Below, one piece after another: positions 1-64,000 of a stretch of 64,000 bases of DNA; position 1 is the first letter of the stretch; every line of letters begins with the position of its first letter. The notes below the pieces were generated by a model. That model worked only from the letters and a program-made list of their open reading frames with translations, made no database searches and had not been told where the DNA came from. This DNA comes from Escherichia coli. Its GTDB lineage: Bacteria > Pseudomonadota > Gammaproteobacteria > Enterobacterales > Enterobacteriaceae. The DNA lies in the NCBI RefSeq assembly GCF_048403405.1, contig NZ_CP183129.1; one strand, 5' to 3'. The translations under genes were made by a program, and so were the position numbers.

Positions 1-8
1 AGGTTCAC

Positions 9-1445
9 ATGTCAAACAACATTCGTATCGAAGAAGATCTGTTGGGTACCAGGGAAGTTCCAGCTGATGCCTACTATGGTGTTCACACTCTGAGAGCGAT
101 TGAAAACTTCTATATCAGCAACAACAAAATCAGTGATATTCCTGAATTTGTTCGCGGTATGGTAATGGTTAAAAAAGCCGCAGCTATGGCAAACAAAGAG
201 CTGCAAACCATTCCTAAAAGTGTAGCGAATGCCATCATTGCCGCATGTGATGAAGTCCTGAACAACGGAAAATGCATGGATCAGTTCCCGGTAGACGTCT
301 ACCAGGGCGGCGCAGGTACTTCCGTAAACATGAACACCAACGAAGTGCTGGCCAATATCGGTCTGGAACTGATGGGTCACCAGAAAGGTGAATATCAGTA
401 CCTGAACCCGAACGACCATGTTAACAAATGTCAGTCCACTAACGACGCCTACCCGACCGGTTTCCGTATCGCAGTTTACTCTTCCCTGATTAAGCTGGTA
501 GATGCGATTAACCAACTGCGTGAAGGCTTTGAACGTAAAGCTGTCGAATTCCAGGACATCCTGAAAATGGGTCGTACCCAGCTGCAGGACGCAGTACCGA
601 TGACCCTCGGTCAGGAATTCCGCGCTTTCAGCATCCTGCTGAAAGAAGAAGTGAAAAACATCCAACGTACCGCTGAACTGCTGCTGGAAGTTAACCTTGG
701 CGCAACAGCAATCGGTACTGGTCTGAACACGCCGAAAGAGTACTCTCCGCTGGCAGTGAAAAAACTGGCTGAAGTCACTGGCTTCCCATGCGTACCGGCT
801 GAAGACCTGATCGAAGCGACCTCTGACTGCGGCGCTTATGTAATGGTTCACGGCGCGCTGAAACGCCTGGCTGTGAAGATGTCCAAAATCTGTAACGACC
901 TGCGCTTGCTCTCTTCTGGCCCACGTGCCGGCCTGAACGAGATCAACCTGCCGGAACTGCAGGCGGGCTCTTCCATCATGCCAGCTAAAGTAAACCCGGT
1001 TGTTCCGGAAGTGGTTAACCAGGTATGCTTCAAAGTCATCGGTAACGACACCACTGTTACCATGGCAGCAGAAGCAGGTCAGCTGCAGTTGAACGTTATG
1101 GAGCCGGTCATTGGCCAGGCCATGTTCGAATCCGTTCACATTCTGACCAACGCTTGCTACAACCTGCTGGAAAAATGCATTAACGGCATCACTGCTAACA
1201 AAGAAGTGTGCGAAGGTTACGTTTACAACTCTATCGGTATCGTTACTTACTTGAACCCGTTCATCGGTCACCACAACGGTGACATCGTGGGTAAAATCTG
1301 TGCCGAAACCGGTAAGAGTGTACGTGAAGTCGTTCTGGAACGCGGTCTGTTGACTGAAGCGGAACTTGACGATATTTTCTCCGTACAGAATCTGATGCAC
1401 CCGGCTTACAAAGCAAAACGCTATACTGATGAAAGCGAACAGTAA
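9..1445 (+). CDS. aspA: aspartate ammonia-lyase (aspartase), 478 aa
   Basis: Full-length ORF; translation matches recalled E. coli AspA ([24 protein letters not shown]...); fumarase/aspartase family signature region [10 protein letters not shown] present. Confidence 0.97.
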
Positions 1446-1471
1446 TCGTACAGGGTAGTACAAATAGAGAA

Positions 1472-1500
1472 GGCACGTCAGATGACGTGCCTTTTTTCTT
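1472..1500 (+). terminator. rho-independent terminator downstream of aspA
   Basis: GC-rich inverted repeat ggcacgtc/gacgtgcc followed by a T-tract (cttttttctt). Confidence 0.6.
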
Positions 1501-1562
1501 GTGAGCAGTAACTTAAAAATAACAATCTAATATCAACTTGTTAAAAAACAAGGAAGGCTAAT

Positions 1563-2864
1563 ATGCTAGTTGTAGAACTCATCATAGTTTTGCTGGCGAT
1601 CTTCTTGGGCGCCAGATTGGGGGGAATAGGTATTGGTTTTGCAGGCGGATTGGGGGTGCTGGTTCTTGCCGCTATTGGCGTTAAACCCGGTAACATCCCG
1701 TTCGATGTCATTTCCATTATCATGGCGGTTATCGCCGCTATTTCTGCCATGCAGGTTGCTGGCGGTCTGGACTATCTGGTTCATCAGACAGAAAAGCTGC
1801 TGCGCCGTAACCCGAAATACATCACGATCCTCGCACCGATCGTGACCTATTTCCTGACAATCTTTGCTGGTACTGGCAACATCTCTCTGGCGACACTGCC
1901 AGTTATCGCTGAAGTTGCGAAGGAACAAGGCGTTAAACCTTGCCGTCCGCTGTCTACTGCAGTGGTATCCGCGCAGATTGCGATCACCGCATCGCCAATC
2001 TCAGCAGCAGTGGTTTACATGTCTTCCGTGATGGAAGGTCATGGCATCAGCTACCTCCATCTGCTCTCCGTGGTCATCCCGTCCACCCTGCTGGCGGTTC
2101 TGGTGATGTCCTTCCTGGTCACTATGCTGTTCAACTCCAAACTCTCTGACGATCCGATTTATCGCAAGCGTCTGGAAGAGGGCCTGGTTGAACTGCGCGG
2201 TGAAAAGCAGATTGAAATCAAATCCGGTGCAAAAACGTCCGTCTGGCTGTTCCTGCTGGGCGTAGTTGGCGTTGTTATCTATGCAATCATCAACAGCCCA
2301 AGCATGGGTCTGGTTGAAAAACCGCTGATGAACACCACCAACGCAATCCTGATCATCATGCTCAGCGTTGCAACTCTGACCACCGTTATCTGTAAAGTCG
2401 ATACCGACAACATCCTCAACTCCAGCACCTTCAAAGCAGGTATGAGCGCCTGTATTTGTATCCTGGGTGTTGCATGGCTGGGCGATACTTTCGTTTCCAA
2501 CAACATCGACTGGATCAAAGATACCGCTGGTGAAGTGATTCAGGGTCATCCGTGGCTGCTGGCCGTCATCTTCTTCTTTGCTTCTGCTCTGCTGTACTCT
2601 CAGGCTGCAACCGCAAAAGCACTGATGCCGATGGCTCTGGCACTGAACGTTTCTCCGCTGACCGCTGTTGCTTCTTTCGCTGCGGTGTCTGGTCTGTTCA
2701 TTCTGCCGACCTACCCGACGCTGGTTGCTGCGGTACAGATGGATGACACGGGTACTACCCGTATCGGTAAATTCGTCTTCAACCATCCGTTCTTCATCCC
2801 GGGTACTCTGGGTGTTGCCCTTGCCGTTTGCTTCGGCTTCGTGCTGGGTAGCTTCATGCTGTAA
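1563..2864 (+). CDS. dcuA: anaerobic C4-dicarboxylate transporter DcuA, 433 aa
   Basis: ORF with RBS aaggaagg; highly hydrophobic product matching recalled DcuA; paralog of the dcuB product in this window; conserved aspA-dcuA linkage. Confidence 0.95.
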   Translation: MLVVELIIVLLAIFLGARLGGIGIGFAGGLGVLVLAAIGVKPGNIPFDVISIIMAVIAAISAMQVAGGLDYLVHQTEKLLRRNPKYITILAPIVTYFLTIFAGTGNISLATLPVIAEVAKEQGVKPCRPLSTAVVSAQIAITASPISAAVVYMSSVMEGHGISYLHLLSVVIPSTLLAVLVMSFLVTMLFNSKLSDDPIYRKRLEEGLVELRGEKQIEIKSGAKTSVWLFLLGVVGVVIYAIINSPSMGLVEKPLMNTTNAILIIMLSVATLTTVICKVDTDNILNSSTFKAGMSACICILGVAWLGDTFVSNNIDWIKDTAGEVIQGHPWLLAVIFFFASALLYSQAATAKALMPMALALNVSPLTAVASFAAVSGLFILPTYPTLVAAVQMDDTGTTRIGKFVFNHPFFIPGTLGVALAVCFGFVLGSFML

Positions 2865-2873
2865 TGACCAATC

Positions 2874-2900
2874 GCGGGGCTTCAGGCCCCGCTTTCTTTC
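2874..2900 (+). terminator. rho-independent terminator downstream of dcuA
   Basis: Hairpin gcggggc-ttcag-gccccgc followed by tttcttt. Confidence 0.55.
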
Positions 2901-2978
2901 CCGCCGACTAACATCCTTCCCCCGTCCGTTGTATAGTGACCTCTCTCTTGCGGTTCCATCTGTTCTTGCGAGGTGTTT

Positions 2979-3317
2979 ATGCTTGATGAAAAAAGTTCGA
3001 ATACCGCGTCTGTCGTGGTGCTATGTACGGCACCGGATGAAGCGACAGCCCAGGATTTAGCCGCCAAAGTGCTGGCGGAAAAACTGGCGGCCTGCGCGAC
3101 CTTGATCCCCGGCGCTACCTCTCTCTATTACTGGGAAGGTAAGCTGGAGCAAGAATACGAAGTGCAGATGATTTTAAAAACTACCGTATCTCACCAGCAG
3201 GCACTGCTGGAATGCCTGAAGTCTCATCATCCATATCAAACCCCGGAACTTCTGGTTTTACCTGTTACACACGGAGACACAGATTACCTCTCATGGCTCA
3301 ACGCATCTTTACGCTGA
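2979..3317 (+). CDS. cutA: divalent-cation tolerance protein CutA, 112 aa
   Basis: ORF track starts at GTG 2973; ATG at 2979 gives [21 protein letters not shown]... matching recalled CutA; 3' end overlaps dsbD start. Confidence 0.9.
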
Positions 3318-4990
3318 TCCTGCTACTTTGCAGCACTTCCGTTTTTGCCGGATTATTCGACGCGCCGGGACGTTCACAATTTGTCCCCGCGGATCAAGCC
3401 TTTGCTTTTGATTTTCAGCAAAACCAACATGACCTGAATCTGACCTGGCAGATCAAAGACGGTTACTACCTCTACCGTAAACAGATCCGCATTACGCCGG
3501 AACACGCGAAAATTGCCGACGTGCAGCTGCCGCAAGGCGTCTGGCATGAAGATGAGTTTTACGGCAAAAGCGAGATTTACCGCGATCGGCTGACGCTTCC
3601 CGTCACCATCAACCAGGCGAGTGCGGGAGCGACGTTAACTATCACCTACCAGGGCTGTGCTGATGCCGGTTTCTGTTATCCGCCAGAAACCAAAACCGTT
3701 CCGTTAAGCGAAGTGGTCGCCAACAACGCAGCGTCACAGCCTGTGTCTGTTCCGCAGCAAGAGCAGCCCACCGCGCAATTGCCCTTTTCCGCGCTCTGGG
3801 CGTTGTTGATCGGTATTGGTATCGCCTTTACGCCATGCGTGCTGCCAATGTACCCACTGATTTCTGGTATCGTGCTGGGCGGTAAACAGCGGCTCTCCAC
3901 TGCCAGAGCATTGTTGCTGACCTTTATTTATGTGCAGGGGATGGCGCTGACTTACACGGCACTGGGTCTGGTGGTTGCCGCCGCAGGGTTACAGTTCCAG
4001 GCGGCGCTACAGCACCCATACGTGCTCATTGGCCTCGCTATCGTCTTTACCTTGCTGGCGATGTCAATGTTTGGCTTGTTTACTCTGCAACTCCCCTCTT
4101 CGCTGCAAACACGTCTCACGCTGATGAGCAATCGCCAACAGGGCGGCTCACCTGGCGGTGTGTTTGTTATGGGGGCGATTGCCGGACTGATCTGTTCACC
4201 ATGCACCACCGCACCGCTTAGCGCGATTCTGCTGTATATCGCCCAAAGCGGGAACATGTGGCTGGGGGGCGGCACGCTTTATCTCTATGCGTTGGGCATG
4301 GGCCTGCCGCTGATGCTAATTACCGTCTTTGGTAACCGCTTGCTGCCGAAAAGCGGCCCGTGGATGGAACAAGTCAAAACCGCGTTTGGTTTTGTGATCC
4401 TCGCACTGCCGGTCTTCCTGCTGGAGCGAGTGATTGGTGATATATGGGGATTACGCTTGTGGTCGGCGCTTGGTGTCGCATTCTTTGGCTGGGCCTTTAT
4501 CACCAGCCTACAGGCCAAACGCGGCTGGATGCGCGTGGTGCAAATAATCCTGCTGGCAGCGGCATTGGTTAGCGTGCGCCCACTTCAGGATTGGGCATTT
4601 GGTGCGACGCATACCGCGCAAACTCAGACGCATCTCAACTTTACACAAATCAAAACGGTAGATGAGTTAAATCAGGCGCTCGTTGAAGCCAAAGGCAAAC
4701 CGGTGATGTTAGATCTCTATGCCGACTGGTGCGTCGCCTGTAAAGAGTTTGAGAAATACACCTTCAGCGACCCGCAGGTGCAAAAAGCGTTAGCAGACAC
4801 GGTATTACTTCAGGCCAACGTCACTGCCAACGACGCACAAGATGTGGCGCTGTTAAAGCATCTTAATGTCCTTGGCCTACCGACAATTCTCTTTTTTGAC
4901 GGACAAGGCCAGGAGCATCCACAAGCACGCGTCACGGGCTTTATGGATGCTGAAACCTTCAGCGCACATTTGCGCGATCGCCAACCGTGA
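3293..4990 (+). CDS. dsbD: thiol:disulfide interchange protein DsbD (DipZ), 565 aa
   Basis: ORF track starts at 3212; internal ATG at 3293 gives [19 protein letters not shown] signal peptide matching recalled DsbD; CxxC motifs (CVLPMYPL..., CSPC, WCVAC thioredoxin-like) visible in the translation. Confidence 0.93.
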
Positions 4991-5026
4991 ACGACACTTG
5001 CAGTGGGAAAGACGGAGGAAAATAGC

Positions 5027-5602
5027 GTGCAACGTGAAGATGTACTGGGAGAAGCCCTGAAATTATTAGAATTACAAGGGATTGCCAACACCACGCTGGA
5101 GATGGTTGCTGAACGTGTGGATTATCCACTGGACGAGCTGCGCCGCTTCTGGCCAGACAAAGAGGCAATCCTCTACGATGCGCTGCGTTATCTTAGCCAA
5201 CAGATAGATGTCTGGCGTCGTCAGCTGATGCTGGACGAAACGCAAACCGCCGAACAAAAGTTGCTGGCACGTTATCAGGCGTTATCGGAGTGCGTTAAAA
5301 ACAACCGCTATCCGGGCTGTCTGTTTATCGCTGCCTGTACGTTTTATCCCGATCCTGGCCACCCTATTCATCAACTGGCCGATCAGCAAAAAAGCGCGGC
5401 CTACGATTTCACCCACGAACTGTTAACCACACTGGAAGTTGACGATCCGGCGATGGTAGCAAAGCAGATGGAACTGGTGCTGGAAGGCTGTTTAAGCCGA
5501 ATGCTGGTGAATCGCAGCCAGGCGGATGTCGACACCGCACATCGGCTGGCGGAAGATATCCTGCGCTTCGCCCGCTGCCGCCAGGGTGGTGCTTTGACCT
5601 GA
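5027..5602 (+). CDS. yjdC: TetR-family transcriptional regulator YjdC, 191 aa
   Basis: GTG start at 5027 preceded by ggagg RBS; translation [31 protein letters not shown] has an N-terminal HTH typical of the TetR family; matches recalled YjdC. Confidence 0.85.
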
Positions 5603-5708
5603 CAGAAACACAGAAAAGAAGCGATTTGCCGCAATCTTAAGCAGTTGAATCGCTTTTACTGAAATTAGGTTGACGAGATGTGCAGATTACGGTTTAATGC
5701 GCCCCGTT

Positions 5709-5784
5709 GCCCGGATAGCTCAGTCGGTAGAGCAGGGGATTGAAAATCCCCGTGTCCTTGGTTCGATTCCGAGTCCGGGCACCA
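5709..5784 (+). tRNA. pheU: tRNA-Phe (anticodon GAA)
   Basis: 76-nt sequence GCCCGGATAGCTCAGTCGGTAGAGCAGGGGATTGAAAATCCCC...GGTTCGATTCCGAGTCCGGGCACCA with canonical D and T-psi-C arms, anticodon loop tGAAa and encoded CCA end. Confidence 0.97.
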
Positions 5785-5794
5785 AATTCATATA

Positions 5795-5826
5795 AACGGA
5801 CCTCCACGGAGGTCCGTTTTTCGTTT
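5795..5826 (+). terminator. rho-independent terminator downstream of pheU
   Basis: Perfect hairpin aaacggacctcc-acgg-aggtccgttt followed by ttttcgtttc. Confidence 0.7.
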
Positions 5827-6400
5827 CAGGACGCCACAATTTAAGCGTTCTGCCTAAAAATCATTTCTACCGAACTCAACCAAATTCTCCCCACAACACC
5901 AGCAATTTGCGGGCATATCCCAATTCGGGAAAATTTGTTCCTGAGCTATAGCACTGACTGACGTGAAATGTCGCGCGGCCCCGTGATGCTGTTGAACGTC
6001 AAATGACGTCATCAGGAGCGTAACGCATCCATAAAGCACAACCTCGGGCAGAACGCCGACTGATGAGATTTTCTGAATGAGAACAAAGAGAAATGTATCA
6101 GTCCGCTTGCTCATGCAAAGACTAACAATCCATAAAAATAGTAAGCGCGCCGGGCAATTTCCCATGGATTATTTTCTGAACATTTTTCTTTGGCAAAGAT
6201 GATGAATTTTGATGATAAGGAATATTACTTCTGGTTCTCAGTAAAATCCTTTCGTAATACTATGTAATCAAGAAGTTTATGGCTGGTAAAAATAACGTCT
6301 TGCATTCACCAATAATATGTAAATAAAACCATCTATAGATGGTAAAAATAGGTTGTGGCAATTATCATTGCATCATTCCCTTTTCTAATGAGTTTCTATT

Positions 6401-7939
6401 ATGCAACAACCTGTAGTTCGCGTTGGCGAATGGCTTGTTACTCCGTCCATAAACCAAATTAGCCGCAATGGGCGTCAACTTACCCTTGAGCCGAGATTAA
6501 TCGATCTTCTGGTTTTCTTTGCTCAACACAGTGGCGAAGTACTTAGCAGGGATGAACTTATCGATAATGTCTGGAAGAGAAGTATTGTCACCAATCACGT
6601 TGTGACGCAGAGTATCTCAGAACTACGTAAGTCATTAAAAGATAATGATGAAGATAGTCCTGTCTATATCGCTACTGTACCAAAGCGCGGCTATAAATTA
6701 ATGGTGCCGGTTATCTGGTACAGCGAAGAAGAGGGAGAGGAAATAATGCTATCTTCGCCTCCCCCTATACCAGAGGCGGTTCCTGCCACAGATTCTCCCT
6801 CCCACAGTCTTAACATTCAAAACACCGCAACGCTCCCTGAACAATCCCCAGTTAAAAGCAAACGATTCACTACCTTTTGGGTATGGTTTTTTTTCCTGTT
6901 GTCGTTAGGTATCTGTGTAGCACTGGTAGCGTTTTCAAGTCTTGATACACGTCTTCCGATGAGCAAATCGCGTATTTTGCTCAATCCACGCGATATTGAC
7001 ATTAATATGGTAAATAAAAGTTGTAACAGCTGGAGTTCCCCGTATCAGCTCTCTTACGCGATAGGCGTGGGTGATTTGGTGGCGACATCACTTAACACCT
7101 TCTCCACCTTTATGGTGCATGACAAAATCAACTACAACATTGATGAACCGAGCAGTTCCGGTAAAACATTATCTATTGCGTTTGTTAATCAGCGCCAATA
7201 CCGTGCTCAACAATGCTTTATGTCGGTAAAATTGGTAGACAATGCAGATGGTTCAACCATGCTGGATAAACGTTATGTCATCACTAACGGTAATCAACTG
7301 GCGATTCAAAATGATTTACTGGAGAGTTTATCAAAAGCGTTAAACCAACCGTGGCCACAACGAATGCAGGAGATGCTCCAGCAAATTTTGCCTCATCGTG
7401 GTGCGTTATTAACTAATTTTTATCAGGCACATGATTATTTACTGCATGGCGATGATAAATCATTGAACCGTGCCAGTGAATTATTGGGTGAGATTGTTCA
7501 ATCATCCCCAGAATTTACCTACGCGAGAGCAGAAAAAGCATTAGTTGATATCGTGCGCCATTCTCAACATCCTTTAGATGAAAAACAATTAGCAGCACTG
7601 AATACAGAAATAGATAACATTGTTACACTGCCGGAATTGAATAACCTGTCCATTATATATCAAATAAAAGCGGTCAGTGCTCTGGTAAAAGGTAAAACAG
7701 ATGAGTCTTACCAGGCGATAAATACTGGCATTGATCTTGAAATGTCCTGGCTAAATTATGTATTGCTTGGCAAGGTTTATGAAATGAAGGGGATGAACCG
7801 GGAAGCAGCTGATGCATATCTCACCGCCTTTAATTTACGCCCAGGGGCAAACACCCTTTACTGGATTGAAAATGGTATATTCCAAACTTCTGTTCCTTAT
7901 GTTGTACCTTATCTCGACAAATTTCTCGCTTCAGAATAA
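6401..7939 (+). CDS. cadC: ToxR-like membrane-bound transcriptional activator CadC, 512 aa
   Basis: Full ORF; N-terminal winged-helix OmpR-like DNA-binding domain, a single TM segment (FWVWFFFLLSLGICVALVAF) and a periplasmic sensor domain; matches recalled CadC. Confidence 0.95.
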   Translation: MQQPVVRVGEWLVTPSINQISRNGRQLTLEPRLIDLLVFFAQHSGEVLSRDELIDNVWKRSIVTNHVVTQSISELRKSLKDNDEDSPVYIATVPKRGYKLMVPVIWYSEEEGEEIMLSSPPPIPEAVPATDSPSHSLNIQNTATLPEQSPVKSKRFTTFWVWFFFLLSLGICVALVAFSSLDTRLPMSKSRILLNPRDIDINMVNKSCNSWSSPYQLSYAIGVGDLVATSLNTFSTFMVHDKINYNIDEPSSSGKTLSIAFVNQRQYRAQQCFMSVKLVDNADGSTMLDKRYVITNGNQLAIQNDLLESLSKALNQPWPQRMQEMLQQILPHRGALLTNFYQAHDYLLHGDDKSLNRASELLGEIVQSSPEFTYARAEKALVDIVRHSQHPLDEKQLAALNTEIDNIVTLPELNNLSIIYQIKAVSALVKGKTDESYQAINTGIDLEMSWLNYVLLGKVYEMKGMNREAADAYLTAFNLRPGANTLYWIENGIFQTSVPYVVPYLDKFLASE

Positions 7940-8304
7940 GTAACTCCCGGGTTGATTTATGCTCGGCAATATTTGTTGTTGAGTTTTTGTATGTTCCTGT
8001 TGGTATAATATGTTGCGGCAATTTATTTGCCGCATAATTTTTATTACATAAATTTAACCAGAAAATGTCCCGCAATCCATTGTAAACATTGAATGTTTAT
8101 CTTTTCATGATATCAACTTGCGATCCTGATGTGTTAATAAAAAACCTCAAGTTCTCACTTACAGAAACTTTTGTGTTATTTCACCTAATCTTTAGGATTA
8201 ATCCTTTTTTCGTGAGTATTCTTAGCGCCAGTTTGGTCTGGTCAGGAAATAGTTATACATCATGACCCGGACTCCAAATTCAAAAATGAAATTAGGAGAA
8301 GAGC
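7940..8304 (+). promoter_or_regulatory. AT-rich cadBA promoter/regulatory region (Pcad; expected CadC and H-NS binding)
   Basis: 365-bp AT-rich intergenic region between cadC and cadB; individual binding sites not delimited here. Confidence 0.4.
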
Positions 8305-9639
8305 ATGAGTTCTGCCAAGAAGATCGGGCTATTTGCCTGTACCGGTGTTGTTGCCGGTAATATGATGGGGAGCGGTATTGCATTATTACCTGCGAACCTA
8401 GCAAGTATCGGTGGTATTGCTATCTGGGGTTGGATTATCTCTATTATTGGTGCAATGTCGCTGGCGTATGTATATGCCCGACTGGCAACAAAAAACCCGC
8501 AACAAGGTGGCCCAATTGCTTATGCCGGAGAAATTTCCCCTGCATTTGGTTTTCAGACAGGTGTTCTTTATTACCATGCTAACTGGATTGGTAACCTGGC
8601 GATTGGTATTACCGCTGTATCTTATCTTTCCACCTTCTTCCCAGTATTAAATGATCCTGTTCCGGCGGGTATCGCCTGTATTGCTATCGTCTGGGTATTT
8701 ACCTTTGTAAATATGCTCGGCGGTACCTGGGTAAGCCGTTTAACCACTATTGGTCTGGTGCTGGTTCTTATTCCTGTGGTAATGACAGCTATTGTTGGCT
8801 GGCATTGGTTTGATGCTGCGACTTATGCTGCTAACTGGAATACTGCGGATACCACTGATGGTCATGCGATCATTAAAAGTATTCTGCTCTGCCTGTGGGC
8901 CTTCGTGGGTGTTGAATCCGCAGCAGTAAGTACTGGTATGGTTAAAAACCCGAAACGTACCGTTCCGCTGGCAACCATGCTGGGTACTGGTTTAGCAGGT
9001 ATTGTTTATATCGCTGCGACTCAGGTGCTTTCCGGTATGTATCCGTCTTCTGTAATGGCAGCTTCCGGTGCTCCGTTTGCAATCAGTGCTTCAACTATCC
9101 TCGGTAACTGGGCTGCGCCGCTGGTTTCTGCATTCACCGCCTTTGCGTGCCTGACCTCTCTGGGCTCCTGGATGATGTTGGTAGGCCAGGCAGGTGTACG
9201 TGCCGCTAACGACGGTAACTTCCCGAAAGTTTATGGTGAAGTCGACAGCAACGGTATTCCGAAAAAAGGTCTGCTGCTGGCTGCAGTGAAAATGACTGCC
9301 CTGATGATCCTCATCACTCTGATGAACTCTGCCGGTGGTAAAGCATCTGACCTGTTCGGTGAACTGACCGGTATCGCAGTACTGCTGACTATGCTGCCGT
9401 ACTTCTACTCTTGCGTTGACCTGATTCGTTTTGAAGGCGTTAACATCCGCAACTTTGTCAGCCTGATCTGCTCTGTACTGGGTTGCGTGTTCTGCTTCAT
9501 CGCGCTGATGGGCGCAAGCTCCTTCGAGCTGGCAGGTACCTTCATTGTCAGCCTGATTATCCTGATGTTCTACGCTCGCAAAATGCACGAGCGCCAGAGC
9601 CACTCAATGGATAACCACACAGCGTCTAACGCACATTAA
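8305..9639 (+). CDS. cadB: lysine:cadaverine antiporter CadB, 444 aa
   Basis: ORF with RBS aggaga; APC-family transporter; paralogous to the adiC product in this window; matches recalled CadB. Confidence 0.95.
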   Translation: MSSAKKIGLFACTGVVAGNMMGSGIALLPANLASIGGIAIWGWIISIIGAMSLAYVYARLATKNPQQGGPIAYAGEISPAFGFQTGVLYYHANWIGNLAIGITAVSYLSTFFPVLNDPVPAGIACIAIVWVFTFVNMLGGTWVSRLTTIGLVLVLIPVVMTAIVGWHWFDAATYAANWNTADTTDGHAIIKSILLCLWAFVGVESAAVSTGMVKNPKRTVPLATMLGTGLAGIVYIAATQVLSGMYPSSVMAASGAPFAISASTILGNWAAPLVSAFTAFACLTSLGSWMMLVGQAGVRAANDGNFPKVYGEVDSNGIPKKGLLLAAVKMTALMILITLMNSAGGKASDLFGELTGIAVLLTMLPYFYSCVDLIRFEGVNIRNFVSLICSVLGCVFCFIALMGASSFELAGTFIVSLIILMFYARKMHERQSHSMDNHTASNAH

Positions 9640-9718
9640 TTAAAAGTATTTTCCGAGGCTCCTCCTTTCATTTTGTCCCATGTGTTGGGAGGGGCCTTTT
9701 TTACCTGGAGATATGACT

Positions 9719-11866
9719 ATGAACGTTATTGCAATATTGAATCACATGGGGGTTTATTTTAAAGAAGAACCCATCCGTGAACTTCATCGCGCGCTTGAAC
9801 GTCTGAACTTCCAGATTGTTTACCCGAACGACCGTGACGACTTATTAAAACTGATCGAAAACAATGCGCGTCTGTGCGGCGTTATTTTTGACTGGGATAA
9901 ATATAATCTCGAGCTGTGCGAAGAAATTAGCAAAATGAACGAGAACCTGCCGTTGTACGCGTTCGCTAATACGTATTCCACTCTCGATGTAAGCCTGAAT
10001 GACCTGCGTTTACAGATTAGCTTCTTTGAATATGCGCTGGGTGCTGCTGAAGATATTGCTAACAAGATCAAGCAGACCACTGACGAATATATCAACACTA
10101 TTCTGCCTCCGCTGACCAAAGCATTGTTTAAATATGTTCGTGAAGGTAAATATACTTTCTGTACTCCTGGTCACATGGGCGGTACTGCATTCCAGAAAAG
10201 CCCGGTAGGTAGCCTGTTCTATGATTTCTTTGGTCCGAACACCATGAAATCTGATATTTCCATTTCAGTATCTGAACTGGGTTCTCTGCTGGATCACAGT
10301 GGTCCACACAAAGAAGCAGAACAGTATATCGCTCGCGTCTTTAACGCAGACCGCAGCTACATGGTGACCAACGGTACTTCCACTGCGAACAAAATTGTTG
10401 GTATGTACTCTGCTCCGGCAGGCAGCACCATTCTGATTGACCGTAACTGCCACAAATCGCTGACCCACCTGATGATGATGAGCGATGTTACGCCAATCTA
10501 TTTCCGCCCGACCCGTAACGCTTACGGTATTCTTGGTGGTATCCCACAGAGTGAATTCCAGCACGCTACCATTGCTAAGCGCGTGAAAGAAACACCAAAC
10601 GCAACCTGGCCGGTACATGCTGTAATTACCAACTCTACCTATGATGGTCTGCTGTACAACACCGACTTCATCAAGAAAACACTGGATGTGAAATCCATCC
10701 ACTTTGACTCCGCGTGGGTGCCTTACACCAACTTCTCACCGATTTACGAAGGTAAATGCGGTATGAGCGGTGGCCGTGTAGAAGGGAAAGTGATTTACGA
10801 AACCCAGTCTACTCACAAACTGCTGGCGGCGTTCTCTCAGGCTTCCATGATCCACGTTAAAGGTGACGTAAACGAAGAAACCTTTAACGAAGCCTACATG
10901 ATGCACACCACCACCTCTCCGCACTACGGTATCGTGGCGTCCACTGAAACCGCTGCGGCGATGATGAAAGGCAATGCAGGTAAGCGTCTGATCAACGGTT
11001 CCATTGAACGTGCGATCAAATTCCGTAAAGAGATCAAACGTCTGAGAACGGAATCTGATGGCTGGTTCTTTGATGTATGGCAGCCGGATCATATCGATAC
11101 CACTGAATGCTGGCCGCTGCGTTCTGACAGCACCTGGCACGGCTTCAAAAACATCGATAACGAGCACATGTATCTTGACCCGATCAAAGTCACCCTGCTG
11201 ACTCCGGGGATGGAAAAAGACGGCACCATGAGCGACTTTGGTATTCCGGCCAGCATCGTGGCGAAATACCTCGACGAACATGGCATCGTTGTTGAGAAAA
11301 CCGGTCCGTATAACCTGCTGTTCCTGTTCAGCATCGGTATCGATAAGACCAAAGCACTGAGCCTGCTGCGTGCTCTGACTGACTTCAAACGTGCGTTCGA
11401 CCTGAACCTGCGTGTGAAAAACATGCTGCCGTCTCTGTATCGTGAAGATCCTGAATTCTATGAAAACATGCGTATTCAGGAACTGGCTCAGAATATCCAT
11501 AAACTGATTGTTCACCACAATCTGCCGGATCTGATGTATCGCGCATTTGAAGTGCTGCCGACAATGGTAATGACTCCGTATGCTGCGTTCCAGAAAGAGC
11601 TGCACGGTATGACCGAAGAAGTTTACCTCGACGAAATGGTAGGTCGTATTAACGCCAATATGATCCTTCCGTATCCGCCGGGAGTTCCTCTGGTAATGCC
11701 GGGTGAAATGATCACCGAAGAAAGCCGTCCGGTTCTGGAGTTCCTGCAGATGCTGTGTGAAATCGGCGCTCACTATCCGGGCTTTGAAACCGATATTCAC
11801 GGTGCATACCGTCAGGCTGATGGCCGCTATACCGTTAAGGTATTGAAAGAAGAAAGCAAAAAATAA
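9719..11866 (+). CDS. cadA: inducible lysine decarboxylase CadA, 715 aa
   Basis: ORF track starts at 9680; ATG at 9719 gives MNVIAILNHMGVYFKEEP matching recalled CadA; PLP-lysine motif region STHKLL present; paralog of the adiA product. Confidence 0.95.
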   Translation: MNVIAILNHMGVYFKEEPIRELHRALERLNFQIVYPNDRDDLLKLIENNARLCGVIFDWDKYNLELCEEISKMNENLPLYAFANTYSTLDVSLNDLRLQISFFEYALGAAEDIANKIKQTTDEYINTILPPLTKALFKYVREGKYTFCTPGHMGGTAFQKSPVGSLFYDFFGPNTMKSDISISVSELGSLLDHSGPHKEAEQYIARVFNADRSYMVTNGTSTANKIVGMYSAPAGSTILIDRNCHKSLTHLMMMSDVTPIYFRPTRNAYGILGGIPQSEFQHATIAKRVKETPNATWPVHAVITNSTYDGLLYNTDFIKKTLDVKSIHFDSAWVPYTNFSPIYEGKCGMSGGRVEGKVIYETQSTHKLLAAFSQASMIHVKGDVNEETFNEAYMMHTTTSPHYGIVASTETAAAMMKGNAGKRLINGSIERAIKFRKEIKRLRTESDGWFFDVWQPDHIDTTECWPLRSDSTWHGFKNIDNEHMYLDPIKVTLLTPGMEKDGTMSDFGIPASIVAKYLDEHGIVVEKTGPYNLLFLFSIGIDKTKALSLLRALTDFKRAFDLNLRVKNMLPSLYREDPEFYENMRIQELAQNIHKLIVHHNLPDLMYRAFEVLPTMVMTPYAAFQKELHGMTEEVYLDEMVGRINANMILPYPPGVPLVMPGEMITEESRPVLEFLQMLCEIGAHYPGFETDIHGAYRQADGRYTVKVLKEESKK

Positions 11867-11877
11867 TTAGCTCGTAC

Positions 11878-11906
11878 AAGGGAAGTGGCTTGCCACTTCC
11901 CTTTTT
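11878..11906 (+). terminator. rho-independent terminator downstream of cadA
   Basis: Hairpin gggaagtgg-cttg-ccacttccc followed by ttttttg. Confidence 0.7.
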
Positions 11907-11924
11907 TGCTCATAAGGAGAACAC

Positions 11925-13382
11925 ATGAAAACACCCTCACAGCCGCGCGCGATATACTATATCGTGGCGATCCAAATCTGGGAGTACTTCAGTTTTTACG
12001 GCATGCGTGCCTTACTCATTCTCTATCTCACCCATCAGCTTGGTTTTGATGATAACCATGCCATCAGCCTGTTCAGCGCATATGCTTCTCTGGTTTACGT
12101 TACCCCTATTCTCGGCGGCTGGCTTGCCGACCGCCTGCTCGGCAACCGCACTGCAGTGATTGCCGGCGCGCTGTTAATGACCCTTGGCCATGTAGTGCTG
12201 GGCATTGATACAAATTCAACCTTTAGCCTGTATCTGGCGCTGGCAATCATTATTTGTGGCTACGGTTTATTCAAATCAAACATCAGCTGTTTGCTTGGCG
12301 AGCTCTACGACGAGAACGATCATCGACGTGATGGCGGTTTTTCGCTGCTGTATGCTGCAGGCAATATCGGTTCTATCGCCGCCCCCATCGCCTGCGGCCT
12401 GGCTGCTCAGTGGTATGGATGGCATGTTGGCTTTGCCCTTGCGGGTGGCGGCATGTTTATCGGTTTGTTGATTTTCTTAAGCGGTCATCGTCATTTCCAG
12501 TCCACGCGTAGTATGGATAAGAAAGCGCTCACTAGCGTCAAATTTGCCTTACCAGTATGGAGCTGGTTAGTGGTGATGCTCTGTTTAGCCCCAGTATTTT
12601 TTACCCTGCTGCTGGAGAACGACTGGTCCGGATATTTGCTGGCGATCGTTTGCCTCATTGCAGCACAAATCATTGCCCGCATGATGATCAAATTCCCCGA
12701 ACACCGCCGTGCTCTTTGGCAAATTGTATTGTTGATGTTTGTCGGGACGTTGTTCTGGGTACTGGCACAACAGGGCGGCAGTACCATCAGCTTGTTTATC
12801 GATCGCTTTGTGAATCGTCAGGCATTCAATATTGAAGTACCTACAGCACTATTCCAGTCGGTGAATGCCATTGCGGTGATGCTCGCTGGGGTTGTTCTGG
12901 CCTGGCTGGCGTCGCCAGAAAGCCGCGGCAATTCAGCATTGCGCGTCTGGCTGAAGTTTGCCTTTGGCTTACTGCTGATGGCTTGTGGCTTTATGTTGCT
13001 GGCATTTGATGCCCGACATGCAGCGGCTGGCGGTCAAGCGTCAATGGGCGTGATGGTATCCGGGCTGGCGCTAATGGGCTTTGCTGAACTCTTTATTGAC
13101 CCGGTGGCGATTGCGCAAATCACGCGTCTGAAAATGTCTGGCGTATTAACCGGTATTTATATGCTGGCAACAGGCGCGGTCGCCAACTGGCTGGCAGGCG
13201 TCGTGGCACAGCAGACGACAGAGTCGCAAATTAGCGGTATGGCAATTGCCGCTTACCAGCGATTCTTTTCTCAGATGGGAGAGTGGACGTTGGCTTGTGT
13301 CGCGATCATCGTGGTATTGGCCTTTGCTACCCGTTTTCTGTTTAGCACGCCGACGAATATGATACAGGAGAGCAACGATTAA
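11925..13382 (+). CDS. dtpC: proton-dependent di/tripeptide transporter DtpC (YjdL), 485 aa
   Basis: ORF with RBS aaggag; POT/PTR2-family MFS transporter; matches recalled DtpC. Confidence 0.93.
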
Positions 13383-13618
13383 CTGTCGTAAAAACAATTG
13401 GTTATGAATAAATTAACTTTCAGTTTATCACACTAGCAAATCGAGATTAATAAGTCATTTAAACCATTTTTATGGTTATTTATTAGTGATATCAACTTGA
13501 GGTAAGCGTTAGTTTCGATAAGATAAACTGAGTTATTAATAGTCGAGGCAGATAATACAGTGTACCGATCTGTCTCTTTATCTACGCTAAATTGAAAGCT
13601 GGATTTAGAGGAACCAAA

Positions 13619-15136
13619 ATGTCTGAACGAGAAACACGGGGAGCCAATGAGGCTATTGATTTTAACGATGAACTGAGAAATCGCCGCGAAAAACTGGCGG
13701 CACTACGTCAGCAAGGTGTGGCGTTTCCCAATGATTTTCGCCGCGACCATACCTCTGACCAGTTGCACGAAGAGTTTGATGCGAAGGATAACCAGGAACT
13801 GGAATCCTTAAACATTGAAGTCTCGGTTGCTGGCCGAATGATGACCCGTCGTATCATGGGGAAAGCCTCCTTTGTAACGTTGCAGGATGTCGGTGGCCGT
13901 ATTCAACTGTACGTTGCAAGAGATAGCCTGCCAGAAGGTGTTTATAACGATCAGTTTAAAAAATGGGATCTGGGTGACATTATCGGTGCCCGCGGTACGC
14001 TGTTTAAGACGCAAACGGGTGAGCTTTCCATTCACTGTACTGAGCTGCGCCTGCTGACTAAAGCACTACGTCCTTTACCAGATAAATTCCATGGTCTGCA
14101 GGATCAGGAAGTCCGTTATCGTCAACGTTATCTGGACCTCATCGCTAACGATAAATCCCGTCAAACGTTTGTTGTCCGTTCAAAAATTCTGGCCGCTATC
14201 CGTCAGTTCATGGTCGCGCGCGGCTTTATGGAAGTAGAAACCCCGATGATGCAGGTAATTCCAGGTGGGGCATCTGCTCGCCCGTTTATTACCCATCATA
14301 ACGCTCTGGATTTAGATATGTACCTGCGTATCGCGCCAGAGCTGTATCTGAAACGTCTGGTTGTAGGCGGTTTTGAACGGGTATTCGAAATCAACCGTAA
14401 CTTCCGTAATGAAGGTATTTCTGTTCGCCATAATCCTGAGTTCACAATGATGGAACTCTACATGGCGTATGCGGATTACCACGATTTGATTGAACTGACA
14501 GAGTCACTGTTCCGCACCCTGGCACAAGAGGTTCTGGGTACCACTAAAGTCACTTATGGCGAGCATGTGTTTGATTTCGGCAAACCGTTTGAAAAACTCA
14601 CCATGCGCGAAGCAATCAAAAAATATCGTCCAGAAACCGATATGGCCGACCTGGATAATTTTGATGCCGCTAAAGCATTAGCTGAATCTATTGGTATTAC
14701 GGTAGAGAAAAGCTGGGGGCTGGGACGTATTGTCACGGAGATCTTTGATGAAGTGGCAGAAGCACATCTGATTCAGCCAACCTTTATTACGGAATATCCC
14801 GCAGAAGTGTCACCGCTGGCGCGCCGTAATGATGTTAACCCGGAAATCACCGACCGATTTGAATTCTTCATCGGTGGTCGTGAAATCGGTAATGGTTTTA
14901 GCGAATTAAACGACGCAGAAGATCAGGCTGAACGTTTCCAGGAACAGGTTAACGCTAAAGCTGCAGGTGACGACGAAGCCATGTTCTATGACGAAGATTA
15001 CGTGACTGCGCTGGAATATGGTTTGCCACCAACCGCTGGTCTGGGTATTGGTATCGACCGAATGATTATGCTGTTTACAAACAGTCATACTATTCGCGAC
15101 GTTATTCTCTTCCCGGCGATGCGCCCACAGAAATAA
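13619..15136 (+). CDS. lysU: lysyl-tRNA synthetase, heat-inducible isoform LysU, 505 aa
   Basis: ORF track starts at 13592; ATG at 13619 gives the [25 protein letters not shown]-terminus of class II LysRS; position next to dtpC/cadA identifies it as lysU rather than lysS. Confidence 0.93.
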
Positions 15137-15148
15137 TTTTCACTTTAA

Positions 15149-15182
15149 TGAACGAAGCAGTCAGGCGACTGCTTCGTTCATC
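15149..15182. terminator. hairpin between convergent lysU and ghoT (possible bidirectional terminator)
   Basis: 12-bp perfect inverted repeat tgaacgaagcag/ctgcttcgttca; no strong T-tract on either side. Confidence 0.4.
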
Positions 15183-15254
15183 ATTCCGCAAATCCAGTTT
15201 TGAGGAGAGACGCTTCGTTTCACGATAACCAGCGGGTCCACTCAACTACAGCTC

Positions 15255-15428
15255 CTAAAAGAGAGAAAAAAGTAATGCCACAGGCAGACTCATTGGCCAG
15301 GTTATTCCGACCAGGAATGCACTAAGTAAACGAATATGTGTTTTCTCATGTGAGATAAACCAGATAATGACAAAGGATATGTTCACACCAATCACATAAA
15401 AAATTAATATTTTAGAGAATAGTGCCAT
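15255..15428 (-). CDS. ghoT: type V toxin GhoT, small membrane-lytic peptide, 57 aa
   Basis: Not in the supplied ORF track (below size cutoff); minus-strand translation read by hand gives MALFSKILIFYVIGVNISFVIIWFISHEKTHIRLLSAFLVGITWPMSLPVALLFSLF, matching recalled GhoT; immediately downstream of ghoS. Confidence 0.85.
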   Translation of the reverse strand: MALFSKILIFYVIGVNISFVIIWFISHEKTHIRLLSAFLVGITWPMSLPVALLFSLF

Positions 15429-15455
15429 TTTTTATGTTCTTCTTATCCTTCCTGG

Positions 15456-15752
15456 CTACTTGTAAAACTGACGGAAATAGTCATCAACGGTCATAATGTT
15501 GAGGTCAAAATCAATATCCGGTAAGTCTAAGCATTTAAGCCTGATTAAATCTTCGATTTCACTTGCGGCTAACGATGTCGTTATTGCGAAGGAGTTTTCA
15601 TTCAATTGTCGTGGTATCCCATATTCATCAGCCACGATAGAGGAGAAATTCATATCATACATCAATGATCTTAACCTTAAGAACACTGAGGAATAAGATG
15701 ATGGATAATCAAAAGAAACAACATAAGTATTGAACTTGTTTTTACCTTCCAT
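15456..15752 (-). CDS. ghoS: type V antitoxin GhoS (endoribonuclease cleaving ghoT mRNA), 98 aa
   Basis: ORF MEGKNKFNTYVVSFDYPSSYSSVFLRLRSLMYDMNFSS... matches recalled GhoS (YjdK). Confidence 0.9.
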   Translation of the reverse strand: MEGKNKFNTYVVSFDYPSSYSSVFLRLRSLMYDMNFSSIVADEYGIPRQLNENSFAITTSLAASEIEDLIRLKCLDLPDIDFDLNIMTVDDYFRQFYK

Positions 15753-15978
15753 AATATGACTCCTATCAATATTGAACGCTCTGGGGACGCAAAACTTATT
15801 AACCCCGATTGATGATTCTCATATAGGAGATATTCTTTTTTTTGCTCAGTAAAGGGGATGACTTGGGACAAAAAAACGCGCTCTCTGCCCATTCTTTGTG
15901 CATCCCCCTACCCTTCAGATGCTCACCTGCATCACACCGCGGAGAGCATGAAAAATATTGTGACTCTGTACTCTCCCA

Positions 15979-16251
15979 TCAACTGCGAATATCATCATAC
16001 TCCCGCGTTTTATCAAATTCGTGTTTCGCAAATGGGCATAGTGGGATAATTTTTCGTTTTTCCCGACGCATTTTTTCCACGACTTTCGCAACCAGCTGTT
16101 TACCAATCCCCTGCCCTTTCAGGCTTTCATCGACATCGGTATGTTCGATAATCGCTAAATTCTCTCCGGTCGGCACAAAGACAATTTCAGCGATTTGCTT
16201 GCCCTGTTCGTCATTAATGTAAAATTTATTGTGGCCTTCGCGTATTTCCAT
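15979..16251 (-). CDS. yjdJ: GNAT-family N-acetyltransferase YjdJ, 90 aa
   Basis: ORF with acetyl-CoA-binding-like motif ([18 protein letters not shown]); matches recalled YjdJ. Confidence 0.85.
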
Positions 16252-16262
16252 TTTACCCTCGC

Positions 16263-16493
16263 TTATTTATGACGGTATTTCAGCGCGCCGCTCGGGCACG
16301 TATCAATCACTTTAACCACAGTGGCAACGTCGACTTCATCCGGCATGATCCACGGCTTTCGTTTGAGATTAAATAACTTGCCGTTGCCACGTACGCAATT
16401 GCCAGAATGCTGACATATCGCAGTATTGAAATAGACATCGATCTTTTCGCCGGTATAACAGCGATAACCCCCGTCCAGTAGCGCCCGATCCAT
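16263..16493 (-). CDS. yjdI: small cysteine-rich protein YjdI (DUF1271, putative Fe-S/ferredoxin-like), 76 aa
   Basis: [41 protein letters not shown]...CPSGALKY with spaced cysteines; matches recalled YjdI. Confidence 0.85.
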
Positions 16494-16673
16494 GACCTTC
16501 CCTCTCTCATCAGTATGATTATCGCTATAAGCATAGCCCCGGAATCTTCATTCAGCACTGGCAGTTTCCGTTGCCAGAATCTCTTCCCCTATATAGCCAA
16601 TCATTCTTACTCCCTTTGAATTACCCGCCTCATCAGAGATAATGCTTAAGAAATTTGTCACACAAGGAAGCTG

Positions 16674-18305
16674 ATGAGACATTCATTGCCCTACCGCATG
16701 TTACGCAAACGTCCGATGAAATTGAGTACCACAGTGATCTTAATGGTCAGCGCGGTACTGTTCTCGGTGCTATTGGTGGTGCATCTGATTTACTTCTCGC
16801 AAATCAGTGATATGACGCGAGACGGGCTAGCCAACAAGGCACTGGCGGTGGCGCGTACCCTCGCCGACTCGCCGGAAATCCGGCAGGGCTTGCAGAAAAA
16901 ACCGCAGGAGAGCGGCATCCAGGCCATCGCGGAAGCCGTGCGCAAACGCAACGATCTGCTGTTTATTGTCGTTACCGATATGCAAAGTCTTCGCTATTCG
17001 CACCCTGAAGCCCAGCGTATTGGTCAGCCATTTAAAGGTGATGACATCCTTAAGGCGCTGAATGGCGAAGAAAATGTCGCTATCAATCGCGGTTTTCTGG
17101 CGCAGGCTTTACGCGTATTTACCCCCATCTACGATGAAAATCATAAACAAATTGGCGTGGTGGCGATCGGCCTTGAGTTAAGTCGCGTGACCCAACAGAT
17201 CAATGACAGTCGCTGGAGCATTATCTGGTCGGTATTATTTGGCATGCTGGTCGGACTGATTGGCACCTGCATTCTGGTTAACGTACTGAAAAAAATTCTT
17301 TTTGGCCTGGAACCCTACGAAATCTCCACGCTGTTTGAGCAACGCCAGGCCATGTTGCAGTCCATCAAAGAAGGCGTCGTTGCCGTGGACGATCGCGGCG
17401 AGGTCACGCTGATCAACGATGCCGCACAAGAATTGCTGAATTACCGTAAGTCGCAGGACGATGAGAAACTGTCGACGCTCAGCCACGCGTGGTCACAGGT
17501 GGTAGATGTCTCGGAAGTGTTACGCGACGGTACCCCGCGCCGCGACGAAGAGATTACGATTAAAGATCGGCTATTACTGATCAACACCGTTCCGGTGCGC
17601 AGTAATGGCGTTATCATCGGTGCCATTTCAACCTTCAGGGACAAAACTGAAGTACGTAAACTGATGCAGCGACTCGACGGTCTGGTCAACTATGCTGACG
17701 CACTTCGTGAACGATCCCACGAATTTATGAATAAATTGCATGTGATTCTCGGATTATTGCATCTGAAGAGTTATAAGCAGTTGGAAGATTACATTCTCAA
17801 AACAGCCAATAACTATCAGGAAGAGATTGGCTCTCTGCTGGGTAAGATCAAATCTCCGGTTATCGCTGGTTTTTTGATCAGCAAGATTAACCGCGCGACC
17901 GATTTAGGCCATACGCTGATTTTAAACAGTGAAAGCCAGCTGCCAGACAGCGGCAGTGAGGACCAGGTCGCGACGCTGATTACCACATTGGGAAATCTGA
18001 TAGAAAACGCGCTGGAAGCATTAGGGCCGGAACCCGGAGGCGAAATTAGCGTAACATTGCACTACCGTCACGGCTGGCTGCACTGTGAAGTTAACGATGA
18101 TGGACCGGGGATCGCACCCGACAAAATCGATCACATTTTTGACAAAGGTGTCTCGACAAAAGGAAGCGAGCGAGGCGTCGGTTTAGCACTTGTCAAACAA
18201 CAGGTAGAAAATCTCGGCGGCAGCATCGCCGTGGAATCGGAACCCGGGATTTTCACACAATTTTTTGTCCAGATACCCTGGGACGGGGAGAGGTCGAACA
18301 GATGA
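16674..18305 (+). CDS. dcuS: C4-dicarboxylate sensor histidine kinase DcuS, 543 aa
   Basis: Full ORF; TM segments flank a periplasmic sensing domain; H-box and HATPase motifs (DDGPGI) present; matches recalled DcuS. Confidence 0.95.
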   Translation: MRHSLPYRMLRKRPMKLSTTVILMVSAVLFSVLLVVHLIYFSQISDMTRDGLANKALAVARTLADSPEIRQGLQKKPQESGIQAIAEAVRKRNDLLFIVVTDMQSLRYSHPEAQRIGQPFKGDDILKALNGEENVAINRGFLAQALRVFTPIYDENHKQIGVVAIGLELSRVTQQINDSRWSIIWSVLFGMLVGLIGTCILVNVLKKILFGLEPYEISTLFEQRQAMLQSIKEGVVAVDDRGEVTLINDAAQELLNYRKSQDDEKLSTLSHAWSQVVDVSEVLRDGTPRRDEEITIKDRLLLINTVPVRSNGVIIGAISTFRDKTEVRKLMQRLDGLVNYADALRERSHEFMNKLHVILGLLHLKSYKQLEDYILKTANNYQEEIGSLLGKIKSPVIAGFLISKINRATDLGHTLILNSESQLPDSGSEDQVATLITTLGNLIENALEALGPEPGGEISVTLHYRHGWLHCEVNDDGPGIAPDKIDHIFDKGVSTKGSERGVGLALVKQQVENLGGSIAVESEPGIFTQFFVQIPWDGERSNR

Positions 18306-19021
18306 TCAATGTATTAATTATCGATGACGACGCAATGGTCGCGGAGCTGAATCGCCGATACGTAGCACAAATCCCGGGCTTTCAATGCTGTGGAACAGCC
18401 TCGACGCTGGAGAAAGCCAAAGAGATTATCTTCAATAGCGATACGCCTATCGACCTGATATTGCTCGATATCTATATGCAAAAAGAGAACGGGCTCGATT
18501 TACTGCCTGTCCTGCATAACGCACGTTGCAAAAGTGATGTGATTGTCATCTCCTCCGCAGCCGATGCGGCAACCATTAAAGATTCGCTGCATTACGGTGT
18601 CGTGGATTACCTGATCAAACCCTTCCAGGCTTCCCGCTTTGAAGAGGCGCTCACCGGCTGGCGGCAAAAGAAAATGGCGCTGGAAAAACATCAGTATTAT
18701 GACCAGGCCGAGCTTGATCAGCTAATCCACGGCAGCAGCTCCAACGAGCAGGATCCTCGTCGCTTGCCAAAAGGCTTAACGCCGCAGACGTTACGCACGC
18801 TGTGCCAGTGGATTGACGCGCATCAGGACTATGAGTTTTCAACCGACGAGCTGGCTAACGAGGTTAACATTTCGCGTGTTTCCTGCCGTAAATACCTCAT
18901 CTGGCTGGTCAACTGCCACATCTTGTTCACCAGTATCCATTATGGCGTCACGGGGCGTCCGGTTTACCGTTACCGTATTCAGGCAGAACACTACTCACTG
19001 CTGAAACAATATTGCCAATAA
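18302..19021 (+). CDS. dcuR: response regulator DcuR, 239 aa
   Basis: ATGA start/stop overlap with dcuS; CheY-like receiver (IIDDD...LLDIYM) and C-terminal HTH; matches recalled DcuR. Confidence 0.95.
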   Translation: MINVLIIDDDAMVAELNRRYVAQIPGFQCCGTASTLEKAKEIIFNSDTPIDLILLDIYMQKENGLDLLPVLHNARCKSDVIVISSAADAATIKDSLHYGVVDYLIKPFQASRFEEALTGWRQKKMALEKHQYYDQAELDQLIHGSSSNEQDPRRLPKGLTPQTLRTLCQWIDAHQDYEFSTDELANEVNISRVSCRKYLIWLVNCHILFTSIHYGVTGRPVYRYRIQAEHYSLLKQYCQ

Positions 19022-19591
19022 CGGATCGCTGGTTATCTGTAAGTAATAATTATTACTGTAATGCAAAATATTCCTGGCACAAGTTACATTCTTCATCAGT
19101 AAAACTTGTGCCAGATCAAATATAATTATCCCTCCATCATCGTTAAAAATTAATATCTCTTCAGATGAACGGTGTTTTTAATTTCAAAACGCTAACAAAA
19201 GTTAATTAACTATTATGTCACCCGCATTATGTGTATTTTTACCCACAAATGGGTAGATCAGATTAATCTATATACCTAATGATATCTGCCCTGAGAACAA
19301 AAAATAGACCGATAAATATCAATAAGATAATAGCAAACAAAACATTAACATCTGCGCAGTACAAACTATAAACCCATCGCCAGAGAGTTTTTCTCTCTGA
19401 AAAAGCCGCTTATCACAGTGCATAAATTTGCCGCTGCTTTAATCAGCCAATATTCACTGTGAGGTATTTGCTAAAGCCGGTAACGACCAAACGGATATTT
19501 AGTCAGGCTCTGAAAACAGTTCATACAAAACAGAACGTGACTGTGATCTATTCAGCAAAAATTTAAATAGGATTATCGCGAGGGTTCACAC

Positions 19592-20932
19592 ATGTTATTT
19601 ACTATCCAACTTATCATAATACTGATATGTCTGTTTTATGGTGCCAGAAAGGGTGGTATCGCGCTGGGTTTATTAGGCGGTATCGGTCTGGTCATTCTGG
19701 TCTTCGTCTTCCACCTTCAGCCAGGTAAACCACCGGTTGATGTCATGCTGGTTATCATTGCGGTGGTGGCGGCATCGGCGACCTTGCAAGCTTCGGGCGG
19801 TCTTGATGTCATGCTGCAAATTGCCGAGAAGCTGCTGCGCCGCAACCCGAAATATGTCTCAATTGTCGCGCCGTTTGTGACCTGTACGCTGACCATTCTT
19901 TGCGGTACGGGTCATGTGGTTTACACCATTCTGCCGATCATCTACGACGTCGCCATTAAGAACAACATCCGTCCGGAACGCCCGATGGCGGCAAGTTCTA
20001 TCGGTGCACAGATGGGGATTATCGCCAGTCCGGTGTCGGTTGCAGTCGTGTCTCTGGTTGCGATGCTGGGTAATGTCACCTTTGATGGTCGCCATCTTGA
20101 GTTCCTCGACCTGCTGGCAATCACCATTCCATCGACGTTAATCGGTATCCTGGCGATCGGTATCTTCAGCTGGTTCCGCGGTAAAGATCTGGATAAAGAC
20201 GAAGAGTTCCAGAAATTCATCTCCGTACCGGAAAACCGTGAGTATGTTTACGGTGATACCGCGACGCTGCTCGATAAAAAACTGCCGAAAAGCAACTGGC
20301 TTGCAATGTGGATCTTCCTCGGGGCAATCGCTGTAGTCGCACTTCTTGGTGCTGATTCGGACCTGCGTCCATCCTTCGGTGGCAAACCGCTGTCGATGGT
20401 ACTGGTTATTCAGATGTTTATGCTGCTTACCGGGGCGCTGATTATTATCCTGACCAAAACCAATCCCGCGTCTATCTCAAAAAACGAAGTCTTCCGTTCC
20501 GGTATGATCGCCATCGTGGCGGTGTACGGTATCGCATGGATGGCTGAAACCATGTTCGGTGCGCATATGTCTGAAATTCAGGGCGTACTGGGTGAAATGG
20601 TGAAAGAGTATCCGTGGGCCTATGCCATTGTTCTGCTGCTGGTTTCCAAGTTTGTAAACTCTCAGGCTGCGGCGCTGGCGGCGATTGTTCCGGTCGCGCT
20701 GGCGATCGGCGTTGATCCGGCATACATCGTGGCTTCAGCACCGGCTTGCTACGGTTATTACATCCTGCCGACTTATCCGAGCGATCTGGCAGCGATTCAG
20801 TTTGACCGTTCCGGCACCACCCACATCGGTCGCTTCGTCATCAACCACAGCTTTATTCTGCCGGGGTTGATTGGTGTGAGCGTATCGTGCGTCTTCGGCT
20901 GGATCTTCGCCGCGATGTACGGGTTCTTATAA
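19592..20932 (+). CDS. dcuB: anaerobic C4-dicarboxylate antiporter DcuB, 446 aa
   Basis: Hydrophobic ORF paralogous to the dcuA product (shared LLRRNPKY motif); preceded by a 570-bp AT-rich regulatory region; matches recalled DcuB. Confidence 0.95.
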
Positions 20933-21009
20933 ATGCACTTTGCGTGCCGCCCGTGACTACGCGGCACGCCATTTTCGAATAACAAATACAGAGTTACAGG
21001 CTGGAAGCT

Positions 21010-22656
21010 ATGTCAAACAAACCCTTTATCTACCAGGCACCTTTCCCGATGGGGAAAGACAATACCGAATACTATCTACTCACTTCCGATTACGTTAGCG
21101 TTGCCGACTTCGACGGCGAAACCATTCTGAAAGTGGAACCAGAAGCCCTGACCCTGCTGGCGCAGCAAGCCTTTCACGACGCTTCTTTCATGCTCCGCCC
21201 GGCCCACCAGAAACAGGTCGCGGCTATTCTTCACGATCCAGAAGCCAGCGAAAACGACAAGTACGTGGCGCTGCAATTCTTAAGAAACTCCGAAATCGCC
21301 GCCAAAGGCGTGCTGCCGACCTGCCAGGACACCGGCACTGCGATCATCGTCGGTAAAAAAGGCCAGCGCGTGTGGACCGGTGGCGGTGATGAAGAAGCGC
21401 TGTCGAAAGGCGTCTATAACACCTATATCGAAGATAACCTGCGCTATTCACAGAACGCGCCGCTGGACATGTATAAAGAGGTCAACACCGGCACGAACCT
21501 GCCTGCGCAAATCGACCTGTACGCGGTAGATGGCGATGAGTACAAATTCCTTTGCGTTGCGAAAGGCGGCGGCTCTGCCAACAAAACGTATCTCTACCAG
21601 GAAACCAAAGCCCTGCTGACTCCCGGCAAACTGAAAAACTTCCTCGTCGAGAAAATGCGTACCCTCGGTACTGCAGCCTGCCCGCCGTACCATATCGCGT
21701 TTGTGATTGGCGGTACGTCTGCGGAAACCAACCTGAAAACCGTCAAGTTAGCAAGCGCTCACTATTACGATGAACTGCCGACGGAAGGGAACGAACATGG
21801 TCAGGCGTTCCGCGATGTCCAGCTGGAACAGGAACTGCTGGAAGAGGCCCAGAAACTCGGTCTTGGCGCGCAGTTTGGTGGTAAATACTTCGCGCACGAC
21901 ATTCGCGTTATCCGTCTGCCACGTCACGGTGCATCCTGCCCGGTAGGCATGGGCGTCTCCTGCTCCGCTGACCGTAACATTAAAGCGAAAATCAACCGCG
22001 AAGGTATCTGGATCGAAAAACTGGAACACAACCCAGGCCAGTACATTCCGGAAGAACTGCGCCAGGCCGGTGAAGGCGAAGCGGTGAAAGTTGACCTTAA
22101 CCGCCCGATGAAAGAGATCCTCGCCCAGCTTTCGCAATACCCGGTATCCACCCGCTTGTCGCTCACCGGCACCATTATTGTGGGTCGAGATATTGCACAC
22201 GCCAAGCTGAAAGAGCTGATTGACGCCGGTAAAGAACTGCCGCAGTACATCAAAGATCACCCGATCTACTACGCGGGTCCGGCGAAAACGCCTGCCGGTT
22301 ATCCATCAGGTTCACTTGGCCCAACCACCGCAGGTCGTATGGACTCCTACGTGGATCTGCTGCAATCCCACGGCGGCAGCATGATCATGCTGGCGAAAGG
22401 CAACCGCAGCCAGCAGGTTACCGACGCGTGCCATAAACACGGCGGCTTTTACCTCGGTAGCATCGGCGGTCCAGCGGCGGTACTGGCGCAGCAGAGCATC
22501 AAGCATCTGGAATGCGTCGCTTATCCGGAGCTGGGTATGGAAGCTATCTGGAAAATCGAAGTAGAAGATTTCCCGGCGTTTATCCTGGTCGATGACAAAG
22601 GCAACGACTTCTTCCAGCAAATCGTCAACAAACAGTGCGCGAACTGCACTAAGTAA
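21010..22656 (+). CDS. fumB: class I (Fe-S) fumarate hydratase FumB, 548 aa
   Basis: Full [27 protein letters not shown]...; conserved dcuB-fumB linkage; matches recalled FumB. Confidence 0.95.
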
Positions 22657-22778
22657 CCTCTTCGGCCCAGCGCCTGGCAGCATGCTGCCAGGTGATCCCC
22701 CTGGGCCACCTCTTTTGCGATTGTAATTTCACGCTTGCTGGTGAATAGTCAGTATTTTCCCTGACTTGCGAACTCACC

Positions 22779-23408
22779 ATGACCCGCACACTCAAGCCGT
22801 TAATTCTTAACACCAGCGCACTGACGCTAACGTTAATCCTGATTTATACCGGCATTTCGGCCCATGACAAACTCACCTGGCTGATGGAAGTGACACCGGT
22901 GATTATTGTCGTGCCGCTACTGCTTGCCACCGCCAGACGTTATCCGTTAACGCCGCTGCTCTATACGCTCATTTTCTTTCACGCCATCATCCTGATGGTC
23001 GGCGGACAATACACCTACGCGAAAGTCCCCGTTGGTTTTGAGGTGCAGGAATGGCTGGGGTTGAGCCGTAATCCGTATGACAAACTGGGGCATTTTTTCC
23101 AGGGGCTGGTGCCTGCACTGGTGGCACGAGAGATCCTTGTGCGCGGGATGTACGTTCGCGGACATAAGATGGTGGCGTTTCTGGTCTGCTGCGTGGCGCT
23201 GGCGATAAGCGCGATGTATGAATTAATCGAGTGGTGGGCGGCGCTGGCAATGGGCCAGGGAGCGGATGATTTTCTCGGCACCCAGGGCGACCAGTGGGAC
23301 ACGCAATCCGATATGTTCTGCGCGCTGCTTGGCGCATTAACGACGGTGATATTTCTCGCTCGCTTTCATTGCCGCCAGCTACGGCGCTTTGGCTTGATAA
23401 CCGGATAA
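22779..23408 (+). CDS. yjdF: inner-membrane protein YjdF (DUF2238), 209 aa
   Basis: Hydrophobic multi-TM ORF; matches recalled YjdF; function unknown. Confidence 0.85.
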   Translation: MTRTLKPLILNTSALTLTLILIYTGISAHDKLTWLMEVTPVIIVVPLLLATARRYPLTPLLYTLIFFHAIILMVGGQYTYAKVPVGFEVQEWLGLSRNPYDKLGHFFQGLVPALVAREILVRGMYVRGHKMVAFLVCCVALAISAMYELIEWWAALAMGQGADDFLGTQGDQWDTQSDMFCALLGALTTVIFLARFHCRQLRRFGLITG

Positions 23409-23424
23409 CAACGTGCGCTTTGTT

Positions 23425-23460
23425 GACGCCGGATGCGGCGTGAATTCCTTATCCGGTCTA
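23425..23460. repeat. REP (repetitive extragenic palindromic) element between convergent yjdF and melB
   Basis: gacgccggatgcggcgtgaa...ccttatccggtctac imperfect palindrome of the REP family. Confidence 0.5.
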
Positions 23461-23546
23461 CAAAATTTGCAAATCCAAAGCATTACATTAAGACATGGCC
23501 TGATAAACATATCGCATCAGGCCATTTTCGTTAGCTATTGTCCACG

Positions 23547-24968
23547 TCAGGCTTTCACATCACTCACTGCACCGACCGGAATATCAGCATGAACAGGCTC
23601 GGGCGGTACTTTGCGATATTTATCCAGCAGATGGATCTGGATCCTGCGCAGCGTGTCACCATTGAGGCGATAGAAACGGAAGTAGAGAATCAGCGTTACC
23701 ATGAAAAACAGAGTCGGTAGAGCAATCATAATAAACTGCATACCTAATAGGGCTTGCGTAGACTGTTCAACATTCGGTACATAGCCAATCATCCCTAACA
23801 CAACCGCAATGAAAAAAGCCGCAAAGGCTGAACCGCCCTTCACCACCATAGTCTGCACGGAGTAAGCGATGCTTTCACAGCGTACGTGCAGTTTATATTC
23901 ACCGTAATCAACGGTATCTGCCACCATGATGACCTGTAATACCCAGAAAAGCGCCGTTCCCACATTCAGCAAGATACCCGCAATCACAATGAGGACGACG
24001 TTGTGATAGCTCATTAATGCCATTAACAGGAGAACACCACAGCTTAACACCGGAAGAATAGATGCTCCGGCCCATAAAATGCGTCGGGATAATGATTTAA
24101 CTAAGCGTGGGAAGAATACTAACGTCACCAGGTTAGCAGCTCCCGCATACGACAGATAATAGGGGAACAAATCCGCATCACCGATAACATATGAGAAATA
24201 ATAGATAGCAAAGCCGGTAATAATATTGCTGGCTACATTATAAGCAAGAGCCATACCCAAGAGGCATGAAAGCTGATCGTTTTTATAAATAAGCGCAACG
24301 ATGGCTTTAAGTGTCAGATGGCTTCCTTCAGCAGACGGTTGATTGTCTGACGAAAAGACTTCATGCACATTGCGCAGAGTGATGATGGTTGAAACAATAA
24401 AAAAGGCGATCAGTACCAGAGTGAACATCTGAAAGCCAAATCCCCGATCGCCACCGCCGACATAATTAACAAATGGTAGCGTCACACCTGCCGTAACAAA
24501 GCCCGCCAGACTGGCAAAAAAACGCGGATAAGGAACCAGTTGTTCGCGCTCACGTTTATCGAGCGTTATGGTTGGAACCAGCGACCAGAAGGGAATATCC
24601 ATAATGGTGTAAGTCATGCCCCAGAGGATGTAGGTCACGCAAACAAAGACAATCTGAGTAGTACCTTCAAACAGATGCGCACTAAAGAGGAGAAATAAGA
24701 TTACAGAGTTTGCCAACGTACCGATCAGGATCCAGGGTTTGAACTTACCCCATCGCGATCGCGTAGCATTTACAATCCATCCCATAATCGGATCGTTAAT
24801 AGCATCCCAGATCCTCGCCACCAGAAACAAAGTACCGACCAAACCCACAGACAGCCCGACGACATCGGTGTAGTAATACATGAGGTACATATACACAATG
24901 CCGATCGCAAAATCCTTCCCGAACGCTCCAAATCCATAACTGAGTTTTGTAGTCATTGAAATGCTCAT
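23547..24968 (-). CDS. melB: melibiose:Na+/H+/Li+ symporter MelB, 473 aa
   Basis: ORF track starts at 24992; ATG at 24968 gives [20 protein letters not shown] matching recalled MelB. Confidence 0.93.
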
Positions 24969-25070
24969 AGGGTATCGGGTCGCTGTTACCAACGCCCGCC
25001 TTCTGTTATTGGTATCGTCAGAGGTGTGCGCCGGAATAAATCCCCCGGCGCAGTAGCGTTTAGTCGCGTT

Positions 25071-26426
25071 TTAACGGTGCAACCAGCCTGGCAGCCAGTC
25101 GCCGTGGGCGGCAATCAGGTCGTCAACAAGAGCATATATTTCGTCAATGCCCAGCACGGCGGCAGTATGCGGGTCCATCATCGCGGCGTGGTAAACACGG
25201 TCGCGATTTTCCGTAAGAATAGCTTCAGTCAGCAGCGTCTGTACGTTGATGTTGGTTTGCATCAGGGCGGCCAGATGCGAAGGTAGCGTACCGACTTTGG
25301 TCGGCTGAATGCCATTAGCATCAACCAGACAGGCTACTTCCACGCAACATCCTTGTGGCAGGTTATCAATCAAACCCTCGTTACGGACGTTGCCGTAAAT
25401 CACACTCGGCTCGCCAGTCCAGATAGCGTTCATGATTGTGCTGGCATATTCCCGTGACGGTTTAATATCAATCCGGGAGGCGTTTTTATACTCCTCCAGC
25501 TCTTTATGCCAGTTCGCCAGCTGCTCGACGCAGCGTTTCGGGTACTCATCCAGCGGTACTTTATAACGCTCAATCAAATCCTCACGACCTGGCTTAATAA
25601 ACCACGGTGTGTACTCAGCAAAATGTTCTGACGATTCCGTGACGAAGTAGCCCAGCTTTTTGAACATTTCGTAGCGCACAATATTCTGGCAGCGAGTATT
25701 GCCATGAATATTCGGCTTCGGTGCCTGCCCTGCTTCATAAGCCGCCAGCAGTTCCGGGTAGAGATTCACGTAACTGCCGTCGGCGGTTTTGCGCTCCAGT
25801 TCCAGGTAAAACGCCATATGGTTGATACCTGCGCAACGGTAACGCAGCGTAGCCGGGTCGATATTGAGGTCACGCGCCAGCTCTTCCGCCGTTCCCTGCA
25901 CCGAATGGCACAGCCCGACCTGTTTGATATGCGGATAGCGGGCATACATCGCCCAGGTATTCATCGCCATTGGGTTAACGTAGTTGAGCATGGTGGCATC
26001 GGGGCAGACTTCCGTCATGTCCTCGCAAATTTGCCACAGGTGCGGAATGGTACGTAGCGCGCGCATAATACCGCCCGGCCCCAACGTATCGGCAATGGTT
26101 TGTTCCAGACCATGCCGCTTACAGACCTCGAAATCAGTCACCGTGCAAGGTTCATAACCGCCAATCTGAAATGCCACCACCACAAAATCGGCATCCTGTA
26201 AGGCTTCTTTCTGTTGGGTGTGGCAGGTGATTTTGCCGCTGGCCCCTGCTGAATCCATCAGCTTACGCACCACAATGTGCGACTCTTCCAGGCGGGTGGG
26301 ATCAATGTCCATCAGGGCAATATGCGCCGTTTTCAGCGCCTCGCGATGGAACACATCACCAAGAATATTTTTAACGAAAATCGTCGAACCAGCGCCGATA
26401 AATGTAATTTTGGGTGCAGACATCAT
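25071..26426 (-). CDS. melA: alpha-galactosidase MelA (GH4, NAD+/Mn2+ dependent), 451 aa
   Basis: Full ORF MMSAPKITFIGAGSTIFVKN with N-terminal Rossmann GxGS motif; matches recalled MelA. Confidence 0.95.
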   Translation of the reverse strand: MMSAPKITFIGAGSTIFVKNILGDVFHREALKTAHIALMDIDPTRLEESHIVVRKLMDSAGASGKITCHTQQKEALQDADFVVVAFQIGGYEPCTVTDFEVCKRHGLEQTIADTLGPGGIMRALRTIPHLWQICEDMTEVCPDATMLNYVNPMAMNTWAMYARYPHIKQVGLCHSVQGTAEELARDLNIDPATLRYRCAGINHMAFYLELERKTADGSYVNLYPELLAAYEAGQAPKPNIHGNTRCQNIVRYEMFKKLGYFVTESSEHFAEYTPWFIKPGREDLIERYKVPLDEYPKRCVEQLANWHKELEEYKNASRIDIKPSREYASTIMNAIWTGEPSVIYGNVRNEGLIDNLPQGCCVEVACLVDANGIQPTKVGTLPSHLAALMQTNINVQTLLTEAILTENRDRVYHAAMMDPHTAAVLGIDEIYALVDDLIAAHGDWLPGWLHR

Positions 26427-26708
26427 GCAGATCTCCTGGCTTGCTTGAATAACTTCATCATGGCAGGCGAATCTGCAGAAAACCTCCGGCTTCCAGGTTG
26501 AGCATTCCCATAAACTCAGATCCTGCGTGAAGCAGCAGTAAATCTGAGTTTATGGGAATAAGTTACCTGAAAAGCAGAGTTTTCGGCCTCATGATGCTCG
26601 GACGCTCCCCTCGCCGCTGTGGGAAGAGGGTGAAAACCGTGCTCCCACTCGCAGTCATCCTCCCTCACTCCTGCCATAATTCTGATATTCCAGGAAAGAG
26701 AGCCATCC

Positions 26709-27617
26709 ATGAATACAGATACGTTTATGTGCAGCAGCGACGAAAAACAGACCCGCAGCCCGCTGTCGCTGTATTCGGAATACCAGCGGATGGAGATTGA
26801 GTTTCGCTCACCGCATATCATGCCCACCAGCCACTGGCATGGTCAGGTCGAAGTGAATGTGCCTTTCGATGGCGATGTGGAATACCTGATCAACAATGAA
26901 AAAGTGAGTATCAATCAGGGACATATCACGCTGTTCTGGGCCTGTACACCGCACCAACTAACAGATACCGGAACCTGTCAGAGCATGGCGATTTTTAATC
27001 TGCCGATGCATCTGTTTCTCTCCTGGCCGCTGGATAAAGACCTGATTAACCACGTCACTCACGGCATGGTGATCAAATCACTGGCGACACAGCAACTTAG
27101 TCCGTTTGAAGTGCGCCGCTGGCAGCAGGAATTAAACAGTCCGAATGAGCAAATTCGCCAGCTCGCCATTGATGAAATTGGCCTGATGCTCAAGCGATTT
27201 AGCCTCTCTGGCTGGGAACCGATTCTGGTCAATAAAACCTCGCGCACACACAAAAACAGCGTCTCGCGCCATGCGCAATTTTATGTCAGCCAGATGCTGG
27301 GCTTTATTGCCGAAAACTATGATCAGGCGCTGACCATCAACGATGTGGCTGAGCACGTCAAACTTAACGCCAACTATGCAATGGGGATATTCCAGCGGGT
27401 CATGCAATTGACGATGAAACAGTACATTACCGCGATGCGCATCAACCACGTTCGCGCGTTACTGAGCGATACCGATAAAAGTATTCTCGATATTGCCCTG
27501 ACGGCAGGCTTTCGTTCAAGTAGTCGTTTTTACAGCACGTTCGGCAAATATGTCGGCATGTCGCCGCAACAATACCGCAAACTTAGCCGACAGCGCCGCC
27601 AGACGTTTCCCGGCTAA
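26709..27617 (+). CDS. melR: AraC-family melibiose operon activator MelR, 302 aa
   Basis: Divergent from melAB; C-terminal AraC-type HTH; matches recalled MelR. Confidence 0.93.
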   Translation: MNTDTFMCSSDEKQTRSPLSLYSEYQRMEIEFRSPHIMPTSHWHGQVEVNVPFDGDVEYLINNEKVSINQGHITLFWACTPHQLTDTGTCQSMAIFNLPMHLFLSWPLDKDLINHVTHGMVIKSLATQQLSPFEVRRWQQELNSPNEQIRQLAIDEIGLMLKRFSLSGWEPILVNKTSRTHKNSVSRHAQFYVSQMLGFIAENYDQALTINDVAEHVKLNANYAMGIFQRVMQLTMKQYITAMRINHVRALLSDTDKSILDIALTAGFRSSSRFYSTFGKYVGMSPQQYRKLSRQRRQTFPG

Positions 27618-27815
27618 AGACGATATCAGTATCAGCCAAAAAAATAGTTTAGCCGTCGATAATAAGCAGTGAAAATAATTTAAAATAATCACATAACATA
27701 TTGTTTATAAAAACAAATATTTCAAAAATGTTTGTTTTTCACGCGCTTTACAGCCCGAAAAGGCCGGAAGATACTTGCCCGCAACGAAGATTCCTTCATA
27801 ACCGGGTAAGCAATG

Positions 27816-30083
27816 ATGAAAGTATTAATTGTTGAAAGCGAGTTTCTCCATCAAGACACCTGGGTCGGTAACGCCGTTGAGCGTCTGGCTGATGCTTTAA
27901 GCCAGCAAAATGTTACCGTGATTAAATCCACCTCCTTTGATGATGGTTTTGCCATTCTCTCTTCAAACGAAGCCATTGACTGCCTGATGTTCAGCTATCA
28001 AATGGAACATCCGGACGAACATCAAAACGTCAGACAATTGATCGGTAAGCTTCATGAGCGCCAACAAAACGTGCCGGTCTTCCTGTTGGGCGATCGGGAA
28101 AAAGCCCTCGCCGCAATGGACCGGGATCTGCTGGAGCTTGTCGATGAATTCGCCTGGATTCTGGAAGATACCGCCGACTTTATCGCCGGACGCGCCGTTG
28201 CCGCGATGACCCGCTACCGCCAGCAGCTGTTGCCGCCACTGTTTAGCGCGCTGATGAAATATAGCGACATCCATGAATATTCCTGGGCAGCACCAGGCCA
28301 CCAGGGCGGCGTTGGTTTTACCAAAACACCCGCCGGACGTTTCTACCATGACTACTATGGTGAAAACCTGTTCCGCACCGACATGGGCATCGAACGAACT
28401 TCCCTCGGTTCTTTGCTTGACCATACTGGCGCATTTGGCGAAAGCGAAAAATATGCCGCACGCGTATTTGGTGCCGATCGCTCCTGGTCGGTAGTCGTCG
28501 GTACTTCCGGCTCTAACCGCACCATCATGCAGGCTTGCATGACCGATAACGATGTCGTGGTCGTTGACCGTAACTGCCATAAATCCATCGAACAAGGCTT
28601 GATGCTGACAGGCGCGAAACCGGTCTACATGGTGCCAAGCCGCAACCGCTACGGCATTATCGGGCCAATCTATCCGCAGGAAATGCAACCTGAAACCTTG
28701 CAGAAGAAAATCAGTGAAAGCCCGCTGACTAAAGACAAAGCCGGGCAAAAACCGTCTTACTGCGTGGTGACCAACTGCACCTATGACGGCGTGTGTTATA
28801 ACGCTAAAGAAGCGCAGGATCTGCTGGAAAAAACCTCCGATCGTCTGCACTTTGACGAAGCCTGGTACGGCTATGCACGTTTCAACCCGATCTATGCCGA
28901 TCACTATGCCATGCGCGGCGAACCTGGCGATCACAACGGTCCTACCGTTTTCGCCACCCACTCCACCCACAAACTGCTGAATGCGCTGTCACAGGCCTCT
29001 TATATTCATGTACGTGAAGGTCGTGGGGCGATTAACTTCTCCCGCTTCAACCAGGCCTACATGATGCATGCCACCACCTCCCCGCTGTATGCCATCTGCG
29101 CATCCAACGACGTGGCGGTGTCGATGATGGACGGCAACAGCGGCCTGTCACTGACTCAGGAAGTGATCGACGAAGCGGTTGATTTCCGTCAGGCGATGGC
29201 GCGGCTGTATAAAGAGTTCACCGCTGACGGTAGCTGGTTCTTCAAACCGTGGAACAAAGAAGTCGTCACCGACCCACAAACCGGCAAAACCTATGACTTT
29301 GCTGACGCACCAACCAAACTGCTGACCACCGTTCAGGACTGCTGGGTCATGCATCCGGGCGAAAGCTGGCACGGCTTCAAAGATATTCCGGATAACTGGA
29401 GTATGCTCGACCCAATTAAAGTCAGCATCCTTGCTCCGGGAATGGGTGAAGATGGTGAACTGGAAGAAACCGGTGTTCCGGCGGCGCTGGTCACTGCCTG
29501 GCTTGGTCGCCACGGCATTGTGCCTACCCGCACCACTGACTTCCAAATCATGTTCCTGTTCTCTATGGGCATAACCCGTGGGAAATGGGGGACTCTGGTT
29601 AACACCCTTTGCTCCTTCAAACGCCACTATGACGCCAACACACCGCTGGCGCAGGTGATGCCGGAACTTGTTGAACAATATCCTGACACTTACGCGAACA
29701 TGGGGATTCACGATCTGGGTGACACCATGTTTGCCTGGCTGAAAGAAAACAACCCTGGCGCACGGTTGAACGAAGCCTATTCCGGCCTGCCGGTGGCGGA
29801 AATCACCCCACGTGAAGCGTACAACGCGATTGTCGACAACAATGTCGAACTGGTATCCATTGAAAACCTACCAGGACGCATCGCGGCAAACTCAGTTATC
29901 CCGTATCCGCCAGGAATCCCGATGCTGCTGTCTGGTGAAAACTTCGGCGATAAAAACAGTCCGCAAGTAAGTTATTTACGCTCGCTGCAATCCTGGGACC
30001 ATCATTTCCCTGGATTTGAACACGAAACTGAAGGGACTGAAATTATTGACGGTATTTACCACGTTATGTGTGTGAAAGCGTAA
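27816..30083 (+). CDS. adiA: biodegradative (acid-inducible) arginine decarboxylase AdiA, 755 aa
   Basis: ORF track starts at tandem ATG 27813; second ATG gives MKVLIVESEFLHQD matching recalled AdiA; PLP motif STHKLL; paralog of the cadA product. Confidence 0.94.
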   Translation: MKVLIVESEFLHQDTWVGNAVERLADALSQQNVTVIKSTSFDDGFAILSSNEAIDCLMFSYQMEHPDEHQNVRQLIGKLHERQQNVPVFLLGDREKALAAMDRDLLELVDEFAWILEDTADFIAGRAVAAMTRYRQQLLPPLFSALMKYSDIHEYSWAAPGHQGGVGFTKTPAGRFYHDYYGENLFRTDMGIERTSLGSLLDHTGAFGESEKYAARVFGADRSWSVVVGTSGSNRTIMQACMTDNDVVVVDRNCHKSIEQGLMLTGAKPVYMVPSRNRYGIIGPIYPQEMQPETLQKKISESPLTKDKAGQKPSYCVVTNCTYDGVCYNAKEAQDLLEKTSDRLHFDEAWYGYARFNPIYADHYAMRGEPGDHNGPTVFATHSTHKLLNALSQASYIHVREGRGAINFSRFNQAYMMHATTSPLYAICASNDVAVSMMDGNSGLSLTQEVIDEAVDFRQAMARLYKEFTADGSWFFKPWNKEVVTDPQTGKTYDFADAPTKLLTTVQDCWVMHPGESWHGFKDIPDNWSMLDPIKVSILAPGMGEDGELEETGVPAALVTAWLGRHGIVPTRTTDFQIMFLFSMGITRGKWGTLVNTLCSFKRHYDANTPLAQVMPELVEQYPDTYANMGIHDLGDTMFAWLKENNPGARLNEAYSGLPVAEITPREAYNAIVDNNVELVSIENLPGRIAANSVIPYPPGIPMLLSGENFGDKNSPQVSYLRSLQSWDHHFPGFEHETEGTEIIDGIYHVMCVKA

Positions 30084-30202
30084 CCACTATTCCGCTGAAG
30101 GCGTAATTGTTTAAATAACATTACGCCGCCTGGCTTGAGGCCTTTTAAGTATGGCAACGTTTTCATAAAAATTGCTGCAAACAAAAAATGTCATACTTTT
30201 TG

Positions 30203-30228
30203 CGCGGTCCCACCCCGCGCTTTTTTTT
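30203..30228 (+). terminator. rho-independent terminator downstream of adiA
   Basis: Hairpin gcgcgg-tcccacc-ccgcgc followed by tttttttt. Confidence 0.65.
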
Positions 30229-30408
30229 GCCTGTTATTTACCCTGTAAAAAAATATGTACATGAGAAATTACTATAAAAATTTGTAATATTAGTAAAACT
30301 TGTTATTTTTATGCATGTTTATATTCATCATACAATTATATAACCATTTCCCGGTATCGCTTCGCTTTAGCGAGAACTGGTCTTTTATTCGCACTCAGGA
30401 GTACATGT

Positions 30409-31170
30409 ATGAGGATTTGCAGCGACCAACCTTGTATTGTTTTATTGACTGAAAAAGATGTCTGGATAAGGGTGAATGGGAAAGAACCTATTAGCCTTAA
30501 AGCTAACCATATGGCGTTATTAAATTGTGAAAATAATATTATCGACGTCTCCTCTCTTAATAACACTTTGGTTGCTCATATTAGTCACGACATCATCAAA
30601 GATTACCTCCGGTTTCTGAATAAAGATCTCTCGCAAATACCAGTATGGCAACGTAGTGCTACGCCCATCCTCACCCTGCCATGCCTGACGCCAGACGTCT
30701 TTCGCGTTGCCGCGCAACATAGCATGATGCCCGCTGAAACTGAGTCAGAAAAGGAACGAACACGTGCATTATTATTCACTGTGCTATCCCGTTTTCTCGA
30801 CAGTAAAAAATTCCTTTCACTAATGATGTATATGTTACGTAATTGTGTAAGTGACAGCGTTTATCAAATTATTGAAAGCGATATCCACAAAGACTGGAAT
30901 CTTAGTATGGTAGCCAGTTGTTTATGTCTTAGCCCGAGTCTGTTAAAGAAAAAGCTGAAAAGCGAAAACACCAGTTATAGCCAAATAATCACCACCTGCC
31001 GCATGCGTTATGCCGTAAATGAATTAATGATGGACGGTAAAAATATCTCTCAGGTATCACAATCCTGCGGCTACAACAGTACGTCGTACTTTATTTCTGT
31101 CTTTAAAGACTTCTACGGTATGACGCCTCTGCATTATGTTAGTCAGCACAGAGAACGCACTGTCGCCTGA
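30409..31170 (+). CDS. adiY: AraC-family regulator AdiY, 253 aa
   Basis: ORF MRICSDQPCIVLLTEKDVWIRVNG...; located between adiA and adiC; preceded by a very AT-rich upstream region; matches recalled AdiY. Confidence 0.92.
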   Translation: MRICSDQPCIVLLTEKDVWIRVNGKEPISLKANHMALLNCENNIIDVSSLNNTLVAHISHDIIKDYLRFLNKDLSQIPVWQRSATPILTLPCLTPDVFRVAAQHSMMPAETESEKERTRALLFTVLSRFLDSKKFLSLMMYMLRNCVSDSVYQIIESDIHKDWNLSMVASCLCLSPSLLKKKLKSENTSYSQIITTCRMRYAVNELMMDGKNISQVSQSCGYNSTSYFISVFKDFYGMTPLHYVSQHRERTVA

Positions 31171-31306
31171 TTTTTAACCTTAACGAAGAGCTATATTAAT
31201 AACGGCATCAGCGATAACCCGGTCGATAATAATTCAACTATCGAATGCAGGCGTATGATATGACGTAATTTATTGTCACGAAGCTCGCCTTCGCAGGAGT
31301 TTAATT

Positions 31307-32644
31307 ATGTCTTCGGATGCTGATGCTCACAAAGTGGGCTTAATCCCCGTCACCCTGATGGTGTCGGGGAATATTATGGGGTCAGGTGTTTTTCTGTTAC
31401 CTGCAAACCTGGCCTCCACTGGCGGGATTGCCATTTATGGATGGTTGGTGACGATTATCGGTGCGCTGGGGCTCTCGATGGTATACGCCAAAATGTCGTT
31501 CCTCGACCCAAGTCCTGGTGGTTCTTACGCTTACGCCCGCCGCTGCTTTGGGCCGTTTCTCGGTTATCAAACCAACGTCCTCTACTGGCTGGCCTGCTGG
31601 ATCGGCAATATCGCCATGGTGGTCATTGGCGTAGGTTATTTAAGTTACTTCTTCCCGATTCTGAAAGATCCATTGGTATTAACCATCACCTGCGTCGTGG
31701 TGCTGTGGATCTTCGTCCTGCTGAACATTGTCGGTCCGAAAATGATCACCCGCGTGCAGGCCGTTGCCACCGTGCTGGCGCTGATCCCCATCGTCGGGAT
31801 TGCCGTATTTGGCTGGTTCTGGTTCCGTGGTGAAACCTATATGGCGGCATGGAACGTCAGCGGCCTGGGCACCTTCGGCGCGATTCAAAGTACCCTTAAC
31901 GTTACGCTGTGGTCGTTCATCGGTGTGGAAAGTGCCTCCGTTGCCGCAGGTGTGGTGAAAAACCCGAAACGCAACGTCCCTATCGCCACCATTGGTGGGG
32001 TATTGATTGCCGCCGTTTGCTATGTGCTCTCCACCACCGCGATTATGGGGATGATCCCTAATGCCGCACTGCGCGTTTCTGCCTCGCCATTCGGTGATGC
32101 CGCACGGATGGCGTTGGGTGACACCGCCGGGGCCATTGTTTCCTTCTGCGCAGCTGCGGGTTGCTTAGGTTCACTGGGCGGCTGGACATTGCTGGCGGGT
32201 CAAACGGCGAAAGCCGCTGCCGATGACGGACTGTTCCCACCAATTTTTGCCCGTGTAAATAAAGCGGGCACGCCAGTGGCGGGGCTGATTATCGTCGGTA
32301 TTTTGATGACCATCTTCCAGCTCAGCAGCATTTCACCAAACGCGACCAAAGAGTTCGGTCTGGTTTCTTCCGTCTCGGTCATCTTTACACTGGTGCCATA
32401 TCTTTACACCTGTGCGGCGTTACTGCTGCTCGGCCACGGTCACTTTGGTAAAGCACGTCCGGTATATCTGGCAGTTACTACCATTGCCTTCCTCTACTGC
32501 ATCTGGGCCGTGGTGGGGTCCGGGGCGAAAGAGGTTATGTGGTCATTTGTCACCCTGATGGTCATCACCGCCATGTATGCGCTGAATTACAACCGGCTGC
32601 ATAAAAACCCGTATCCCTTAGATGCACCAATAAGCAAAGATTAA
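31307..32644 (+). CDS. adiC: arginine:agmatine antiporter AdiC, 445 aa
   Basis: APC-family transporter paralogous to the cadB product; matches recalled AdiC. Confidence 0.95.
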
Positions 32645-32668
32645 TTCCCCTTAATCCAGCAAACATAA

Positions 32669-32709
32669 AAGCCAACCTTAAGAACTTAAGGTTGGCTTAA
32701 TTTTGCTTT
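32669..32709 (+). terminator. rho-independent terminator downstream of adiC
   Basis: Hairpin aagccaaccttaag-aac-ttaaggttggctt followed by aattttgcttt. Confidence 0.6.
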
Positions 32710-32747
32710 GCGAGCATATGCGCACTTTGTTCGATGGAAACACCGTG

Positions 32748-34391
32748 ATGTTGAAGCGCCTACTAAAAAGACCCTCTTTGAATTTACTCGCCTGGCTATT
32801 ATTGGCCGCTTTTTATATCTCTATCTGCCTGAATATTGCCTTTTTTAAACAGGTGTTGCAGGCGCTGCCGCTGGACTCGCTGCATAACGTACTGGTTTTC
32901 TTGTCGATGCCGGTCGTCGCCTTCAGCGTGATTAATATTGTCCTGACACTAAGCTCTTTCTTATGGCTTAATCGACCGCTGGCCTGCCTGTTTATTCTGG
33001 TCGGCGCGGCTGCACAATATTTCATAATGACTTACGGCATCGTCATCGACCGCTCGATGATTGCCAATATTATTGATACCACTCCGGCAGAAAGTTATGC
33101 GTTGATGACGCCGCAAATGTTATTAACGCTGGGATTCAGCGGCGTGCTTGCTGCGCTGATTGCCTGCTGGATTAAAATCAAACCAGCCACCTCGCGCCTG
33201 CGCAGTGTTCTTTTCCGTGGTGCCAATATTCTGGTTTCTGTACTGCTGATTTTGCTGGTCGCCGCACTGTTTTATAAAGACTACGCCTCGTTGTTTCGCA
33301 ATAACAAAGAGCTGGTGAAATCCTTAAGCCCCTCTAACAGCATTGTTGCCAGCTGGTCATGGTACTCCCATCAGCGACTGGCAAATCTGCCGCTGGTGCG
33401 AATTGGTGAAGACGCGCACCGCAACCCATTAATGCAGAAAGAGAAACGTAAAAATTTGACCATCCTGATTGTCGGCGAAACCTCGCGGGCGGAGAACTTC
33501 TCCCTCAATGGCTATCCGCGTGAAACTAACCCGCGGCTGGCAAAAGATAACGTGGTCTATTTCCCTAATACCGCATCTTGCGGCACGGCAACGGCAGTTT
33601 CAGTACCGTGCATGTTCTCGGATATGCCGCGTGAGCACTACAAAGAAGAGCTGGCACAGCACCAGGAAGGCGTGCTGGATATCATTCAGCGAGCGGGCAT
33701 CAACGTGCTGTGGAAAGACAACGATGGCGGCTGTAAAGGCGTTTGCGATCGCGTACCTCACCAGAACGTCACCGCGCTGAACCTGCCTGGTCAGTGCATC
33801 AACGGCGAATGCTATGACGAAGTGCTGTTCCACGGGCTGGAAGAGTACATCAATAACCTGCAGGGTGATGGCGTGATTGTCTTACACACCATCGGCAGCC
33901 ACGGTCCGACCTATTACAACCGCTATCCGCCGCAGTTCAGGAAATTTACCCCAACCTGCGATACTAACGAGATCCAGACCTGTACCAAAGAGCAACTGGT
34001 GAACACTTACGACAACACGTTGGTTTACGTCGACTATATTGTTGATAAAGCGATTAATCTGCTGAAAGAACATCAGGATAAATTCACCACCAGCCTGGTT
34101 TATCTTTCTGACCACGGTGAGTCGTTAGGTGAAAATGGCATCTATCTGCACGGTCTGCCTTATGCCATCGCCCCGGATAGCCAAAAACAGGTACCAATGC
34201 TGCTGTGGCTGTCGGAGGATTATCAAAAACGGTATCAGGTTGACCAGAACTGCCTGCAAAAACAGGCGCAAACGCAACACTATTCACAAGATAATTTATT
34301 CTCCACGCTATTGGGATTAACTGGCGTTGAGACGAAGTATTACCAGGCTGCGGATGATATTCTGCAAACTTGCAGGAGAGTGAGTGAATGA
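32748..34391 (+). CDS. eptA: lipid A phosphoethanolamine transferase EptA (PmrC/YjdB), 547 aa
   Basis: ORF track starts at TTG 32703; ATG at 32748 gives [26 protein letters not shown] matching recalled EptA; N-terminal TM domain plus sulfatase-like periplasmic domain. Confidence 0.9.
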
Positions 34392-35056
34392 AAATTCTGA
34401 TTGTTGAAGACGATACGCTGTTATTGCAGGGATTGATTCTGGCGGCGCAAACCGAAGGCTACGCGTGCGATGGCGTGACAACCGCGCGGATGGCGGAACA
34501 AAGCCTTGAGGCCGGTCATTACAGCCTGGTGGTACTGGATTTAGGGTTACCCGACGAAGATGGACTGCATTTTCTCGCCCGTATCCGGCAGAAAAAATAC
34601 ACCCTGCCGGTACTGATCCTCACCGCTCGCGATACGCTGACCGACAAAATCGCCGGGCTGGATGTCGGTGCCGATGACTATCTGGTGAAGCCTTTTGCGC
34701 TGGAAGAGTTACACGCCCGTATCCGCGCCCTGCTACGACGCCATAATAATCAGGGCGAAAGTGAGCTGATTGTTGGCAATCTGACGCTGAATATGGGTCG
34801 CCGTCAGGTATGGATGGGCGGTGAAGAGTTGATTCTGACGCCCAAAGAATATGCTCTGCTGTCACGGTTAATGCTCAAAGCAGGCAGTCCGGTGCATCGG
34901 GAAATTCTCTACAACGACATCTATAACTGGGACAATGAACCCTCGACTAACACCCTGGAAGTGCATATCCACAATCTGCGCGACAAAGTGGGCAAAGCCC
35001 GTATCCGCACCGTGCGCGGCTTTGGCTATATGCTGGTCGCAAATGAGGAAAACTAA
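34388..35056 (+). CDS. basR: response regulator BasR (PmrA), 222 aa
   Basis: ATGA overlap with eptA; OmpR-family receiver plus winged helix ([16 protein letters not shown]...); matches recalled BasR. Confidence 0.95.
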
Positions 35057-35065
35057 TTGAATCTG

Positions 35066-36157
35066 ATGCGTTTTCTGCGCCGACCAATATCGCTGCGCCA
35101 ACGGCTGATATTGACCATTGGGGCCATTTTGTTGGTGTTTGAGCTGATCAGCGTCTTCTGGCTATGGCATGAAAGTACCGAGCAGATTCAGCTGTTTGAG
35201 CAGGCGCTACGCGACAATCGCAACAACGATCGCCACATCATGCGTGAGATCCGCGAGGCGGTCGCCAGCCTGATCGTCCCCGGCGTCTTTATGGTCAGCC
35301 TGACGCTATTTATCTGCTATCAGGCGGTACGCCGCATCACCCGCCCGCTGGCGGAGCTGCAAAAAGAGCTGGAAGCGCGCACCGCCGACAACTTAACGCC
35401 CATTGCCATTCACAGCGCCACCCTCGAAATCGAAGCGGTGGTTTCGGCGTTAAACGATCTGGTCAGTCGCCTGACCAACACGCTGGATAACGAAAGGTTG
35501 TTTACCGCTGACGTCGCGCACGAACTGCGAACGCCACTGGCGGGGGTGCGTTTGCATCTGGAACTGCTGGCGAAAACGCATCACATTGATGTAGCACCGT
35601 TAGTGGCACGGCTTGATCAGACGATGGAGAGCGTCTCCCAGCTGCTGCAACTGGCGCGTGCCGGACAGTCATTTTCTTCCGGTAATTATCAACATGTAAA
35701 ACTGCTGGAAGATGTCATTCTCCCCTCGTATGACGAACTCAGTACCATGCTCGACCAGCGACAGCAAACCCTGCTATTGCCAGAGAGCGCCGCCGACATC
35801 ACCGTTCAGGGTGATGCAACCCTGCTGCGGATGTTATTGCGAAACCTGGTAGAAAACGCCCATCGTTACAGCCCGCAAGGCAGCAACATTATGATTAAGC
35901 TGCAAGAAGATGGCGGAGCGGTCATGGCCGTTGAAGATGAAGGACCGGGTATTGATGAGAGTAAATGCGGGGAGTTGAGTAAAGCGTTTGTACGTATGGA
36001 CAGCCGTTATGGCGGGATTGGTCTGGGGTTAAGTATTGTCAGCCGCATTACACAGTTGCATCACGGGCAGTTTTTCCTGCAAAACCGGCAAGAGACTTCC
36101 GGCACGCGGGCCTGGGTACGGCTGAAGAAAGATCAGTACGTGGTAAACCAGATATAA
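35066..36157 (+). CDS. basS: sensor histidine kinase BasS (PmrB), 363 aa
   Basis: ORF track starts at TTG 35057; ATG at 35066; two TM segments, H-box (VAHELRTPL) and HATPase (EDEGPGI); matches recalled BasS. Confidence 0.9.
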   Translation: MRFLRRPISLRQRLILTIGAILLVFELISVFWLWHESTEQIQLFEQALRDNRNNDRHIMREIREAVASLIVPGVFMVSLTLFICYQAVRRITRPLAELQKELEARTADNLTPIAIHSATLEIEAVVSALNDLVSRLTNTLDNERLFTADVAHELRTPLAGVRLHLELLAKTHHIDVAPLVARLDQTMESVSQLLQLARAGQSFSSGNYQHVKLLEDVILPSYDELSTMLDQRQQTLLLPESAADITVQGDATLLRMLLRNLVENAHRYSPQGSNIMIKLQEDGGAVMAVEDEGPGIDESKCGELSKAFVRMDSRYGGIGLGLSIVSRITQLHHGQFFLQNRQETSGTRAWVRLKKDQYVVNQI

Positions 36158-36222
36158 AGAAAGCTGCTGACCACCAGCACGCTGAACACGGTAGTTAAAC
36201 TTTCATAAACACGGTTTTTCAT
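36133..36222 (-). CDS. pmrR: small membrane protein PmrR, 29 aa, convergently overlapping basS 3' end
   Basis: Hand translation of the minus strand: strong RBS ggaggagag then ATG giving MKNRVYESLTTVFSVLVVSSFLYIWFTTY*; matches recalled PmrR; overlaps the last 25 nt of basS. Confidence 0.75.
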   Translation of the reverse strand: MKNRVYESLTTVFSVLVVSSFLYIWFTTY

Positions 36223-36330
36223 TGCACTCTCCTCCGTTAACCTGGAGGAGAGTATGCGCGTCAGAGATTAAGTGAACCTTAAGACTTCAATTGGCCTGAT
36301 AAGACAGCGTCTCAGGCCATCCGTTTCAGC

Positions 36331-37833
36331 TTATTCATCAATTCGCGGATGTTGCTGCACCAGGCGGGTACGTTTCGCCTGCAAATCGGCAATCTCGTGG
36401 TCAATATCATCGATTTTCTGCTCGATATTATCGTAATGCTCGACGAGAATTTCCTTCGCTTCCTGTATATCTGACGCCGCCGGTGTCGCACCTTTCAACG
36501 GACGATTTGCCGTCTCTTTCATGGTTACGCCGGTGATTAAACCAACCACCGCCACTACCATCAGGTAATAGGCAGGCATCATCAGATTCTGCGAGCTTTC
36601 GACCAGCCAGGCCGCCAGTGTTGGCGTCAGACCGGCAACCAGCACCGAAATATTAAATGCCGCCGCCAGCGCGCTGTATCGGATATGCGTCGGGAACATC
36701 GCTGGCAAGGTAGAAGCCATAACGCCCGTAAAGCAGTTAAGGATCACCGCCAGCATCAGTAACCCGGCAAAAATCAGGCCGATGACGTTACTGTTAATCA
36801 GAATAAACGCCGGGATCGCCAACACAAACAGTGCAACACTACCAAGTAGCACAAACGGACGACGGCCAAAACGGTCACTCAGCAAGCCCATCACCGGCTG
36901 GACAAACAGCATACCGATCATAATGGCGATAATAATCAGCACCCCGTGGTCTTCGGAGTAATGCAGGTTATGCGACAAATAACTCGGCATATAGGTCAGC
37001 AACATGTAGTAAGTCACGTTGGTGGCAATTACCAGACCAATACACGTCAACAGGCTGCGCCAGTGTTTGGTGGCAATCTCTTTAAACGAGACTTTCGGGC
37101 CATCCTGCAAACCTTCGCGGTCGCCCTGTTCCAGTTTATCAACATGCTGCTGGAACGCCGGAGTCTCTTCCAGCGCATGGCGCAGGTAAAGCCCGATAAT
37201 CCCTAACGGCAGAGCAATAAAGAACGGAATACGCCAGCCCCAGTCGAGGAAGTTCGCTTCGCCGACAATGGTCGAAATTAACACCACCACGCCCGCACCC
37301 AGCACAAACCCGGCAATAGAACCGAAGTCCAGCCAGCTGCCCATAAATCCACGTTTACGGTCAGGGGAGTATTCCGCAACAAATATCGACGCCCCGGTAT
37401 ATTCACCGCCGACCGAGAAACCTTGTGCCATCTTACAGATCAACAGCAGAATCGGTGCCCAAATACCAATCGTATCGTAGGACGGTATTAAGCCAATACA
37501 GAACGTACTGATCGACATAATCACAATAGTGATAGCGAGGATCTTCTGGCGACCATATTTATCGCCCAACATACCAAAGAAGAGTCCACCAAGCGGTCGA
37601 ATCAGAAAGGGAACGGAGAAAGTGGCAAGTGCAGCAACCATCTGCACGCTGGGGTCAGCCCCCGGGAAAAAAACTTTACCTAATGCGTAAGCAACAAAAC
37701 CATAAACACCAAAATCAAACCATTCCATTGCATTACCCAGTGATGCTGCGGTAATGGCTTTACGCAGTTTACCGTCATCAATAATGGTGACATCACGAAG
37801 GGTAATTGGTTTTACTTTTTTCCTTTTCAGCAT
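36331..37833 (-). CDS. proP: osmosensing proline/glycine betaine:H+ symporter ProP, 500 aa
   Basis: ORF track starts at 37866; ATG at 37833 gives MLKRKKVKPITLRDVTIIDDGKLRK matching recalled ProP; MFS with C-terminal coiled-coil tail (DDIDHEIADLQAKRTRLVQQ). Confidence 0.93.
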   Translation of the reverse strand: MLKRKKVKPITLRDVTIIDDGKLRKAITAASLGNAMEWFDFGVYGFVAYALGKVFFPGADPSVQMVAALATFSVPFLIRPLGGLFFGMLGDKYGRQKILAITIVIMSISTFCIGLIPSYDTIGIWAPILLLICKMAQGFSVGGEYTGASIFVAEYSPDRKRGFMGSWLDFGSIAGFVLGAGVVVLISTIVGEANFLDWGWRIPFFIALPLGIIGLYLRHALEETPAFQQHVDKLEQGDREGLQDGPKVSFKEIATKHWRSLLTCIGLVIATNVTYYMLLTYMPSYLSHNLHYSEDHGVLIIIAIMIGMLFVQPVMGLLSDRFGRRPFVLLGSVALFVLAIPAFILINSNVIGLIFAGLLMLAVILNCFTGVMASTLPAMFPTHIRYSALAAAFNISVLVAGLTPTLAAWLVESSQNLMMPAYYLMVVAVVGLITGVTMKETANRPLKGATPAASDIQEAKEILVEHYDNIEQKIDDIDHEIADLQAKRTRLVQQHPRIDE

Positions 37834-38096
37834 AGCTTTCCTCGCAGAGTTGGCCCATTTCCGCAAACGCCAGAAAAATCAGCGCGACGGCCGCAAAAGG
37901 GGAGCGGGAATTGCAGGATGCAATCTCTGTAACAAGCGTAGCGGGTTTGCTTACACCCTCCGGTTAAGGAATGTACAATCAAACCAGTTGACGCCTGAAT
38001 TGGGCAGTTAATGACCTTTTTACCCTACCAGTGTTTAAATTTGTGATCAACTTCACACATGTATTTCGTTTAGGACTCATTGGTGTAACTGATTAT

Positions 38097-38975
38097 TTAC
38101 ACCAAATTTACAGAGAAGATTTCCTCGACCATTGCCCCCGCCAGACGCTGCGCTGAACAGAGTCGTGGCATCCCCAGCGCGACAGTTTGCCAGCGTTGGG
38201 TCACTGACCAGCAAACGGGTTGTTTATCTGCCGTGGTCCACTTTCCCAGCCAACTTAAAAAATCAGCATGATCCCCGCCCGTCGGAATGGTCGAAGAGGC
38301 AAACCACTGATGGTAATAGTGACGCGTGGTCGGTGCCGCATTGATACTCTCTGCCAGATGTTGTGTCGCTTTCTCGCGCAAATCACCCAGCAACAACGCC
38401 ACCGCTTGCGGGCTTCCCAGACGGCAGGCATCGCCAAATGCCCCCCAGCGCAACTCCTCCAGAACGATAAAACAGCGCCCAGGCAACGACCAGGCGTTAT
38501 ACGCCCCAGCACGCCAGCGGGTAAAAATTTGCTCGCTCTGTTCACCCGCCTGCACCAGTAGGCCTCGTTGCGTTAACGCCTTTTCCTTCCAGCGACAACG
38601 GGCTGAAAACCACTCATACAAGGCGGCAATTTGCTGGGGGAGCTCCGGGAAAGCAGAGTGCTGGCGGTGATCCATTTTTTGCAGCAGCGCCAGATGCTGC
38701 GCGATCTGCGTCAGCGCCAGATGACCGGGATCCAGCATCGACGCCAGTTTTTCCACCAATGTCAGACGCAGGCTAAGCGGCGCATTTAACATCCCGCCGT
38801 TCGTCCATGCCTGAAGCTGCACACGCGCAAGAAGTTCCTGCATCAGTCGTTCACGAAACTGCTGCTGATGGGTTTGTGGATGGCGGGCATCATCGCCCTG
38901 CGCCAGATCCACTAAAAAGCGCGGATGAACCGACTCCAGCACGCGACCGGGGCCGTCCAGTAACGTCTTGATCAA
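38097..38975 (-). CDS. yjcZ: uncharacterised protein YjcZ, 292 aa (co-operonic partner of the dynamin-like CrfC)
   Basis: ORF whose start overlaps the crfC stop by 4 nt; matches recalled YjcZ. Confidence 0.88.
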   Translation of the reverse strand: MIKTLLDGPGRVLESVHPRFLVDLAQGDDARHPQTHQQQFRERLMQELLARVQLQAWTNGGMLNAPLSLRLTLVEKLASMLDPGHLALTQIAQHLALLQKMDHRQHSAFPELPQQIAALYEWFSARCRWKEKALTQRGLLVQAGEQSEQIFTRWRAGAYNAWSLPGRCFIVLEELRWGAFGDACRLGSPQAVALLLGDLREKATQHLAESINAAPTTRHYYHQWFASSTIPTGGDHADFLSWLGKWTTADKQPVCWSVTQRWQTVALGMPRLCSAQRLAGAMVEEIFSVNLV

Positions 38976-41200
38976 TATCGTTCTGCCGTGAAAAGTGTTT
39001 GAATATCATCGCGTAACAGCTGAGCGTCGGTGTAAATCCAGCTGTGAGTCATCACAGCCTGCTGCAATTGCTGCTGCATCAGCCTGACCACCGATTCATT
39101 TTGTTGACGCAGAGCCAGGCTTTCGCGTAAACGCGTCTGTAATTCCGTCAAACATGAAGCGAACTCAGCGAAAAAAGTATTCATGCCTGCCGTAACAGAT
39201 TCATCGACCTGCTCTGCCAGAACTTTAGCCATTTGTTGGCAATAAAGATCGACTTCTGCGCTTAATGCTCGTTGCAACACACTGTAATCAACCGTCTCTG
39301 TCGGGGATTTCTCATTTCCCCGTCCCCAGTCGGGCTGATTCAACCAGCGCGAAAAAGTCTCACGCACAACGCCTAAACGCGTGCTCTGCTCGTCCGTTGC
39401 TTCCTGGCGCGAAATGACTTCACTGAACAGCTGGCGAGTGTTGAAGTGGGGAACTGCGCCGTGAAAAACAGGAAAATGAAACCCAGGACGAAACCCTGAC
39501 TCGCTCAATTCCATTTTGACTTGTTGCTCAATGGGGCGAATAACATCGGTTAACACCCGGCAAAGGGTGGATTCCAGCTCGGCAAAACGCAGCGTAAAGT
39601 CGCGACTGATGGTGTTCTGCGCCGTCTGTAACAGTGTCTCACAGCGGGTACGAATCTCGCTTAACGGCTCCGAATCATCCTGAAACAAGGCGGCTAACTG
39701 CGCATTCACCGCATCTTGCTGTTGACGCAGAAAGTAGTTGGCGGAGGTCAGGGCCAGCTCGATTTCATGTTTAATTTCGCCGCTCACCTGCGCCTGATTG
39801 AGTTGCAATAGCTGCAAACTTTCTTCGATCTGATGGATATTTTGCCGCAATTGTTCACAAGCGACGTTTAACCCGTGCGCACGAAAATCCAGGTATTCCC
39901 GCGCCTGCTGCCCGTAATTCAACAGTTTATGCGCGGCAGATCGCAGAGCATACAACGAGGCGTTAGTGTAAGCGGCATGAAGCAACGCCTGAATTGGCTT
40001 GGCGAACAGCGAATCTTCCCACAACTGATCGGCAGCATGACGAATATGTTCGAGGTCCGCCAGATCGGCATGACGCCAGCGCCTGCCGAGCGCGGCATGG
40101 GCAAAATCTTCCACCCAGCGTTGTTGCTCTGGCGCGGGTAACTTACCGTTGTTGGCTAACTCATGGCGCGCCCGATTCGCCAGGTAGCCCCACATCGACG
40201 ACACTGGAAATATCTGCTGTGGCGTAATACAGCCTTTCATCAGCGTCCCGGAAATCAGTGCCCGCACCTGGTCGGCGTCGTCACTGTTACGATCCTGTTG
40301 ATCGAACTTATTGACCAGCACATACAGCGGCACCGATTGCCCCACCGCCAAAATCGCCTCACGGACCTCTTCATCGGAGATCGATTTCAGTTGCGTATAA
40401 TCCAGCACCGCCAGTACCGCCGAGGCGCGTGCCAGCTGCTGGTTAAGCATTTTTTGCAGATGCGGTTGCCCGGCTTCATTTGGCCCGGGGGTATCCAGTA
40501 ACGTCAACTGACCGGGATAACTCTCCAGCCCCGCCAGATGGACAAACTCCACTTCAATCACGGGAATATGCTCAATGGCGGCGTAAGCAGAAAAAGGAAA
40601 ATCGACGTCCAGCGCCTTCGCCAGTCGCACCAAATCATTCAAACTTTTCAGACAATGAAAAATAGGCTGGGCACCCAGATAATATTTTTCGAAAGCGACG
40701 CCATTTTCGATCCGCTGCATAAGCGCACGCATATCTTTATCTATTTCCAGCACATCGGTCAGATGCTTAATATCGCAATCACGCAGGCGCTGTTGTAATT
40801 TTTGAATTAAACAATCGATTGGCGCGACATGTGAAAAATGCAGTACCGGTTCCTTTTGCCCGGGCGTATGGCGAATAAGCGTCGGCAGCGCAGTCATTGG
40901 GCGATTACGATTAGGCAGAACCTCCGTACCAACAATGGCATTAATGGTGGTTGATTTCCCTGCTTTCATGGTACCGACAATCGCCAGCACCATTTCCAGT
41001 CGGGAAATTTTACGCAACTCATTATTCAGCATCGCGTGACGTTCGGCGATATTAGGCTGACTCCAGGGTAAAGCCAGTTGTGGCGCATCGTCTCCGGGGA
41101 CAGAGAGAGGCATTTTTTCCAGTAACTGCAACTGTTGGCGAGAAAGCTGTAACAGGCGTTCAGCCTCCTGACTTAACTCATACAGGGTCTGTGTGTACAT
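38972..41200 (-). CDS. crfC: dynamin-like GTPase CrfC (YjdA), 742 aa
   Basis: ORF with P-loop/G1 motif GTMKAGKST near the N-terminus and long predicted helical/coiled-coil regions; matches recalled YjdA/CrfC. Confidence 0.9.
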   Translation of the reverse strand: MYTQTLYELSQEAERLLQLSRQQLQLLEKMPLSVPGDDAPQLALPWSQPNIAERHAMLNNELRKISRLEMVLAIVGTMKAGKSTTINAIVGTEVLPNRNRPMTALPTLIRHTPGQKEPVLHFSHVAPIDCLIQKLQQRLRDCDIKHLTDVLEIDKDMRALMQRIENGVAFEKYYLGAQPIFHCLKSLNDLVRLAKALDVDFPFSAYAAIEHIPVIEVEFVHLAGLESYPGQLTLLDTPGPNEAGQPHLQKMLNQQLARASAVLAVLDYTQLKSISDEEVREAILAVGQSVPLYVLVNKFDQQDRNSDDADQVRALISGTLMKGCITPQQIFPVSSMWGYLANRARHELANNGKLPAPEQQRWVEDFAHAALGRRWRHADLADLEHIRHAADQLWEDSLFAKPIQALLHAAYTNASLYALRSAAHKLLNYGQQAREYLDFRAHGLNVACEQLRQNIHQIEESLQLLQLNQAQVSGEIKHEIELALTSANYFLRQQQDAVNAQLAALFQDDSEPLSEIRTRCETLLQTAQNTISRDFTLRFAELESTLCRVLTDVIRPIEQQVKMELSESGFRPGFHFPVFHGAVPHFNTRQLFSEVISRQEATDEQSTRLGVVRETFSRWLNQPDWGRGNEKSPTETVDYSVLQRALSAEVDLYCQQMAKVLAEQVDESVTAGMNTFFAEFASCLTELQTRLRESLALRQQNESVVRLMQQQLQQAVMTHSWIYTDAQLLRDDIQTLFTAERY

Positions 41201-41505
41201 AGAAAATTCTTCCTTAAAGCAAATTTTGTTACTTTTATTTAGCCAGATTGTTTTTGAGTTCTGTTTTCGGCTTTTATAATTACTGCAAGAAATAATTTTA
41301 TATTTAGAGTGTTGTTTTTTATTAGAATAAATAACGTCTTCCGATACGTTTAAAACGTCAGAAAGATAAAAATATCATTTGAATTAAAAAAAGAACAAGT
41401 AGAGCATTAACCTTATCTTAAATAATAAATGGAGGCAAAAAGATTATTTTCTTTTTGCGTTTCCTTTCAAATGAAAACGATCGTCGTCTAAAATCAGCAG
41501 TACCC

Positions 41506-41534
41506 CCGACAAACTCAGGGATTTTGTGTATAAT
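41506..41534 (+). promoter_or_regulatory. putative sigma-70 promoter for yjdM
   Basis: Perfect -10 TATAAT at 41529-41534 preceded by tgtg; candidate -35 ccgaca 17 bp upstream; about 68 bp before the yjdM ATG. Confidence 0.35.
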
Positions 41535-41601
41535 TGCGGCCTTTTTCGGCAATCTGCCGTTTTTTGGCGCTTTTGCCCTGCTGACTTTTGAGGAAATCCA
41601 C

Positions 41602-41937
41602 ATGTCATTACCACACTGCCCAAAATGCAACTCCGAATACACCTACGAAGATAACGGCATGTACATCTGCCCGGAATGTGCCTACGAATGGAACGACGCA
41701 GAACCTGCACAGGAAAGCGACGAGCTGATCGTTAAAGATGCTAACGGCAATCTGCTGGCTGACGGCGACAGCGTTACCATCATTAAAGATCTGAAGGTGA
41801 AAGGTAGCTCTTCGATGCTGAAAATTGGCACCAAAGTGAAAAACATCCGCCTGGTTGAAGGCGACCATAACATCGATTGCAAAATCGACGGTTTTGGTCC
41901 GATGAAACTGAAATCTGAGTTTGTGAAAAAGAACTGA
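41602..41937 (+). CDS. yjdM: zinc-ribbon protein YjdM (PhnA-like), 111 aa
   Basis: ORF track starts upstream in frame; ATG at 41602 with RBS gagga gives [30 protein letters not shown] with a CxxC...CxxC zinc ribbon; matches recalled YjdM. Confidence 0.9.
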
Positions 41938-41955
41938 TTGTATTGTGATCGGTAA

Positions 41956-42031
41956 GCCGGATAAGGCGCTCGCGCCGCATCCGGCAACGATGCCGACTGC
42001 CTGATGCGACGCTGACCGCGTCTTATCAGGC
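41956..42031. repeat. BIME (two inverted REP elements) between yjdM and yjdN
   Basis: gccggataaggcgctcgcgccgcatccggc and gcctgatgcgacgctgaccgcgtcttatcaggc REP-family palindromes. Confidence 0.6.
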
Positions 42032-42096
42032 TTCCCTCTCATCTGTATAAATTTCGAACTACACTTAAGTGGCTTCTCTTAACTGAGGTCACCATC

Positions 42097-42540
42097 ATGC
42101 CGTTAAGTCCCTACCTCTCTTTTGCCGGTAACTGTGCCGACGCAATTGCTTATTATCAACGTACGTTGGGCGCTGAACTGCTCTATAAAATCAGCTTCGG
42201 CGAAATGCCAAAATCAGCGCAGGACAGCGCCGAGAACTGCCCTTCCGGAATGCAATTTCCCGATACCGCCATCGCCCACGCCAATGTGCGCATTGCCGGA
42301 AGCGATATCATGATGAGCGATGCTATACCGTCAGGAAAAGCCAGCTACTCCGGCTTTACGCTGGTGCTCGATTCGCAACAGGTCGAAGAAGGAAAACGCT
42401 GGTTTGACAACCTTGCCGCTAACGGAAAAATCGAAATGGCCTGGCAGGAAACTTTCTGGGCGCATGGCTTCGGCAAAGTCACCGATAAATTTGGCGTACC
42501 GTGGATGATTAATGTCGTCAAACAACAACCAACGCACTAA
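42097..42540 (+). CDS. yjdN: glyoxalase/VOC-family protein YjdN (PhnB), 147 aa
   Basis: ORF MPLSPYLSFAGNCADAIAYYQRTLGAELLYKISFGEM...; matches recalled YjdN. Confidence 0.88.
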   Translation: MPLSPYLSFAGNCADAIAYYQRTLGAELLYKISFGEMPKSAQDSAENCPSGMQFPDTAIAHANVRIAGSDIMMSDAIPSGKASYSGFTLVLDSQQVEEGKRWFDNLAANGKIEMAWQETFWAHGFGKVTDKFGVPWMINVVKQQPTH

Positions 42541-42595
42541 CCCGCCGGGAGGGCCGCCCTCCCGCACTGTCATCGAAATCTCGTTAACTCTTCAT

Positions 42596-42638
42596 CCGTT
42601 AGTCACTTTTAGTTAACAAAATCGTCACAATAATCCGC
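42596..42638 (+). promoter_or_regulatory. candidate Pho box (PhoB binding) in the phnC promoter
   Basis: ccgttagtcacttttagttaacaaaatcgtcacaataa contains GTCAC-containing direct repeats at roughly 11-bp spacing, ending about 35 bp upstream of phnC; resembles the Pho-box consensus. Confidence 0.45.
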
Positions 42639-42672
42639 CACGATGGAGCCACTTTTTTAGGGAGGCTGCATC

Positions 42673-43461
42673 ATGCAAACGATTATCCGTGTCGAGAAGC
42701 TCGCCAAAACCTTCAATCAGCATCAGGCGCTGCACGCGGTTGATCTGAACATTCATCACGGTGAAATGGTGGCTCTGCTTGGGCCGTCGGGTTCCGGCAA
42801 ATCCACCCTTTTACGTCACTTAAGCGGTTTGATTACCGGCGATAAATCTGCCGGTAGCCATATCGAGCTGCTGGGCCGCACAGTCCAGCGCGAAGGCCGC
42901 CTGGCCCGCGATATCCGCAAAAGCCGCGCCAACACCGGCTACATCTTCCAACAATTCAACCTGGTGAATCGCCTGAGCGTACTGGAGAACGTGCTGATTG
43001 GCGCGCTCGGCAGCACGCCATTCTGGCGCACCTGTTTTAGCTACTTCACTCGCGAGCAGAAACAGCGCGCGTTACAGGCGCTAACCCGCGTTGGCATGGT
43101 GCACTTTGCCCATCAGCGCGTTTCCACCCTCTCCGGCGGACAGCAGCAGCGTGTGGCGATTGCCCGCGCGCTGATGCAGCAGGCGAAGGTGATTCTGGCG
43201 GACGAACCCATCGCCTCGCTGGACCCGGAATCAGCGCGCATCGTGATGGACACCCTGCGCGACATCAACCAGAACGACGGCATTACCGTGGTCGTCACGC
43301 TGCATCAGGTGGATTACGCCCTGCGCTACTGCGAACGCATCGTCGCCCTGCGCCAGGGGCACGTCTTCTACGACGGCAGCAGCCAACAGTTTGATAACGA
43401 ACGCTTTGATCATCTCTATCGCAGCATCAACCGCGTCGAAGAGAACGCGAAAGCTGCCTGA
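42673..43461 (+). CDS. phnC: phosphonate ABC transporter ATP-binding protein PhnC, 262 aa
   Basis: Walker [13 protein letters not shown] signature LSGGQQQRV, Walker B ILADEP; matches recalled PhnC. Confidence 0.95.
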
Positions 43462-43485
43462 CATCCCCATCATTGAGGAAAACGA

Positions 43486-44502
43486 ATGAACGCTAAGATA
43501 ATTGCCTCGCTGGCCTTCACCAGCATGTTCAGCCTCAGCACCCTGTTAAGCCCGGCGCACGCCGAAGAGCAGGAAAAGGCGCTGAATTTCGGCATTATTT
43601 CAACGGAATCACAGCAAAACCTGAAACCGCAATGGACGCCGTTCTTACGGGATATGGAGAAGAAGCTGGGCGTAAAGGTCAACGCCTTCTTTGCCCCGGA
43701 CTACGCGGGCATTATCCAGGGGATGCGCTTCAATAAAGTGGATATCGCCTGGTACGGCAACCTGTCGGCGATGGAAGCGGTGGATCGCGCCAACGGTCAG
43801 GTCTTCGCCCAGACGGTCGCGGCGGATGGATCGCCAGGTTACTGGAGCGTGTTGATCGTCAACAAAGACAGCCCGATCAACAACCTGAACGATCTGCTGG
43901 CGAAGCGGAAAGATCTCACCTTCGGTAATGGCGATCCTAACTCCACCTCTGGCTTCCTCGTCCCCGGTTACTACGTCTTCGCCAAAAACAATATCTCCGC
44001 CAGCGACTTCAAGCGCACCGTCAATGCCGGGCATGAAACCAACGCGCTGGCCGTCGCCAACAAGCAGGTGGATGTGGCGACCAACAACACCGAGAACCTC
44101 GACAAGCTGAAAACCTCCGCACCGGAGAAGCTCAAAGAGCTGAAAGTGATCTGGAAATCGCCGCTGATTCCAGGCGATCCGATCGTCTGGCGCAAAAATC
44201 TGTCCGAAACCACCAAAGACAAGATCTACGACTTCTTTATGAATTACGGCAAAACGCCGGAAGAGAAAGCGGTGCTGGAACGCCTGGGCTGGGCCCCGTT
44301 CCGCGCCTCCAGCGACCTGCAACTGGTACCGATTCGCCAGCTCGCGCTGTTTAAAGAGATGCAGGGCGTGAAAAGCAATAAAGGGCTGAATGAGCAGGAC
44401 AAGCTGGCGAAAACCACCGCGATTCAGGCGCAGCTGGATGACCTGGACCGCCTGAACAACGCGTTAAGCGCGATGAGTTCGGTAAGTAAAGCGGTGCAGT
44501 AA
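43486..44502 (+). CDS. phnD: phosphonate ABC transporter periplasmic binding protein PhnD, 338 aa
   Basis: Signal peptide MNAKIIASLAFTSMFSLSTLLSPAHA; matches recalled PhnD. Confidence 0.95.
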   Translation: MNAKIIASLAFTSMFSLSTLLSPAHAEEQEKALNFGIISTESQQNLKPQWTPFLRDMEKKLGVKVNAFFAPDYAGIIQGMRFNKVDIAWYGNLSAMEAVDRANGQVFAQTVAADGSPGYWSVLIVNKDSPINNLNDLLAKRKDLTFGNGDPNSTSGFLVPGYYVFAKNNISASDFKRTVNAGHETNALAVANKQVDVATNNTENLDKLKTSAPEKLKELKVIWKSPLIPGDPIVWRKNLSETTKDKIYDFFMNYGKTPEEKAVLERLGWAPFRASSDLQLVPIRQLALFKEMQGVKSNKGLNEQDKLAKTTAIQAQLDDLDRLNNALSAMSSVSKAVQ

Positions 44503-44516
44503 TGTGCTCGATCGAT

Positions 44517-44604
44517 CCCCTCTCCCTTGAGGGAGAGGGTTAGGGTGAGGGGGAAATGCGCACGCTGATGCCCTCACCCCGGCCCTCTCCCACAGGGAGA
44601 GGGA
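44517..44604. repeat. nested GC-rich palindromic intergenic repeat between phnD and phnE
   Basis: Two CCCTCTCCC-N4-GGGAGAGGG hairpins flanking complementary GGGTGAGGG / CCCTCACCC segments; resembles small E. coli intergenic repeat families. Confidence 0.55.
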
Positions 44605-44627
44605 GAAAACATTAAACGGAGCAATAT

Positions 44628-45407
44628 ATGCAAACCATCACCATCGCCCCACCCAAGCGCAGCTGGTTCTCGCTTCTGAGCTGGGCCATTGTACTCGCCG
44701 TGCTGGTCGTCTCGTGGCAGGGCGCGGAAATGGCCCCGCTCACGCTGATCAAAGACGGCGGCAACATGGCAACCTTCGCCGCCGACTTCTTCCCGCCCGA
44801 TTTCAGCCAGTGGCAGGATTACCTCACCGAAATGGCCGTCACGCTGCAAATCGCCGTCTGGGGCACCGCGCTGGCGGTGGTTCTCTCCATCCCCTTTGGC
44901 CTGATGAGCGCCGAAAACCTGGTGCCGTGGTGGGTTTACCAACCCGTTCGCCGCCTGATGGACGCCTGCCGCGCCATTAACGAGATGGTCTTCGCCATGC
45001 TGTTCGTGGTCGCCGTCGGTCTCGGTCCGTTCGCTGGCGTACTGGCGCTGTTTATCCACACCACCGGCGTGCTCTCCAAACTGCTTTCCGAAGCGGTAGA
45101 AGCAATTGAACCCGGCCCGGTGGAAGGTATTCGCGCCACCGGTGCCAACAAGCTGGAAGAGATTCTCTACGGCGTGCTGCCACAGGTGATGCCGCTGCTG
45201 ATCTCCTACTCCCTCTATCGCTTCGAATCCAACGTCCGCTCGGCGACCGTCGTCGGCATGGTCGGCGCGGGCGGGATCGGCGTCACCCTGTGGGAAGCGA
45301 TTCGCGGTTTCCAGTTCCAGCAAACCTGCGCCCTGATGGTGCTGATTATCGTCACGGTCAGCCTGCTGGATTTCCTCTCTCAACGGTTGCGTAAGCACTT
45401 TATCTGA
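44628..45407 (+). CDS. phnE: phosphonate ABC transporter permease PhnE, intact 259-codon ORF
   Basis: Uninterrupted [38 protein letters not shown]... with multiple TM segments and ABC-permease EAA-like loop. Confidence 0.9.
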
Positions 45408-45427
45408 TAAGCGAGGCATTGATATCT

Positions 45428-46153
45428 ATGCACTTGTCTACACATCCGACCAGCTACCCAACACGCTATCAGGAGATAGCCGCAAAACTTGAGCAGGAGC
45501 TTCGTCAACACTACCGCTGCGGCGACTATCTTCCCGCCGAGCAGCAACTGGCGGCGCGCTTTGAGGTGAACCGCCACACCCTGCGCCGCGCCATCGACCA
45601 ACTGGTGGAAAAAGGCTGGGTACAGCGCCGTCAGGGCGTCGGCGTGCTGGTGCTGATGCGCCCGTTCGATTACCCGCTCAACGCCCAGGCGCGTTTTAGC
45701 CAGAACCTGCTGGATCAGGGCAGCCATCCCACCAGCGAAAAACTGCTGTCTGTGCTGCGCCCGGCCTCCGGTCACGTCGCTGACGCGCTGGGGATAACCG
45801 AGGGCGAGAACGTTATCCACCTGCGCACCCTGCGTCGGGTCAACGGCGTCGCGCTCTGTTTAATCGACCACTACTTTGCGGACCTCACCCTCTGGCCGAC
45901 GCTGCAACGCTTCGACAGCGGCTCGCTGCACGATTTTCTGCGCGAGCAAACGGGGATTGCGCTGCGCCGCAGCCAGACGCGGATCAGCGCCCGCCGCGCC
46001 CAGGCCAAAGAGTGCCAGCGTCTTGAAATCCCGAATATGTCGCCGCTGCTGTGCGTGCGCACCCTTAACCACCGTGACGGTGAAAGCAGCCCGGCGGAGT
46101 ACTCCGTCAGCCTGACGCGCGCCGACATGATTGAATTCACTATGGAGCACTGA
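45428..46153 (+). CDS. phnF: GntR-family repressor PhnF, 241 aa
   Basis: ATG at 45428 (MHLSTHPTSYPTRYQEIAAKLEQ) with N-terminal GntR HTH; ORF track begins at TTG 45419. Confidence 0.92.
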   Translation: MHLSTHPTSYPTRYQEIAAKLEQELRQHYRCGDYLPAEQQLAARFEVNRHTLRRAIDQLVEKGWVQRRQGVGVLVLMRPFDYPLNAQARFSQNLLDQGSHPTSEKLLSVLRPASGHVADALGITEGENVIHLRTLRRVNGVALCLIDHYFADLTLWPTLQRFDSGSLHDFLREQTGIALRRSQTRISARRAQAKECQRLEIPNMSPLLCVRTLNHRDGESSPAEYSVSLTRADMIEFTMEH

Positions 46154-46606
46154 ATGCACGCAGATACCGCGACCCGCCAGCACTGGATGTCCGTGCTGGC
46201 ACACAGCCAACCGGCTGAACTGGCAGCCCGCCTGAAGGCGCTGAACATCACTGCCGACTATGAAGTAATCCGCGCCGCTGAAACCGGCCTGGTGCAGATT
46301 CAGGCGCGGATGGGTGGCACCGGCGAACGCTTTTTTGCTGGCGACGCCACGCTCACCCGCGCCGCCATACGCCTGACTGACGGCACGCTCGGCTACAGCT
46401 GGGTGCTGGGGCGCGACAAACAGCACGCCGAACGCTGCGCGCTGATCGACGCGCTGATGCAGCAAACCCGCCATTTTCAAAACTTATCAGAAACTCTTAT
46501 TGCCCCGCTGAACGCTGACCGTATGGCACGCATTGCCGCACGCCAGGCCGAAGTAAACGCCAGCCGGGTCGACTTCTTTACGATGGTTCGCGGAGACAAC
46601 GCATGA
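46154..46606 (+). CDS. phnG: C-P lyase core complex subunit PhnG, 150 aa
   Basis: ORF and operon position; matches recalled PhnG. Confidence 0.93.
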
Positions 46607-47187
46607 CCCTGGAAACCGCTTTTATGCTTCCCGTGCAGGATTCCCAGCACAGTTTTCGTCGCCTGTTAAAGGCCATGAGCGAGCCGGGCGTGATTGTCGC
46701 CCTGCATCAGCTCAAACGCGGCTGGCAGCCGCTGAATATCGCCACCACCAGCGTGCTGCTGACGCTGGCCGATAACGACACGCCGGTGTGGCTTTCTGCG
46801 CCATTAAGTAACGATATCGTCAGCCAGAGCCTGCGTTTTCATACCAACGCGCCGCTGGTCAATCAGCCGGAACTGGCGACCTTCGCGGTAACGGATGAGG
46901 CGATTTCCAGCGAACAGCTCAACGCTCTTTCCAGCGGCACCGCTGTTGCGCCGGAAGCGGGCGCGACGCTGATTTTACAGGTCGTCAGCCTGAGCGGCGG
47001 GCGCATGCTGCGCCTTACTGGCGCGGGTATTGCCGAAGAACGAATGATCGCTCCGCAGCTGCCGGAGTGCATTCTGCACGAACTCACCGAGCGCCCGCAC
47101 CCGTTCCCGCTCGGCATCGACCTGATCCTGACCTGCGGCGAGCGGCTGCTGGCTATCCCGCGAACCACTCATGTGGAGGTGTGCTGA
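46603..47187 (+). CDS. phnH: C-P lyase core complex subunit PhnH, 194 aa
   Basis: ATGA overlap with phnG; matches recalled PhnH. Confidence 0.93.
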
Positions 47188-48251
47188 TGTACGTTGCCGT
47201 GAAAGGGGGCGAGAAGGCGATCGACGCCGCCCACGCCCTGCAAGAGAGCCGACGCCGGGGCAATACCGATTTGCCTGAACTGAGCGTCGCCCAGATTGAA
47301 CAGCAGCTTAATCTTGCAGTAGATCGCGTGATGACCGAAGGCGGCATTGCCGACCGCGAACTGGCGGCGCTGGCGCTGAAACAGGCCAGCGGCGATAACG
47401 TCGAAGCGATTTTCCTGCTACGCGCCTACCGCACCACGCTGGCGAAGCTCGCGGTAAGCGAGCCGCTCGACACCACGGAGATGCGTCTCGAACGGCGTAT
47501 TTCAGCGGTTTATAAAGACATTCCCGGCGGCCAACTGCTTGGCCCAACCTACGACTACACCCATCGCCTGCTCGATTTCACCCTGCTGGCAAACGGCGAA
47601 GCGCCGACGCTGACCACCGCCGACAGCGAACAACAGCCGTCGCCGCACGTTTTCAGCCTGCTGGCGCGTCAGGGGCTGGCGAAGTTTGAAGAAGATAGCG
47701 GCGCACAGCCGGACGACATCACCCGCACGCCGCCGGTTTACCCCTGCTCACGCTCCTCCCGCCTGCAACAATTAATGCGCGGCGACGAAGGCTATTTGCT
47801 GGCGCTGGCCTACTCCACCCAGCGTGGTTACGGACGCAATCATCCGTTCGCAGGCGAAATCCGCAGCGGCTATATCCACGTGTCGATTGTGCCGGAAGAG
47901 CTGGGATTTGCGGTGAACGTCGGCGAACTGCTGATGACCGAATGTGAAATGGTCAACGGTTTTATCGACCCGCCGGATGAGCCGCCGCACTTCACGCGCG
48001 GCTACGGGCTGGTGTTCGGCATGAGCGAGCGCAAAGCGATGGCGATGGCGCTGGTTGACCGCGCTCTACAAGCCCCGGAGTACGGCGAGCACGCGACAGG
48101 CCCGGCGCAGGATGAAGAGTTCGTGCTGGCGCATGCCGACAACGTCGAAGCCGCAGGCTTTGTCTCGCACCTTAAACTCCCGCACTACGTCGATTTCCAG
48201 GCCGAACTGGAGCTACTCAAACGTCTGCAACAGGAGCAGAACCATGGCTAA
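47187..48251 (+). CDS. phnI: C-P lyase core complex subunit PhnI, 354 aa
   Basis: ATG at 47187 overlapping the phnH stop ([19 protein letters not shown]); ORF track starts at an upstream in-frame codon. Confidence 0.92.
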   Translation: MYVAVKGGEKAIDAAHALQESRRRGNTDLPELSVAQIEQQLNLAVDRVMTEGGIADRELAALALKQASGDNVEAIFLLRAYRTTLAKLAVSEPLDTTEMRLERRISAVYKDIPGGQLLGPTYDYTHRLLDFTLLANGEAPTLTTADSEQQPSPHVFSLLARQGLAKFEEDSGAQPDDITRTPPVYPCSRSSRLQQLMRGDEGYLLALAYSTQRGYGRNHPFAGEIRSGYIHVSIVPEELGFAVNVGELLMTECEMVNGFIDPPDEPPHFTRGYGLVFGMSERKAMAMALVDRALQAPEYGEHATGPAQDEEFVLAHADNVEAAGFVSHLKLPHYVDFQAELELLKRLQQEQNHG

Positions 48252-49089
48252 TCTGAGCGGCTACAACTTTGCCTACCTCGACGAGCAGACCAAACGCATG
48301 ATCCGCCGCGCCATCTTAAAAGCGGTGGCGATCCCCGGTTATCAGGTGCCGTTTGGCGGGCGCGAGATGCCGATGCCGTACGGCTGGGGAACTGGTGGTA
48401 TCCAGCTTACCGCCAGCGTGATTGGCGAAAGCGACGTGTTGAAGGTGATTGACCAGGGTGCGGATGACACCACCAACGCCGTGTCGATTCGCAACTTCTT
48501 TAAGCGCGTGACCGGGGTAAACACCACTGAACGTACGGACGATGCGACGCTTATCCAGACGCGTCACCGCATCCCCGAAACGCCGCTGACTGAAGATCAG
48601 ATCATTATCTTCCAGGTGCCAATCCCGGAACCGCTGCGCTTTATCGAGCCGCGCGAAACGGAGACCCGCACTATGCACGCGCTGGAGGAGTACGGCGTGA
48701 TGCAGGTGAAACTGTATGAAGATATCGCCCGCTTCGGTCATATCGCCACCACTTATGCCTATCCGGTGAAGGTGAACGGGCGCTACGTGATGGACCCGTC
48801 GCCGATCCCGAAATTCGATAACCCGAAAATGGACATGATGCCCGCCCTGCAGCTGTTCGGCGCAGGGCGCGAGAAGCGCATCTATGCGGTGCCGCCGTTT
48901 ACCCGCGTGGAAAGCCTCGATTTCGACGATCACCCGTTCACCGTTCAGCAGTGGAATGAGCCATGCGCCATCTGCGGATCGACCCACAGCTATCTTGATG
49001 AAGTGGTGCTGGATGACGCCGGAAACCGCATGTTTGTCTGCTCCGATACCGATTATTGCCGCCAACAGAGCGAGGCAAAAAACCAATGA
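48244..49089 (+). CDS. phnJ: C-P lyase catalytic subunit PhnJ (radical SAM-related, 4-Cys cluster), 281 aa
   Basis: ATG at 48244 (MANLSGYNFAYLDEQTKRMIRRAILKA); C-terminal CxxC...C...C cysteines (CAICGS...CSDTDYC). Confidence 0.93.
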   Translation: MANLSGYNFAYLDEQTKRMIRRAILKAVAIPGYQVPFGGREMPMPYGWGTGGIQLTASVIGESDVLKVIDQGADDTTNAVSIRNFFKRVTGVNTTERTDDATLIQTRHRIPETPLTEDQIIIFQVPIPEPLRFIEPRETETRTMHALEEYGVMQVKLYEDIARFGHIATTYAYPVKVNGRYVMDPSPIPKFDNPKMDMMPALQLFGAGREKRIYAVPPFTRVESLDFDDHPFTVQQWNEPCAICGSTHSYLDEVVLDDAGNRMFVCSDTDYCRQQSEAKNQ

Positions 49090-49844
49090 ATCAACCGTTA
49101 CTTTCGGTCAATAACCTGACCCACCTTTACGCGCCGGGCAAAGGCTTTAGCGATGTCTCTTTTGATTTATGGCCGGGGGAAGTGCTGGGCATCGTCGGGG
49201 AATCCGGCTCCGGGAAGACCACGCTGCTGAAATCAATCTCCGCGCGCCTGACGCCGCAGCAGGGGGAGATTCGCTATGAAAACCGCTCCCTCTATGGCAT
49301 GAGCGAAGCCGACCGCCGCCGTTTACTGCGCACCGAATGGGGCGTGGTACATCAGCATCCGCTCGACGGCCTGCGCCGCCAGGTGTCGGCAGGCGGCAAT
49401 ATCGGCGAGCGGCTGATGGCGACCGGGGCGCGTCATTACGGCGATATTCGCGCCACCGCGCAGAAGTGGCTGGAAGAGGTGGAGATTCCCGCTAACCGGA
49501 TCGACGACCTGCCAACCACCTTTTCCGGCGGCATGCAGCAGCGTTTGCAGATTGCCCGCAACCTGGTGACGCATCCGAAGCTGGTGTTTATGGACGAACC
49601 AACCGGCGGGCTGGATGTGTCGGTGCAGGCGCGCCTGCTCGACCTGCTGCGCGGCCTGGTGGTGGAGCTGAACCTGGCGGTGGTGATTGTCACCCACGAT
49701 TTAGGCGTCGCCCGCCTGCTGGCGGACCGTTTGCTGGTGATGAAGCAGGGGCAAGTAGTGGAGAGTGGGTTAACCGACCGCGTGCTCGACGACCCTCACC
49801 ATCCATATACCCAGCTGCTGGTGTCATCGGTTTTGCAGAATTGA
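49086..49844 (+). CDS. phnK: C-P lyase accessory ABC-type ATPase PhnK, 252 aa
   Basis: ATG at 49086 overlapping the phnJ stop; Walker [10 protein letters not shown], signature FSGGMQQRL. Confidence 0.93.
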
Positions 49845-49850
49845 GCCAGT

Positions 49851-49934
49851 GCCGGATACGGCGTAAACGCCTTATCCGGCCGACAAATGCGCTCCCCGTA
49901 GGTCGGATAAGACGCGTCAGCGTCGCATCCGACA
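49851..49934. repeat. BIME (two inverted REP elements) inside the phn operon between phnK and phnL
   Basis: gccggatacggcgtaaacgccttatccggc and gtaggtcggataagacgcgtcagcgtcgcatccgaca. Confidence 0.6.
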
Positions 49935-49954
49935 CCCGAACCACGAGGCGAAAA

Positions 49955-50635
49955 ATGATTAACGTACAAAACGTCAGTAAAACCTTCATCCTGCACCAGC
50001 AAAACGGCGTGCGCCTGCCCGTCTTACAACGTGCCTCGCTCACCGTCAACGCAGGCGAATGCGTGGTGCTTCACGGCCACTCCGGCAGCGGCAAATCAAC
50101 TCTGCTGCGCTCGCTGTACGCCAACTATCTGCCCGATGAAGGGCAAATCCAGATCAAACATGGTGACGAGTGGGTAGACCTGGTCACTGCGCCAGCGCGC
50201 AAAGTGGTGGAAATCCGCAAAACCACTGTCGGCTGGGTGAGCCAGTTTCTGCGCGTCATCCCGCGTATTTCGGCACTGGAAGTGGTGATGCAGCCTCTGC
50301 TCGATACCGGCGTACCGCGTGAAGCCTGCGCCGCTAAAGCCGCCCGATTACTGACGCGCCTGAACGTGCCTGAGCGCCTGTGGCACCTTGCGCCATCAAC
50401 CTTCTCCGGCGGTGAACAACAGCGCGTCAACATCGCCCGCGGCTTTATCGTCGACTACCCTATTCTGCTGCTCGACGAACCCACCGCCTCGCTGGACGCC
50501 AAAAACAGCGCCGCGGTGGTGGAACTAATTCGCGAAGCCAAAGCCCGTGGCGCGGCCATCGTCGGCATTTTCCATGACGAAGCCGTACGCAATGACGTCG
50601 CCGACCGCCTGCACCCAATGGGAGCCTCTTCATGA
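49955..50635 (+). CDS. phnL: C-P lyase accessory ABC-type ATPase PhnL, 226 aa
   Basis: ATG at 49955 ([21 protein letters not shown]); Walker [10 protein letters not shown]. Confidence 0.93.
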
Positions 50636-51768
50636 TTATCAATAACGTTAAGCTGGTGCTGGAAAACGAAGTGGTGCACGGTTCGCTGGAGATGCAGGAC
50701 GGTGAAATCCGCGCCTTTGCCGAAAGCCAGAGCCGCCTGCCGGACGCGATGGACGGCGAAGGTGGCTGGCTGCTGCCGGGGCTGATTGAGCTGCATACCG
50801 ATAATCTGGATAAATTCTTCACCCCGCGCCCGAAAGTTGACTGGCCCGCCCATTCAGCGATGAGCAGCCACGACGCGCTGATGGTGGCAAGCGGCATCAC
50901 CACCGTACTGGACGCCGTGGCGATTGGTGATGTGCGCGACGGCGGCGATCGGCTGGAGAATCTGGAGAAGATGATCAACGCCATCGAAGAGACGCAGAAA
51001 CGCGGCGTCAACCGCGCCGAGCACCGCCTGCACCTGCGCTGCGAACTGCCGCACCACACCACGTTGCCGCTGTTTGAAAAACTGGTGCAGCGCGAACCGG
51101 TGACGCTGGTATCGCTGATGGACCACTCGCCAGGCCAGCGCCAGTTCGCCAATCGCGAGAAGTATCGCGAATATTATCAGGGCAAATATTCCCTCACCGA
51201 TGCGCAGATGCAGCAGTACGAAGAAGAGCAATTGGCGCTCGCCGCACGCTGGTCGCAGCCAAATCGCGAAACCATCGCCGCAATGTGCCGCGCGCGACAC
51301 ATTGCGCTCGCCAGCCACGATGACGCCACGCACGCCCACGTTGCCGAATCCCACCAGCTTGGCAGCGTGATCGCCGAATTTCCCACCACGTTCGAAGCGG
51401 CAGAAGCCTCGCGCAAGCATGGCATGAACGTGCTGATGGGCGCGCCGAATATCGTGCGCGGCGGTTCGCACTCCGGCAACGTGGCGGCCAGTGAACTGGC
51501 GCAGCTTGGCCTGCTGGATATCCTCTCTTCCGACTACTACCCCGCCAGCCTGCTCGATGCGGCATTTCGCGTCGCCGATGACGAGAGCAACCGCTTTACG
51601 CTGCCGCAGGCGGTGAAGTTGGTGACCAAAAATCCGGCGCAGGCGCTTAATCTCCAGGATCGCGGGGTGATTGGCGAGGGCAAACGCGCCGACCTGGTGC
51701 TGGCGCATCGCAAGGGCAATCACATTCATATCGACCACGTCTGGCGTCAGGGTAAAAGGGTGTTCTGA
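50632..51768 (+). CDS. phnM: amidohydrolase-family PhnM (ribosyl-triphosphate diphosphohydrolase), 378 aa
   Basis: ATGA overlap with phnL; metal-dependent hydrolase motif region HTDNLD. Confidence 0.93.
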
Positions 51769-52325
51769 TGACGGGAAAACTGATTTGGTTAATGGGGGCC
51801 TCTGGCTCCGGAAAAGACAGTCTGTTGACGGAACTCCGCCAGCGGGAACAAACTCAGCTACTGGTAGCGCATCGCTACATCACGCGCGCCGCCAGCGCCG
51901 GAAGTGAAAACCATATCGCCCTGAGCGAGCAGGAGTTTTTTACCCGCGCGGGGCAAAATCTGCTGGCCTTAAGCTGGCACGCTAACGGCCTGTATTATGG
52001 CGTCGGCGTCGAGATTGACCTCTGGCTGCACGCTGGATTTGACGTGATGGTCAACGGCTCACGCGCCCATCTGCCGCAGGCGCGGGCGCGCTATCAATCG
52101 GCGCTGCTGCCCGTTTGTTTACAGGTTTCGCCGGAGATCCTGCGCCAGCGCCTCGAAAACCGTGGTCGTGAAAATGCCAGTGAAATTAACGCCCGACTGG
52201 CACGCGCTGCCCGCTATACTCCTCAGGATTGTCTTACGCTCAATAATGACGGCAGCCTGCGCCAGTCGGTCGACAAGCTGCTGACGCTGATTCATCAGAA
52301 GGAGAAACACCATGCCTGCTTGTGA
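51768..52325 (+). CDS. phnN: ribose 1,5-bisphosphate phosphokinase PhnN, 185 aa
   Basis: P-loop GASGSGKDS; overlaps phnM stop. Confidence 0.93.
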
Positions 52326-52746
52326 GCTTCGCCCGGCTACGCAGTACGACATCGACGCAGTTTACGCGCTGATTTGTGAGCTAAAACAGGCGGAGTTTGA
52401 CCACCACGCGTTTCGCGTGGGGTTTAACGCCAATCTGCGCGACCCGAACATGCGCTACCATTTGGCGCTGCTGGATGGCGAGGTTGTCGGCATGATCGGT
52501 CTGCATTTGCAGTTTCATCTGCATCATGTCAACTGGATCGGCGAAATTCAGGAACTGGTGGTGATGCCGCAGGCGCGCGGTCTGAACGTCGGTAGTAAAT
52601 TACTGGCATGGGCAGAAGAAGAAGCCCGCCAGGCCGGGGCAGAAATGACCGAGCTTTCCACCAACGTCAAGCGCCACGACGCGCACCGTTTCTATCTGCG
52701 CGAAGGCTATGAGCAGAGCCACTTCCGCTTCACCAAGGCGCTGTAA
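52312..52746 (+). CDS. phnO: aminoalkylphosphonate N-acetyltransferase PhnO (GNAT), 144 aa
   Basis: ORF and operon position; overlaps phnN 3' end. Confidence 0.92.
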
Positions 52747-52747
52747 C

Positions 52748-53506
52748 ATGAGCCTGACCCTCACACTTACTGGCACTGGCGGCGCACAGGGCGTTCCCGC
52801 ATGGGGCTGTGAGTGCGCGGCCTGCGCCAGAGCGCGGCGCTCATCGCAGTATCGCCGCCAGCCATGCAGCGGCGTCGTGAAGTTTAACGACGCGATCACC
52901 CTGATCGACGCCGGGCTGCACGATCTCGCCGATCGCTGGTCGCCCGGATCGTTCCAGCAGTTTTTGCTGACGCACTACCATATGGATCACGTGCAGGGGC
53001 TGTTTCCGCTGCGCTGGGGCGTGGGCGATTCGATCCCGATCTACGGCCCGCCGGATGAACAGGGCTGCGACGATCTGTTTAAACATCCGGGCCTGCTTGA
53101 TTTCAGCCACACGATGGAACCGTTTGTGGTGTTTGATTTACAGGGGTTACAGGTCACGCCCCTGCCGCTCAACCACTCAAAACTGACCTTCGGTTATCTG
53201 CTGGAAACGGCACACAGCCTGGTGGCGTGGCTGTCTGACACCGCTGGCTTGCCGGAAAAAACGCTGAAATTTTTACGCAATAATCAGCCGCAGGTAATGG
53301 TGATTGATTGCAGCCATCCGCCGCGTGCGGATGCGCCGCGTAATCACTGTGATTTAAACACCGTGCTGGCGCTGAATGAGGTTATCCGCTCGCCACGGGT
53401 GATTCTGACGCATATCAGCCACCAGTTTGATGCGTGGCTGATGGAAAACGCACTGCCGTCGGGGTTTGAGGCGGGGTTTGATGGGATGGAGATTGGGGTG
53501 GCGTGA
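52748..53506 (+). CDS. phnP: phosphodiesterase PhnP (metallo-beta-lactamase fold), 252 aa
   Basis: ATG at 52748 ([23 protein letters not shown]); HxHxDH-type motif THYHMDH; ORF track starts upstream in frame. Confidence 0.92.
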
Positions 53507-53560
53507 TGGGATGGAGATTGGGGTGGCGTGATGGGATGGAGATTGGGGTGGCGTGATGGG
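53481..53560. repeat. tandem direct repeat, about 3.2 copies of a 25-bp unit spanning the phnP stop codon
   Basis: Unit atgggatggagattggggtggcgtg at 53481-53505, 53506-53530 and 53531-53555, then partial atggg; copy 1 encodes the phnP C-terminus ...DGMEIGVA*. Confidence 0.9.
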
Positions 53561-53597
53561 GAGAATGTGCTCGCTGGCCCCCTCACCCGAGCCTACC

Positions 53598-53927
53598 TCA
53601 TCGCCCATACTCATCTTCCATTCTCCGCTCTTCATCCTCCAGTTGCCGACGCTCCTGATCAAGCTGGCGCTGGCGATCGTCCAGCTGCCTGCGGCGATCT
53701 TCAAACTGGCGGCGGCGGTCGTCATATTGTCTGCGCCGATCGTCGCTCACTTCACGCTGCCAGCCGTCGTCGTGCGAATCTTCATAGTCTCGCCCACGGT
53801 CAGGGTTATAAGCATCGTTAATCGCCTGCTGAATATTGCCAATGGTGTCGTCGATAATATCGGCCTGGGCCGGAACGGTGGACAGCGTGAGCAGGGTGAA
53901 TAAAAGAAATAGCGGAAAGCGTTTCAT
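53598..53927 (-). CDS. yjdP: secreted charged repeat protein YjdP, 109 aa
   Basis: Signal peptide MKRFPLFLLFTLLTLSTVPAQA; C-terminal Arg/Asp/Gln-rich heptad repeats; matches recalled YjdP. Confidence 0.85.
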   Translation of the reverse strand: MKRFPLFLLFTLLTLSTVPAQADIIDDTIGNIQQAINDAYNPDRGRDYEDSHDDGWQREVSDDRRRQYDDRRRQFEDRRRQLDDRQRQLDQERRQLEDEERRMEDEYGR

Positions 53928-53995
53928 TAGCCAACCTCAAAAAGAAACTCTATCCACATTAGTCATTACTCATCCATGCAAGTAGTGGATGAATC

Positions 53996-54313
53996 TCAAT
54001 TTCTCCGCTGCTCTATTGCCGTAATCGCCTCCACGTGTTGTTGATGACGACCGCCTTCGTACTGCGCGCCCAGCCACGCATCCACAATCATTTTTGCCAG
54101 TTCGAGGCCAACCACTCGTGAACCAAAAGCCAGTGCAACTTCACTGGCATAATGCGGATAATCAGTGCGCTCTGACGACCTGGTGTCTTTATCAATCACC
54201 TCACTCATTGACCATGAATAAAAGGCTGGCACAGCAACGCAGAATCCTGCGGTGCCAGCGACATGACCGCCCATTGCTCCGGTACGTTTTTTAATAAAAA
54301 ACACCGGTTGCAT
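53996..54313 (-). pseudogene. rpiB: rearranged remnant of ribose-5-phosphate isomerase B (rpiB), 105-codon ORF
   Basis: C-terminal 42 aa (FGSRVVGLELAKMIVDAWLGAQYEGGRHQQ.VEAITAIEQRRN) and an internal block (VIDK.T.SSERTDYPHYAS.VALA) match recalled RpiB, but about 50 central residues are missing and the first 34 residues are unrelated. Confidence 0.5.
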
Positions 54314-54565
54314 TGATTAATTGTGCTCAGTATTTGCCGAAGTACAATATATATAATAAATATATAAAACACCTCATATTATTTACAGAGATAATAAATT
54401 CGCGTAATTTTCCCTCTTCAGCACAAATGCCTAATAAAATGGCGCGTTCAGCTCACACTTCTACTTATTAAAGTCGCAATTTCCCAATTATGATAACGCC
54501 AGCTTTAAATGACGTATTTTGCATGGATTACATATTTACGACACAAATGATAAATGGAGATTTAT

Positions 54566-56551
54566 ATGAATAACTCTCGGTTATTCCGTTTGAGCAGGAT
54601 TGTTATTGCGTTAACTGCCGCCAGCGGCATGATGGTAAATACCGCTTACGCAACAGATGAAGCGAAAGCCGCCACTCAATATACCCAACAGATTAATCAG
54701 AATTACGCCAAATCATTACCGTTTAGCGATCGTCAGGATTTTGACGATGCCCAGCGTGGATTTATCGCCCCGCTGCTGGATGAAGGTATTCTGCGTGATG
54801 CTAACGGTAAAGTTTACTACCGCGCAGACGATTACAAATTTGATATTAATGCCGCTGCGCCGGAAACCGTAAACCCCAGCCTGTGGCGTCAGTCGCAAAT
54901 CAACGGTATTTCTGGCCTGTTCAAAGTCACCGATAAAATGTATCAGGTGCGCGGCCAGGATATCTCTAACATTACGTTCGTTGAGGGCGAGAAAGGCATT
55001 ATTGTTATCGACCCACTGGTGACGCCGCCTACCGCAAAAGCCGCACTTGATCTTTACTTCCAGCATCGTCCGCAAAAACCGATTGTTGCTGTGATTTACA
55101 CCCACAGCCACGCCGACCATTATGGCGGTGTGAAAGGCATTATCTCTGAAGCCGATGTTAAATCCGGCAAAGTTCAGGTGATTGCTCCAGCTGGCTTTAT
55201 GGACGAAGCCATCAGCGAAAACGTGCTGGCGGGTAACATCATGAGCCGCCGTGCGCTCTACTCTTACGGTCTGTTACTGCCGCACAACGCGCAAGGCAAC
55301 GTGGGCAACGGCCTTGGCGTGACGCTGGCAACGGGCGACCCGAGCATTATTGCACCGACTAAAACTATCGTCAGAACTGGCGAGAAGATGATTATCGACG
55401 GCCTGGAGTTTGACTTCCTGATGACCCCAGGTAGCGAAGCGCCAGCCGAAATGCACTTCTATATTCCGGCCCTGAAAGCCCTGTGTACCGCCGAGAACGC
55501 CACGCATACCCTGCACAACTTCTACACTCTGCGCGGCGCGAAAACCCGCGATACCAGCAAGTGGACCGAGTACCTGAACGAAACGCTGGATATGTGGGGT
55601 AACGACGCGGAAGTACTGTTTATGCCGCACACCTGGCCGGTCTGGGGCAATAAGCATATCAATGATTATATTGGTAAATATCGCGATACTATCAAGTACA
55701 TTCACGACCAGACCCTGCACCTGGCGAACCAGGGCTACACCATGAATGAAATCGGCGACATGATTAAGCTGCCGCCTGCGCTTGCCAATAATTGGGCCAG
55801 CCGCGGCTATTACGGTTCTGTCAGCCACAACGCCCGCGCGGTATATAACTTCTATCTTGGCTATTACGACGGTAACCCGGCTAACCTGCATCCCTATGGT
55901 CAGGTGGAGATGGGTAAACGTTACGTGCAGGCGCTGGGCGGTTCTGCCCGTGTCATCAACCTGGCGCAAGAAGCGAACAAGCAAGGTGATTACCGTTGGT
56001 CGGCAGAACTGCTGAAACAGGTGATTGCCGCCAACCCAGGTGACCAGGTCGCGAAGAATCTGCAAGCGAATAACTTTGAACAGCTGGGCTATCAGGCCGA
56101 GTCCGCCACCTGGCGCGGTTTCTACCTGACCGGCGCGAAAGAGCTGCGCGAAGGGGTACATAAGTTCAGCCACAGCTCCACCGGTTCCCCGGACACCCTT
56201 CGCGGGATGTCGGTCGAAATGCTATTCGACTTTATGGCCGTTCGCCTCGATAGCGCGAAAGCCGCAGGTAAGAATATCAGCCTGAACTTCAATATGAGCA
56301 ACGGCGATAACCTCAACCTGACGCTGAACGATAGCGTGCTTAACTACCGTAAAACGCTGCAACCTGAAGCCAACGCCTCTTTCTACATCAGCCGTGAAGA
56401 TCTTCACGCCGTGCTGACCGGACAAGCCAAAATGGCGGATCTGGTAAAAGCGAAGAAAGCCAAAATTATTGGCAATGGTGCGAAACTGGAAGAAATTATT
56501 GCCTGTCTGGATAATTTCGATTTGTGGGTGAATATCGTAACCCCAAATTAA
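54566..56551 (+). CDS. yjcS: putative alkyl/aryl-sulfatase YjcS (metallo-beta-lactamase superfamily), 661 aa
   Basis: ATG at 54566 with RBS tggaga ([21 protein letters not shown]...YA signal peptide); HxHxDH motif HSHADH; ORF track starts 12 nt upstream. Confidence 0.9.
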
Positions 56552-56561
56552 TGCCACTCAC

Positions 56562-56595
56562 TTTTGGGGGCCCTTAAGCCCCCAAAAGCATTTAT
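56562..56595 (+). terminator. rho-independent terminator downstream of yjcS
   Basis: Hairpin ttttgggggc-ccttaa-gcccccaaaa followed by a T/A-rich tail. Confidence 0.55.
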
Positions 56596-56759
56596 TTAAA
56601 AAATATATACAGCAAATTAATACATAAAATATATAAGTTATGAATGCGGTGGCTGAATAAAGCTATTTTTATTCATCGAGAAAATAGCCATACTGACGCC
56701 TTCAATGGATATTGATATTCACTACAGATATTGTTCGCAGCAGACAGGATGTATTTAAT

Positions 56760-57035
56760 ATGCCAACAGTTCTCTCTCGCATGGCGATGCAACTCAAAAA
56801 AACAGCCTGGATAATTCCCGTCTTCATGGTTTCGGGATGCTCATTATCTCCGGCAATCCCGGTGATCGGCGCTTATTATCCCAGCTGGTTTTTCTGCGCC
56901 ATTGCCAGCCTTATTTTGACGCTCATCACGAGGCGAATTATTCAGCGGGCAAATATCAATCTGGCATTTGTCGGAATTATTTATACCGCCCTTTTTGCTC
57001 TCTACGCCATGCTGCTCTGGCTGGCATTTTTCTAA
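56760..57035 (+). CDS. ytcA: small lipoprotein YtcA, 91 aa
   Basis: ATG at 56760 (MPTVLSRMAMQLKKTAWIIPVFMVSGCSL lipobox); ORF track starts upstream in frame; directly upstream of mdtN. Confidence 0.85.
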   Translation: MPTVLSRMAMQLKKTAWIIPVFMVSGCSLSPAIPVIGAYYPSWFFCAIASLILTLITRRIIQRANINLAFVGIIYTALFALYAMLLWLAFF

Positions 57036-57053
57036 TTTATTTGAGACGCGCTC

Positions 57054-58085
57054 ATGGAAAGTACGCCGAAAAAAGCTCCTCGCAGTAAATTCCCTGCTCT
57101 GTTAGTGGTTGCGTTGGCGCTGGTTGCCCTTGTTTTCGTTATCTGGCGCGTAGACAGTGCGCCATCAACTAATGACGCCTACGCGTCAGCAGATACCATT
57201 GATGTGGTGCCGGAAGTCAGCGGTCGCATTGTAGAACTGGCGGTCACCGACAACCAAGCGGTGAAACAGGGCGATTTGCTGTTCCGCATCGACCCGCGCC
57301 CGTACGAAGCCAATCTGGCGAAAGCCGAAGCCTCCCTCGCGGCGCTGGATAAGCAAATTATGCTCACCCAGCGTAGCGTTGACGCGCAACAGTTTGGTGC
57401 CGACTCGGTTAATGCCACGGTAGAAAAAGCCCGTGCCGCCGCGAAACAGGCCACAGATACATTACGCCGCACCGAGCCATTACTGAAAGAAGGTTTTGTC
57501 TCAGCGGAAGACGTTGACCGTGCAAGAACTGCGCAGCGCGCTGCAGAAGCGGATCTTAATGCCGTATTGTTACAGGCGCAGTCAGCCGCCAGCGCCGTCA
57601 GCGGCGTCGATGCGCTGGTGGCGCAACGTGCGGCGGTCGAAGCGGATATTGCCCTGACCAAACTGCATCTGGAAATGGCGACCGTTCGCGCGCCGTTTGA
57701 TGGCCGGGTCATTTCCCTCAAAACCTCCGTCGGGCAATTTGCTTCTGCCATGCGCCCTATTTTCACCCTAATCGACACTCGTCACTGGTACGTGATCGCC
57801 AATTTCCGCGAAACTGATCTGAAAAATATTCGCTCAGGTACACCCGCAACGATTCGCCTGATGAGCGACAGCGGCAAAACCTTCGAGGGTAAAGTGGATT
57901 CGATTGGCTACGGCGTGCTACCGGATGACGGCGGCCTGGTGCTGGGCGGCCTGCCGAAAGTGTCTCGTTCTATTAACTGGGTCCGCGTTGCCCAGCGTTT
58001 TCCGGTCAAAATCATGGTTGATAAACCTGACCCGGAAATGTTCCGCATCGGCGCTTCGGCAGTCGCTAATCTTGAGCCGCAATAA
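57054..58085 (+). CDS. mdtN: efflux system membrane fusion protein MdtN (SdsR), 343 aa
   Basis: HlyD/EmrA-family ORF with N-terminal TM anchor and coiled-coil region; matches recalled MdtN. Confidence 0.93.
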   Translation: MESTPKKAPRSKFPALLVVALALVALVFVIWRVDSAPSTNDAYASADTIDVVPEVSGRIVELAVTDNQAVKQGDLLFRIDPRPYEANLAKAEASLAALDKQIMLTQRSVDAQQFGADSVNATVEKARAAAKQATDTLRRTEPLLKEGFVSAEDVDRARTAQRAAEADLNAVLLQAQSAASAVSGVDALVAQRAAVEADIALTKLHLEMATVRAPFDGRVISLKTSVGQFASAMRPIFTLIDTRHWYVIANFRETDLKNIRSGTPATIRLMSDSGKTFEGKVDSIGYGVLPDDGGLVLGGLPKVSRSINWVRVAQRFPVKIMVDKPDPEMFRIGASAVANLEPQ

Positions 58086-60136
58086 TGAGCGCGCTCAACT
58101 CCCTGCCATTACCGGTGGTCAGGCTGCTGGCGTTCTTTCATGAAGAGTTAAGCGAGCGGCGACCAGGCCGCGTGCCGCAGACTATGCAACTCTGGGTAGG
58201 CTGCCTGCTGGTGATTCTGATCTCGATGACTTTTGAGATCCCTTTTGTGGCGTTATCACTGGCAGTGCTGTTTTACGGTATTCAGTCGAACGCGTTTTAC
58301 ACCAAATTTGTGGCGATCTTGTTTGTGGTCGCCACGATGCTGGAAATCGCCAGCCTGTTTTTGATCTACAAATGGTCATATGGCGAACCGTTGATCCGAT
58401 TGATCATTGCCGGACCGATCCTGATGGGCTGCATGTTTTTGATGCGCACCCATCGGTTGGGGCTGGTCTTTTTCGCCGTCGCCATTGTCGCTATTTACGG
58501 GCAAACCTTCCCCGCCATGCTCGACTATCCGGAAGTGGTCGTGCGCTTAACCCTGTGGTGTATCGTTGTTGGCCTCTATCCAACCTTGCTGATGACGTTA
58601 ATCGGCGTGCTGTGGTTTCCCAGCCGCACCATTACGCAAATGCATCAAGCGCTTAATGATCGGCTTGATGATGCCATTAGTCACCTGACGGACAGCCTCG
58701 CACCGCTACCCGAAACGCGGATTGAAAGAGAGGCGCTGGCGCTGCAAAAACTCAATGTCTTTTGCCTCGCGGACGATGCCAACTGGCGAACTCAGAGCGC
58801 ATGGTGGCAAAGCTGCGTGGCAACGGTAACCTACATTTACTCGACGCTGAATCGCTACGATCCCACCTCTTTTGCTGATTCTCAGGCAATTATTGAATTT
58901 CGGCAAAAATTAGCCACAGAAATCAACAAACTGCAGCATGCCATTGCCGAAGGTCAGTGCTGGCAAAGCGACTGGCGGATCACTGAAAGTGAAGCGATGG
59001 CGGCACGGGAATGTAACCTGGAGAATATCTGCCAGACATTGTTGCAACTGGGTCAGATGGACCCGAATACGCCGCCAACGCCCGCCACCAAACCGCCATC
59101 AATGGTCGCCGACGCTTTTACCAATCCAGACTATATGCGCTACGCGGTAAAAACGCTGCTCGCCTGTTTGATCTGTTACACCTTCTACAGCGGCGTGGAC
59201 TGGGAAGGCATTCACACCTGTATGCTGACCTGCGTGATCGTCGCTAACCCGAATGTTGGTTCGTCGTATCAGAAAATGGCGCTGCGTTTTGGCGGTGCCT
59301 TCTGCGGTGCAATTCTGGCGCTGTTATTCACGCTACTGGTCATGCCCTGGCTGGACAATATTGTCGAATTGCTGTTTGTGCTGGCACCGATTTTCCTGTT
59401 GGGCGCATGGATTGCCACCAGCTCTGAACGCTCTTCTTATATCGGCACACAGATGGTGGTTACCTTCGCGCTCGCCACGCTCGAAAATGTTTTTGGCCCG
59501 GTGTACGACCTGGTGGAAATTCGCGATCGCGCCCTGGGTATCATCATTGGTACCGTGGTGTCCGCGGTGATTTACACCTTTGTCTGGCCTGAAAGTGAAG
59601 CGCGCACACTGCCGCAAAAACTGGCTGGCGCGCTGGGTATGTTGAGTAAAGTAATGCGGATCCCACGCCAGCAGGAAGTCACGGCTCTGCGCACTTATCT
59701 GCAAATTCGTATAGGTCTGCATGCGGCGTTTAATGCCTGTGAAGAGATGTGCCAACGCGTGGCGCTGGAGCGTCAACTGGACAGCGAAGAACGCGCTTTA
59801 CTGATTGAACGTTCGCAAACGGTTATTCGTCAGGGCCGCGATATTCTTCACGCCTGGGATGCAACCTGGAACTCGGCGCAAGCGCTGGATAACGCACTAC
59901 AGCCGGACAGAGCAGGTCAGTTTGCCGACGCACTGGAGAAATACGCCGCCGGTCTGGCAACCGCACTCAGCCGTTCTCCTCAAATAACGCTTGAAGAAAC
60001 ACCCGCCTCGCAGGCCATCCTGCCGACCTTATTAAAACAGGAGCAACACGTCTGCCAGCTTTTCGCCCGCTTGCCAGACTGGACAGCCCCGGCATTAACG
60101 CCCGCCACGGAACAGGTACAAGGAGCCACGCAATGA
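58085..60136 (+). CDS. mdtO: efflux system inner-membrane component MdtO (SdsQ), 683 aa
   Basis: Start overlaps mdtN stop by 1 nt; FUSC/aromatic acid exporter-like membrane protein; matches recalled MdtO. Confidence 0.93.
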   Translation: MSALNSLPLPVVRLLAFFHEELSERRPGRVPQTMQLWVGCLLVILISMTFEIPFVALSLAVLFYGIQSNAFYTKFVAILFVVATMLEIASLFLIYKWSYGEPLIRLIIAGPILMGCMFLMRTHRLGLVFFAVAIVAIYGQTFPAMLDYPEVVVRLTLWCIVVGLYPTLLMTLIGVLWFPSRTITQMHQALNDRLDDAISHLTDSLAPLPETRIEREALALQKLNVFCLADDANWRTQSAWWQSCVATVTYIYSTLNRYDPTSFADSQAIIEFRQKLATEINKLQHAIAEGQCWQSDWRITESEAMAARECNLENICQTLLQLGQMDPNTPPTPATKPPSMVADAFTNPDYMRYAVKTLLACLICYTFYSGVDWEGIHTCMLTCVIVANPNVGSSYQKMALRFGGAFCGAILALLFTLLVMPWLDNIVELLFVLAPIFLLGAWIATSSERSSYIGTQMVVTFALATLENVFGPVYDLVEIRDRALGIIIGTVVSAVIYTFVWPESEARTLPQKLAGALGMLSKVMRIPRQQEVTALRTYLQIRIGLHAAFNACEEMCQRVALERQLDSEERALLIERSQTVIRQGRDILHAWDATWNSAQALDNALQPDRAGQFADALEKYAAGLATALSRSPQITLEETPASQAILPTLLKQEQHVCQLFARLPDWTAPALTPATEQVQGATQ

Positions 60137-61599
60137 TCAATCGTCAACTTTCACGTCTGCTGTTGTGCAGCATTCTCGGCAGCACGACGCTGATTTCCGG
60201 CTGTGCCCTGGTACGCAAGGATTCTGCGCCTCATCAACAGCTCAAACCTGAACAAATCAAACTGGCCGATGATATTCATCTTGCCAGCTCCGGCTGGCCG
60301 CAGGCGCAGTGGTGGAAACAACTCAATGACCCGCAGTTGGATGCCCTGATCCAACGGACGCTAAGTGGTTCACACACCCTCGCCGAAGCGAAACTGCGGG
60401 AAGAAAAAGCGCAGTCCCAGGCCGATTTGTTAGATGCTGGTTCACAGTTGCAGGTGGCAGCGTTAGGGATGCTCAACCGCCAACGTGTCTCGGCGAACGG
60501 CTTTTTAAGCCCTTATGCGATGGATGCGCCCGCACTGGGGATGGACGGGCCGTACTATACGGAAGCCACAGTCGGTTTGTTTGCCGGATTGGATCTTGAT
60601 TTGTGGGGTGTGCATCGCTCAGCGGTTGCCGCCGCCATTGGCGCGCATAATGCCGCGCTGGCAGAAACCGCAGCAGTAGAGCTATCGCTGACCACGGGCG
60701 TAGCGCAGCTTTATTACAGTATGCAGGCCAGCTATCAGATGCTCGATCTGTTAGAACAAACTCGCGATGTGATTGATTACGCGGTAAAAGCGCACCAGAG
60801 TAAAGTGGCGCACGGTCTGGAAGCGCAAGTGCCTTTCCACGGCGCGCGGGCACAGATTCTGGCGGTCGATAAACAAATTGCTGCCGTTAAAGGGCAAATC
60901 TCCGAAACGCGAGAATCTCTGCGCGCATTGATTGGCGCGGGAGCCAGCGATATGCCGGAGATCAGACCGGTGGCATTACCGCAAGTCCAGACCGGCATTC
61001 CGGCGACACTCTCTTATGAGTTGCTCGCCAGACGCCCGGATCTGCAAGCCATGCGCTGGTATGTTCAGGCGTCATTAGATCAGGTGGATTCCGCGCGGGC
61101 GTTGTTCTACCCGAGCTTTGATATCAAAGCGTTTTTCGGCCTGGATTCTATCCACCTGGATACCTTATTCAAAAAAACCAGTCGCCAGTTCAACTTTATC
61201 CCAGGTCTGAAATTGCCGCTGTTTGACGGTGGACGGTTGAATGCCAATCTCGAAGGCACTCGCGCCGCCAGCAACATGATGATTGAACGTTACAACCAGT
61301 CAGTGCTGAATGCGGTGCGCGACGTTGCCGTCAACGGCACGCGTCTGCAAACGCTCAACGACGAGCGAGAGATGCAGGCTGAACGCGTGGAAGCAACGCG
61401 CTTCACCCAGCGCGCTGCCGAGGCCGCCTATCAGCGCGGCTTAACCAGCCGCTTACAGGCCACCGAAGCCCGGTTGCCAGTGCTTGCCGAGGAGATGTCA
61501 TTACTGATGCTGGACAGCCGCCGGGTGATCCAAAGCATTCAGTTGATGAAATCGCTGGGCGGCGGGTATCAGGCAAGTCCCGTCGTCGAGAAAAAATAA
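60133..61599 (+). CDS. mdtP: efflux system outer-membrane factor MdtP (SdsP), 488 aa
   Basis: ATGA overlap with mdtO; lipoprotein signal (LLLCSILGSTTLISGC); TolC/OprM-like; matches recalled MdtP. Confidence 0.93.
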   Translation: MINRQLSRLLLCSILGSTTLISGCALVRKDSAPHQQLKPEQIKLADDIHLASSGWPQAQWWKQLNDPQLDALIQRTLSGSHTLAEAKLREEKAQSQADLLDAGSQLQVAALGMLNRQRVSANGFLSPYAMDAPALGMDGPYYTEATVGLFAGLDLDLWGVHRSAVAAAIGAHNAALAETAAVELSLTTGVAQLYYSMQASYQMLDLLEQTRDVIDYAVKAHQSKVAHGLEAQVPFHGARAQILAVDKQIAAVKGQISETRESLRALIGAGASDMPEIRPVALPQVQTGIPATLSYELLARRPDLQAMRWYVQASLDQVDSARALFYPSFDIKAFFGLDSIHLDTLFKKTSRQFNFIPGLKLPLFDGGRLNANLEGTRAASNMMIERYNQSVLNAVRDVAVNGTRLQTLNDEREMQAERVEATRFTQRAAEAAYQRGLTSRLQATEARLPVLAEEMSLLMLDSRRVIQSIQLMKSLGGGYQASPVVEKK

Positions 61600-61607
61600 A
61601 ATGTCTG

Positions 61608-61680
61608 CCGCGTGATGGCTGTCACGCGGTATTTCGTTTCGTCACGTCAAAACTGACGACAGCCTGTTTTTCGTCAGAGT
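61608..61680 (+). promoter_or_regulatory. mdtP terminator hairpin and fdhF upstream activating region (candidate FhlA binding repeats)
   Basis: Hairpin ccgcgtgatggctgtcacgcgg followed by repeated tttcgtc / gtcacg / tgacgac motifs about 60-120 bp upstream of the sigma-54 promoter. Confidence 0.45.
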
Positions 61681-61729
61681 TTTGAATAAATAGTGCCCGT
61701 AATATCAGGGAATGACCCCAAATAAAATG

Positions 61730-61746
61730 TGGCATAAAAGATGCAT
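61730..61746 (+). promoter_or_regulatory. sigma-54 (-24/-12) promoter of fdhF
   Basis: TGGCAT-aaaaga-TGCAT matches the TGGCAC-N5-TTGCA consensus, with GG and GC 12 bp apart. Confidence 0.75.
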
Positions 61747-61796
61747 ACTGTAGTCGAGAGCGCGTATGCGTGATTTGATTAACTGGAGCGAGACCG

Positions 61797-63944
61797 ATGA
61801 AAAAAGTCGTCACGGTTTGCCCCTATTGCGCATCAGGTTGCAAAATCAACCTGGTCGTCGATAACGGCAAAATCGTCCGGGCGGAGGCAGCGCAGGGGAA
61901 AACCAACCAGGGTACCCTGTGTCTGAAGGGTTATTATGGCTGGGACTTCATTAACGATACCCAGATCCTGACCCCGCGCCTGAAAACCCCCATGATCCGT
62001 CGCCAGCGTGGCGGCAAACTCGAACCTGTTTCCTGGGATGAGGCACTGAATTACGTTGCCGAGCGCCTGAGCGCCATCAAAGAGAAGTACGGTCCGGATG
62101 CCATCCAGACGACCGGCTCCTCGCGTGGTACGGGTAACGAAACCAACTATGTAATGCAAAAATTTGCGCGCGCCGTTATTGGTACCAATAACGTTGACTG
62201 CTGCGCTCGTGTCTGACACGGCCCATCGGTTGCAGGTCTGCACCAATCGGTCGGTAATGGCGCAATGAGCAATGCTATTAACGAAATTGATAATACCGAT
62301 TTAGTGTTCGTTTTCGGGTACAACCCGGCGGATTCCCACCCAATCGTGGCGAACCACGTAATTAACGCTAAACGTAACGGGGCGAAAATTATAGTCTGCG
62401 ATCCACGCAAAATTGAAACCGCGCGCATTGCGGACATGCACATTGCACTGAAAAACGGCTCGAACATCGCGCTGTTGAATGCGATGGGCCATGTCATTAT
62501 TGAAGAAAATCTGTACGACAAAGCATTCGTCGCTTCCCGTACAGAAGGCTTTGAAGAGTATCGTAAAATCGTTGAAGGCTACACGCCGGAGTCGGTTGAA
62601 GATATCACCGGCGTCAGCGCCAGTGAGATTCGTCAGGCGGCACGGATGTATGCCCAGGCGAAAAGCGCCGCCATCCTGTGGGGCATGGGTGTAACCCAGT
62701 TCTACCAGGGCGTGGAAACCGTGCGTTCTCTGACCAGCCTCGCGATGCTGACCGGTAACCTCGGTAAGCCGCATGCGGGTGTAAACCCGGTTCGTGGTCA
62801 GAACAACGTGCAGGGTGCCTGCGATATGGGCGCGCTGCCGGATACGTATCCGGGATACCAGTACGTGAAAGATCCAGCTAACCGTGAGAAATTCGCCAAA
62901 GCCTGGGGCGTGGAAAGCCTGCCAGCGCATACCGGCTATCGCATCAGCGAGCTGCCGCACCGCGTAGCGCATGGCGAAGTGCGTGCCGCGTACATTATGG
63001 GCGAAGATCCGCTGCAAACTGACGCGGAGCTGTCGGCAGTACGTAAAGCCTTTGAAGATCTGGAACTGGTTATCGTTCAGGACATCTTTATGACCAAAAC
63101 CGCGTCGGCGGCGGATGTTATTTTACCGTCAACGTCGTGGGGCGAGCATGAAGGCGTGTTTACTGCGGCTGACCGTGGCTTCCAGCGTTTCTTCAAAGCA
63201 GTTGAGCCGAAATGGGATCTGAAAACGGACTGGCAAATCATCAGTGAAATTGCCACTCGTATGGGTTATCCGATGCACTACAACAACACCCAGGAGATCT
63301 GGGATGAGTTGCGTCATCTGTGCCCGGATTTCTACGGTGCGACTTACGAGAAAATGGGCGAACTGGGCTTCATTCAGTGGCCTTGCCGCGATACTTCAGA
63401 TGCCGATCAGGGGACTTCTTATCTGTTTAAAGAGAAGTTTGATACCCCGAACGGTCTGGCGCAGTTCTTCACCTGCGACTGGGTAGCGCCAATCGACAAA
63501 CTCACCGACGAGTATCCGATGGTACTGTCAACGGTGCGTGAAGTTGGTCACTACTCTTGCCGTTCGATGACCGGTAACTGTGCGGCACTGGCGGCGCTGG
63601 CTGATGAACCTGGCTACGCACAAATCAATACCGAAGACGCCAAACGTCTGGGTATTGAAGATGAGGCATTGGTTTGGGTGCACTCGCGTAAAGGCAAAAT
63701 TATCACCCGTGCGCAGGTCAGCGATCGTCCGAACAAAGGGGCGATTTATATGACCTACCAGTGGTGGATTGGTGCCTGTAACGAGCTGGTTACCGAAAAC
63801 TTAAGCCCGATTACGAAAACGCCGGAATACAAATACTGCGCCGTGCGCGTCGAGCCGATCGCCGATCAGCGCGCCGCCGAGCAGTACGTGATTGACGAGT
63901 ACAACAAGTTGAAAACTCGCCTGCGCGAAGCGGCACTGGCGTAA
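61797..63944 (+). CDS. fdhF: formate dehydrogenase H, selenocysteine-containing (in-frame UGA = Sec140), 715 aa
   Basis: Two ORF-track ORFs (61797-62216 and 62265-63944) are in the same frame across TGA at 62214-62216; N-terminal 4Fe-4S cysteine motif CPYCASGCKINL; matches recalled FdhF. Confidence 0.93.
62214..62260 (+). other. selenocysteine UGA codon plus downstream SECIS stem-loop
   Basis: TGA followed by cacggcccatcggttgcaggtctgcaccaatcggtcggtaatggcg, which can form the SelB-binding hairpin. Confidence 0.8.
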
Positions 63945-63958
63945 TACAGTCCTTTCTA

Positions 63959-63987
63959 CAGCCTCCTTTCGGAGGCTGTTTTTTTAT
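63959..63987 (+). terminator. rho-independent terminator downstream of fdhF
   Basis: Hairpin cagcctcc-tttc-ggaggctg followed by tttttttat. Confidence 0.75.
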
Positions 63988-64000
63988 CCATTCGAACTCT

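What the first reader, a model, noticed from the sequence alone, without database searches (positions are those of the whole stretch)
5709..6400. pheU tRNA integration hotspot is unoccupied
tRNA-Phe genes are classic insertion sites for genomic and pathogenicity islands. Here the tRNA is followed by its terminator and about 600 bp of AT-rich cadC upstream DNA. There is no integrase gene and I did not find a second copy of the tRNA 3' end anywhere in the window.
Basis: partly seen in the sequence, partly recalled or inferred. Interest (0 to 1): 0.25.

Follow-up and report, generated by a model that had tools for sequence, protein, structure and literature searches.

The report
pheU site: empty but scarred
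The tRNA-Phe gene pheU in this E. coli window carries no present-day genomic island, but the DNA just after it is the decayed stump of an ancient island's integrase gene, already annotated in K-12 as the pseudogene yjdQ, so the finding is ordinary.

Summary
The window is E. coli strain 4621 (100% match), gene order as in K-12. pheU (5709-5784), its terminator (5794-5819) and the 616-bp gap to cadC are real. The 64-kb window holds no intact integrase and no second copy of the tRNA 3' end.

The gap is not simply AT-rich cadC upstream DNA. Bases 5785-6258 are collinear with the tRNA-proximal end of present-day P4-type pheU islands. They comprise the leader, the first five integrase codons (ATG mutated to ATA), a deletion of about 1 kb, the last ~65 codons (frameshifted, catalytic Tyr codon lost) and the integrase 3' flank. 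MG1655 annotates this as pseudogene yjdQ (b4654).

The same deletion junction occurs in K-12 and four other Escherichia lineages. The remnant is present in 5206 of 5426 complete E. coli genomes and diverges at a neutral rate.

In about 32% of genomes the pheU-cadC stretch is interrupted; in the two examined, an island lies between pheU and a copy of its 3' end, with the old remnant beyond it.

Verdict: no modern occupant, but not a virgin site. Already known, low interest. One speculative reading remains: the low-GC cadCBA-to-yjdI block may be the ancient island's surviving cargo.

The parts
5670..5698 (+). Putative pheU promoter: TTGACG at 5670-5675, a 17-nt spacer, TTTAAT at 5693-5698
   Evidence: Read from the sequence. 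The same ttgacg...ggtttaatgcgccccgtt block precedes pheU in Citrobacter, Salmonella, Kosakonia and Superficieibacter. The consensus scan did not call it. Function is inferred.
5709..5784 (+). pheU, tRNA-Phe(GAA), full length
   Evidence: ARAGORN. Rfam tRNA, 68.3 bits. RefSeq annotation. Identical in four other genera.
5762..5784 (+). 23-nt attachment core (TTCGATTCCGAGTCCGGGCACCA), single copy in the window
   Evidence: Many interrupted genomes resume homology exactly here: query position 763 corresponds to window 5762. The APEC E19025 attR is the same 23-mer minus one G. The literature reports 22-23-bp repeats (PMC6174562, PMC11537424). It occurs once in the window.
5794..5819 (+). Intrinsic terminator hairpin of pheU, followed by a T-run; probably island-derived
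   Evidence: It is identical to the hairpin on the integrase-proximal arm of the APEC pheU island. It differs from the terminator that four other genera share.
5785..5947 (+). Remnant of the island's tRNA-to-integrase leader
   Evidence: Window 5651-5917, which includes the pheU promoter and pheU itself, matches 250 of 267 nt (94%) against L005 33150-33416. Identity is 100% up to 5829, and all 17 mismatches fall in 5830-5917 (about 81% there). The remainder aligns with two deletions.
5948..5963 (+). Integrase 5' stub: ATA GCA CTG ACT GAC G, codons 1-5 (MALTD) with the start codon ATG mutated to ATA
   Evidence: The blastn hit 5941-5963 matches 21 of 23 nt, is collinear with the integrase start and has E = 1e-4. 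ATG is retained in three other Escherichia lineages.
5964..5976 (+). Junction of the roughly 1-kb internal deletion of the integrase gene (about codons 9 to 346-355 lost)
   Evidence: Pairwise alignments. The same junction is present in K-12, the APEC distal copy and four other Escherichia lineages.
5977..6141 (+). Integrase 3' fragment, codons ~356-420 (RDAVERQM...NP*K*). It has a 1-nt insertion, a 16-nt deletion that removes GVRAAY including the catalytic Tyr, a 14-nt deletion, and a strain-specific TTA-to-TAA change at 6133-6135. The stop codon TAG is at 6139-6141. Corresponds to yjdQ (b4654).
   Evidence: blastn gives 71% over 315 nt, E = 1e-42. tblastn gives E = 2e-6. Alignment. PGAP annotates a 'tyrosine-type recombinase/integrase' pseudogene in K-12 GM4792 at window 5982-6141. 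MG1655 yjdQ maps to window 5982-6144.
6142..6258 (+). Homologue of the integrase 3' flank, including a degenerate copy of the integrase terminator palindrome
   Evidence: The blastn and pairwise alignments continue to about 6256-6258. Divergence from K-12 is 4.3%.
6259..6400 (+). AT-rich cadC-proximal upstream region, presumed to hold the cadC promoter; contains the palindrome ACCATCTATAGATGGT at 6328-6343
   Evidence: GC is 30-35%. It diverges only 1.4% from K-12, against 3.7-4.6% for the remnant. The last ~75 bp are conserved even in E. albertii. The promoter role is inferred.
6401..7939 (+). cadC, the first intact gene after the scar
   Evidence: RefSeq annotation. GC 41.8%, GC3 38.6%.

Best explanation
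The pheU attachment site here has no present-day occupant but carries a fixed scar.

In an ancestor of E. coli and the cryptic Escherichia clades, a P4-type island integrated by site-specific recombination into the 3' end of tRNA-Phe. This step is inferred from the anatomy and from how this integrase family is known to work. Integration rebuilt the tRNA 3' end. It also placed the island's own terminator, leader and integrase gene immediately downstream.

The integrase then lost about 1 kb internally and decayed further by small deletions and point mutations. This is shown by alignment. The stump (K-12 yjdQ) has since been inherited vertically as neutral DNA.

The 23-nt core within pheU stays intact. 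Related islands can therefore still integrate there, and when they do they push the old core copy and the stump to their far end. This arrangement is shown in occupied strains.

The window's strain has no such island.
For: The window is 100% identical to strain 4621 and has K-12 gene order with no integrase gene.

Window 5785-6258 is collinear with pheU, leader, integrase and 3' flank of the 65.6-kb APEC E19025 island. The 267-nt blastn hit covering the pheU promoter, pheU and the first 133 nt downstream is 94% identical. A 16-nt start-codon stub follows, and the C-terminal codons plus flank are 71% identical with E = 1e-42.

The intact comparator has the Arm-DNA-bind_3, Phage_int_M and Phage_integrase architecture.

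The remnant is annotated as an integrase pseudogene or yjdQ in K-12.

The same junction occurs in K-12 and four other Escherichia lineages. The remnant is present at 80% coverage or more in 5206 of 5426 genomes.

Its divergence from K-12 is 3.7-4.6%, comparable to third-codon-position divergence in the flanking genes, which is 1.9-3.5%.

In the occupied strains examined, the island sits between pheU and a 22/23-nt or ~50-nt copy of the tRNA end, with the stump beyond it. Published repeats are 22-23 bp.

Four other genera share a different pheU terminator, and their sequence departs from Escherichia exactly at the base after the tRNA.
Against: No attR or right end of the ancient island was found, so the original integration event is inferred and not reconstructed.

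The claim that the E. coli pheU terminator is island-derived is weakened by Citrobacter sp. R56. There a small insert is flanked on both sides by the genus-typical terminator, which shows that elements can carry host-like terminators.

That the 23-nt core in this strain is competent for integration was not tested.

The occupancy figure of about 32% is a proxy. It is the fraction of genomes with less than 80% contiguous coverage of a 2-kb query, and it also counts deletions.
Confidence: 0.9

Rival explanations
1. One reading: a naive, never-used integration hotspot, in which pheU is followed only by its own terminator and native AT-rich cadC regulatory DNA.
For: There is no intact integrase and no attR in the 64 kb. 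The locus is contiguous as in K-12. PGAP annotated nothing between pheU and cadC in this strain.
Against: Bases 5785-6258 are collinear with island DNA and include both ends of an integrase gene. K-12 annotates the stretch as a pseudogene. Only 6100-6400 is AT-rich. Four other genera have a different sequence starting from the first base after the tRNA.
Confidence: 0.03
2. The site is still occupied by a domesticated ancient island. On this reading the stump is the left end of an element whose cargo survives as the block from yjdQ to yjdI (window 5785-16673): cadC, cadB, cadA, dtpC, lysU, ghoT/ghoS, yjdJ and yjdI. The lysine-decarboxylase acid-resistance system would then have reached its Escherichia position through pheU integration.
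For: cadC begins 260 bp after the integrase stop, right after the integrase 3' flank, in the position of the first cargo gene.

The block has 45.5% GC, against 51.7% on the left and 53.0% on the right. cadC GC3 is 38.6% and ghoST is 35% GC.

The left anchor (aspA-dcuA-cutA-dsbD-yjdC-pheU) is conserved in Citrobacter, Salmonella, Kosakonia and Superficieibacter. The right anchor (dcuS-dcuR-dcuB-fumB...) is conserved in Salmonella and Citrobacter. The genes next to each anchor differ in every genus, and none of the block's genes appear there.

In Klebsiella, Raoultella, Yokenella and Kluyvera, cadCBA(-dtpC) lies in a different context without pheU or yjdC.
Against: No attR and no displaced native terminator were found between lysU and dcuS or anywhere else in the window.

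I could not show that pheU and dcuS are neighbouring anchors on one contig in another genus.

Low GC in cadC and ghoST has other possible explanations. CadA and CadB are 90-94% identical to those of other genera, which is compatible with vertical descent.

The block could have been assembled by several events, or an island could have been deleted right up to a pre-existing cadC.
Confidence: 0.3
3. The stump has been exapted: 5785-6258 would serve as the cadC promoter or 5' UTR, or encode a small RNA or a small protein such as the 103-codon minus-strand ORF at 5854-6165.
For: It is retained in 96% of genomes. It sits upstream of a tightly regulated gene. An ORF exists on the minus strand.
Against: It diverges from K-12 at the neutral rate (3.7-4.6%), while the 142 bp nearest cadC diverge only 1.4%. 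Different lineages carry different extra deletions and stop codons. Rfam finds no family besides the tRNA. The ORF has no Pfam match. No plus-strand promoter-like site was found.
Confidence: 0.05

Closest known systems
yjdQ (b4654), a pseudogene between pheU and cadC in E. coli K-12 MG1655. From my own memory it is described as a P4-like integrase remnant; the record seen here gives only 'pseudogene'.
   Same: It has the same position, strand and deletion junction. MG1655 4362191-4362353 maps to window 5982-6144.
   Different: This strain's copy has about 4-5% substitutions relative to K-12 and an extra TTA-to-TAA stop at 6133-6135. That may be why PGAP left it unannotated here.
P4-type integrase islands at pheU and pheV of E. 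coli, such as GI-pheV, the LEE and PAI islands and the 65.6-kb pheU island of APEC E19025. They are bounded by 22-23-bp repeats of the tRNA-Phe 3' end.
   Same: The attachment core, the terminator and leader after the tRNA, and the integrase position and orientation are the same. Both integrase ends are recognisably homologous.
   Different: Here about 1 kb of the integrase is missing, the catalytic Tyr codon is gone, no attR exists and no strain-variable cargo is attached. The stump is fixed in the species rather than variable.
Cryptic P4-like prophage remnants of K-12 (CP4-6 at thrW, CP4-44, CP4-57 at ssrA). This comparison is from my own knowledge.
   Same: These are also decayed tRNA- or tmRNA-integrated elements with P4-family integrases that are inherited as chromosome fixtures.
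   Different: They keep many genes and mostly intact integrases and repeats. Here only about 470 bp of recognisable element DNA remains.
The small insert at pheU of Citrobacter sp. R56 (L027)
   Same: It is an insertion at the tRNA-Phe 3' end in a related genus.
   Different: It has a clear second copy of 45 nt of the tRNA plus the terminator 3.6 kb downstream.

Membership tests
P4-type tyrosine integrase gene (Arm-DNA-bind_3 + Phage_int_M + Phage_integrase) | N-terminal arm-type DNA-binding domain (PF13356) | tested here: not met
   Only codons 1-5 remain, at 5948-5963. The intact comparator has the domain at residues 3-88.
P4-type tyrosine integrase gene (Arm-DNA-bind_3 + Phage_int_M + Phage_integrase) | Catalytic domain PF00589 with its active-site residues, including the nucleophilic Tyr | tested here: not met
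   The region up to about codon 355 is deleted. A 16-nt deletion removes GVRAAY, which holds the Tyr. The conceptual peptide hits no Pfam family.
P4-type tyrosine integrase gene (Arm-DNA-bind_3 + Phage_int_M + Phage_integrase) | Collinear sequence homology to a bona fide member | tested here: met
   blastn gives 71% over 315 nt with E = 1e-42, plus a start-codon stub matching 21 of 23 nt. tblastn gives E = 2e-6.
P4-type tyrosine integrase gene (Arm-DNA-bind_3 + Phage_int_M + Phage_integrase) | Located immediately 3' of the target tRNA, in the same orientation | tested here: met
   The stub starts 164 nt after pheU on the + strand. In the APEC island the integrase starts 198 nt after pheU.
tRNA-integrated genomic island currently occupying the site | Direct repeat of the tRNA 3' end (attR) at the distal boundary | tested here: not met
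   The 23-mer occurs once at up to 3 mismatches. 14-mer near-matches are at chance level.
tRNA-integrated genomic island currently occupying the site | Functional or near-intact integrase next to the tRNA | tested here: not met
   Only the stump is present. No integrase is annotated in the 64 kb.
tRNA-integrated genomic island currently occupying the site | Presence varies between strains | tested here: not met
   The remnant is present in 5206 of 5426 genomes. The pheU-cadC stretch is contiguous in 3677 of 5426, as it is here.
tRNA-integrated genomic island currently occupying the site | Adjacent DNA has atypical composition | tested here: inconclusive
   Bases 5785-16673 have 45.5% GC against 51.7% and 53.0% in the flanks, but the genes are core and fixed in the species.
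Unoccupied pheU attB as in island-free E. coli such as K-12 | Full-length tRNA with an intact 23-nt core, and a flank collinear with K-12 through cadC | tested here: met
   Identity to K-12 is 98.5% over the 2 kb.
Unoccupied pheU attB as in island-free E. coli such as K-12 | No mobile-element-derived DNA between the tRNA and the next core gene (a truly naive site) | tested here: not met
   The integrase stump and island leader occupy 5785-6258.
Unoccupied pheU attB as in island-free E. coli such as K-12 | Able to receive an island (recombination competence) | not testable with these tools
   This is inferred only from the core being identical to that used in occupied strains.

The most novel reading that the evidence does not exclude
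The roughly 10.9-kb low-GC block after pheU may be the surviving, domesticated cargo of the ancient P4-type island whose integrase stump is yjdQ. The block runs yjdQ, cadC, cadB, cadA, dtpC, lysU, ghoT/ghoS, yjdJ, yjdI (window 5785-16673). If so, the Escherichia lysine-decarboxylase acid-resistance locus, later lost in Shigella and enteroinvasive E. coli, reached its present position by tRNA-directed integration. I found no paper in the held library that says this, which does not prove it is unpublished.
Probability: 0.3. Interest if true: 0.4.

Novelty: already known. Interest (0 to 1): 0.12.

Why it matters
It matters little in itself. It is a correct negative call (no modern island) that needs one correction: the site carries a fixed integrase stump that K-12 already annotates as yjdQ.

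- **Island callers.** 'No integrase and no attR' does not mean a naive site. In occupied strains the old stump lies just outside attR, where it can be mistaken for part of the new island or used to misplace its boundary.
- **Annotation consistency.** A single strain-specific stop codon probably caused PGAP to drop the pseudogene in this genome.
- **Speculative cargo reading.** If it held, a textbook core acid-resistance operon would be reclassified as an anciently domesticated island.

Tried and rejected
- **Rfam.** An E-value scan of 5400-6600 found only the tRNA. The two other hits were far below their gathering scores.
- **Minus-strand ORF 5854-6165 (103 aa).** It has no Pfam family and overlaps the neutrally decaying stump, so I treat it as spurious.
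- **Pfam on the stitched 52-aa stump peptide.** No family matched. The peptide is too short and lies beyond the catalytic domain.
- **Search for an ancient attR.** 23-mer and 14-mer searches at up to 3 mismatches gave only the tRNA itself and chance-level hits.
- **Search for the terminator shared by other genera.** The pattern search gave 0 hits in the window. A short-word blastn returned only noise.
- **Narrow junction query (5620-5960) to count occupied genomes.** This was confounded, because incoming islands carry a near-identical terminator and leader. I used the 2-kb query instead.
- **Joining Salmonella and C. sedlakii contigs.** I tried to link the Salmonella pheU contig to the C. sedlakii dcuS contig through their fimbrial usher genes. 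No DNA similarity was found, so pheU-dcuS contiguity outside Escherichia is not shown.
- **Literature.** 'yjdQ' returned 0 papers. Searches on cadC with pheU and on horizontal origin of the cad operon found nothing on the stump or the cargo idea. A search on the cadC promoter was unproductive.
- **Salmonella and E. fergusonii cadC.** The degenerate cadC start pattern did not retrieve them, so their cad context was not examined.

Full report
**Identity of the window**

A 2-kb query around the finding is 100% identical to the chromosome of E. coli strain 4621 (NZ_CP103479.1, a human blood isolate). It is 98.5% identical to K-12. Window base 1 corresponds to record position 4671448.

RefSeq annotation of the whole 64 kb gives K-12 gene order: aspA, dcuA, cutA, dsbD, dicD(yjdC), tRNA-Phe, cadC, cadB, cadA, dtpC, lysU, ghoTS, yjdJI, dcuSR, dcuB, fumB, mel, adi, eptA-basRS, proP, phn, mdtNOP, fdhF. 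It lists no integrase or transposase.

**Checking the observation**

- ARAGORN finds one tRNA in the window, tRNA-Phe(GAA) at 5709-5784 on the + strand. Rfam agrees at 68.3 bits. MG1655 names the orthologous gene pheU.
- An 11-pair hairpin with a T-run lies at 5794-5819.
- cadC starts at 6401, so the spacer is 616 bp.
- The last 23 nt of the tRNA occur only once at up to 3 mismatches. The last 14 nt give 4 near-matches against 5.0 expected by chance.

These parts of the observation hold. The description 'AT-rich cadC upstream DNA' does not. GC is about 48-51% from 5700 to 6100 and drops to 30-35% only from 6100 to 6400.

**What the spacer really is**

PGAP annotates a frameshifted, N-terminally truncated 'tyrosine-type recombinase/integrase' pseudogene in K-12 GM4792, at the position equal to window 5982-6141. 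It does the same in most rows listed. MG1655 carries the pseudogene yjdQ (b4654) at window 5982-6144. PGAP left it out in strain 4621.

I tested the homology directly against an occupied strain, APEC E19025. There pheU is followed by a 420-aa integrase (L005 33481-34743). That protein has the Arm-DNA-bind_3, Phage_int_M and Phage_integrase domains. Alignments show the following.

| Window | Content | Match to the APEC island |
|---|---|---|
| 5651-5917 | pheU promoter, pheU, terminator and first part of the leader | 250 of 267 nt (94%) over the whole hit; 100% up to 5829, all 17 mismatches in 5830-5917 (about 81% there) |
| 5918-5947 | Rest of the leader | Aligns with two deletions |
| 5948-5963 | ATA GCA CTG ACT GAC G, integrase codons 1-5 | Start codon mutated from ATG to ATA |
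| 5964-5976 | Deletion junction | About 1 kb of the gene is missing |
| 5977-6141 | Integrase codons ~356-420 | 71% identity with the flank below, E = 1e-42 |
| 6142-~6258 | Integrase 3' flank | Includes a degenerate copy of its terminator palindrome |

The 3' fragment carries a 1-nt insertion and a 16-nt deletion that removes GVRAAY, including the catalytic tyrosine. It also carries a 14-nt deletion and, in this strain only, a TTA-to-TAA change at 6133-6135.

So 5785-6258 is the decayed left end of a P4-type island. Only 6259-6400 is cadC-proximal DNA.

**Age and evolutionary mode**

The same deletion junction is present in K-12 and in the distal copy of APEC E19025. It is also present in Escherichia sp. 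E1V33, E. whittamii, Escherichia sp. MOD1-EC7003 and the divergent 'E. coli' SCPM-O-B-8794. Each of these carries its own additional small deletions. The large deletion therefore predates the split of E. coli from these lineages.

In E. albertii, homology begins only about 75 bp before cadC. Upstream of that point lie Toprim and DUF927 helicase ORFs of another element.

The remnant (5830-6260) is present at 80% coverage or more in 5206 of 5426 complete E. coli genomes.

Between this strain and K-12, divergence by segment is as follows.

| Segment | Divergence from K-12 |
|---|---|
| Remnant segments (leader, integrase fragments, 3' flank) | 3.7-4.6% |
| Third codon positions of dsbD, yjdC and cadC | 1.9-3.5% |
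| 142 bp next to cadC | 1.4% |
| pheU and the yjdC-pheU spacer upstream of it | 0% |

This is the pattern expected for an inert pseudogene lying next to a constrained promoter region.

**How the site is used in other strains**

The pheU-cadC stretch is contiguous in 3677 of 5426 genomes. In many of the others, homology to the window resumes at 5762, the start of the 23-nt core.

In APEC E19025 a 65.6-kb island lies between pheU and a 22-nt attR. The island carries an integrase, tet(B), ireA and a CP4-like yee module. The old terminator, leader and stump lie beyond attR.

A second class of occupant duplicates about 50 nt of the tRNA. In strain MARGA_3 it carries phsABC, IS26 and a type I restriction gene.

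The published repeats for pheU and pheV islands are 22-23 bp with the same sequence (PMC6174562, PMC11537424).

The mechanism is ordinary tRNA-directed site-specific integration. Each incoming element rebuilds the tRNA 3' end from its own attP arm and displaces the previous one.

**Comparison with other genera**

In Citrobacter, Salmonella, Kosakonia and Superficieibacter, the backbone is conserved. It runs groESL, yjeH, fxsA, aspA, dcuA, cutA, dsbD, yjdC, pheU, and the pheU promoter and tRNA are identical. Citrobacter sp. R56 has one extra DUF1176 gene between yjdC and pheU.

From the first base after the tRNA, these genera share a different terminator (aacccgcc...ggcgggtttttgctttt). After that, each genus has different genes.

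The Escherichia terminator is instead the one carried by present-day islands. From this I infer that even pheU's terminator in E. coli is island-derived. One caveat applies: a small insert in Citrobacter sp. R56 is flanked by the host-type terminator on both sides.

**The speculative extension**

- cadC starts 260 bp after the integrase stop.
- The block 5785-16673 (cadC to yjdI) has 45.5% GC, against 51.7% and 53.0% on either side.
- dcuS, dcuR, dcuB and fumB form a conserved right-hand anchor in Salmonella and Citrobacter, with genus-specific genes upstream of it and none of the block's genes there.
- In Klebsiella, Raoultella, Yokenella and Kluyvera, cadCBA(-dtpC) lies elsewhere, next to a catB-like acetyltransferase and without pheU.

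This fits the block being the ancient island's cargo. However, I found neither an attR nor the displaced native terminator. I also could not show pheU-dcuS contiguity in another genus. I rate this reading at about 0.3.

**Verdict**

The feature is the already-annotated yjdQ integrase remnant, fixed and neutrally decaying in Escherichia. Novelty: already known. Interest: low.

Noticed in passing
L016 5975-7990; L018 3263-5278; L027 10643-11689; window 5603-5708: A DUF1176 gene lies between yjdC and pheU in Escherichia sp. E1V33 and E. whittamii (671 aa) and in Citrobacter sp. R56 (348 aa). In E. coli the spacer is only about 106 bp, which suggests the gene was lost in the E. coli lineage.
   Followed up: partly
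L027 11805-11880 and ~15457-15541: Citrobacter sp. R56 has a second, 45-nt copy of the tRNA-Phe 3' part (one G missing) with the same terminator, 3.6 kb after pheU. This is a small occupied site and serves as a positive control for the attR signature that is absent from the window.
   Followed up: partly
L006 58-2293 and up to the cadC ATG at 4264: In E. albertii, Toprim and DUF927 helicase ORFs of a mobile element lie upstream of cadC. Homology with E. coli begins only about 75 bp before the cadC start codon, so the yjdQ stump has been replaced or deleted there.
   Followed up: partly
L031 ~6965-7060 (corresponds to window 5735-5784): A second class of pheU occupant in E. coli (strain MARGA_3) duplicates about 50 nt of the tRNA rather than 22-23 nt. 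It carries phsABC, IS26 and a truncated type I restriction gene, which implies a different integrase type.
   Followed up: partly
window 5785-16673: The block from the stump to yjdI (cadCBA, dtpC, lysU, ghoTS, yjdJI) has 45.5% GC against 51.7% and 53.0% in the flanks. cadC GC3 is 38.6% and ghoT/ghoS are about 35% GC. Four of its genes concern lysine.
   Followed up: partly
window 6328-6343: The perfect palindrome ACCATCTATAGATGGT lies 58-73 bp upstream of the cadC start, in the only part of the spacer conserved as far as E. albertii. It may be a regulator site or promoter element. The scan flagged it only as a minus-strand terminator-like hairpin.
   Followed up: no
window 6133-6135: A strain-specific TTA-to-TAA change sits near the end of the integrase stump; K-12 and the APEC strain have TTA. 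It probably explains why PGAP annotated no pseudogene in strain 4621 although it did in most other genomes.
   Followed up: no
window 5854-6165, minus strand: A 103-codon ATG ORF lies antisense to the integrase stump. It has no Pfam family and sits in neutrally diverging DNA, so it is most likely spurious.
   Followed up: partly
L007 (NZ_JAATUR010000038.1), 6370-7008: The record titled 'E. coli strain SCPM-O-B-8794' has a pheU-cadC spacer only 75% identical to the window. It retains leader and junction bases that E. coli has lost, while its DsbD is 96% identical, a distance like that of the cryptic clades. It is probably not E. coli in the strict sense.
   Followed up: no

Follow-up and report, generated by a model that had tools for sequence, protein, structure and literature searches.

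The lysine (cad) and arginine (adi) decarboxylase modules and the two C4-dicarboxylate carriers (dcuA and dcuB) that lie close together on the Escherichia coli chromosome are true ancient paralogues whose closeness is very probably secondary, arising from a lineage-specific insertion beside a tRNA gene, with no ancient regional duplication preserved. The analysis concerns a 64,000-nucleotide stretch of DNA (the window), which is 100% identical to E. coli chromosomes. Gene positions were taken from the RefSeq annotation of an identical strain and from an ORF map of the window (Table 1), and by both all named cad, adi, dcu, asp and fum genes are on the + strand. An earlier, sequence-only reading had these gene identities and positions correct. 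The interval that it singled out, 8305-32644, opens with the first base of cadB and closes with the last of adiC; aspA and dcuA are upstream of this interval, yet within the 32 kb over which it counted two decarboxylase/antiporter modules and two dcu modules.

In the cad and adi modules, an amino acid is imported, a cytoplasmic proton is consumed by PLP-dependent decarboxylation, and the amine is exported; cadCBA converts lysine to cadaverine, and adiA-adiY-adiC converts arginine to agmatine. Among the Dcu-family C4-dicarboxylate carriers, dcuA partners aspartase, and dcuB partners fumarase B under DcuSR control. The cadCBA and adiA-adiY-adiC acid-resistance systems of the window are identical to those of E. 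coli, being the reference locus itself, and DcuA and DcuB are ordinary members of their family without any difference. The sequence-only reading labelled all this known biology, and rightly, as genes, functions and paralogy are textbook E. coli; the finding as it was stated is already known and ordinary. Its further description of the genes as all anaerobic or acid-stress functions suits cad, adi and dcu, but not dtpC, ghoTS, yjdJI, yjdF and melRAB, which have no such role.

Table 1. Features of the cad-dcu-adi region, in window coordinates.
Feature	Position	Strand	Basis
aspA (aspartase), conserved backbone member	9..1445	+	Pfam Lyase_1 and FumaraseC_C
dcuA, anaerobic C4-dicarboxylate carrier	1563..2864	+	PF03605 491 bits; TIGR00770 697 bits
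tRNA-Phe (pheU); synteny breaks, and islands attach, at its 3´ end	5709..5784	+	
pheU-dcuS slot filling, E. coli-specific: integrase fossil, cad block, ghoTS, yjdJI	5785..16612		Salmonella homology gap
P4-type tyrosine integrase fossil, internally deleted, frameshifted	5948..6141	+	PGAP pseudogene in other strains; tblastn
cadC-cadB-cadA-dtpC-lysU block, 8.8 kb, moves as unit	6332..15149	+	cross-genus boundary comparison
cadC, ToxR-like activator of cadBA	6401..7939	+	NF007540 752 bits, cutoff 400
cadB, lysine/cadaverine antiporter	8305..9639	+	NF007754 920 bits, cutoff 585
cadA (LdcI), inducible lysine decarboxylase	9719..11866	+	NF011929 1628 bits, cutoff 1056
dtpC, peptide permease co-travelling with cadCBA	11925..13382	+	TIGR00924
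lysU, second lysyl-tRNA synthetase, last block gene (PGAP name: lysS)	13619..15136	+	
dcuS-dcuR, two-component regulator of dcuB-fumB	16674..19021 (dcuS 16674-18305, dcuR 18302-19021)	+	
dcuB, anaerobic fumarate/succinate antiporter	19592..20932	+	PF03605 487 bits; NF009136 761 bits
fumB, class I fumarase	21010..22656	+	Pfam Fumerase
adiA, biodegradative arginine decarboxylase	27816..30083	+	NF011603 1704 bits, cutoff 1167
adiY, AraC-type activator	30409..31170	+	RefSeq annotation; top NCBIfam match is the GadX model, below cutoff
adiC, arginine/agmatine antiporter	31307..32644	+	NF007929 892 bits, cutoff 574

The three proposed paralogies are borne out. Pairwise BLASTP, the check that the sequence-only reading had suggested, gave identities far above background for CadA/AdiA (36% over 740 aa, 479 bits, E=9e-164), CadB/AdiC (38% over 447 aa, E=5e-110) and DcuA/DcuB (36% over 404 aa, E=7e-80), the last in agreement with the long-known figure. 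CadA and AdiA both contain the Pfam domains OKR_DC_1_N (the wing), OKR_DC_1 (the PLP major domain) and OKR_DC_1_C, all far above gathering scores. The BLASTP alignment sets QSTHKLL of CadA against HSTHKLL of AdiA, with K367 and K386, respectively, which established structural knowledge identifies as the PLP-binding lysines of the S-T-H-K motif. CadA passes the lysine model NF011929 and AdiA the arginine model NF011603, each falling under the other's cutoff; the cadA ORF has an alternative opening at 9680. CadB and AdiC share the AA_permease_2 fold, and each passes its own curated antiporter equivalog model. On TIGR00905, which is broader, AdiC falls short of the cutoff (353 vs 409). Its scores on the CadB model and on a model for histidine/histamine antiporters are equally high, which indicates an antiporter family wider than the Cad, Adi and SpeF-PotE modules. 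DcuA and DcuB both pass PF03605 and TIGR00770 (697 and 674 bits on the latter). A third paralogous pair, AspA/FumB, was considered and rejected: the two proteins showed no homology when compared and belong to different Pfam families (Lyase_1 and Fumerase). CadC and AdiY likewise gave no similarity when the window proteins were compared; AdiY is weakly similar to MelR.

The closest paralogue of CadA is LdcC (69% identity), encoded elsewhere in the genome, while CadB and AdiC, and likewise DcuA and DcuB, are each other's nearest relatives among those E. coli members of the families that were fetched. A third E. coli module, speF-potE, draws on both protein families and likewise couples decarboxylation to exchange, but it lies elsewhere on the chromosome, beside kdpE, and its enzyme and antiporter stand further from those of Cad and Adi than the latter do from each other (SpeF is 32-33% identical to CadA/AdiA, and PotE 32-33% identical to CadB/AdiC). 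This pattern of likeness fits enzyme-plus-antiporter modules that may have had a common history. The phylogeny of the decarboxylases has already been published, and there too ornithine decarboxylases are further from the lysine and arginine enzymes than these are from one another (PMC6257575). Orthologues across orders are 69-95% identical, against 36-38% between paralogues, and by this measure the paralogue splits are older than the divergence of Vibrio, Aeromonas and Enterobacterales, and far older than the E. coli arrangement. When we looked for recent duplication at the DNA level in the window, only four stretches of 50-93 nt and 70-75% identity came up, in the conserved cadA/adiA and dcuA/dcuB cores; recent duplication or gene conversion is thus absent.

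The sequence-only reading took the arrangement to reflect ancient regional duplication: a tandem duplication would have copied an ancestral stretch, some 18 kb long, that carried a dcu gene, an enzyme acting on C4 acids and a decarboxylase with its antiporter, leaving diverged copies, aspA-dcuA...cadBA and dcuB-fumB...adiAYC, still in place. Its statement that the decarboxylase modules are on the same strand about 18 kb apart is right, with start-to-start distances of 18,097 bp for cadA-adiA, 18,029 bp for dcuA-dcuB and 23,002 bp for cadB-adiC. The genes are also collinear on one strand, dcuA then cadA and dcuB then adiA, and the offsets (18.03 and 18.1-18.2 kb) are near-equal, as a segmental copy would give and with a chance, on a post hoc estimate, of roughly 1%; setting LdcC aside, moreover, Cad has its nearest counterpart in Adi and vice versa. 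Nevertheless, we regard a preserved tandem duplication as very unlikely. The near-equality of the offsets is coincidental and strain-dependent: they are unequal in strains that have an island at pheU, such as MS 69-1, and in about 32% of E. coli genomes. The intervening genes are unrelated, cutA, dsbD, yjdC, cadC and aspA having no similarity to fumB, yjdF, melB, melA, melR and adiY, and the module order differs (cadB-cadA vs adiA-adiY-adiC), with the antiporter genes on opposite sides of the enzyme genes. That a spacing should be kept within 1% while the paralogues diverged to 36% identity and every intervening gene was replaced is implausible. The position of LdcC, the nearest relative of CadA, elsewhere in the genome and the age of the splits also speak against it.

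The synteny comparison across Enterobacterales, also suggested by the sequence-only reading, weighs further against duplication in place. We analysed 79 CadA-centred loci with 10 kb flanks, one representative per species, among which 67 are cadB-cadA loci from about 30 genera. Cad is linked to dcuA or to dcuSR-dcuB in two of these 67, both from Escherichia, and at least seven different chromosomal settings were counted for the cad block. The accA/tilS-type site, whose flanking genes encode DnaE, AccA, YaeR and TilS, accounts for 19 of the 67; this is the ldcC site of E. coli, and it holds cad in Aeromonas, Plesiomonas, Edwardsiella, Hafnia and Serratia; besides Aeromonas, four enterobacterial families use it. 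The hmp/glnB-type site accounts for 13 and holds cad in Salmonella and Kluyvera, the Salmonella order being csiE-hcaT-glyA-hmp, then cad, then glnB-glrR-glrK-purL. Still other sites are used in Klebsiella, Pseudescherichia and Escherichia albertii.

The unit that travels between these sites is cadC-cadB-cadA-dtpC, with or without lysU. In most cadC-cadB-cadA loci, across many genera, dtpC is the next gene after cadA, and lysU is linked to the block in Escherichia, Klebsiella, Raoultella, Buttiauxella and Pseudescherichia. The block boundaries defined in the window coincide with those in the last four of these genera, and a shorter version, from cadC to dtpC, is found in others. E. albertii has exactly the same span in common with E. 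coli, at 93% identity and with different flanks, which is explained equally well by a rearrangement break just past lysU or by transposition of the block. The DNA of the block is slightly nearer to Klebsiella (75-81%) than to Salmonella (71-78%), a difference that hints at transfer.

For adiA, dcuB and dcuA, a handful of contexts was compared. The adi/dcuB arrangement of Salmonella is the same as that of E. coli, but the context of adiA differs in Kosakonia, Budvicia and Providencia, and that of dcuB differs in Klebsiella, Dickeya and Morganella. In the genomes sampled, dcuSR stands beside dcuB, and the dcuSR-dcuB-fumB grouping occurs, only in Escherichia and Salmonella; the aspA-dcuA pairing is kept across Enterobacterales. 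Among these genomes the linkage is thus common to no lineages beyond Escherichia for cad, and beyond Escherichia and Salmonella for adi and dcuB. Published work likewise finds the surroundings of adc not conserved and describes strong effects of HGT on the family (PMC6257575). The distance from dcuA to dcuB in Salmonella appears to be about 21.7 kb, if the SdiA-regulated gene found at the two locus ends is presumed to be the same.

What these comparisons favour is an insertion at the tRNA-Phe gene pheU. The conserved backbone is aspA-dcuA-cutA-dsbD-yjdC-pheU, terminating at the tRNA: the order groESL-fxsA-aspA-dcuA-cutA-dsbD-yjdC is kept in Salmonella, Pluralibacter, Edwardsiella and Yersinia, and in four genera besides Escherichia a tRNA-Phe follows yjdC and synteny breaks at it. 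Beyond the tRNA, dcuSR-dcuB-fumB-mel-adi-eptA is found in the Escherichia/Salmonella lineage only. A point against this explanation is that it gives no account of how dcuA and dcuB came to be placed on opposite sides of pheU in the Escherichia/Salmonella ancestor. Between pheU and dcuS lies a slot that begins at the 3´ end of the tRNA and finishes 61 bp ahead of dcuS. Homology with Salmonella stops exactly at 5784, the pheU 3´ end, and returns at 16613; Salmonella, with the same flanks, fills the slot with other genes, which is also at odds with tandem duplication. The E. coli filling, consisting of the cad block with ghoTS and yjdJI, is confined to E. coli and its closest relatives.

The cad block probably reached this slot aboard a P4-type element that integrated at pheU, of which a decayed integrase would be left. 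Between pheU and cadC there is a fossil of roughly 190 bp, in the tRNA-to-int orientation. Its tblastn match to a Salmonella houtenae integrase (26.6 bits, E=1e-4) is of modest significance, the best of 200 shuffles reaching 20.4, and there is an additional weak match to integrase residues 1-9. With CP4-57 IntA as comparator, the fossil scored no better than shuffled controls, and this P4-family integrase, obtained from a DNA search, took its place. The fossil is short, and could stem from some other lost element and not from the carrier of cad. At the site itself, 1,750 of 5,426 E. coli genomes (~32%) have extra DNA inserted at a 23-nt tRNA core, and in these island-bearing strains homology restarts at 5762, that is, with the last 23 nt of pheU. 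A search of the window for an attR-type repeat of the pheU 3´ end (23 nt, at most three mismatches) found none besides the tRNA itself. GC content is only mildly deviant (0.40-0.41 for cadC, 0.42 for ghoTS, and 0.46-0.50, near that of the flanks, from cadB to lysU) and is weakly informative on horizontal origin. A literature search on cadBA and pheU in combination yielded nothing.

The segment can be compared with the known E. coli tRNA-Phe (pheU/pheV) islands. In common with these, it lies directly 3´ of pheU, has a P4-type integrase remnant, possibly its own, and, in about a third of strains, newer islands at the 23-nt core, and its content depends on the genus. It differs in having no intact integrase and no detectable attR, and its cargo is core-like metabolism present in nearly all E. 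coli, whereas typical islands have strain-variable virulence genes. In full, our proposal is that in E. coli the cad operon, dtpC and lysU, perhaps along with ghoTS and yjdJI, are what survives of the cargo of a P4-type integrative element that once occupied pheU and has since decayed, that the cassette has been repeatedly re-sited in Enterobacteriaceae without recognisable mobility genes, and that its ancestral home is the accA/tilS site, with ldcC the footprint of a tandem duplicate. Taken as a whole, we hold this proposal only tentatively, at a little under an even chance.

The ancestral home at accA/tilS is already favoured by simple parsimony, and LdcC points the same way. In our tree the LdcC clade is tied to accA-yaeR-tilS, and AdiA falls outside the entire Ldc clade. 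Serratia has an ldcC-type gene in tandem with cadCBA at accA/tilS. The E. coli ldcC, although most like CadA, has neither antiporter nor regulator alongside and stands where the five genera listed above for this site keep the whole cad operon; it would be a derivative of such a tandem duplicate. The literature already traces ldcC to a duplication of ldcI (PMC6257575) and places it between accA and yaeR (PMC4832331); a literature search for ldcC, accA, cadB and tilS together found only this known placement.

The opposite polarity, in which the cad block was never imported and the Escherichia site is ancestral for Enterobacteriaceae, other genera having relocated the block independently, could draw on the absence of an att scar downstream of lysU and on a composition from cadB to lysU near the genome average. 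It would need many separate moves, converging on accA/tilS in Aeromonas, Plesiomonas, Hafniaceae and Yersiniaceae, and it sits badly with the LdcC clade at that site, in tandem with cadCBA in Serratia, and with the clean alternative filling of the pheU slot in Salmonella. We give it almost no credence.

The genes might also have been brought together by selection, if co-location of acid and anaerobic genes were advantageous, for instance because of gene dosage, co-transfer or a common chromatin or H-NS domain. Small-scale co-travel does occur, since cadCBA moves with dtpC and lysU in many genera and the adi cluster of Kosakonia contains an hdeA-like gene, and two pre-specified paralogue pairs within 32 kb would be rare by chance on a rough estimate. 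However, cad and adi are unlinked in Salmonella, Kluyvera and Pluralibacter-type genomes, which have both systems or either; the many cad contexts show no preference for the vicinity of adi or dcu; the unrelated melRAB, ghoTS and yjdF lie in between; and each module has a dedicated regulator. A selected stress neighbourhood therefore seems improbable to us. The co-regulated neighbourhood of the sequence-only reading stands in a loose sense only: cadCBA-dtpC(-lysU) is a tight unit, but CadC, AdiY and DcuSR each serve their own module.

The favoured reading, in which ancient paralogues were brought close by insertion at pheU, carries a correction of general use: nearby ancient paralogues are not to be taken for the relic of a duplication without outgroup synteny, and the striking agreement of the two 18 kb offsets is here an accident. 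The relocation history of cad is a small by-product, of modest interest for the movement of core-like metabolic operons and for the origin of the LdcI/LdcC pair.

The 24.3-kb cadB-to-adiC interval matched several E. coli chromosomes with 100% identity in a DNA search, and 5,425 of the 5,426 complete genomes of the species gave a match. We compiled the gene map from the RefSeq annotation of an identical strain, an ORF list and our own translations. The ends given in the sequence-only reading correspond to cadB and adiC; aspA and dcuA, which that reading names as well, lie upstream.

Features of the cad-adi neighbourhood (window coordinates)
Feature	Coordinates	Strand	Remark
aspA	9-1445	+	
dcuA	1563-2864	+	
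cutA, dsbD		+	between dcuA and yjdC
yjdC	5003-5602	+	
tRNA-Phe (pheU)	5709-5784	+	
P4-type integrase fossil	5948-6141	+	between pheU and cadC; internally deleted, frameshifted
cadC	6401-7939	+	
cadB	8305-9639	+	
cadA	9719-11866	+	
dtpC	11925-13382	+	
lysU	13619-15136	+	PGAP name lysS
ghoT, ghoS, yjdJ, yjdI			after lysU, before dcuS; yjdI listed on - strand
dcuS	16674-18305	+	
dcuR	18302-19021	+	
dcuB	19592-20932	+	
fumB	21010-22656	+	
yjdF	22779-23408		between fumB and adiA; + strand
melB, melA		-	after yjdF
melR			after melB and melA, before adiA; + strand
adiA	27816-30083	+	
adiY	30409-31170	+	
adiC	31307-32644	+	
eptA, basR, basS			downstream of adiC; + strand

Despite its PGAP name, lysU is the inducible paralogue by its position downstream of cadA-dtpC, and in several genera it accompanies the cad block. 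Of the 28 genes in window 1-36200, 22 run on the + strand, where GC skew is negative throughout (cumulative -0.5 to -0.6), so that the lagging strand encodes most of the neighbourhood. At 26480-26583, a 42-nt imperfect inverted repeat (76% complementary, 20-nt spacer) covers the melA 5' end and the melA-melR divergent intergenic region, and probably reflects regulator binding sites. Rfam gathering-level matches were obtained for the sRNA STnc630 (36126-36291, - strand), overlapping the basS end/pmrR region, for naRNA4 (41955-42032, + strand), a REP-derived nucleoid-associated RNA, and for a SECIS_2 element (62209-62263, + strand), presumably within a selenoprotein formate dehydrogenase gene.

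The proposed paralogy was borne out by pairwise alignment: CadA and AdiA are 36% identical over 740 residues (479 bits), CadB and AdiC 38% over 447 residues, and DcuA and DcuB 36% over 404 residues. All six proteins passed curated family models, and the PLP lysines (STHK motif) of CadA and AdiA align with each other. Gene identities and paralogy are correct, and are known biology. AspA and FumB proved unrelated by protein comparison and belong to different domain families (Lyase_1 and class I fumarase). CadC and AdiY did not match either way when 27 window proteins were compared all against all; beyond the three pairs, this comparison gave generic family likeness only (DcuR/BasR, DcuS/BasS, MelR/AdiY and DtpC/ProP). 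Since DNA-level similarity is limited to four short stretches of 70-75% identity, all within conserved cores, recent duplication and gene conversion can be dismissed. Paralogues are 36-38% identical and orthologues 69-95% across orders, which indicates that the three duplications are ancient.

The dcu and decarboxylase pairs are collinear with nearly identical offsets, dcuA and dcuB starting 18,029 bp apart (conserved DNA cores, 18,035 bp) and cadA and adiA 18,097 bp apart (cores, 18,154-18,232 bp). Tandem duplication of an 18-kb segment would give just such offsets, and we therefore examined synteny. The match is strain-dependent and accidental, because the two offsets are no longer equal in E. 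coli strains with islands at pheU. The yjdC-pheU-cadC junction is uninterrupted in 3,676 of 5,426 E. coli genomes; the remaining 1,750 regain homology at 5762, where the final 23 nt of the tRNA begin, a pattern characteristic of islands that have integrated at pheU.

Salmonella, Pluralibacter, Edwardsiella and Yersinia all keep the groESL-fxsA-aspA-dcuA-cutA-dsbD-yjdC-tRNA-Phe backbone. In all four, synteny is lost directly behind the tRNA, and a further Dcu gene was not found within 10 kb. Salmonella homology stops at 5784, the last base of pheU, and restarts at 16613, 61 bp before dcuS, so the filling of 5785-16612 is E. coli-specific. The Salmonella slot holds a PAP2 phosphatase, a TacAT-like pair, AraC/GerE regulators, an SdiA-regulated gene and a Dms-type reductase operon. 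Beyond it, the order dcuSR-dcuB-fumB-melBA-melR-adiA-adiY-adiC-eptA-basRS-proP equals that of E. coli; yjdF is missing from this otherwise collinear segment (homology gap 22672-23602).

A CadA scan of one genome per species yielded 79 loci with 10-kb flanks, which would span dcuA to dcuB in an E. coli-like arrangement; window proteins were mapped onto these loci and flank ORFs clustered. The conserved unit is cadC-cadB-cadA-dtpC, plus lysU in some genera, with DNA boundaries at gene ends in every genus compared. Dcu genes lie near cadB-cadA in two of 67 loci, both Escherichia. Nineteen of the 67 lie between dnaE-accA and tilS (Aeromonas, Plesiomonas, Edwardsiella, Hafnia, Enterobacillus, Shimwellia, Serratia), flanks whose identities were confirmed against the K-12 ldcC locus, and 13 between hmp and glnB-glrR-glrK-purL (Salmonella, Kluyvera, Pluralibacter, Superficieibacter, Phytobacter); Klebsiella/Raoultella, Pseudescherichia, Trabulsiella/Yokenella, Buttiauxella, Izhakiella and Vibrio show other contexts. 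Two or three CadA-like loci per genome were seen in Edwardsiella anguillarum (L051, L056, L059) and Hafnia (L045, L055), one Edwardsiella locus having a distant AdiA/AdiC-like pair adjoining a cadA-like gene.

The adi and dcuB contexts also vary outside Escherichia and Salmonella. AdiA orthologues share 69-93% identity over the range from Salmonella to Shewanella, and DcuB is 85-94% identical across Enterobacterales. Kosakonia carries adiA, an hdeA-like gene, adiY and adiC between xni and rnt/dnaQ, Budvicia has adiA-adiC adjoining a phage integrase, and Providencia a lone adiA near kefGB-slyD. In the Kosakonia cluster (L086 10001-15933), adiA and adiY are separated by an unknown ORF and a gene of the HdeA family of acid chaperones; it is an acid-stress grouping of another kind. 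These contexts agree with a published account in which adc context is not conserved and the family is strongly affected by HGT (PMC6257575). In Klebsiella, dcuB is a solitary gene between rpoC and the thi operon; in Morganella it follows kdpDE, and Dickeya shows a further context. Among the contexts examined, the dcuSR-dcuB-fumB grouping, and likewise its placement across pheU from aspA-dcuA, is confined to Escherichia and Salmonella. Ancient regional duplication, previously offered as the cause of the proximity, is thus not supported: collinearity is present, but intervening-gene paralogy and shared linkage are not. Among the E. coli family members compared, CadB/AdiC and DcuA/DcuB are mutually closest, but the closest CadA paralogue is encoded elsewhere.

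That paralogue is LdcC (69% identity), encoded between accA and yaeR. In a neighbour-joining tree, AdiA falls outside the entire Ldc clade, Vibrio and Aeromonas included, and therefore the Cad/Adi split is older than these orders. LdcC-like genes form one clade, and all its loci with available flanks are at accA/tilS. This tree and the locus survey point to accA|tilS as the deep cad operon site and to the E. coli position as derived. Serratia has dnaE-accA, an LdcC-like gene, yaeR, cadCBA-dtpC and tilS in tandem (L027-L032; about 2990-13660 in L027), which looks like an intermediate state of the LdcI/LdcC duplication, and Rahnella, Ewingella and Rouxiella have the LdcC-like gene alone at this site, as in E. 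coli.

We also compared ldcC, speF-potE and speC from E. coli. After LdcC, CadA is closest to AdiA (479 bits), then to SpeC and SpeF (311-330 bits), and the antiporters rank in the same way (CadB-AdiC 320 bits, AdiC-PotE 253, CadB-PotE 198). These rankings, by similarity score rather than rooted tree, are compatible with duplication of the modules as enzyme and antiporter units, and agree with a published phylogeny grouping ornithine decarboxylases apart from lysine and arginine decarboxylases (PMC6257575). The suggestion is a soft one, because AdiC scores higher on a histidine/histamine-antiporter model (400 bits) than on the CadB model (373 bits). Antiporters of the AdiC family pair also with non-homologous decarboxylases. 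speC lies ~1.2 kb from pheV, a second tRNA-Phe gene (L004, K-12 3104000-3112000), and cadCBA adjoins pheU, which may be coincidence.

How the cad block reached pheU may be recorded in the integrase fossil, labelled by PGAP as a frameshifted tyrosine recombinase without N-terminus. Window 5982-6065 matches residues 360-392 of a Salmonella houtenae P4-family integrase (26.6 bits, E=1e-4; best of 200 shuffles, 20.4 bits), 5948-5974 weakly matches its residues 1-9, and CP4-57 IntA did not match the region. The fossil is kept beside cadC even in strains carrying newer pheU islands. The tRNA-int-cargo orientation fits arrival of the block as cargo of an integrative element. However, no attR repeat of the pheU 3' end was found in the window and the block deviates only mildly in base composition, which leaves this step an inference. 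E. albertii shares exactly 6332-15149 (93% identity; L006 4195-13009), with yicG-ligB-gmk-rpoZ-spoT-trmH downstream in place of ghoTS-dcuSR and island-like genes upstream. Transposition of the block and a rearrangement with its breakpoint directly behind lysU are equally good explanations.

The present neighbourhood was assembled later than the three duplications, in two steps. The dcuSR-to-eptA segment was joined to the aspA-to-pheU backbone in the Escherichia/Salmonella lineage, and the cad block filled the pheU slot in Escherichia. Discounting the filling, dcuA and dcuB would be about 7 kb apart, and chance, tRNA hot-spot rearrangement or selection may each have placed them on either side of pheU in the Escherichia/Salmonella ancestor. 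A selected 'stress neighbourhood' keeping acid and anaerobic modules together is unnecessary as an explanation and has little support at this scale; what does travel together, as a real functional unit, is cadCBA-dtpC(-lysU) itself.

Follow-up and report, generated by a model that had tools for sequence, protein, structure and literature searches.

The yjdI-yjdJ and ghoS-ghoT genes of Escherichia coli: two described gene pairs most probably brought together by chromosome history

The type V toxin-antitoxin (TA) system of Escherichia coli K-12 is formed by the GhoS and GhoT proteins (yjdK/yjdO; PDB 2LLZ), of which GhoT is a membrane-damaging peptide and GhoS a stable, Cas2-like endoribonuclease that cuts the ghoT mRNA (PMC4344625, PMC4010927, PMC11783221). 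The toxicity of GhoT and its neutralisation by GhoS through cleavage of the ghoT mRNA are known from the K-12 proteins, which are near-identical to those described here (PMC4344625, PMC4010927), and the pair has been published as a two-gene system that works from plasmids without yjdIJ (PMC4010927, PMC4344625). The ghoST transcript is bicistronic (PMC11783221) and its ghoS-encoding 5' part is degraded by MqsR, with the result that the ghoT part is enriched (PMC4344625, PMC11783221). R28 is a key residue of GhoS, and GhoS is turned into the ArT toxin through positions L25 and M31 (PMC4010927); residues I21 and F38 of GhoT are discussed in PMC4344625. The orphan GhoT-like toxin OrtT (YdcX) shares the PF10753 family with GhoT and is also a small membrane-damaging peptide, but it lacks an antitoxin partner and has GCU sites (PMC4344625).

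The genes yjdI and yjdJ, which adjoin ghoST in E. coli, encode a known pair of proteins belonging to the PF06902 and PF14542 families, respectively, the latter with a solved structure (PDB 5I0C). According to bioRxiv 10.1101/2024.04.03.587993, from which the Fer4_19 motif CxHx3Cx32CP used below was taken, YjdI has been characterised spectroscopically as an iron-sulfur (Fe-S) protein. A 2018 acetyltransferase screen made use of a yjdJ over-expression plasmid (PMC6199490). In two array studies yjdI and yjdJ were jointly induced after acid shock or at the stationary-phase transition, and yjdK/yjdO are absent from the tables. The locus has been given as 'yjdIJKO between dcuS and lysU' (PMC5538559) and is the insertion site, at yjdJ, of the tagB/tagC (espC-like) SPATE island of ExPEC/ST131, which is bordered by a duplicated yjdJ (PMC6592367, PMC5538559) and is reported in all ST131 (PMC5538559).

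The window analysed here is a stretch of 64,000 nucleotides of an E. coli chromosome (assembly GCF_048403405.1, contig NZ_CP183129.1). The strain is without the tagB/tagC island and the four genes are contiguous in it, being arranged in the order ghoT, ghoS, yjdJ and yjdI on the minus strand between lysU and dcuS, with all four open reading frames present in a six-frame ORF list. The features of the locus are as follows.

15148-15181, no strand assigned: perfect 15-bp inverted repeat between the convergent lysU and ghoT, forming a 17-bp stem in the RNA fold
15226-15773, minus strand: ghoST module as delimited by homology between independent ghoST loci (blastn against locus L009)
15255-15428, minus strand: ghoT, 57 aa, supported by ORF, Pfam PF10753 and RefSeq name
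15429-15455, minus strand: ghoS-ghoT spacer, 27 nt, carrying the ghoT ribosome-binding site AGGAAGGA
15456-15752, minus strand: ghoS, 98-aa endoribonuclease antitoxin, Pfam PF11080
15753-15978, minus strand: yjdJ-ghoS intergenic region, 226 nt, the presumed site of a ghoST promoter
15979-16251, minus strand: yjdJ, 90-aa minimal GNAT (Acetyltransf_CG), Pfam PF14542
16263-16493, minus strand: yjdI, 76-aa Fer4_19 iron-sulfur protein, Pfam PF06902
16494-16673, no strand assigned: divergent dcuS/yjdI intergenic region, 180 nt, presumed from the coordinates to be the yjdIJ promoter region

The flanking genes lie on the plus strand, lysU up to position 15136 and dcuS from 16674 on, which leaves outer gaps of 118 nt (lysU-ghoT) and 180 nt (yjdI-dcuS), and the gaps between successive genes of the cluster are 11 nt (yjdI-yjdJ), 226 nt (yjdJ-ghoS) and 27 nt (ghoS-ghoT). 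The lysyl-tRNA synthetase gene is labelled lysS by PGAP and was taken as lysU because it follows cadA-dtpC, as lysU does in K-12, in agreement with the published description of the locus (PMC5538559). Over the 1.6-kb stretch the window has 100% identity with E. coli TUM14771, in which RefSeq names ghoT, ghoS, yjdJ and yjdI, and full-length matches to the stretch in a spread sample of other E. coli genomes are about 98-99% identical. The first-pass annotation, made from the sequence alone, had proposed this map and these gene identities and had recovered the 57-aa GhoT by hand translation; the ORF list, Pfam and the RefSeq names bear out the map, and the GhoT open reading frame is real, lying at 15255-15428, with a full-length match to PF10753 (Toxin_GhoT_OrtT; 9.8e-26) and the RefSeq name ghoT. 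The same annotation had described YjdI as a small, Cys-rich protein, in which the Cys content is overstated, as the protein has four Cys only. All four genes, the 57-aa GhoT included, are already known and annotated in E. coli. None of the four proteins was matched by any NCBIfam model above its cutoff or by the PADLOC models of anti-phage defence (no matches for all four), and an Rfam scan of positions 13000-19000 at E <= 1 returned no RNA family.

The locus is very probably best explained as two separate gene pairs, each described before, whose adjacency is owed solely to how the Escherichia chromosome evolved. On this reading ghoS-ghoT is the type V TA bicistron, in which, according to the literature, GhoT, a small two-helix membrane peptide, damages the membrane and depletes ATP, GhoS, a Cas2-like endoribonuclease, cleaves the ghoT mRNA, and MqsR releases the toxin by cutting the transcript in its ghoS part, which contains GCU, and sparing the GCU-free ghoT part. 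The yjdI-yjdJ genes are widespread as a unit of two genes, fused into one in places, and this unit does not depend on ghoST.

The ghoS-ghoT pair of the window is the K-12 system itself, the protein families, gene order, locus, residues and GCU pattern all being in agreement and no difference of substance being observed. GhoT has two hydrophobic segments, roughly at residues 1-26 and 32-57, and carries I21 and F38. GhoS matches PF11080 over its full length (7e-41) and PDB 2LLZ, 'YjdK', over residues 1-98 (7.8e-62), and retains L25, R28 and M31. The order is antitoxin-first with a Shine-Dalgarno sequence in the 27-nt gap, a tight spacing that is consistent with the published bicistronic transcript. 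There are three GCU triplets in ghoS and none in ghoT, as expected under the published MqsR model; the possession of a ghoS partner and the absence of GCU also set the ghoT of the window apart from OrtT. An 11-bp A/U inverted repeat over the ghoT start codon (15394-15404 / 15427-15437) was considered as a translational occlusion hairpin and rejected as probably due to chance, since its 5' arm is unconserved in other Escherichia and in other ghoST loci.

Comparison of the window with an independent ghoST locus (L009) by blastn gave 81% identity only over 15773-15226. The aligned part begins 21 nt before the ghoS ATG, taking in the ghoS ribosome-binding site, and ends 29 nt beyond the ghoT stop codon; neither yjdJ nor the 226-nt spacer shares in the homology. 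The GC content is about 35% for ghoS/ghoT, 43% for yjdJ and 49% for yjdI. Direct repeats, as scars of insertion, were searched for at the cassette edges and none was found. The ghoST pair behaves as a two-gene, low-GC cassette inserted between yjdJ and lysU.

The phylogenetic distributions of the two pairs are very different in the data collected. In a set of 5.8 billion proteins GhoS is represented by no more than 47 clusters; most of the matches are nameless, and those with a source name are all from E. coli or Shigella, except for one human-gut metagenome fragment. Among the GTDB contigs, searched with a single-protein query that reaches close relatives only and with one genome per species, GhoS was found in four Escherichia species. 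One further match, a contig of 306 bp assigned to Bacillus sanguinis (L008) and 100% identical, is probably a contamination. Homologues of GhoS hardly occur outside Escherichia/Shigella. Further ghoST-like loci occur away from the canonical site: two of them (L009 and L010) encode a GhoS that is 77% identical and are flanked by ornithine/lysine-type decarboxylase/permease pairs, and a pair of greater divergence (59% and 76% identity), with an additional speF-potE and a rarD-like gene as neighbours, was found in metagenomes and in 7 of the 5426 complete E. coli genomes. Locus L025 lies beside a second speF-potE in E. coli. No yjdIJ is present at any of the six non-canonical ghoST-like loci (L009, L010, L011-13 and L025).

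Relatives of YjdI were observed in Kosakonia, Yokenella, Enterobacter, Citrobacter, Trabulsiella, Obesumbacterium, Pragia, Listeria (L. fleischmannii) and others. Eleven yjdI-yjdJ loci were fetched from five of these genera, namely Citrobacter (in three downstream contexts), Enterobacter, Obesumbacterium, Pragia and Listeria, and their neighbourhoods are unrelated between genera; tblastn searches with GhoS and GhoT found neither in any of the 11. The Enterobacter locus was considered as a syntenic empty site and rejected, since the adjoining histidine kinase is only 30% identical to DcuS. The question raised in the first-pass annotation of a functional tie between yjdIJ and the TA module, for which co-occurrence across genomes had been proposed as a check, is thus answered unfavourably (0/11 yjdIJ loci with ghoST and 0/6 ghoST-like loci with yjdIJ), and the tie is unsupported because each pair is found without the other and the two are also uncoupled naturally within E. 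coli.

The uncoupling within the species was examined in 5426 complete E. coli genomes, the presence of ghoST or of yjdIJ being defined as coverage of at least 80%. The 1.6-kb stretch is in one piece in 4671 genomes, with ghoST present in 5272 and yjdIJ in 5307, and the main cause of a broken stretch is the tagB/tagC (espC-like) island. An island of about 15 kb parts an intact yjdIJ from ghoST in about 12-14% of E. coli genomes, ST131 included. In the island-bearing strain Esc22 (L026) the order is dcuS, yjdI and yjdJ, an island of about 15 kb, a 99-nt yjdI fragment, a second yjdJ, ghoS, ghoT and lysU, such that a complete copy of yjdJ still adjoins ghoS; the island encodes a fimbrial usher and chaperone, both on the strand opposite, as well as an S6 peptidase, an AraC regulator and an autotransporter. 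In such strains the yjdI promoter would be unable to drive ghoST. Deletions add other rearrangements, one associated with IS1 that takes cadC through ghoS and leaves yjdJ-yjdI intact, and other IS-mediated ones that take the whole four-gene block.

The yjdI and yjdJ genes form a unit of their own. YjdJ covers 80/80 positions of the PF14542 (Acetyltransf_CG) model (1.1e-24) and matches PDB 5I0C, 'YjdJ' (1.4e-56), and YjdI matches PF06902 (Fer4_19) over its full length (5.4e-30); no solved-structure relative of YjdI was found in a PDB search. The four Cys of YjdI include those of C27-x-H29-x3-C33-x32-C66-P67, which fits the Fer4_19 motif. In all 11 of the fetched loci (5 genera) yjdI is followed by a yjdJ homologue after 1-12 nt. 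A full HMMER search with YjdJ returned some representatives with an N-terminal extension of about 80 residues, and two such proteins, P0197 (172 aa) and P0286 (175 aa), are YjdI-YjdJ fusions that contain both Pfam domains and are 53% and 49% identical, respectively, to full-length YjdI; a member of the P0286 cluster is annotated from Proteiniclasticum sp. In a third protein, P0206 (296 aa), CDGSH-type motifs occur together with a Fer4_19 and a GNAT domain. Gene fusion and invariant tight linkage are standard evidence for a functional partnership, on which basis YjdI and YjdJ are expected to act together, and the pair is predicted to be probably one Fe-S-linked acetyltransferase. The proteins of the window are the known E. 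coli proteins themselves; what extends beyond the known pair is the tight linkage across genera and the fusions in some Clostridia and metagenomes, apart from ghoST.

Of the alternatives, the one that survives best is that of read-through without functional coupling, in which the yjdIJ transcript of the stationary phase and of acid conditions would add to the ghoST mRNA in island-free strains. Read-through from yjdIJ into ghoST is possible since the spacer between them is without a consensus terminator: a consensus promoter and terminator scan detected in the yjdJ-ghoS spacer (15753-15978) no terminator, consensus or intrinsic, and no strong or convincing sigma-70 promoter. As a whole the scan is uninformative, with 4.5 promoter-like sites expected and 6 found, and 1.6 terminators expected and none found. 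The joint induction of yjdI and yjdJ in the arrays and the up-regulation of ghoT at acid pH in AIEC strains (PMC7232551) are in line with this alternative, but yjdK/yjdO do not appear alongside yjdIJ in the same array tables, conserved hairpins in the spacer could stop or process transcripts, and in strains of the ST131 type, whose promoter-proximal yjdI lies 15 kb off, the expression of ghoST has to be independent. The array tables are a weak indication of separate regulation of yjdIJ and ghoST, as old arrays may have no probes for small genes. Read-through appears unlikely, and if real would represent regulatory happenstance and not a functional system.

Other signals in the region were also recorded. 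One weak promoter-like site lies on the minus strand at 16016-15988, within the 3' end of yjdJ, and ghoST may have its own promoter in the 226-nt spacer, the fold of which is unremarkable (z = -0.8) and which is conserved in the four Escherichia species (79% mean column identity, alignment A1). The hairpin at 15148-15181 between lysU and ghoT folds with z = -4.6, with 0/200 shuffles folding as well; it was not called a terminator because it is without a U-tract, and it is probably the shared end of both convergent transcripts.

A more elaborate proposal joins two statements, namely that ghoST was captured downstream of a terminator-less yjdIJ and came partly under its stationary-phase/acid promoter, and that YjdI-YjdJ is an iron-sulfur-gated acetyltransferase. 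The horizontally acquired cassette would then receive read-through from an Fe-S/GNAT stress operon, which would tune the supply of antitoxin and toxin transcripts, and the 15-kb island would abolish this coupling in strains of the ST131 type. Taken as a whole, this combination is improbable.

That yjdI-yjdJ-ghoS-ghoT is a four-gene operon, with the Fe-S protein and the GNAT serving as TA accessories that acetylate GhoT/GhoS or act as a redox trigger, is suggested by the compact layout on one strand, the missing consensus terminator between yjdJ and ghoS, the retention of the arrangement in all four of the Escherichia species representatives examined and the copy of yjdJ that stays beside ghoS in island-bearing strains. 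However, the pairs occur together only at one Escherichia locus in the two surveys described above, the edge of the ghoST cassette leaves out yjdJ and the spacer, the GC composition breaks between the pairs, the distance between them is 226 nt as against 11 and 27 nt within them, an intact yjdIJ lies 15 kb off in ST131 and other island-bearing strains, and the published ghoST works as two genes from plasmids without yjdIJ (PMC4010927, PMC4344625), all of which make such an operon very improbable.

Antitoxin and toxin genes of the GNAT type encode DUF1778 antitoxins and toxins of about 170 aa. That yjdI-yjdJ is itself such a pair (AtaT/TacT-like), the locus being two TA systems, finds a parallel in the small upstream gene followed after a short gap by a GNAT, which resembles an antitoxin-then-toxin order, and is at most suggested by the site beside a lysyl-tRNA synthetase gene. 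This reading can hardly be maintained for a 90-aa Acetyltransf_CG minimal GNAT, unlike the GNAT toxins, whose partner is an Fe-S protein covalently fused to it in some proteins, unlike toxin/antitoxin partners. The pair is moreover chromosomal, is conserved in diverse surroundings in Enterobacterales as well as Listeria, and is without PADLOC matches.

The explanation by two independent pairs has consequences mainly for how the locus is read. As the locus is textbook E. coli, with all four genes named in RefSeq, it offers little for discovery, and no functional link should be read into the fact that yjdIJ and ghoST adjoin. The survey has yielded as a by-product evidence of a conserved YjdI-YjdJ partnership, with tight linkage in Enterobacterales as well as Listeria and with fusions in some Clostridia and metagenomes, and an Fe-S-associated minimal acetyltransferase may serve as the starting hypothesis for the function of YjdI and YjdJ.

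Two hairpin-forming sequences were located in the intergenic regions of the yjdI-yjdJ-ghoS-ghoT locus:

15148-15181: inverted repeat with perfectly matched 15-bp arms around a 4-nt loop, in the gap where lysU and ghoT converge
15840-15900, minus strand: imperfect hairpin in the yjdJ-ghoS spacer, columns 85-145 of the spacer alignment A1 (window 15753-15978)

The first has a fold z-score of -4.6 and was not called as a terminator by a simple scan, because the U-tract is absent. The second, of sequence GGGGGATGC...T7...CATCCCC, is nearly invariant in the four Escherichia species aligned, and no match to it was found in Rfam. In Escherichia sp. MOD1-EC7003 the spacer also contains, downstream of this hairpin, an insertion of 53 nt (A1 columns 202-254).

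The locus is also a site of larger rearrangements, including the following island:

L026:32226-47424: 15-kb island of tagB/tagC (espC-like) SPATE and fimbrial genes in E. coli Esc22

The island is bordered by a direct repeat that comprises the final 99 nt of yjdI and the whole of yjdJ, and genome match counts suggest its presence in about 12-14% of the complete E. coli genomes. In three other loci (L003, L029 and L030), the cad-lysU-ghoST block has been deleted to varying extents by IS1 and IS5; one of these deletions ends in the spacer between yjdJ and ghoS and spares both yjdJ and yjdI, while in the others everything is lost as far as dcuS.

A second, divergent ghoST-like pair was identified outside the canonical site, adjoined by an additional speF-potE and by a rarD-like gene, with GhoS identities of about 59-77% and GhoT identities of 76-82%:

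L025:5548-6052: divergent pair, E. coli strain 1-62
L009:6001-6497: divergent pair
L011:972-1457: divergent pair, present as a GhoS-GhoT fusion ORF
L012 and L013: further GhoS-GhoT fusion ORFs

The L025 variant occurs in 7 of the 5426 complete E. coli genomes, and P0320, a cluster member of its GhoS, is found on 370 contigs. The fusions are observed in certain sequences from metagenomes and from E. coli that have lost the ghoS stop codon, resulting in a single in-frame ORF; the predicted fusion proteins include P0042 (135 aa) and the cluster member P0322 (167 aa). A 306-bp contig (L008) identical (100%) to E. coli ghoS-ghoT, in an assembly labelled Bacillus sanguinis, is almost certainly contamination.

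Relatives of yjdI and yjdJ were observed in the following loci:

L021/L022:4001-4549: yjdI-yjdJ pair, Listeria fleischmannii
L027 and L028: loci of YjdI-YjdJ-like fusions

In Listeria, YjdI shares 75% identity with its E. coli counterpart whereas the neighbouring YjdJ shares only 46%, and this difference points to either an exceptionally strong constraint acting on the Fe-S protein or a cross-phylum horizontal transfer. Natural fusions in which one chain joins a Fer4_19 domain resembling YjdI to a GNAT resembling YjdJ were identified in P0197, P0286, P0292 and P0206, with P0336 from Proteiniclasticum sp. grouped with P0286; one YjdI-YjdJ-like fusion of 296 aa additionally contains CDGSH-type motifs. 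The existence of such single-chain proteins argues that YjdI and YjdJ of E. coli act jointly.

Follow-up and report, generated by a model that had tools for sequence, protein, structure and literature searches.

What does a perfect inverted repeat do at the head of the long intergenic region that separates the response regulator gene dcuR from dcuB in Escherichia coli? DcuB is the main fumarate/succinate antiporter of anaerobic respiration and also serves as a co-sensor for DcuS. The repeat lies between the end of a sensor operon and the control region of its target gene, and the initial annotation suggested that it may act as the dcuSR terminator or as an operator. We analyzed this region within a 64-kb stretch of DNA (hereafter, the window), and the features discussed below are listed in Table 1. 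Positions 18900-19700 are 100% identical to the chromosome of strain CFSAN061763, and the RefSeq annotation of that record gives the plus-strand order dcuS, dcuR, dcuB, fumB, corresponding to the open reading frames at 16674-18305, 18302-19021, 19592-20932 and 21010-22656. In MG1655 (NC_000913.3) the same genes are on the minus strand; the spacer differs from that of MG1655 at 1.7% of positions with no indels, and subtracting a window position from 4368336 gives the K-12 coordinate.

The initial annotation described the 570-bp region upstream of dcuB as unusually long and AT-rich, and this description holds, with a GC fraction of 0.345 in the spacer compared with roughly 0.50-0.57 in the flanking genes. 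The length is conserved, since the spacer measures 556-956 bp wherever dcuR and dcuB adjoin (Escherichia, Citrobacter, Salmonella, Trabulsiella and Intestinirhabdus), and the segment 18900-19700 is present, as a single copy, in 5414 of 5426 complete E. coli genomes. The locus is the already known dcuB-fumB control region of E. coli: it has the same location, FNR site and gene order as the K-12 dcuB region (EcoCyc/RegulonDB; Golby 1998; Abo-Amer 2004; Janausch 2004; Myers 2013) and does not differ from it in any essential respect. Recurrent adaptive IS insertions upstream of dcuB have been described during colonization of the mouse gut by E. coli (PMC5094792), and in E. coli S7 (NZ_CP107128.1; our locus L083:2501-2922) the spacer is broken at about 19321 by lambdoid prophage structural genes (gpFI and tail genes). 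Together, the prophage break and the published IS insertions suggest that the spacer tolerates or attracts insertions.

Table 1. Features of the dcuR-dcuB region, in window coordinates
Feature	Position	Strand	Basis or remark
dcuR CDS (response regulator)	18302-19021	+	239-aa ORF and RefSeq annotation of a 100% identical record
dcuR-dcuB spacer, the dcuB-fumB control region	19022-19591	+	570 bp, 34.5% GC
Block A, GTTAT..GTAAyAATTATTAc..TAATGnAAAA with perfect palindrome AGTAATAATTATTACT	19033-19067		Alignment; conserved across four genera
Inverted repeat, 5′ arm CTGGCACAAGTT	19074-19085	+	Escherichia only; invariant there
Inverted repeat, 3′ arm AACTTGTGCCAG	19103-19114	+	Overlaps the FNR site
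FNR binding site TTGTGCCAGATCAA	19106-19119		-132.5 from the dcuB start; Myers 2013
C-rich, G-poor tract after the hairpin	19129-19146	+	Inferred to be rut-like
Almost invariant AT-rich block TGTTTTTAATTTCAAAACGCTAACAAAAGTTAATTAACTATTATG	19173-19217		Putative DcuR-P site immediately upstream of the promoter
-10-like TATTTT (19234-19239) and dcuB transcription start (~19245)	19234-19245	+	Start placed from the -132.5 spacing of Myers
NarL 7-2-7-like site TACCCACAAATGGGTA	19240-19255		One mismatch to TACYYMTNNAKRRGTA; overlaps the inferred transcription start
CCCATCGC followed by 7-bp stem-loop CAGAGAG-TTTTT-CTCTCTG	19373-19399 (stem-loop 19381-19399)	+	Covariation
CRP-like site TGTGATCTATTCAGCA	19542-19557		Three mismatches to TGTGA-N6-TCACA; good left half kept across genera
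Shine-Dalgarno GAGGG and dcuB ATG (19592)	19580-19594	+	TCGCGAGGGT kept across genera
dcuB ORF	19592-20932	+	446 aa; annotation of a 100% identical E. coli chromosome

The repeat itself is real, and it is slightly larger than first described: the initial annotation gave an 11-bp perfect inverted repeat at 19074-19114 just after dcuR, whereas the arms are 12 nt each, 100% complementary, separated by 17 nt and beginning 52 nt past the dcuR stop codon. Dinucleotide shuffling of the spacer yields on average 0.0024 perfect repeats of at least 12 bp with a loop of 3-40 nt, and a shuffled 64-kb window yields 0.18, compared with four real loci in the window. The RNA of the plus strand folds with a free energy of -18.6 kcal/mol (z = -5.8), and none of 200 shuffles folded as well; the stem consists of 12 perfect pairs, six of them G-C, and the formation of two to three extra pairs would shorten the loop from 17 to 11 nt. 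The other three perfect repeats of this size in the window lie at 15148-15181, directly after the lysS stop codon, where the repeat looks like the lysS terminator, at 26504-26559, with 19-bp arms, and at 32669-32698. We rejected a dispersed repeat or mobile element because the 12-mer of the arms is found nowhere else in the 64-kb window and the region is single-copy in E. coli. A scan of positions 18500-20100 with the Rfam 15 covariance models found no relevant family; the sole match was a chance lncRNA hit inside dcuB (E = 0.3, 21 bits; gathering score, 55).

The 3′ arm coincides with a known protein binding site. Myers 2013 (PMC3688515) reports in Table S6 a predicted and ChIP-bound FNR site, TTGATCTGGCACAA, at 4347240 (U00096.2) with a score of 12.3, and this sequence is the reverse complement of window positions 19106-19119. 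The implied offset of 1977 bp is the amount by which the two versions of the K-12 genome differ in length, the K-12 site is identical to that in the window, and nine of the 12 bases of the 3′ arm therefore belong to a published FNR site that is occupied in vivo. The same study places dcuB-fumB in Category 1, the class directly activated by FNR, gives it a single FNR site, at -132.5 (its Table 1), and detects an FNR peak at dcuB in K-12 by both ChIP-seq and ChIP-chip. The peak center of 4,347,259 given in that Table 1 corresponds to window position ~19100, inside the loop of the repeat, and the center given in Table S5 corresponds to ~19143; overlap of the FNR site with H-NS, IHF and Fis is listed as "None" (Table S6).

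By sequence, the site matches 8 of the 10 defined positions of the TTGAT-N4-ATCAA consensus and is, jointly with 19309-19322, the best FNR-like match in the spacer. Because matches this weak are common, with about 49 sites of up to two mismatches in the 64-kb window, the motif alone would be insufficient evidence. The site is also conserved, showing 100% identity across the eight lineages of Escherichia and 90% across the 13 spacers from Citrobacter, Salmonella and Trabulsiella; TTG-N6-ATCAA is kept in 21 of 21 aligned spacers from four genera, and the block TTGTGCCAGATCAAATAT is kept in all aligned genera. We conclude that the 3′ arm with its 3′ flank is an FNR activator site that is bound in vivo in K-12.

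It is important to note that this site is unusually placed. Like the FNR-activated promoters of class II (-41.5) and class I (about -61.5), dcuB has a TTGAT-N4-ATCAA-type site, FNR-dependent anaerobic induction and greater sigma70 occupancy in the absence of oxygen, but its site lies far upstream and at neither of the two class positions. Among the activated promoters in the Category 1 table of Myers 2013 (PMC3688515), 19 of 23 have their site at -41.5 ± 4, and dcuB is the most distal. We found no conserved -10 element on either strand at a distance that would fit a nearer promoter, and positions 19132-19147 are variable. Given the location at -132.5, FNR probably acts together with DcuR or through DNA architecture rather than through direct class I or class II contacts.

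To follow the history of the repeat, dcuR loci were taken from one genome per species and 21 dcuR-dcuB spacers were aligned, representing Escherichia (eight lineages), Citrobacter, Salmonella diarizonae and Trabulsiella. The spacers from outside Escherichia keep the right arm and the FNR block and have no counterpart of the 5′ arm. Within Escherichia, where the eight lineages diverge by up to 15% in the spacer and 28% of spacer positions vary, none of the 12 positions of the 5′ arm is variable, whereas 5 of the 10 positions in the adjoining 5′ flank and 7 of the 17 loop positions are. The probability of 0/12 variable sites is ~0.001 at the local rate of ~44% (12/27) and 0.02 at the spacer-wide rate of 28%. 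The only change in either arm is C19105T in E. albertii, which turns a G-C pair into G·U on the plus-strand RNA and would give a C·A mismatch on the minus strand. Because the 5′ arm is found only in Escherichia and is invariant there, we consider the hairpin an Escherichia-specific addition to an older FNR site. A perfect complement of an ancient FNR site that is confined to one genus and apparently under constraint would be modestly new, and the accessible parts of the published descriptions contain no discussion of the FNR-site arm as part of a perfect 12-bp Escherichia-specific hairpin.

The same alignment bears on the possibility that the left arm by itself serves no function. Template-switch (quasi-palindrome) events produce perfect complementarity, and the left arm could be such a copy of the FNR-site arm that persists by descent or within an unrelated site. 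Its restriction to a single genus and its perfect match to the other arm are what such an event would yield, and, because the stem is invariant apart from the one G·U change, there is no compensatory substitution to prove pairing. Nevertheless, the lack of any variable site at the neutral expectations given above, and the retention of the repeat from E. albertii to E. coli, argue against mere persistence, and we regard an arm without function as unlikely, if still deserving of some weight. Base pairing by itself does not account for the first 4 nt of the loop, which are also conserved (the whole run is 19074-19089), and conservation of the 5′ arm could instead reflect a protein site.

If the hairpin is functional, one role could be that of a canonical Rho-independent terminator of dcuSR on the plus strand. 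As in intrinsic terminators, a G+C-containing perfect stem is located just downstream of the last gene of the operon, its predicted stability is high, and gene ends elsewhere in the window also carry perfect repeats of this size, such as that at 15148-15181 after lysS. The repeat differs from intrinsic terminators in its downstream tail, AUCAAAUAUAAUUAU, which has three U in the first 9 nt and no U-tract, in its loop of 17 nt where about 3-8 nt would be usual, and in being missed by a terminator scan, which found 0 terminator-like sites across 18900-19700. The structure is also missing from Citrobacter, Salmonella and Trabulsiella despite the same gene order. Because of the missing plus-strand U-tract and the long loop, we do not regard the repeat as a canonical intrinsic terminator and hold that reading to be improbable. 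The initial suggestion of a dcuSR terminator thus fails for the canonical intrinsic type, and a Rho-type 3′-end element is possible in its place.

A Rho-type 3′-end element fits the position of the hairpin, its strict conservation in Escherichia and the C-rich tract that follows it. Hairpins that lack a U-tract reportedly mark the trimmed 3′ ends of Rho-terminated transcripts. In all eight Escherichia lineages, positions 19127-19148 contain 7-11 C compared with 1-3 G in 22 nt, with the sequence varying and the composition kept; across 19080-19159 the C/G ratio is 3.0-3.25, as in untranslated rut-like RNA. The composition of the tract is what would be expected of a Rho-utilization region, and the tract is absent from the other genera. 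The arrangement resembles the 3′ ends described by Dar & Sorek 2018 in having a stable hairpin without a U-tract near the stop codon, followed by C-rich, G-poor untranslated RNA. The hairpin might, purely as a hypothesis, belong to the stem-loop-protected 3′ ends of Rho-terminated transcripts, and our best inference from the sequence is that hairpin and C-rich tract would together form a dcuSR 3′-end module in Escherichia. We found no entry for dcuR or dcuB in the 3′-end data of the Adams 2021 and TERMITe supplements, none for the dcuR-dcuB locus in the Cappable-seq supplements, and nothing relevant in the literature on a dcuR terminator.

The other role proposed initially was that of an operator, and this is correct for the 3′ arm with its flank and not for the repeat as a whole. 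A two-armed operator would have one regulator on both arms, for example FNR as a pair of dimers or some other factor that is dimeric or tetrameric, and both arms are indeed invariant in Escherichia, while the FNR peak center at ~19100 falls between them rather than at the center of the annotated site (19112.5). That 12-nt offset is within the resolution of ChIP-seq, however, and Myers 2013 (PMC3688515) counts one FNR site in the peak. Read on the minus strand, the left arm gives TTGTG-CCAG-GAATA, in which the position of ATCAA differs in nearly every Escherichia lineage (GAATA, GGGTA, TGCTC, TGCTA and others), and we rejected a second FNR site there because the outer half varies among these lineages and does not resemble ATCAA. 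The left arm is missing from other genera that keep the FNR site, and half-sites 29 bp apart from center to center would be an unusual geometry. Because genera other than Escherichia lack the 5′ arm and the flank on the outer side of that arm is variable, we do not consider the whole repeat a protein site, and one regulator on both arms seems to us distinctly improbable.

A promoter scan of 18900-19700 found no plus-strand promoter and a single sigma70-like match on the minus strand, compared with 2.8 expected in shuffles. The least probable reading, that the hairpin ends, as a minus-strand intrinsic terminator, some unannotated transcript running leftward from within the spacer or antisense to dcuB, can draw on a U-rich tail (GAAUAUUUUGC) better than that of the plus strand, with the stem followed by GAAUAUUUUGCAUU, five U in 8 nt from 2 nt past the stem and UUUUGC kept in Escherichia, and on that leftward match at 19146-19119, but the match would start inside the hairpin and falls below chance expectation, no RNA family or known sRNA was found at the locus, the E. 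albertii change would break a pair on this strand, and the A-run encoding the U-tail is conserved in genera without the hairpin and so is kept for another reason.

The wider spacer bears out the initial expectation of multiple regulatory inputs, which had already been published (EcoCyc via PMC5094792; Myers 2013). According to PMC5094792, EcoCyc annotates this region with sites for DcuR, NarL, FNR and CRP, and regulation of dcuB by these four proteins is also documented in PMC9429925. Motif scans of the spacer, as proposed in the initial annotation, found FNR (TTGTGCCAGATCAA), CRP-like (TGTGATCTATTCAGCA) and NarL-like (TACCCACAAATGGGTA) sites. At the dcuB promoter itself, the sigma70 peak that increases anaerobically (~4.34712e6; Myers) corresponds to window positions ~19234-19244, and TGTGTATTTTTA at 19230-19241, which contains TATTTT, is invariant across genera.

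Upstream of this promoter, the AT-rich block at 19173-19217 varies at 1 of 45 sites in Escherichia, is near-identical across genera and ends 27-28 bp before the start at ~19245. Abo-Amer 2004 reportedly located a DcuR footprint 27 bp upstream of a dcuB promoter, then newly identified, that responds to DcuR, and Janausch 2004 reportedly placed the footprint at -359 to -400 from an older promoter-proximal start, which is reported to lie near 19575. The position of the block fits both reports, and we take it to be the putative DcuR-P site. At the start itself, C. amalonaticus carries a perfect version of the NarL 7-2-7 site, TACTCATAAAGGAGTA. NarL reportedly represses dcuB (Golby 1998), and a NarL-like site over the dcuB start would explain nitrate repression by promoter occlusion. 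For a further NarL heptamer, ATGTTAT, which had earlier been annotated at the start codon, the literature contains a proposal for its removal.

Block A, right after the dcuR stop codon, matches none of the consensus sequences for Fur, IHF, NarL, CRP and FNR. A Fur box in it was rejected, with no match at up to six mismatches, and in Salmonella Fur has been described in the literature as having no effect on dcuB-fumB. The spacer contains no match to the IHF consensus. A sigma54 promoter (TGGCAC-N5-TTGCW) was likewise rejected: both arms of the repeat carry TGGCAC, and the -12 element reads ACAT on the plus strand and TTAC on the minus strand. The main text of the sigma54 ChIP-seq paper gives no site at the dcu locus.

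A second RNA structure is found downstream of the promoter (19373-19399), in the dcuB leader, which is roughly 350 nt long; the structure begins and ends about 130 and 155 nt from the leader's start. In an alignment of 25 sequences, 91% of the cells of the stem are paired and compensatory changes occur in four of its seven pairs, across Escherichia, Citrobacter, Salmonella, Trabulsiella and Intestinirhabdus, with the preceding CCCATCGC invariant. The covariation score was reached by 0 of 500 shuffles, controls slid along the alignment pair at only 34-67%, and RNAalifold independently predicts the same stem at 19381-19399. No Rfam family matches the stem-loop, and neither strand carries a U-tract.

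Two further features of the spacer differ among genera. An Escherichia-specific inverted repeat, TCACAGTG...CACTGTGA (19413-19424 and 19451-19462), is 92% complementary and has TGTGA and TCACA motifs like CRP half-sites at a non-CRP spacing. The Citrobacter and Salmonella spacers (e.g., L012:2994-3714) have about 150 extra bp between aligned positions 19288 and 19331 with no counterpart in Escherichia, holding a hairpin (GTAGCA-N10-TGCTAC) and a near-perfect CRP site (CGTGA-N6-TCACA), and this module appears to have been lost in Escherichia.

Taking these results together, we think it probable, though well short of certain, that the region is the known multi-input dcuB-fumB promoter with its FNR site on the 3′ arm of the repeat, and that the Escherichia hairpin marks or stabilizes the dcuSR 3′ end. 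The dcuB promoter would have a poor -35 element and be located directly downstream of the block taken as the DcuR-P site, with the NarL 7-2-7-like site overlapping it, and the resulting control would be anaerobic through FNR, responsive to C4-dicarboxylates through DcuR and responsive to nitrate through NarL. The 5′ arm would have arisen in the Escherichia lineage as the exact complement of the FNR-site arm and been kept by selection; because the two arms are complementary, transcripts leaving dcuR would form a stable 12-bp stem-loop 52 nt past the stop codon. This hairpin would most likely mark or stabilize the 3′ end of the dcuSR mRNA after Rho-type termination, and most likely insulate the dcuB promoter from read-through. 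It is unlikely to work as an intrinsic terminator of the classical kind or as a two-armed operator. Counting against this reading of the hairpin, other genera do without it and its 17-nt loop is long.

A bolder version, which we hold to be doubtful, is that the 12 bp in Escherichia serve two uses, as the DNA half of an FNR site and as the RNA 3′ arm for the dcuSR end, with the leader stem-loop being an undescribed cis-regulatory RNA element; bound FNR might then also be a roadblock. If dual use were true, termination or insulation of the sensor operon would be physically coupled to anaerobic activation of its target gene.

The logic of FNR, DcuR, NarL and CRP at dcuB is textbook, and its confirmation adds little. 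What is left, and modestly new, is an Escherichia hairpin built on an FNR site together with a covarying leader stem-loop, either of which could partly explain the length of the spacer. Our understanding of the system would change only if dcuSR 3′-end formation is truly coupled to dcuB activation.

Follow-up and report, generated by a model that had tools for sequence, protein, structure and literature searches.

The short minus-strand open reading frame (ORF) at the 3' end of basS in this 64,000-nt stretch of Escherichia coli DNA (hereafter the window) is pmrR, an annotated and already studied E. coli gene, so that the first-pass annotation of this region was correct and its finding already known. 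We regard as very probable the overall explanation in which the ORF encodes PmrR, an already known membrane protein of 29 residues with one membrane span, and is controlled along the lines set out below. The 25-nt overlap with basS, the PmrA box, the translation, the membrane association and the phenotypes of this gene have been published already. In addition, we found a conserved hairpin over the ribosome-binding site (RBS) and unnamed counterparts of the gene in other genera, which we regard as modest leads.

The ORF starts with ATG and consists of 29 codons and a stop, with the product MKNRVYESLTTVFSVLVVSSFLYIWFTTY in the ORF listing of the window. The RefSeq coding sequence has the same limits (36133-36222), and the minus-strand frame that the first-pass annotation had drawn here is thus confirmed. 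On the minus strand the sequence 5' of the start reads ...GGAGGAGAGTGCA-ATG, and the strong RBS that had been claimed was found as GGAGGAGAG at 36235..36227. Since basS ends at 36157 with its stop codon included, the claimed overlap with the last 25 nt of that gene is also exact. The proposal that the product is PmrR, a small membrane peptide of the PmrAB lipid A circuit, is one on which RefSeq, NCBIfam and the published papers agree. The stated absence of pmrR from the ORF track would most simply be explained by a length cut-off. The coordinates of all features are collected in Table 1.

Table 1. Features at the pmrR locus and elsewhere in the window, with strand and basis.
Feature	Position	Strand	Basis
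Second BasR/PmrA box, upstream of eptA, same regulon	32685..32701	+	pattern search
basS/pmrB sensor kinase gene, 363-aa form	35066..36157	+	ORF list, RefSeq
C-rich, G-poor stretch of pmrR-strand RNA inside basS	35900..36049	-	+ strand GC skew about +0.5
Rfam RF02052 'Enterobacterial sRNA STnc630'	36126..36291	-	covariance model
pmrR coding sequence	36133..36222	-	ORF list, RefSeq CDS, NCBIfam, dN/dS
Tail-to-tail overlap of pmrR and basS, 25 nt	36133..36157	both	ORF coordinates
Perfect 10-bp inverted repeat ACTCTCCTCC-N8-GGAGGAGAGT	36226..36253	both	sequence, folding
pmrR Shine-Dalgarno GGAGGAGAG	36227..36235	-	sequence; aligned G-rich block in all orthologous leaders
Predicted start of BasR-dependent pmrR mRNA	36243 (within 2 nt)	-	inferred from -10 position
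Predicted -10 hexamer CATACT of pmrR promoter	36251..36256	-	inferred: 10 nt after box, conserved positions
BasR/PmrA box CTTAAGGTTCACTTAAT of pmrR	36267..36283	-	pattern search; conservation; published deletion phenotype
Palindrome between proP stop codon and BasR box	36293..36318	both	sequence; hairpin in modelled read-through RNA
proP, upstream of pmrR, same strand	36331..37833	-	RefSeq

Against the NCBIfam equivalog model for PmrR (NF033224), the peptide scored 73.9 bits with a cut-off of 30, and residues 1-29 matched profile positions 1-29; a Pfam search with the PmrR peptide gave nothing significant. The Kyte-Doolittle hydropathy reached a maximum of 1.81 over a sliding span of 19 residues, which fits a single membrane span. 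The 801 nt around pmrR were found in 5412 of the 5426 complete E. coli genomes, and the RefSeq label 'pmrR: LpxT activity modulator PmrR' lay under the match in all 15 of the best-matching E. coli records. In a strain with 100% identity the RefSeq limits of pmrR are exactly the same, and the RefSeq start of basS is a TTG at 35057. The K-12 MG1655 gene (b4703, 4332116..4332205) also encodes 29 amino acids and its product is 97% identical, with A27 where the window has T27. It is likewise convergent with basS (4332181..4333272 in K-12), with the same 25-nt overlap and the same PmrA box, and the window therefore carries an allele of the same gene with no difference of substance. The 29-codon frame is preserved in 15 orthologues from Escherichia and Citrobacter with a dN/dS of about 0.15, whereas in the two shifted frames nearly every pair of the same set is interrupted by stop codons. 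Judged from these codon comparisons, the pmrR ORF is under purifying selection.

The work on binding of PmrR to LpxT in Salmonella is reportedly that of Kato et al. in 2012. In the part of the Salmonella literature consulted, PmrR is described as binding and inhibiting LpxT, which lowers the amount of lipid A 1-diphosphate and feeds back on PmrB signalling. For E. coli, a 90-bp ORF overlapping pmrB by 25 bp has been described (PMC8004244), as have pmrR, its overlap with pmrB and its PmrA box (PMC8129183). In the latter study, deletion of the box in a PmrA-constitutive derivative of strain W3110 reduced resistance to polymyxin B and restored resistance to deoxycholate in an lpxT-dependent manner, which is genetic evidence that loss of the pmrR promoter box relieves LpxT inhibition in E. 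coli. Ribosome profiling or epitope tagging had been put forward as a check of translation, and published data of both kinds exist: PmrR is among the small proteins whose Ribo-RET translation-initiation signal is raised in low Mg2+, and PmrR-6xHis is present in the membrane fraction (PMC11429745). Deletion of pmrR caused a growth defect whose complementation required an intact start codon, an ATG-to-TAA change being sufficient to abolish it (PMC11429745). This growth defect was independent of lpxT in E. coli, and hence LpxT may not be the only target of PmrR (PMC11429745). MgrB and MgtS (PMC11429745) resemble PmrR in that they are very short, cross the inner membrane once and modulate a larger membrane protein, and in that an envelope-stress two-component system induces them; they regulate the PhoQP low-Mg2+ response. 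Unlike PmrR, they belong to other sequence families, and their targets are PhoQ and MgtA rather than LpxT.

The first-pass annotation had also pointed to a search for a BasR-binding site upstream of pmrR. Using the pattern YTTAAK-N5-YTTAAK, we found two matches in the 64-kb window where 0.12 would be expected by chance, and one of them is a perfect match, a site predicted at the sequence level, 44 nt before the pmrR ATG. The distance from box to ATG was 41-46 nt in all 55 leaders examined. A motif xAxACT lies 10 nt after the box, and the A at position 2 and the T at position 6 were invariant in 53 aligned leaders. In Escherichia this A lies outside the stem of the hairpin described below, so that its invariance is not accounted for by stem pairing. 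The eptA promoter in the window has the same box, the same 10-nt gap and an xAxxxT layout. We infer that xAxACT is the -10 hexamer of a BasR-dependent pmrR promoter. Its placement, together with the eptA-like layout, would put the BasR-dependent start at the end of the 5' arm of the hairpin; a start inside the hairpin is thus a prediction from promoter geometry alone. A sigma-70 promoter scan of 35900-36500 found no promoter, as one would expect if the promoter depends on an activator and lacks a -35 element. The Cappable-seq and SMRT-Cappable-seq supplements contained no entry near pmrR. In published reporter assays, neither a proP-pmrR fragment nor a pmrR upstream fragment gave significant activity in low Mg2+ (PMC11429745), which counts against the regulatory part of our account.

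We also compared 80 pmrB loci from different species by tblastn and ORF scans. A convergent ORF of 28-33 codons was found directly after pmrB in about 55 of the 80, in genera including Escherichia, Citrobacter, Klebsiella, Raoultella, Kluyvera and Kosakonia as well as Phytobacter, Pseudocitrobacter, Enterobacter, Trabulsiella, Yokenella and Pluralibacter; among these 80 loci it was absent from Pectobacterium, Rahnella, Superficieibacter and Pseudescherichia. When 19 representative peptides were aligned, F21 and W25 (numbered on the peptide of the window) were invariant. The Klebsiella, Kluyvera and Phytobacter peptides gave no match to NF033224. In public records, the Klebsiella and Kosakonia-type versions that were looked up are called 'hypothetical' or 'uncharacterised', and the Kluyvera version carries no name. 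The overlap of the ORF with pmrB was 57, 42, 29, 25, 22, 11, 7, 4 or 0 nt in different genera and was replaced elsewhere by a gap of 1-7 nt. With extremes of a 57-nt overlap and a 7-nt gap within the Enterobacteriaceae, the length of the overlap is not conserved. What is conserved, to judge from these arrangements, is the tight convergent packing rather than the overlap length, and the 25-nt overlap of E. coli would be a by-product of that packing and no regulatory device in itself.

The leader of pmrR contains a perfect inverted repeat, whose 3' arm on the pmrR strand (36235..36226) contains the Shine-Dalgarno sequence and whose 5' arm (36253..36244) overlaps the predicted -10 hexamer and start region. 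On the pmrR strand the hairpin has a folding energy of -19.9 kcal/mol (z = -3.1). RNAalifold applied to a MAFFT alignment of the leaders returned no structure, the stems being out of register, and we used folding of each sequence separately and a comparison of cognate with chimeric stems in place of alignment-based folding. Folded in this way, 50 of 51 distinct orthologous leaders form the hairpin. The stem arms differ between genera (ACTGTCCTCA/TGAGGATAGT, ACTGCCTTC/GAGGGCAGT and ACTCTCCCA/TGGGAGAGT). Cognate arms had a mean energy of -17.3 kcal/mol compared with -11.1 kcal/mol for chimeras made across leaders (Mann-Whitney p = 7e-16, a value in which the relatedness of the sequences overstates their independence). 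These comparisons indicate that the stem is probably under selection and kept by compensatory changes. With regard to the strand on which it might act, the pmrR-strand RNA was the more stable in 16 of 24 sequence clusters and the other strand in 6 of 24, and the interior pairs comprised 27 G.U against 11 A.C, which favours the pmrR strand. Counted permissively, the pairs were almost balanced (55 G.U and 45 A.C), and the pmrR strand is thus favoured only by the interior-pair and cluster-level tests. The hairpin was rejected as a classical intrinsic (Rho-independent) terminator, because on neither strand does the stem run into a U-tract (tails GCAAUGAAAAA on the pmrR strand and AUGCGCGUCAG on the other). 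A terminator-like hit at 36179..36165, inside the pmrR ORF, was at chance level and was also rejected.

RNA of the pmrR strand across this interval had been named by the first-pass annotation as a further check, and it is documented in published K-12 data. In LB at OD600 2.0, Term-seq placed a dominant 3' end of the pmrR strand at 4332116 (PMC7815308, supplements), which is the A of the pmrR ATG, 4 nt past the stem. The same data set has a Rho termination region on the strand antisense to basS, at 4332468 (+), with a Rho score of 8.6 (p = 2.7e-37); without bicyclomycin the reads fall from 248 before it to 32 after it, and with bicyclomycin they go from 400 to 443 (PMC7815308). This position corresponds to about 35870 in the window, about 260 nt beyond the pmrR stop and inside basS. 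Taken together, the 3' end after the stem and the Rho region mean that pmrR-strand RNA exists without BasR induction. The C-rich, G-poor stretch of pmrR-strand RNA just before the Rho termination region is a possible Rho loading region, as far as its composition can suggest.

We propose a model in which the fate of an RNA would depend on where it begins. BasR bound to the box would direct RNA polymerase to the -10 hexamer, and the start near 36243 would sit inside the 10-bp hairpin, whose 3' arm holds the RBS. An mRNA started by BasR would lack the 5' arm, so its RBS would be largely open and it would be translated. A read-through RNA from upstream would carry both arms, its RBS would be closed and it would stay untranslated; such an RNA would be terminated by Rho within the basS antisense region and then trimmed back to the hairpin. 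In E. coli the likely source of read-through transcripts into pmrR is proP; the palindrome between its stop codon and the BasR box is one that we take to be REP-like. The modelled probability that the RBS is unpaired was 0.001 in the read-through RNA compared with 0.13-0.28 in RNA begun at 36243. Whether BasR-started RNA is translated and read-through RNA silenced in this manner is, in our view, about evenly balanced. To a broader proposal we give slightly less than an even chance: that the hairpin may be an insulator embedded in the promoter, with its 5' arm taken from the -10/start region, that it may have been kept by compensatory change across the Enterobacteriaceae, and that the same RBS hairpin design may also precede the unnamed 30-aa peptides that take the place of PmrR in Klebsiella, Raoultella, Kluyvera, Kosakonia and other genera. 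One point against the hairpin model is that, in several genera, the BasR box is immediately preceded by a terminator-like hairpin, beside which a second insulator seems redundant.

The design that we propose has a likeness in a mobile element. Fold-back inhibition shields the transposase of IS10 from outside promoters, and is said to have been described for IS10/Tn10 by Davis, Simons and Kleckner in 1985. As in the pmrR model, the 3' arm of the IS10 stem covers the RBS, the 5' arm precedes the start that belongs to the gene itself, and only a transcript that comes in from outside can fold and so be silenced. Unlike IS10, pmrR is a chromosomal member of a regulon and not part of a mobile element, its 5' arm overlaps the predicted -10 and start of an activator-dependent promoter, and a role for Rho and trimming is proposed.

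The main rival to the hairpin sub-model is that the symmetric stem acts in the 3' UTR of eptA-basRS, on the other strand, where it would stabilise or terminate the 3' end of the eptA-basRS mRNA, or terminate transcription in both directions between basS and proP; on this view the overlap with the pmrR RBS is secondary. We consider this unlikely. The repeat is symmetric and the + strand of the window folds about equally well (-20.2 kcal/mol), and the hairpin always travels with pmrB. In a published series of truncations, a construct ending at +86, within the loop, gave about 315-fold less pmrB mRNA than one ending at +126 (PMC8004244); the half-life of pmrB mRNA, however, was the same in the two constructs (PMC8004244). 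The stem has no U-tract on either strand, and a terminator scan did not call it. The wobble pairs favour the pmrR strand, the sole mapped 3' end at the hairpin belongs to the pmrR strand, and Klebsiella appears, by eye, to have a + strand U-tract terminator of its own beyond the box. We also considered whether the truncations (+86, +103 and +126; PMC8004244) merely removed the pmrR promoter, and set this aside: their end points fit, but the mRNA data of that paper would be left unexplained. The host strain of those constructs has its own chromosomal pmrR, which speaks against the promoter-loss reading as well.

The first-pass annotation had further suggested that the convergent overlap implies antisense interference between the basS and pmrR transcripts. 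This claim was sustained in part. No terminator separates the two genes, and with the Rho stop lying about 260 nt into basS the transcripts overlap over far more than 25 nt, while the ORF overlap on which the claim was built is not conserved in length. Some interference between the two transcripts is therefore plausible. A stronger version, in which pmrR would be transcribed mainly to control basS in antisense, with convergent transcription or an RNA duplex lowering or stabilising basS mRNA, is in our judgement decidedly improbable. It would account for the pmrR-strand RNA that runs into basS as far as the Rho region and is extended by bicyclomycin. [quoted passage not shown] It fits poorly with the variation of the ORF overlap across genera, and PmrR acts as a protein: the start-codon change that kills complementation (PMC11429745) and the restoration of the phenotype by ectopic pmrR both argue against an antisense role. 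Moreover, deletion of the pmrR box left the induction of arnT, a read-out of basRS, at about 50-fold (PMC8129183).

Rfam places a small RNA on the same DNA. The match to RF02052 scored 183.1 bits (gathering score 55) and covered model positions 1-166 of 166, and the hairpin described above is part of the STnc630 consensus structure. Rfam classes the locus as an sRNA gene. STnc630 originated as a Salmonella candidate between proP and basS, with 27 reads in Hfq co-immunoprecipitation compared with 1 in the control; Northern blotting failed to detect it. Because the 5' boundary of STnc630 is set upstream of the BasR box, it does not represent a mapped start. We read STnc630 as the pmrR mRNA region together with its promoter, rather than as a separate sRNA gene. 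That the locus is a non-coding, Hfq-associated sRNA in which the ORF is incidental could explain the full-length Rfam match and the Hfq reads. This is very unlikely, because STnc630 is a mere candidate with such a boundary, whereas the ORF is, on the evidence of its codons, under purifying selection, matches a curated protein family, is translated, and needs its start codon for complementation (PMC11429745). The sRNA-only reading is thus largely refuted, and a dual role of RNA and protein is possible. Finally, the 4.5 kb around pmrR are overlapped by 67 ORFs of 20 aa or more, so that an ORF of 29 codons could by itself be due to chance, but the notion of a chance open frame without a product has a negligible probability and is already refuted by the conservation, the family match, the promoter box and the published translation.

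In conclusion, the ORF convergent with basS is pmrR, which has already been studied for its part in the phosphorylation of lipid A and in resistance to polymyxin and bile salts. Should the hairpin work as we infer, it would account for the expression, through BasR only, of a 90-nt gene that is tightly packed between two convergent genes, and pmrR would then be a chromosomal example of translation that depends on the origin of the transcript. In Klebsiella and several other genera, a 30-residue membrane peptide labelled 'hypothetical' occupies the same position behind the same promoter, and this peptide may be relevant to work on polymyxin resistance in those genera.

We identified a perfect 10-bp inverted repeat in which the ribosome-binding site of pmrR would base-pair with the part of the gene's own predicted promoter that holds the -10 and the start. 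Compensatory changes preserve this repeat in about 50 distinct leaders, and published Term-seq data place an RNA 3' end 4 nt past it (PMC7815308).

Features at and around pmrR (window coordinates unless a locus is named)
Feature	Position	Strand	Note
Perfect 10-bp inverted repeat	36226..36253		pairs pmrR ribosome-binding site with -10 and start region of predicted promoter
Weak terminator-like stem and U-rich tail	36165..36179	-	inside pmrR ORF
C-rich, G-poor stretch, then Rho region equivalent	35870..36049	- (pmrR strand)	inside basS
Palindrome GGCCTGATAAGACAGCGTCTCAGGCC	36293..36318		12 nt past proP stop codon, 9 nt before PmrA box
eptA promoter	32685..32717	+	PmrA box, 10-nt gap, weak -10-like hexamer GAGCAT
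30-aa counterpart, Klebsiella pneumoniae ATCC 13883	L033:4050-4142		pmrB locus fetched for comparison

The predicted pmrR promoter can also be set beside plasmid constructs truncated after the pmrB (basS) stop codon, in which colistin resistance was absent at +86, partial at +103 and full at +126, in a host that carries its own pmrR, which complicates their interpretation (PMC8004244). These ends correspond to 36243, 36260 and 36283, which are the predicted pmrR start, a position just upstream of the putative -10, and base 1 of the PmrA box, respectively. The eptA and pmrR promoters have a common layout, which for eptA would predict a leader as short as about 24 nt. The palindrome in the proP-pmrR gap, which we take to be REP-like, differs in sequence among Escherichia species. 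At the other end of pmrB, records disagree on the start codon: RefSeq places it at TTG 35057 (+; 366 aa) in a 100% identical strain, and the K-12 basS annotation at ATG 35066 (+; 363 aa).

Within basS, the published Rho termination region at K-12 position 4332468 falls after the C-rich stretch (PMC7815308), and therefore antisense transcription extends about 260 nt into basS.

We also found that Klebsiella, Raoultella, Kluyvera, Kosakonia, Phytobacter, Pseudocitrobacter and others (loci L020-L076 of the pmrB loci fetched from other species) encode a membrane peptide of 30 aa in the place of pmrR, accompanied, as at pmrR, by a PmrA box and a hairpin over the ribosome-binding site. The Klebsiella, Kluyvera and Phytobacter versions searched gave no match to the NCBIfam PmrR model, and public records, where they name these counterparts at all, call them "hypothetical protein".

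The pmrR locus itself gave a full-length match (36126..36291, minus strand, 183 bits) to Rfam RF02052, "sRNA STnc630". In Salmonella, the original STnc630 candidate showed 27-fold Hfq enrichment and was negative by Northern blot. The terminator-like stem within the pmrR ORF also appears in the Rfam STnc630 consensus drawing; it is at chance level, a scan having found one against 0.6 expected. RF02052 seems to represent the pmrR mRNA region together with its promoter box, and not a separate sRNA.
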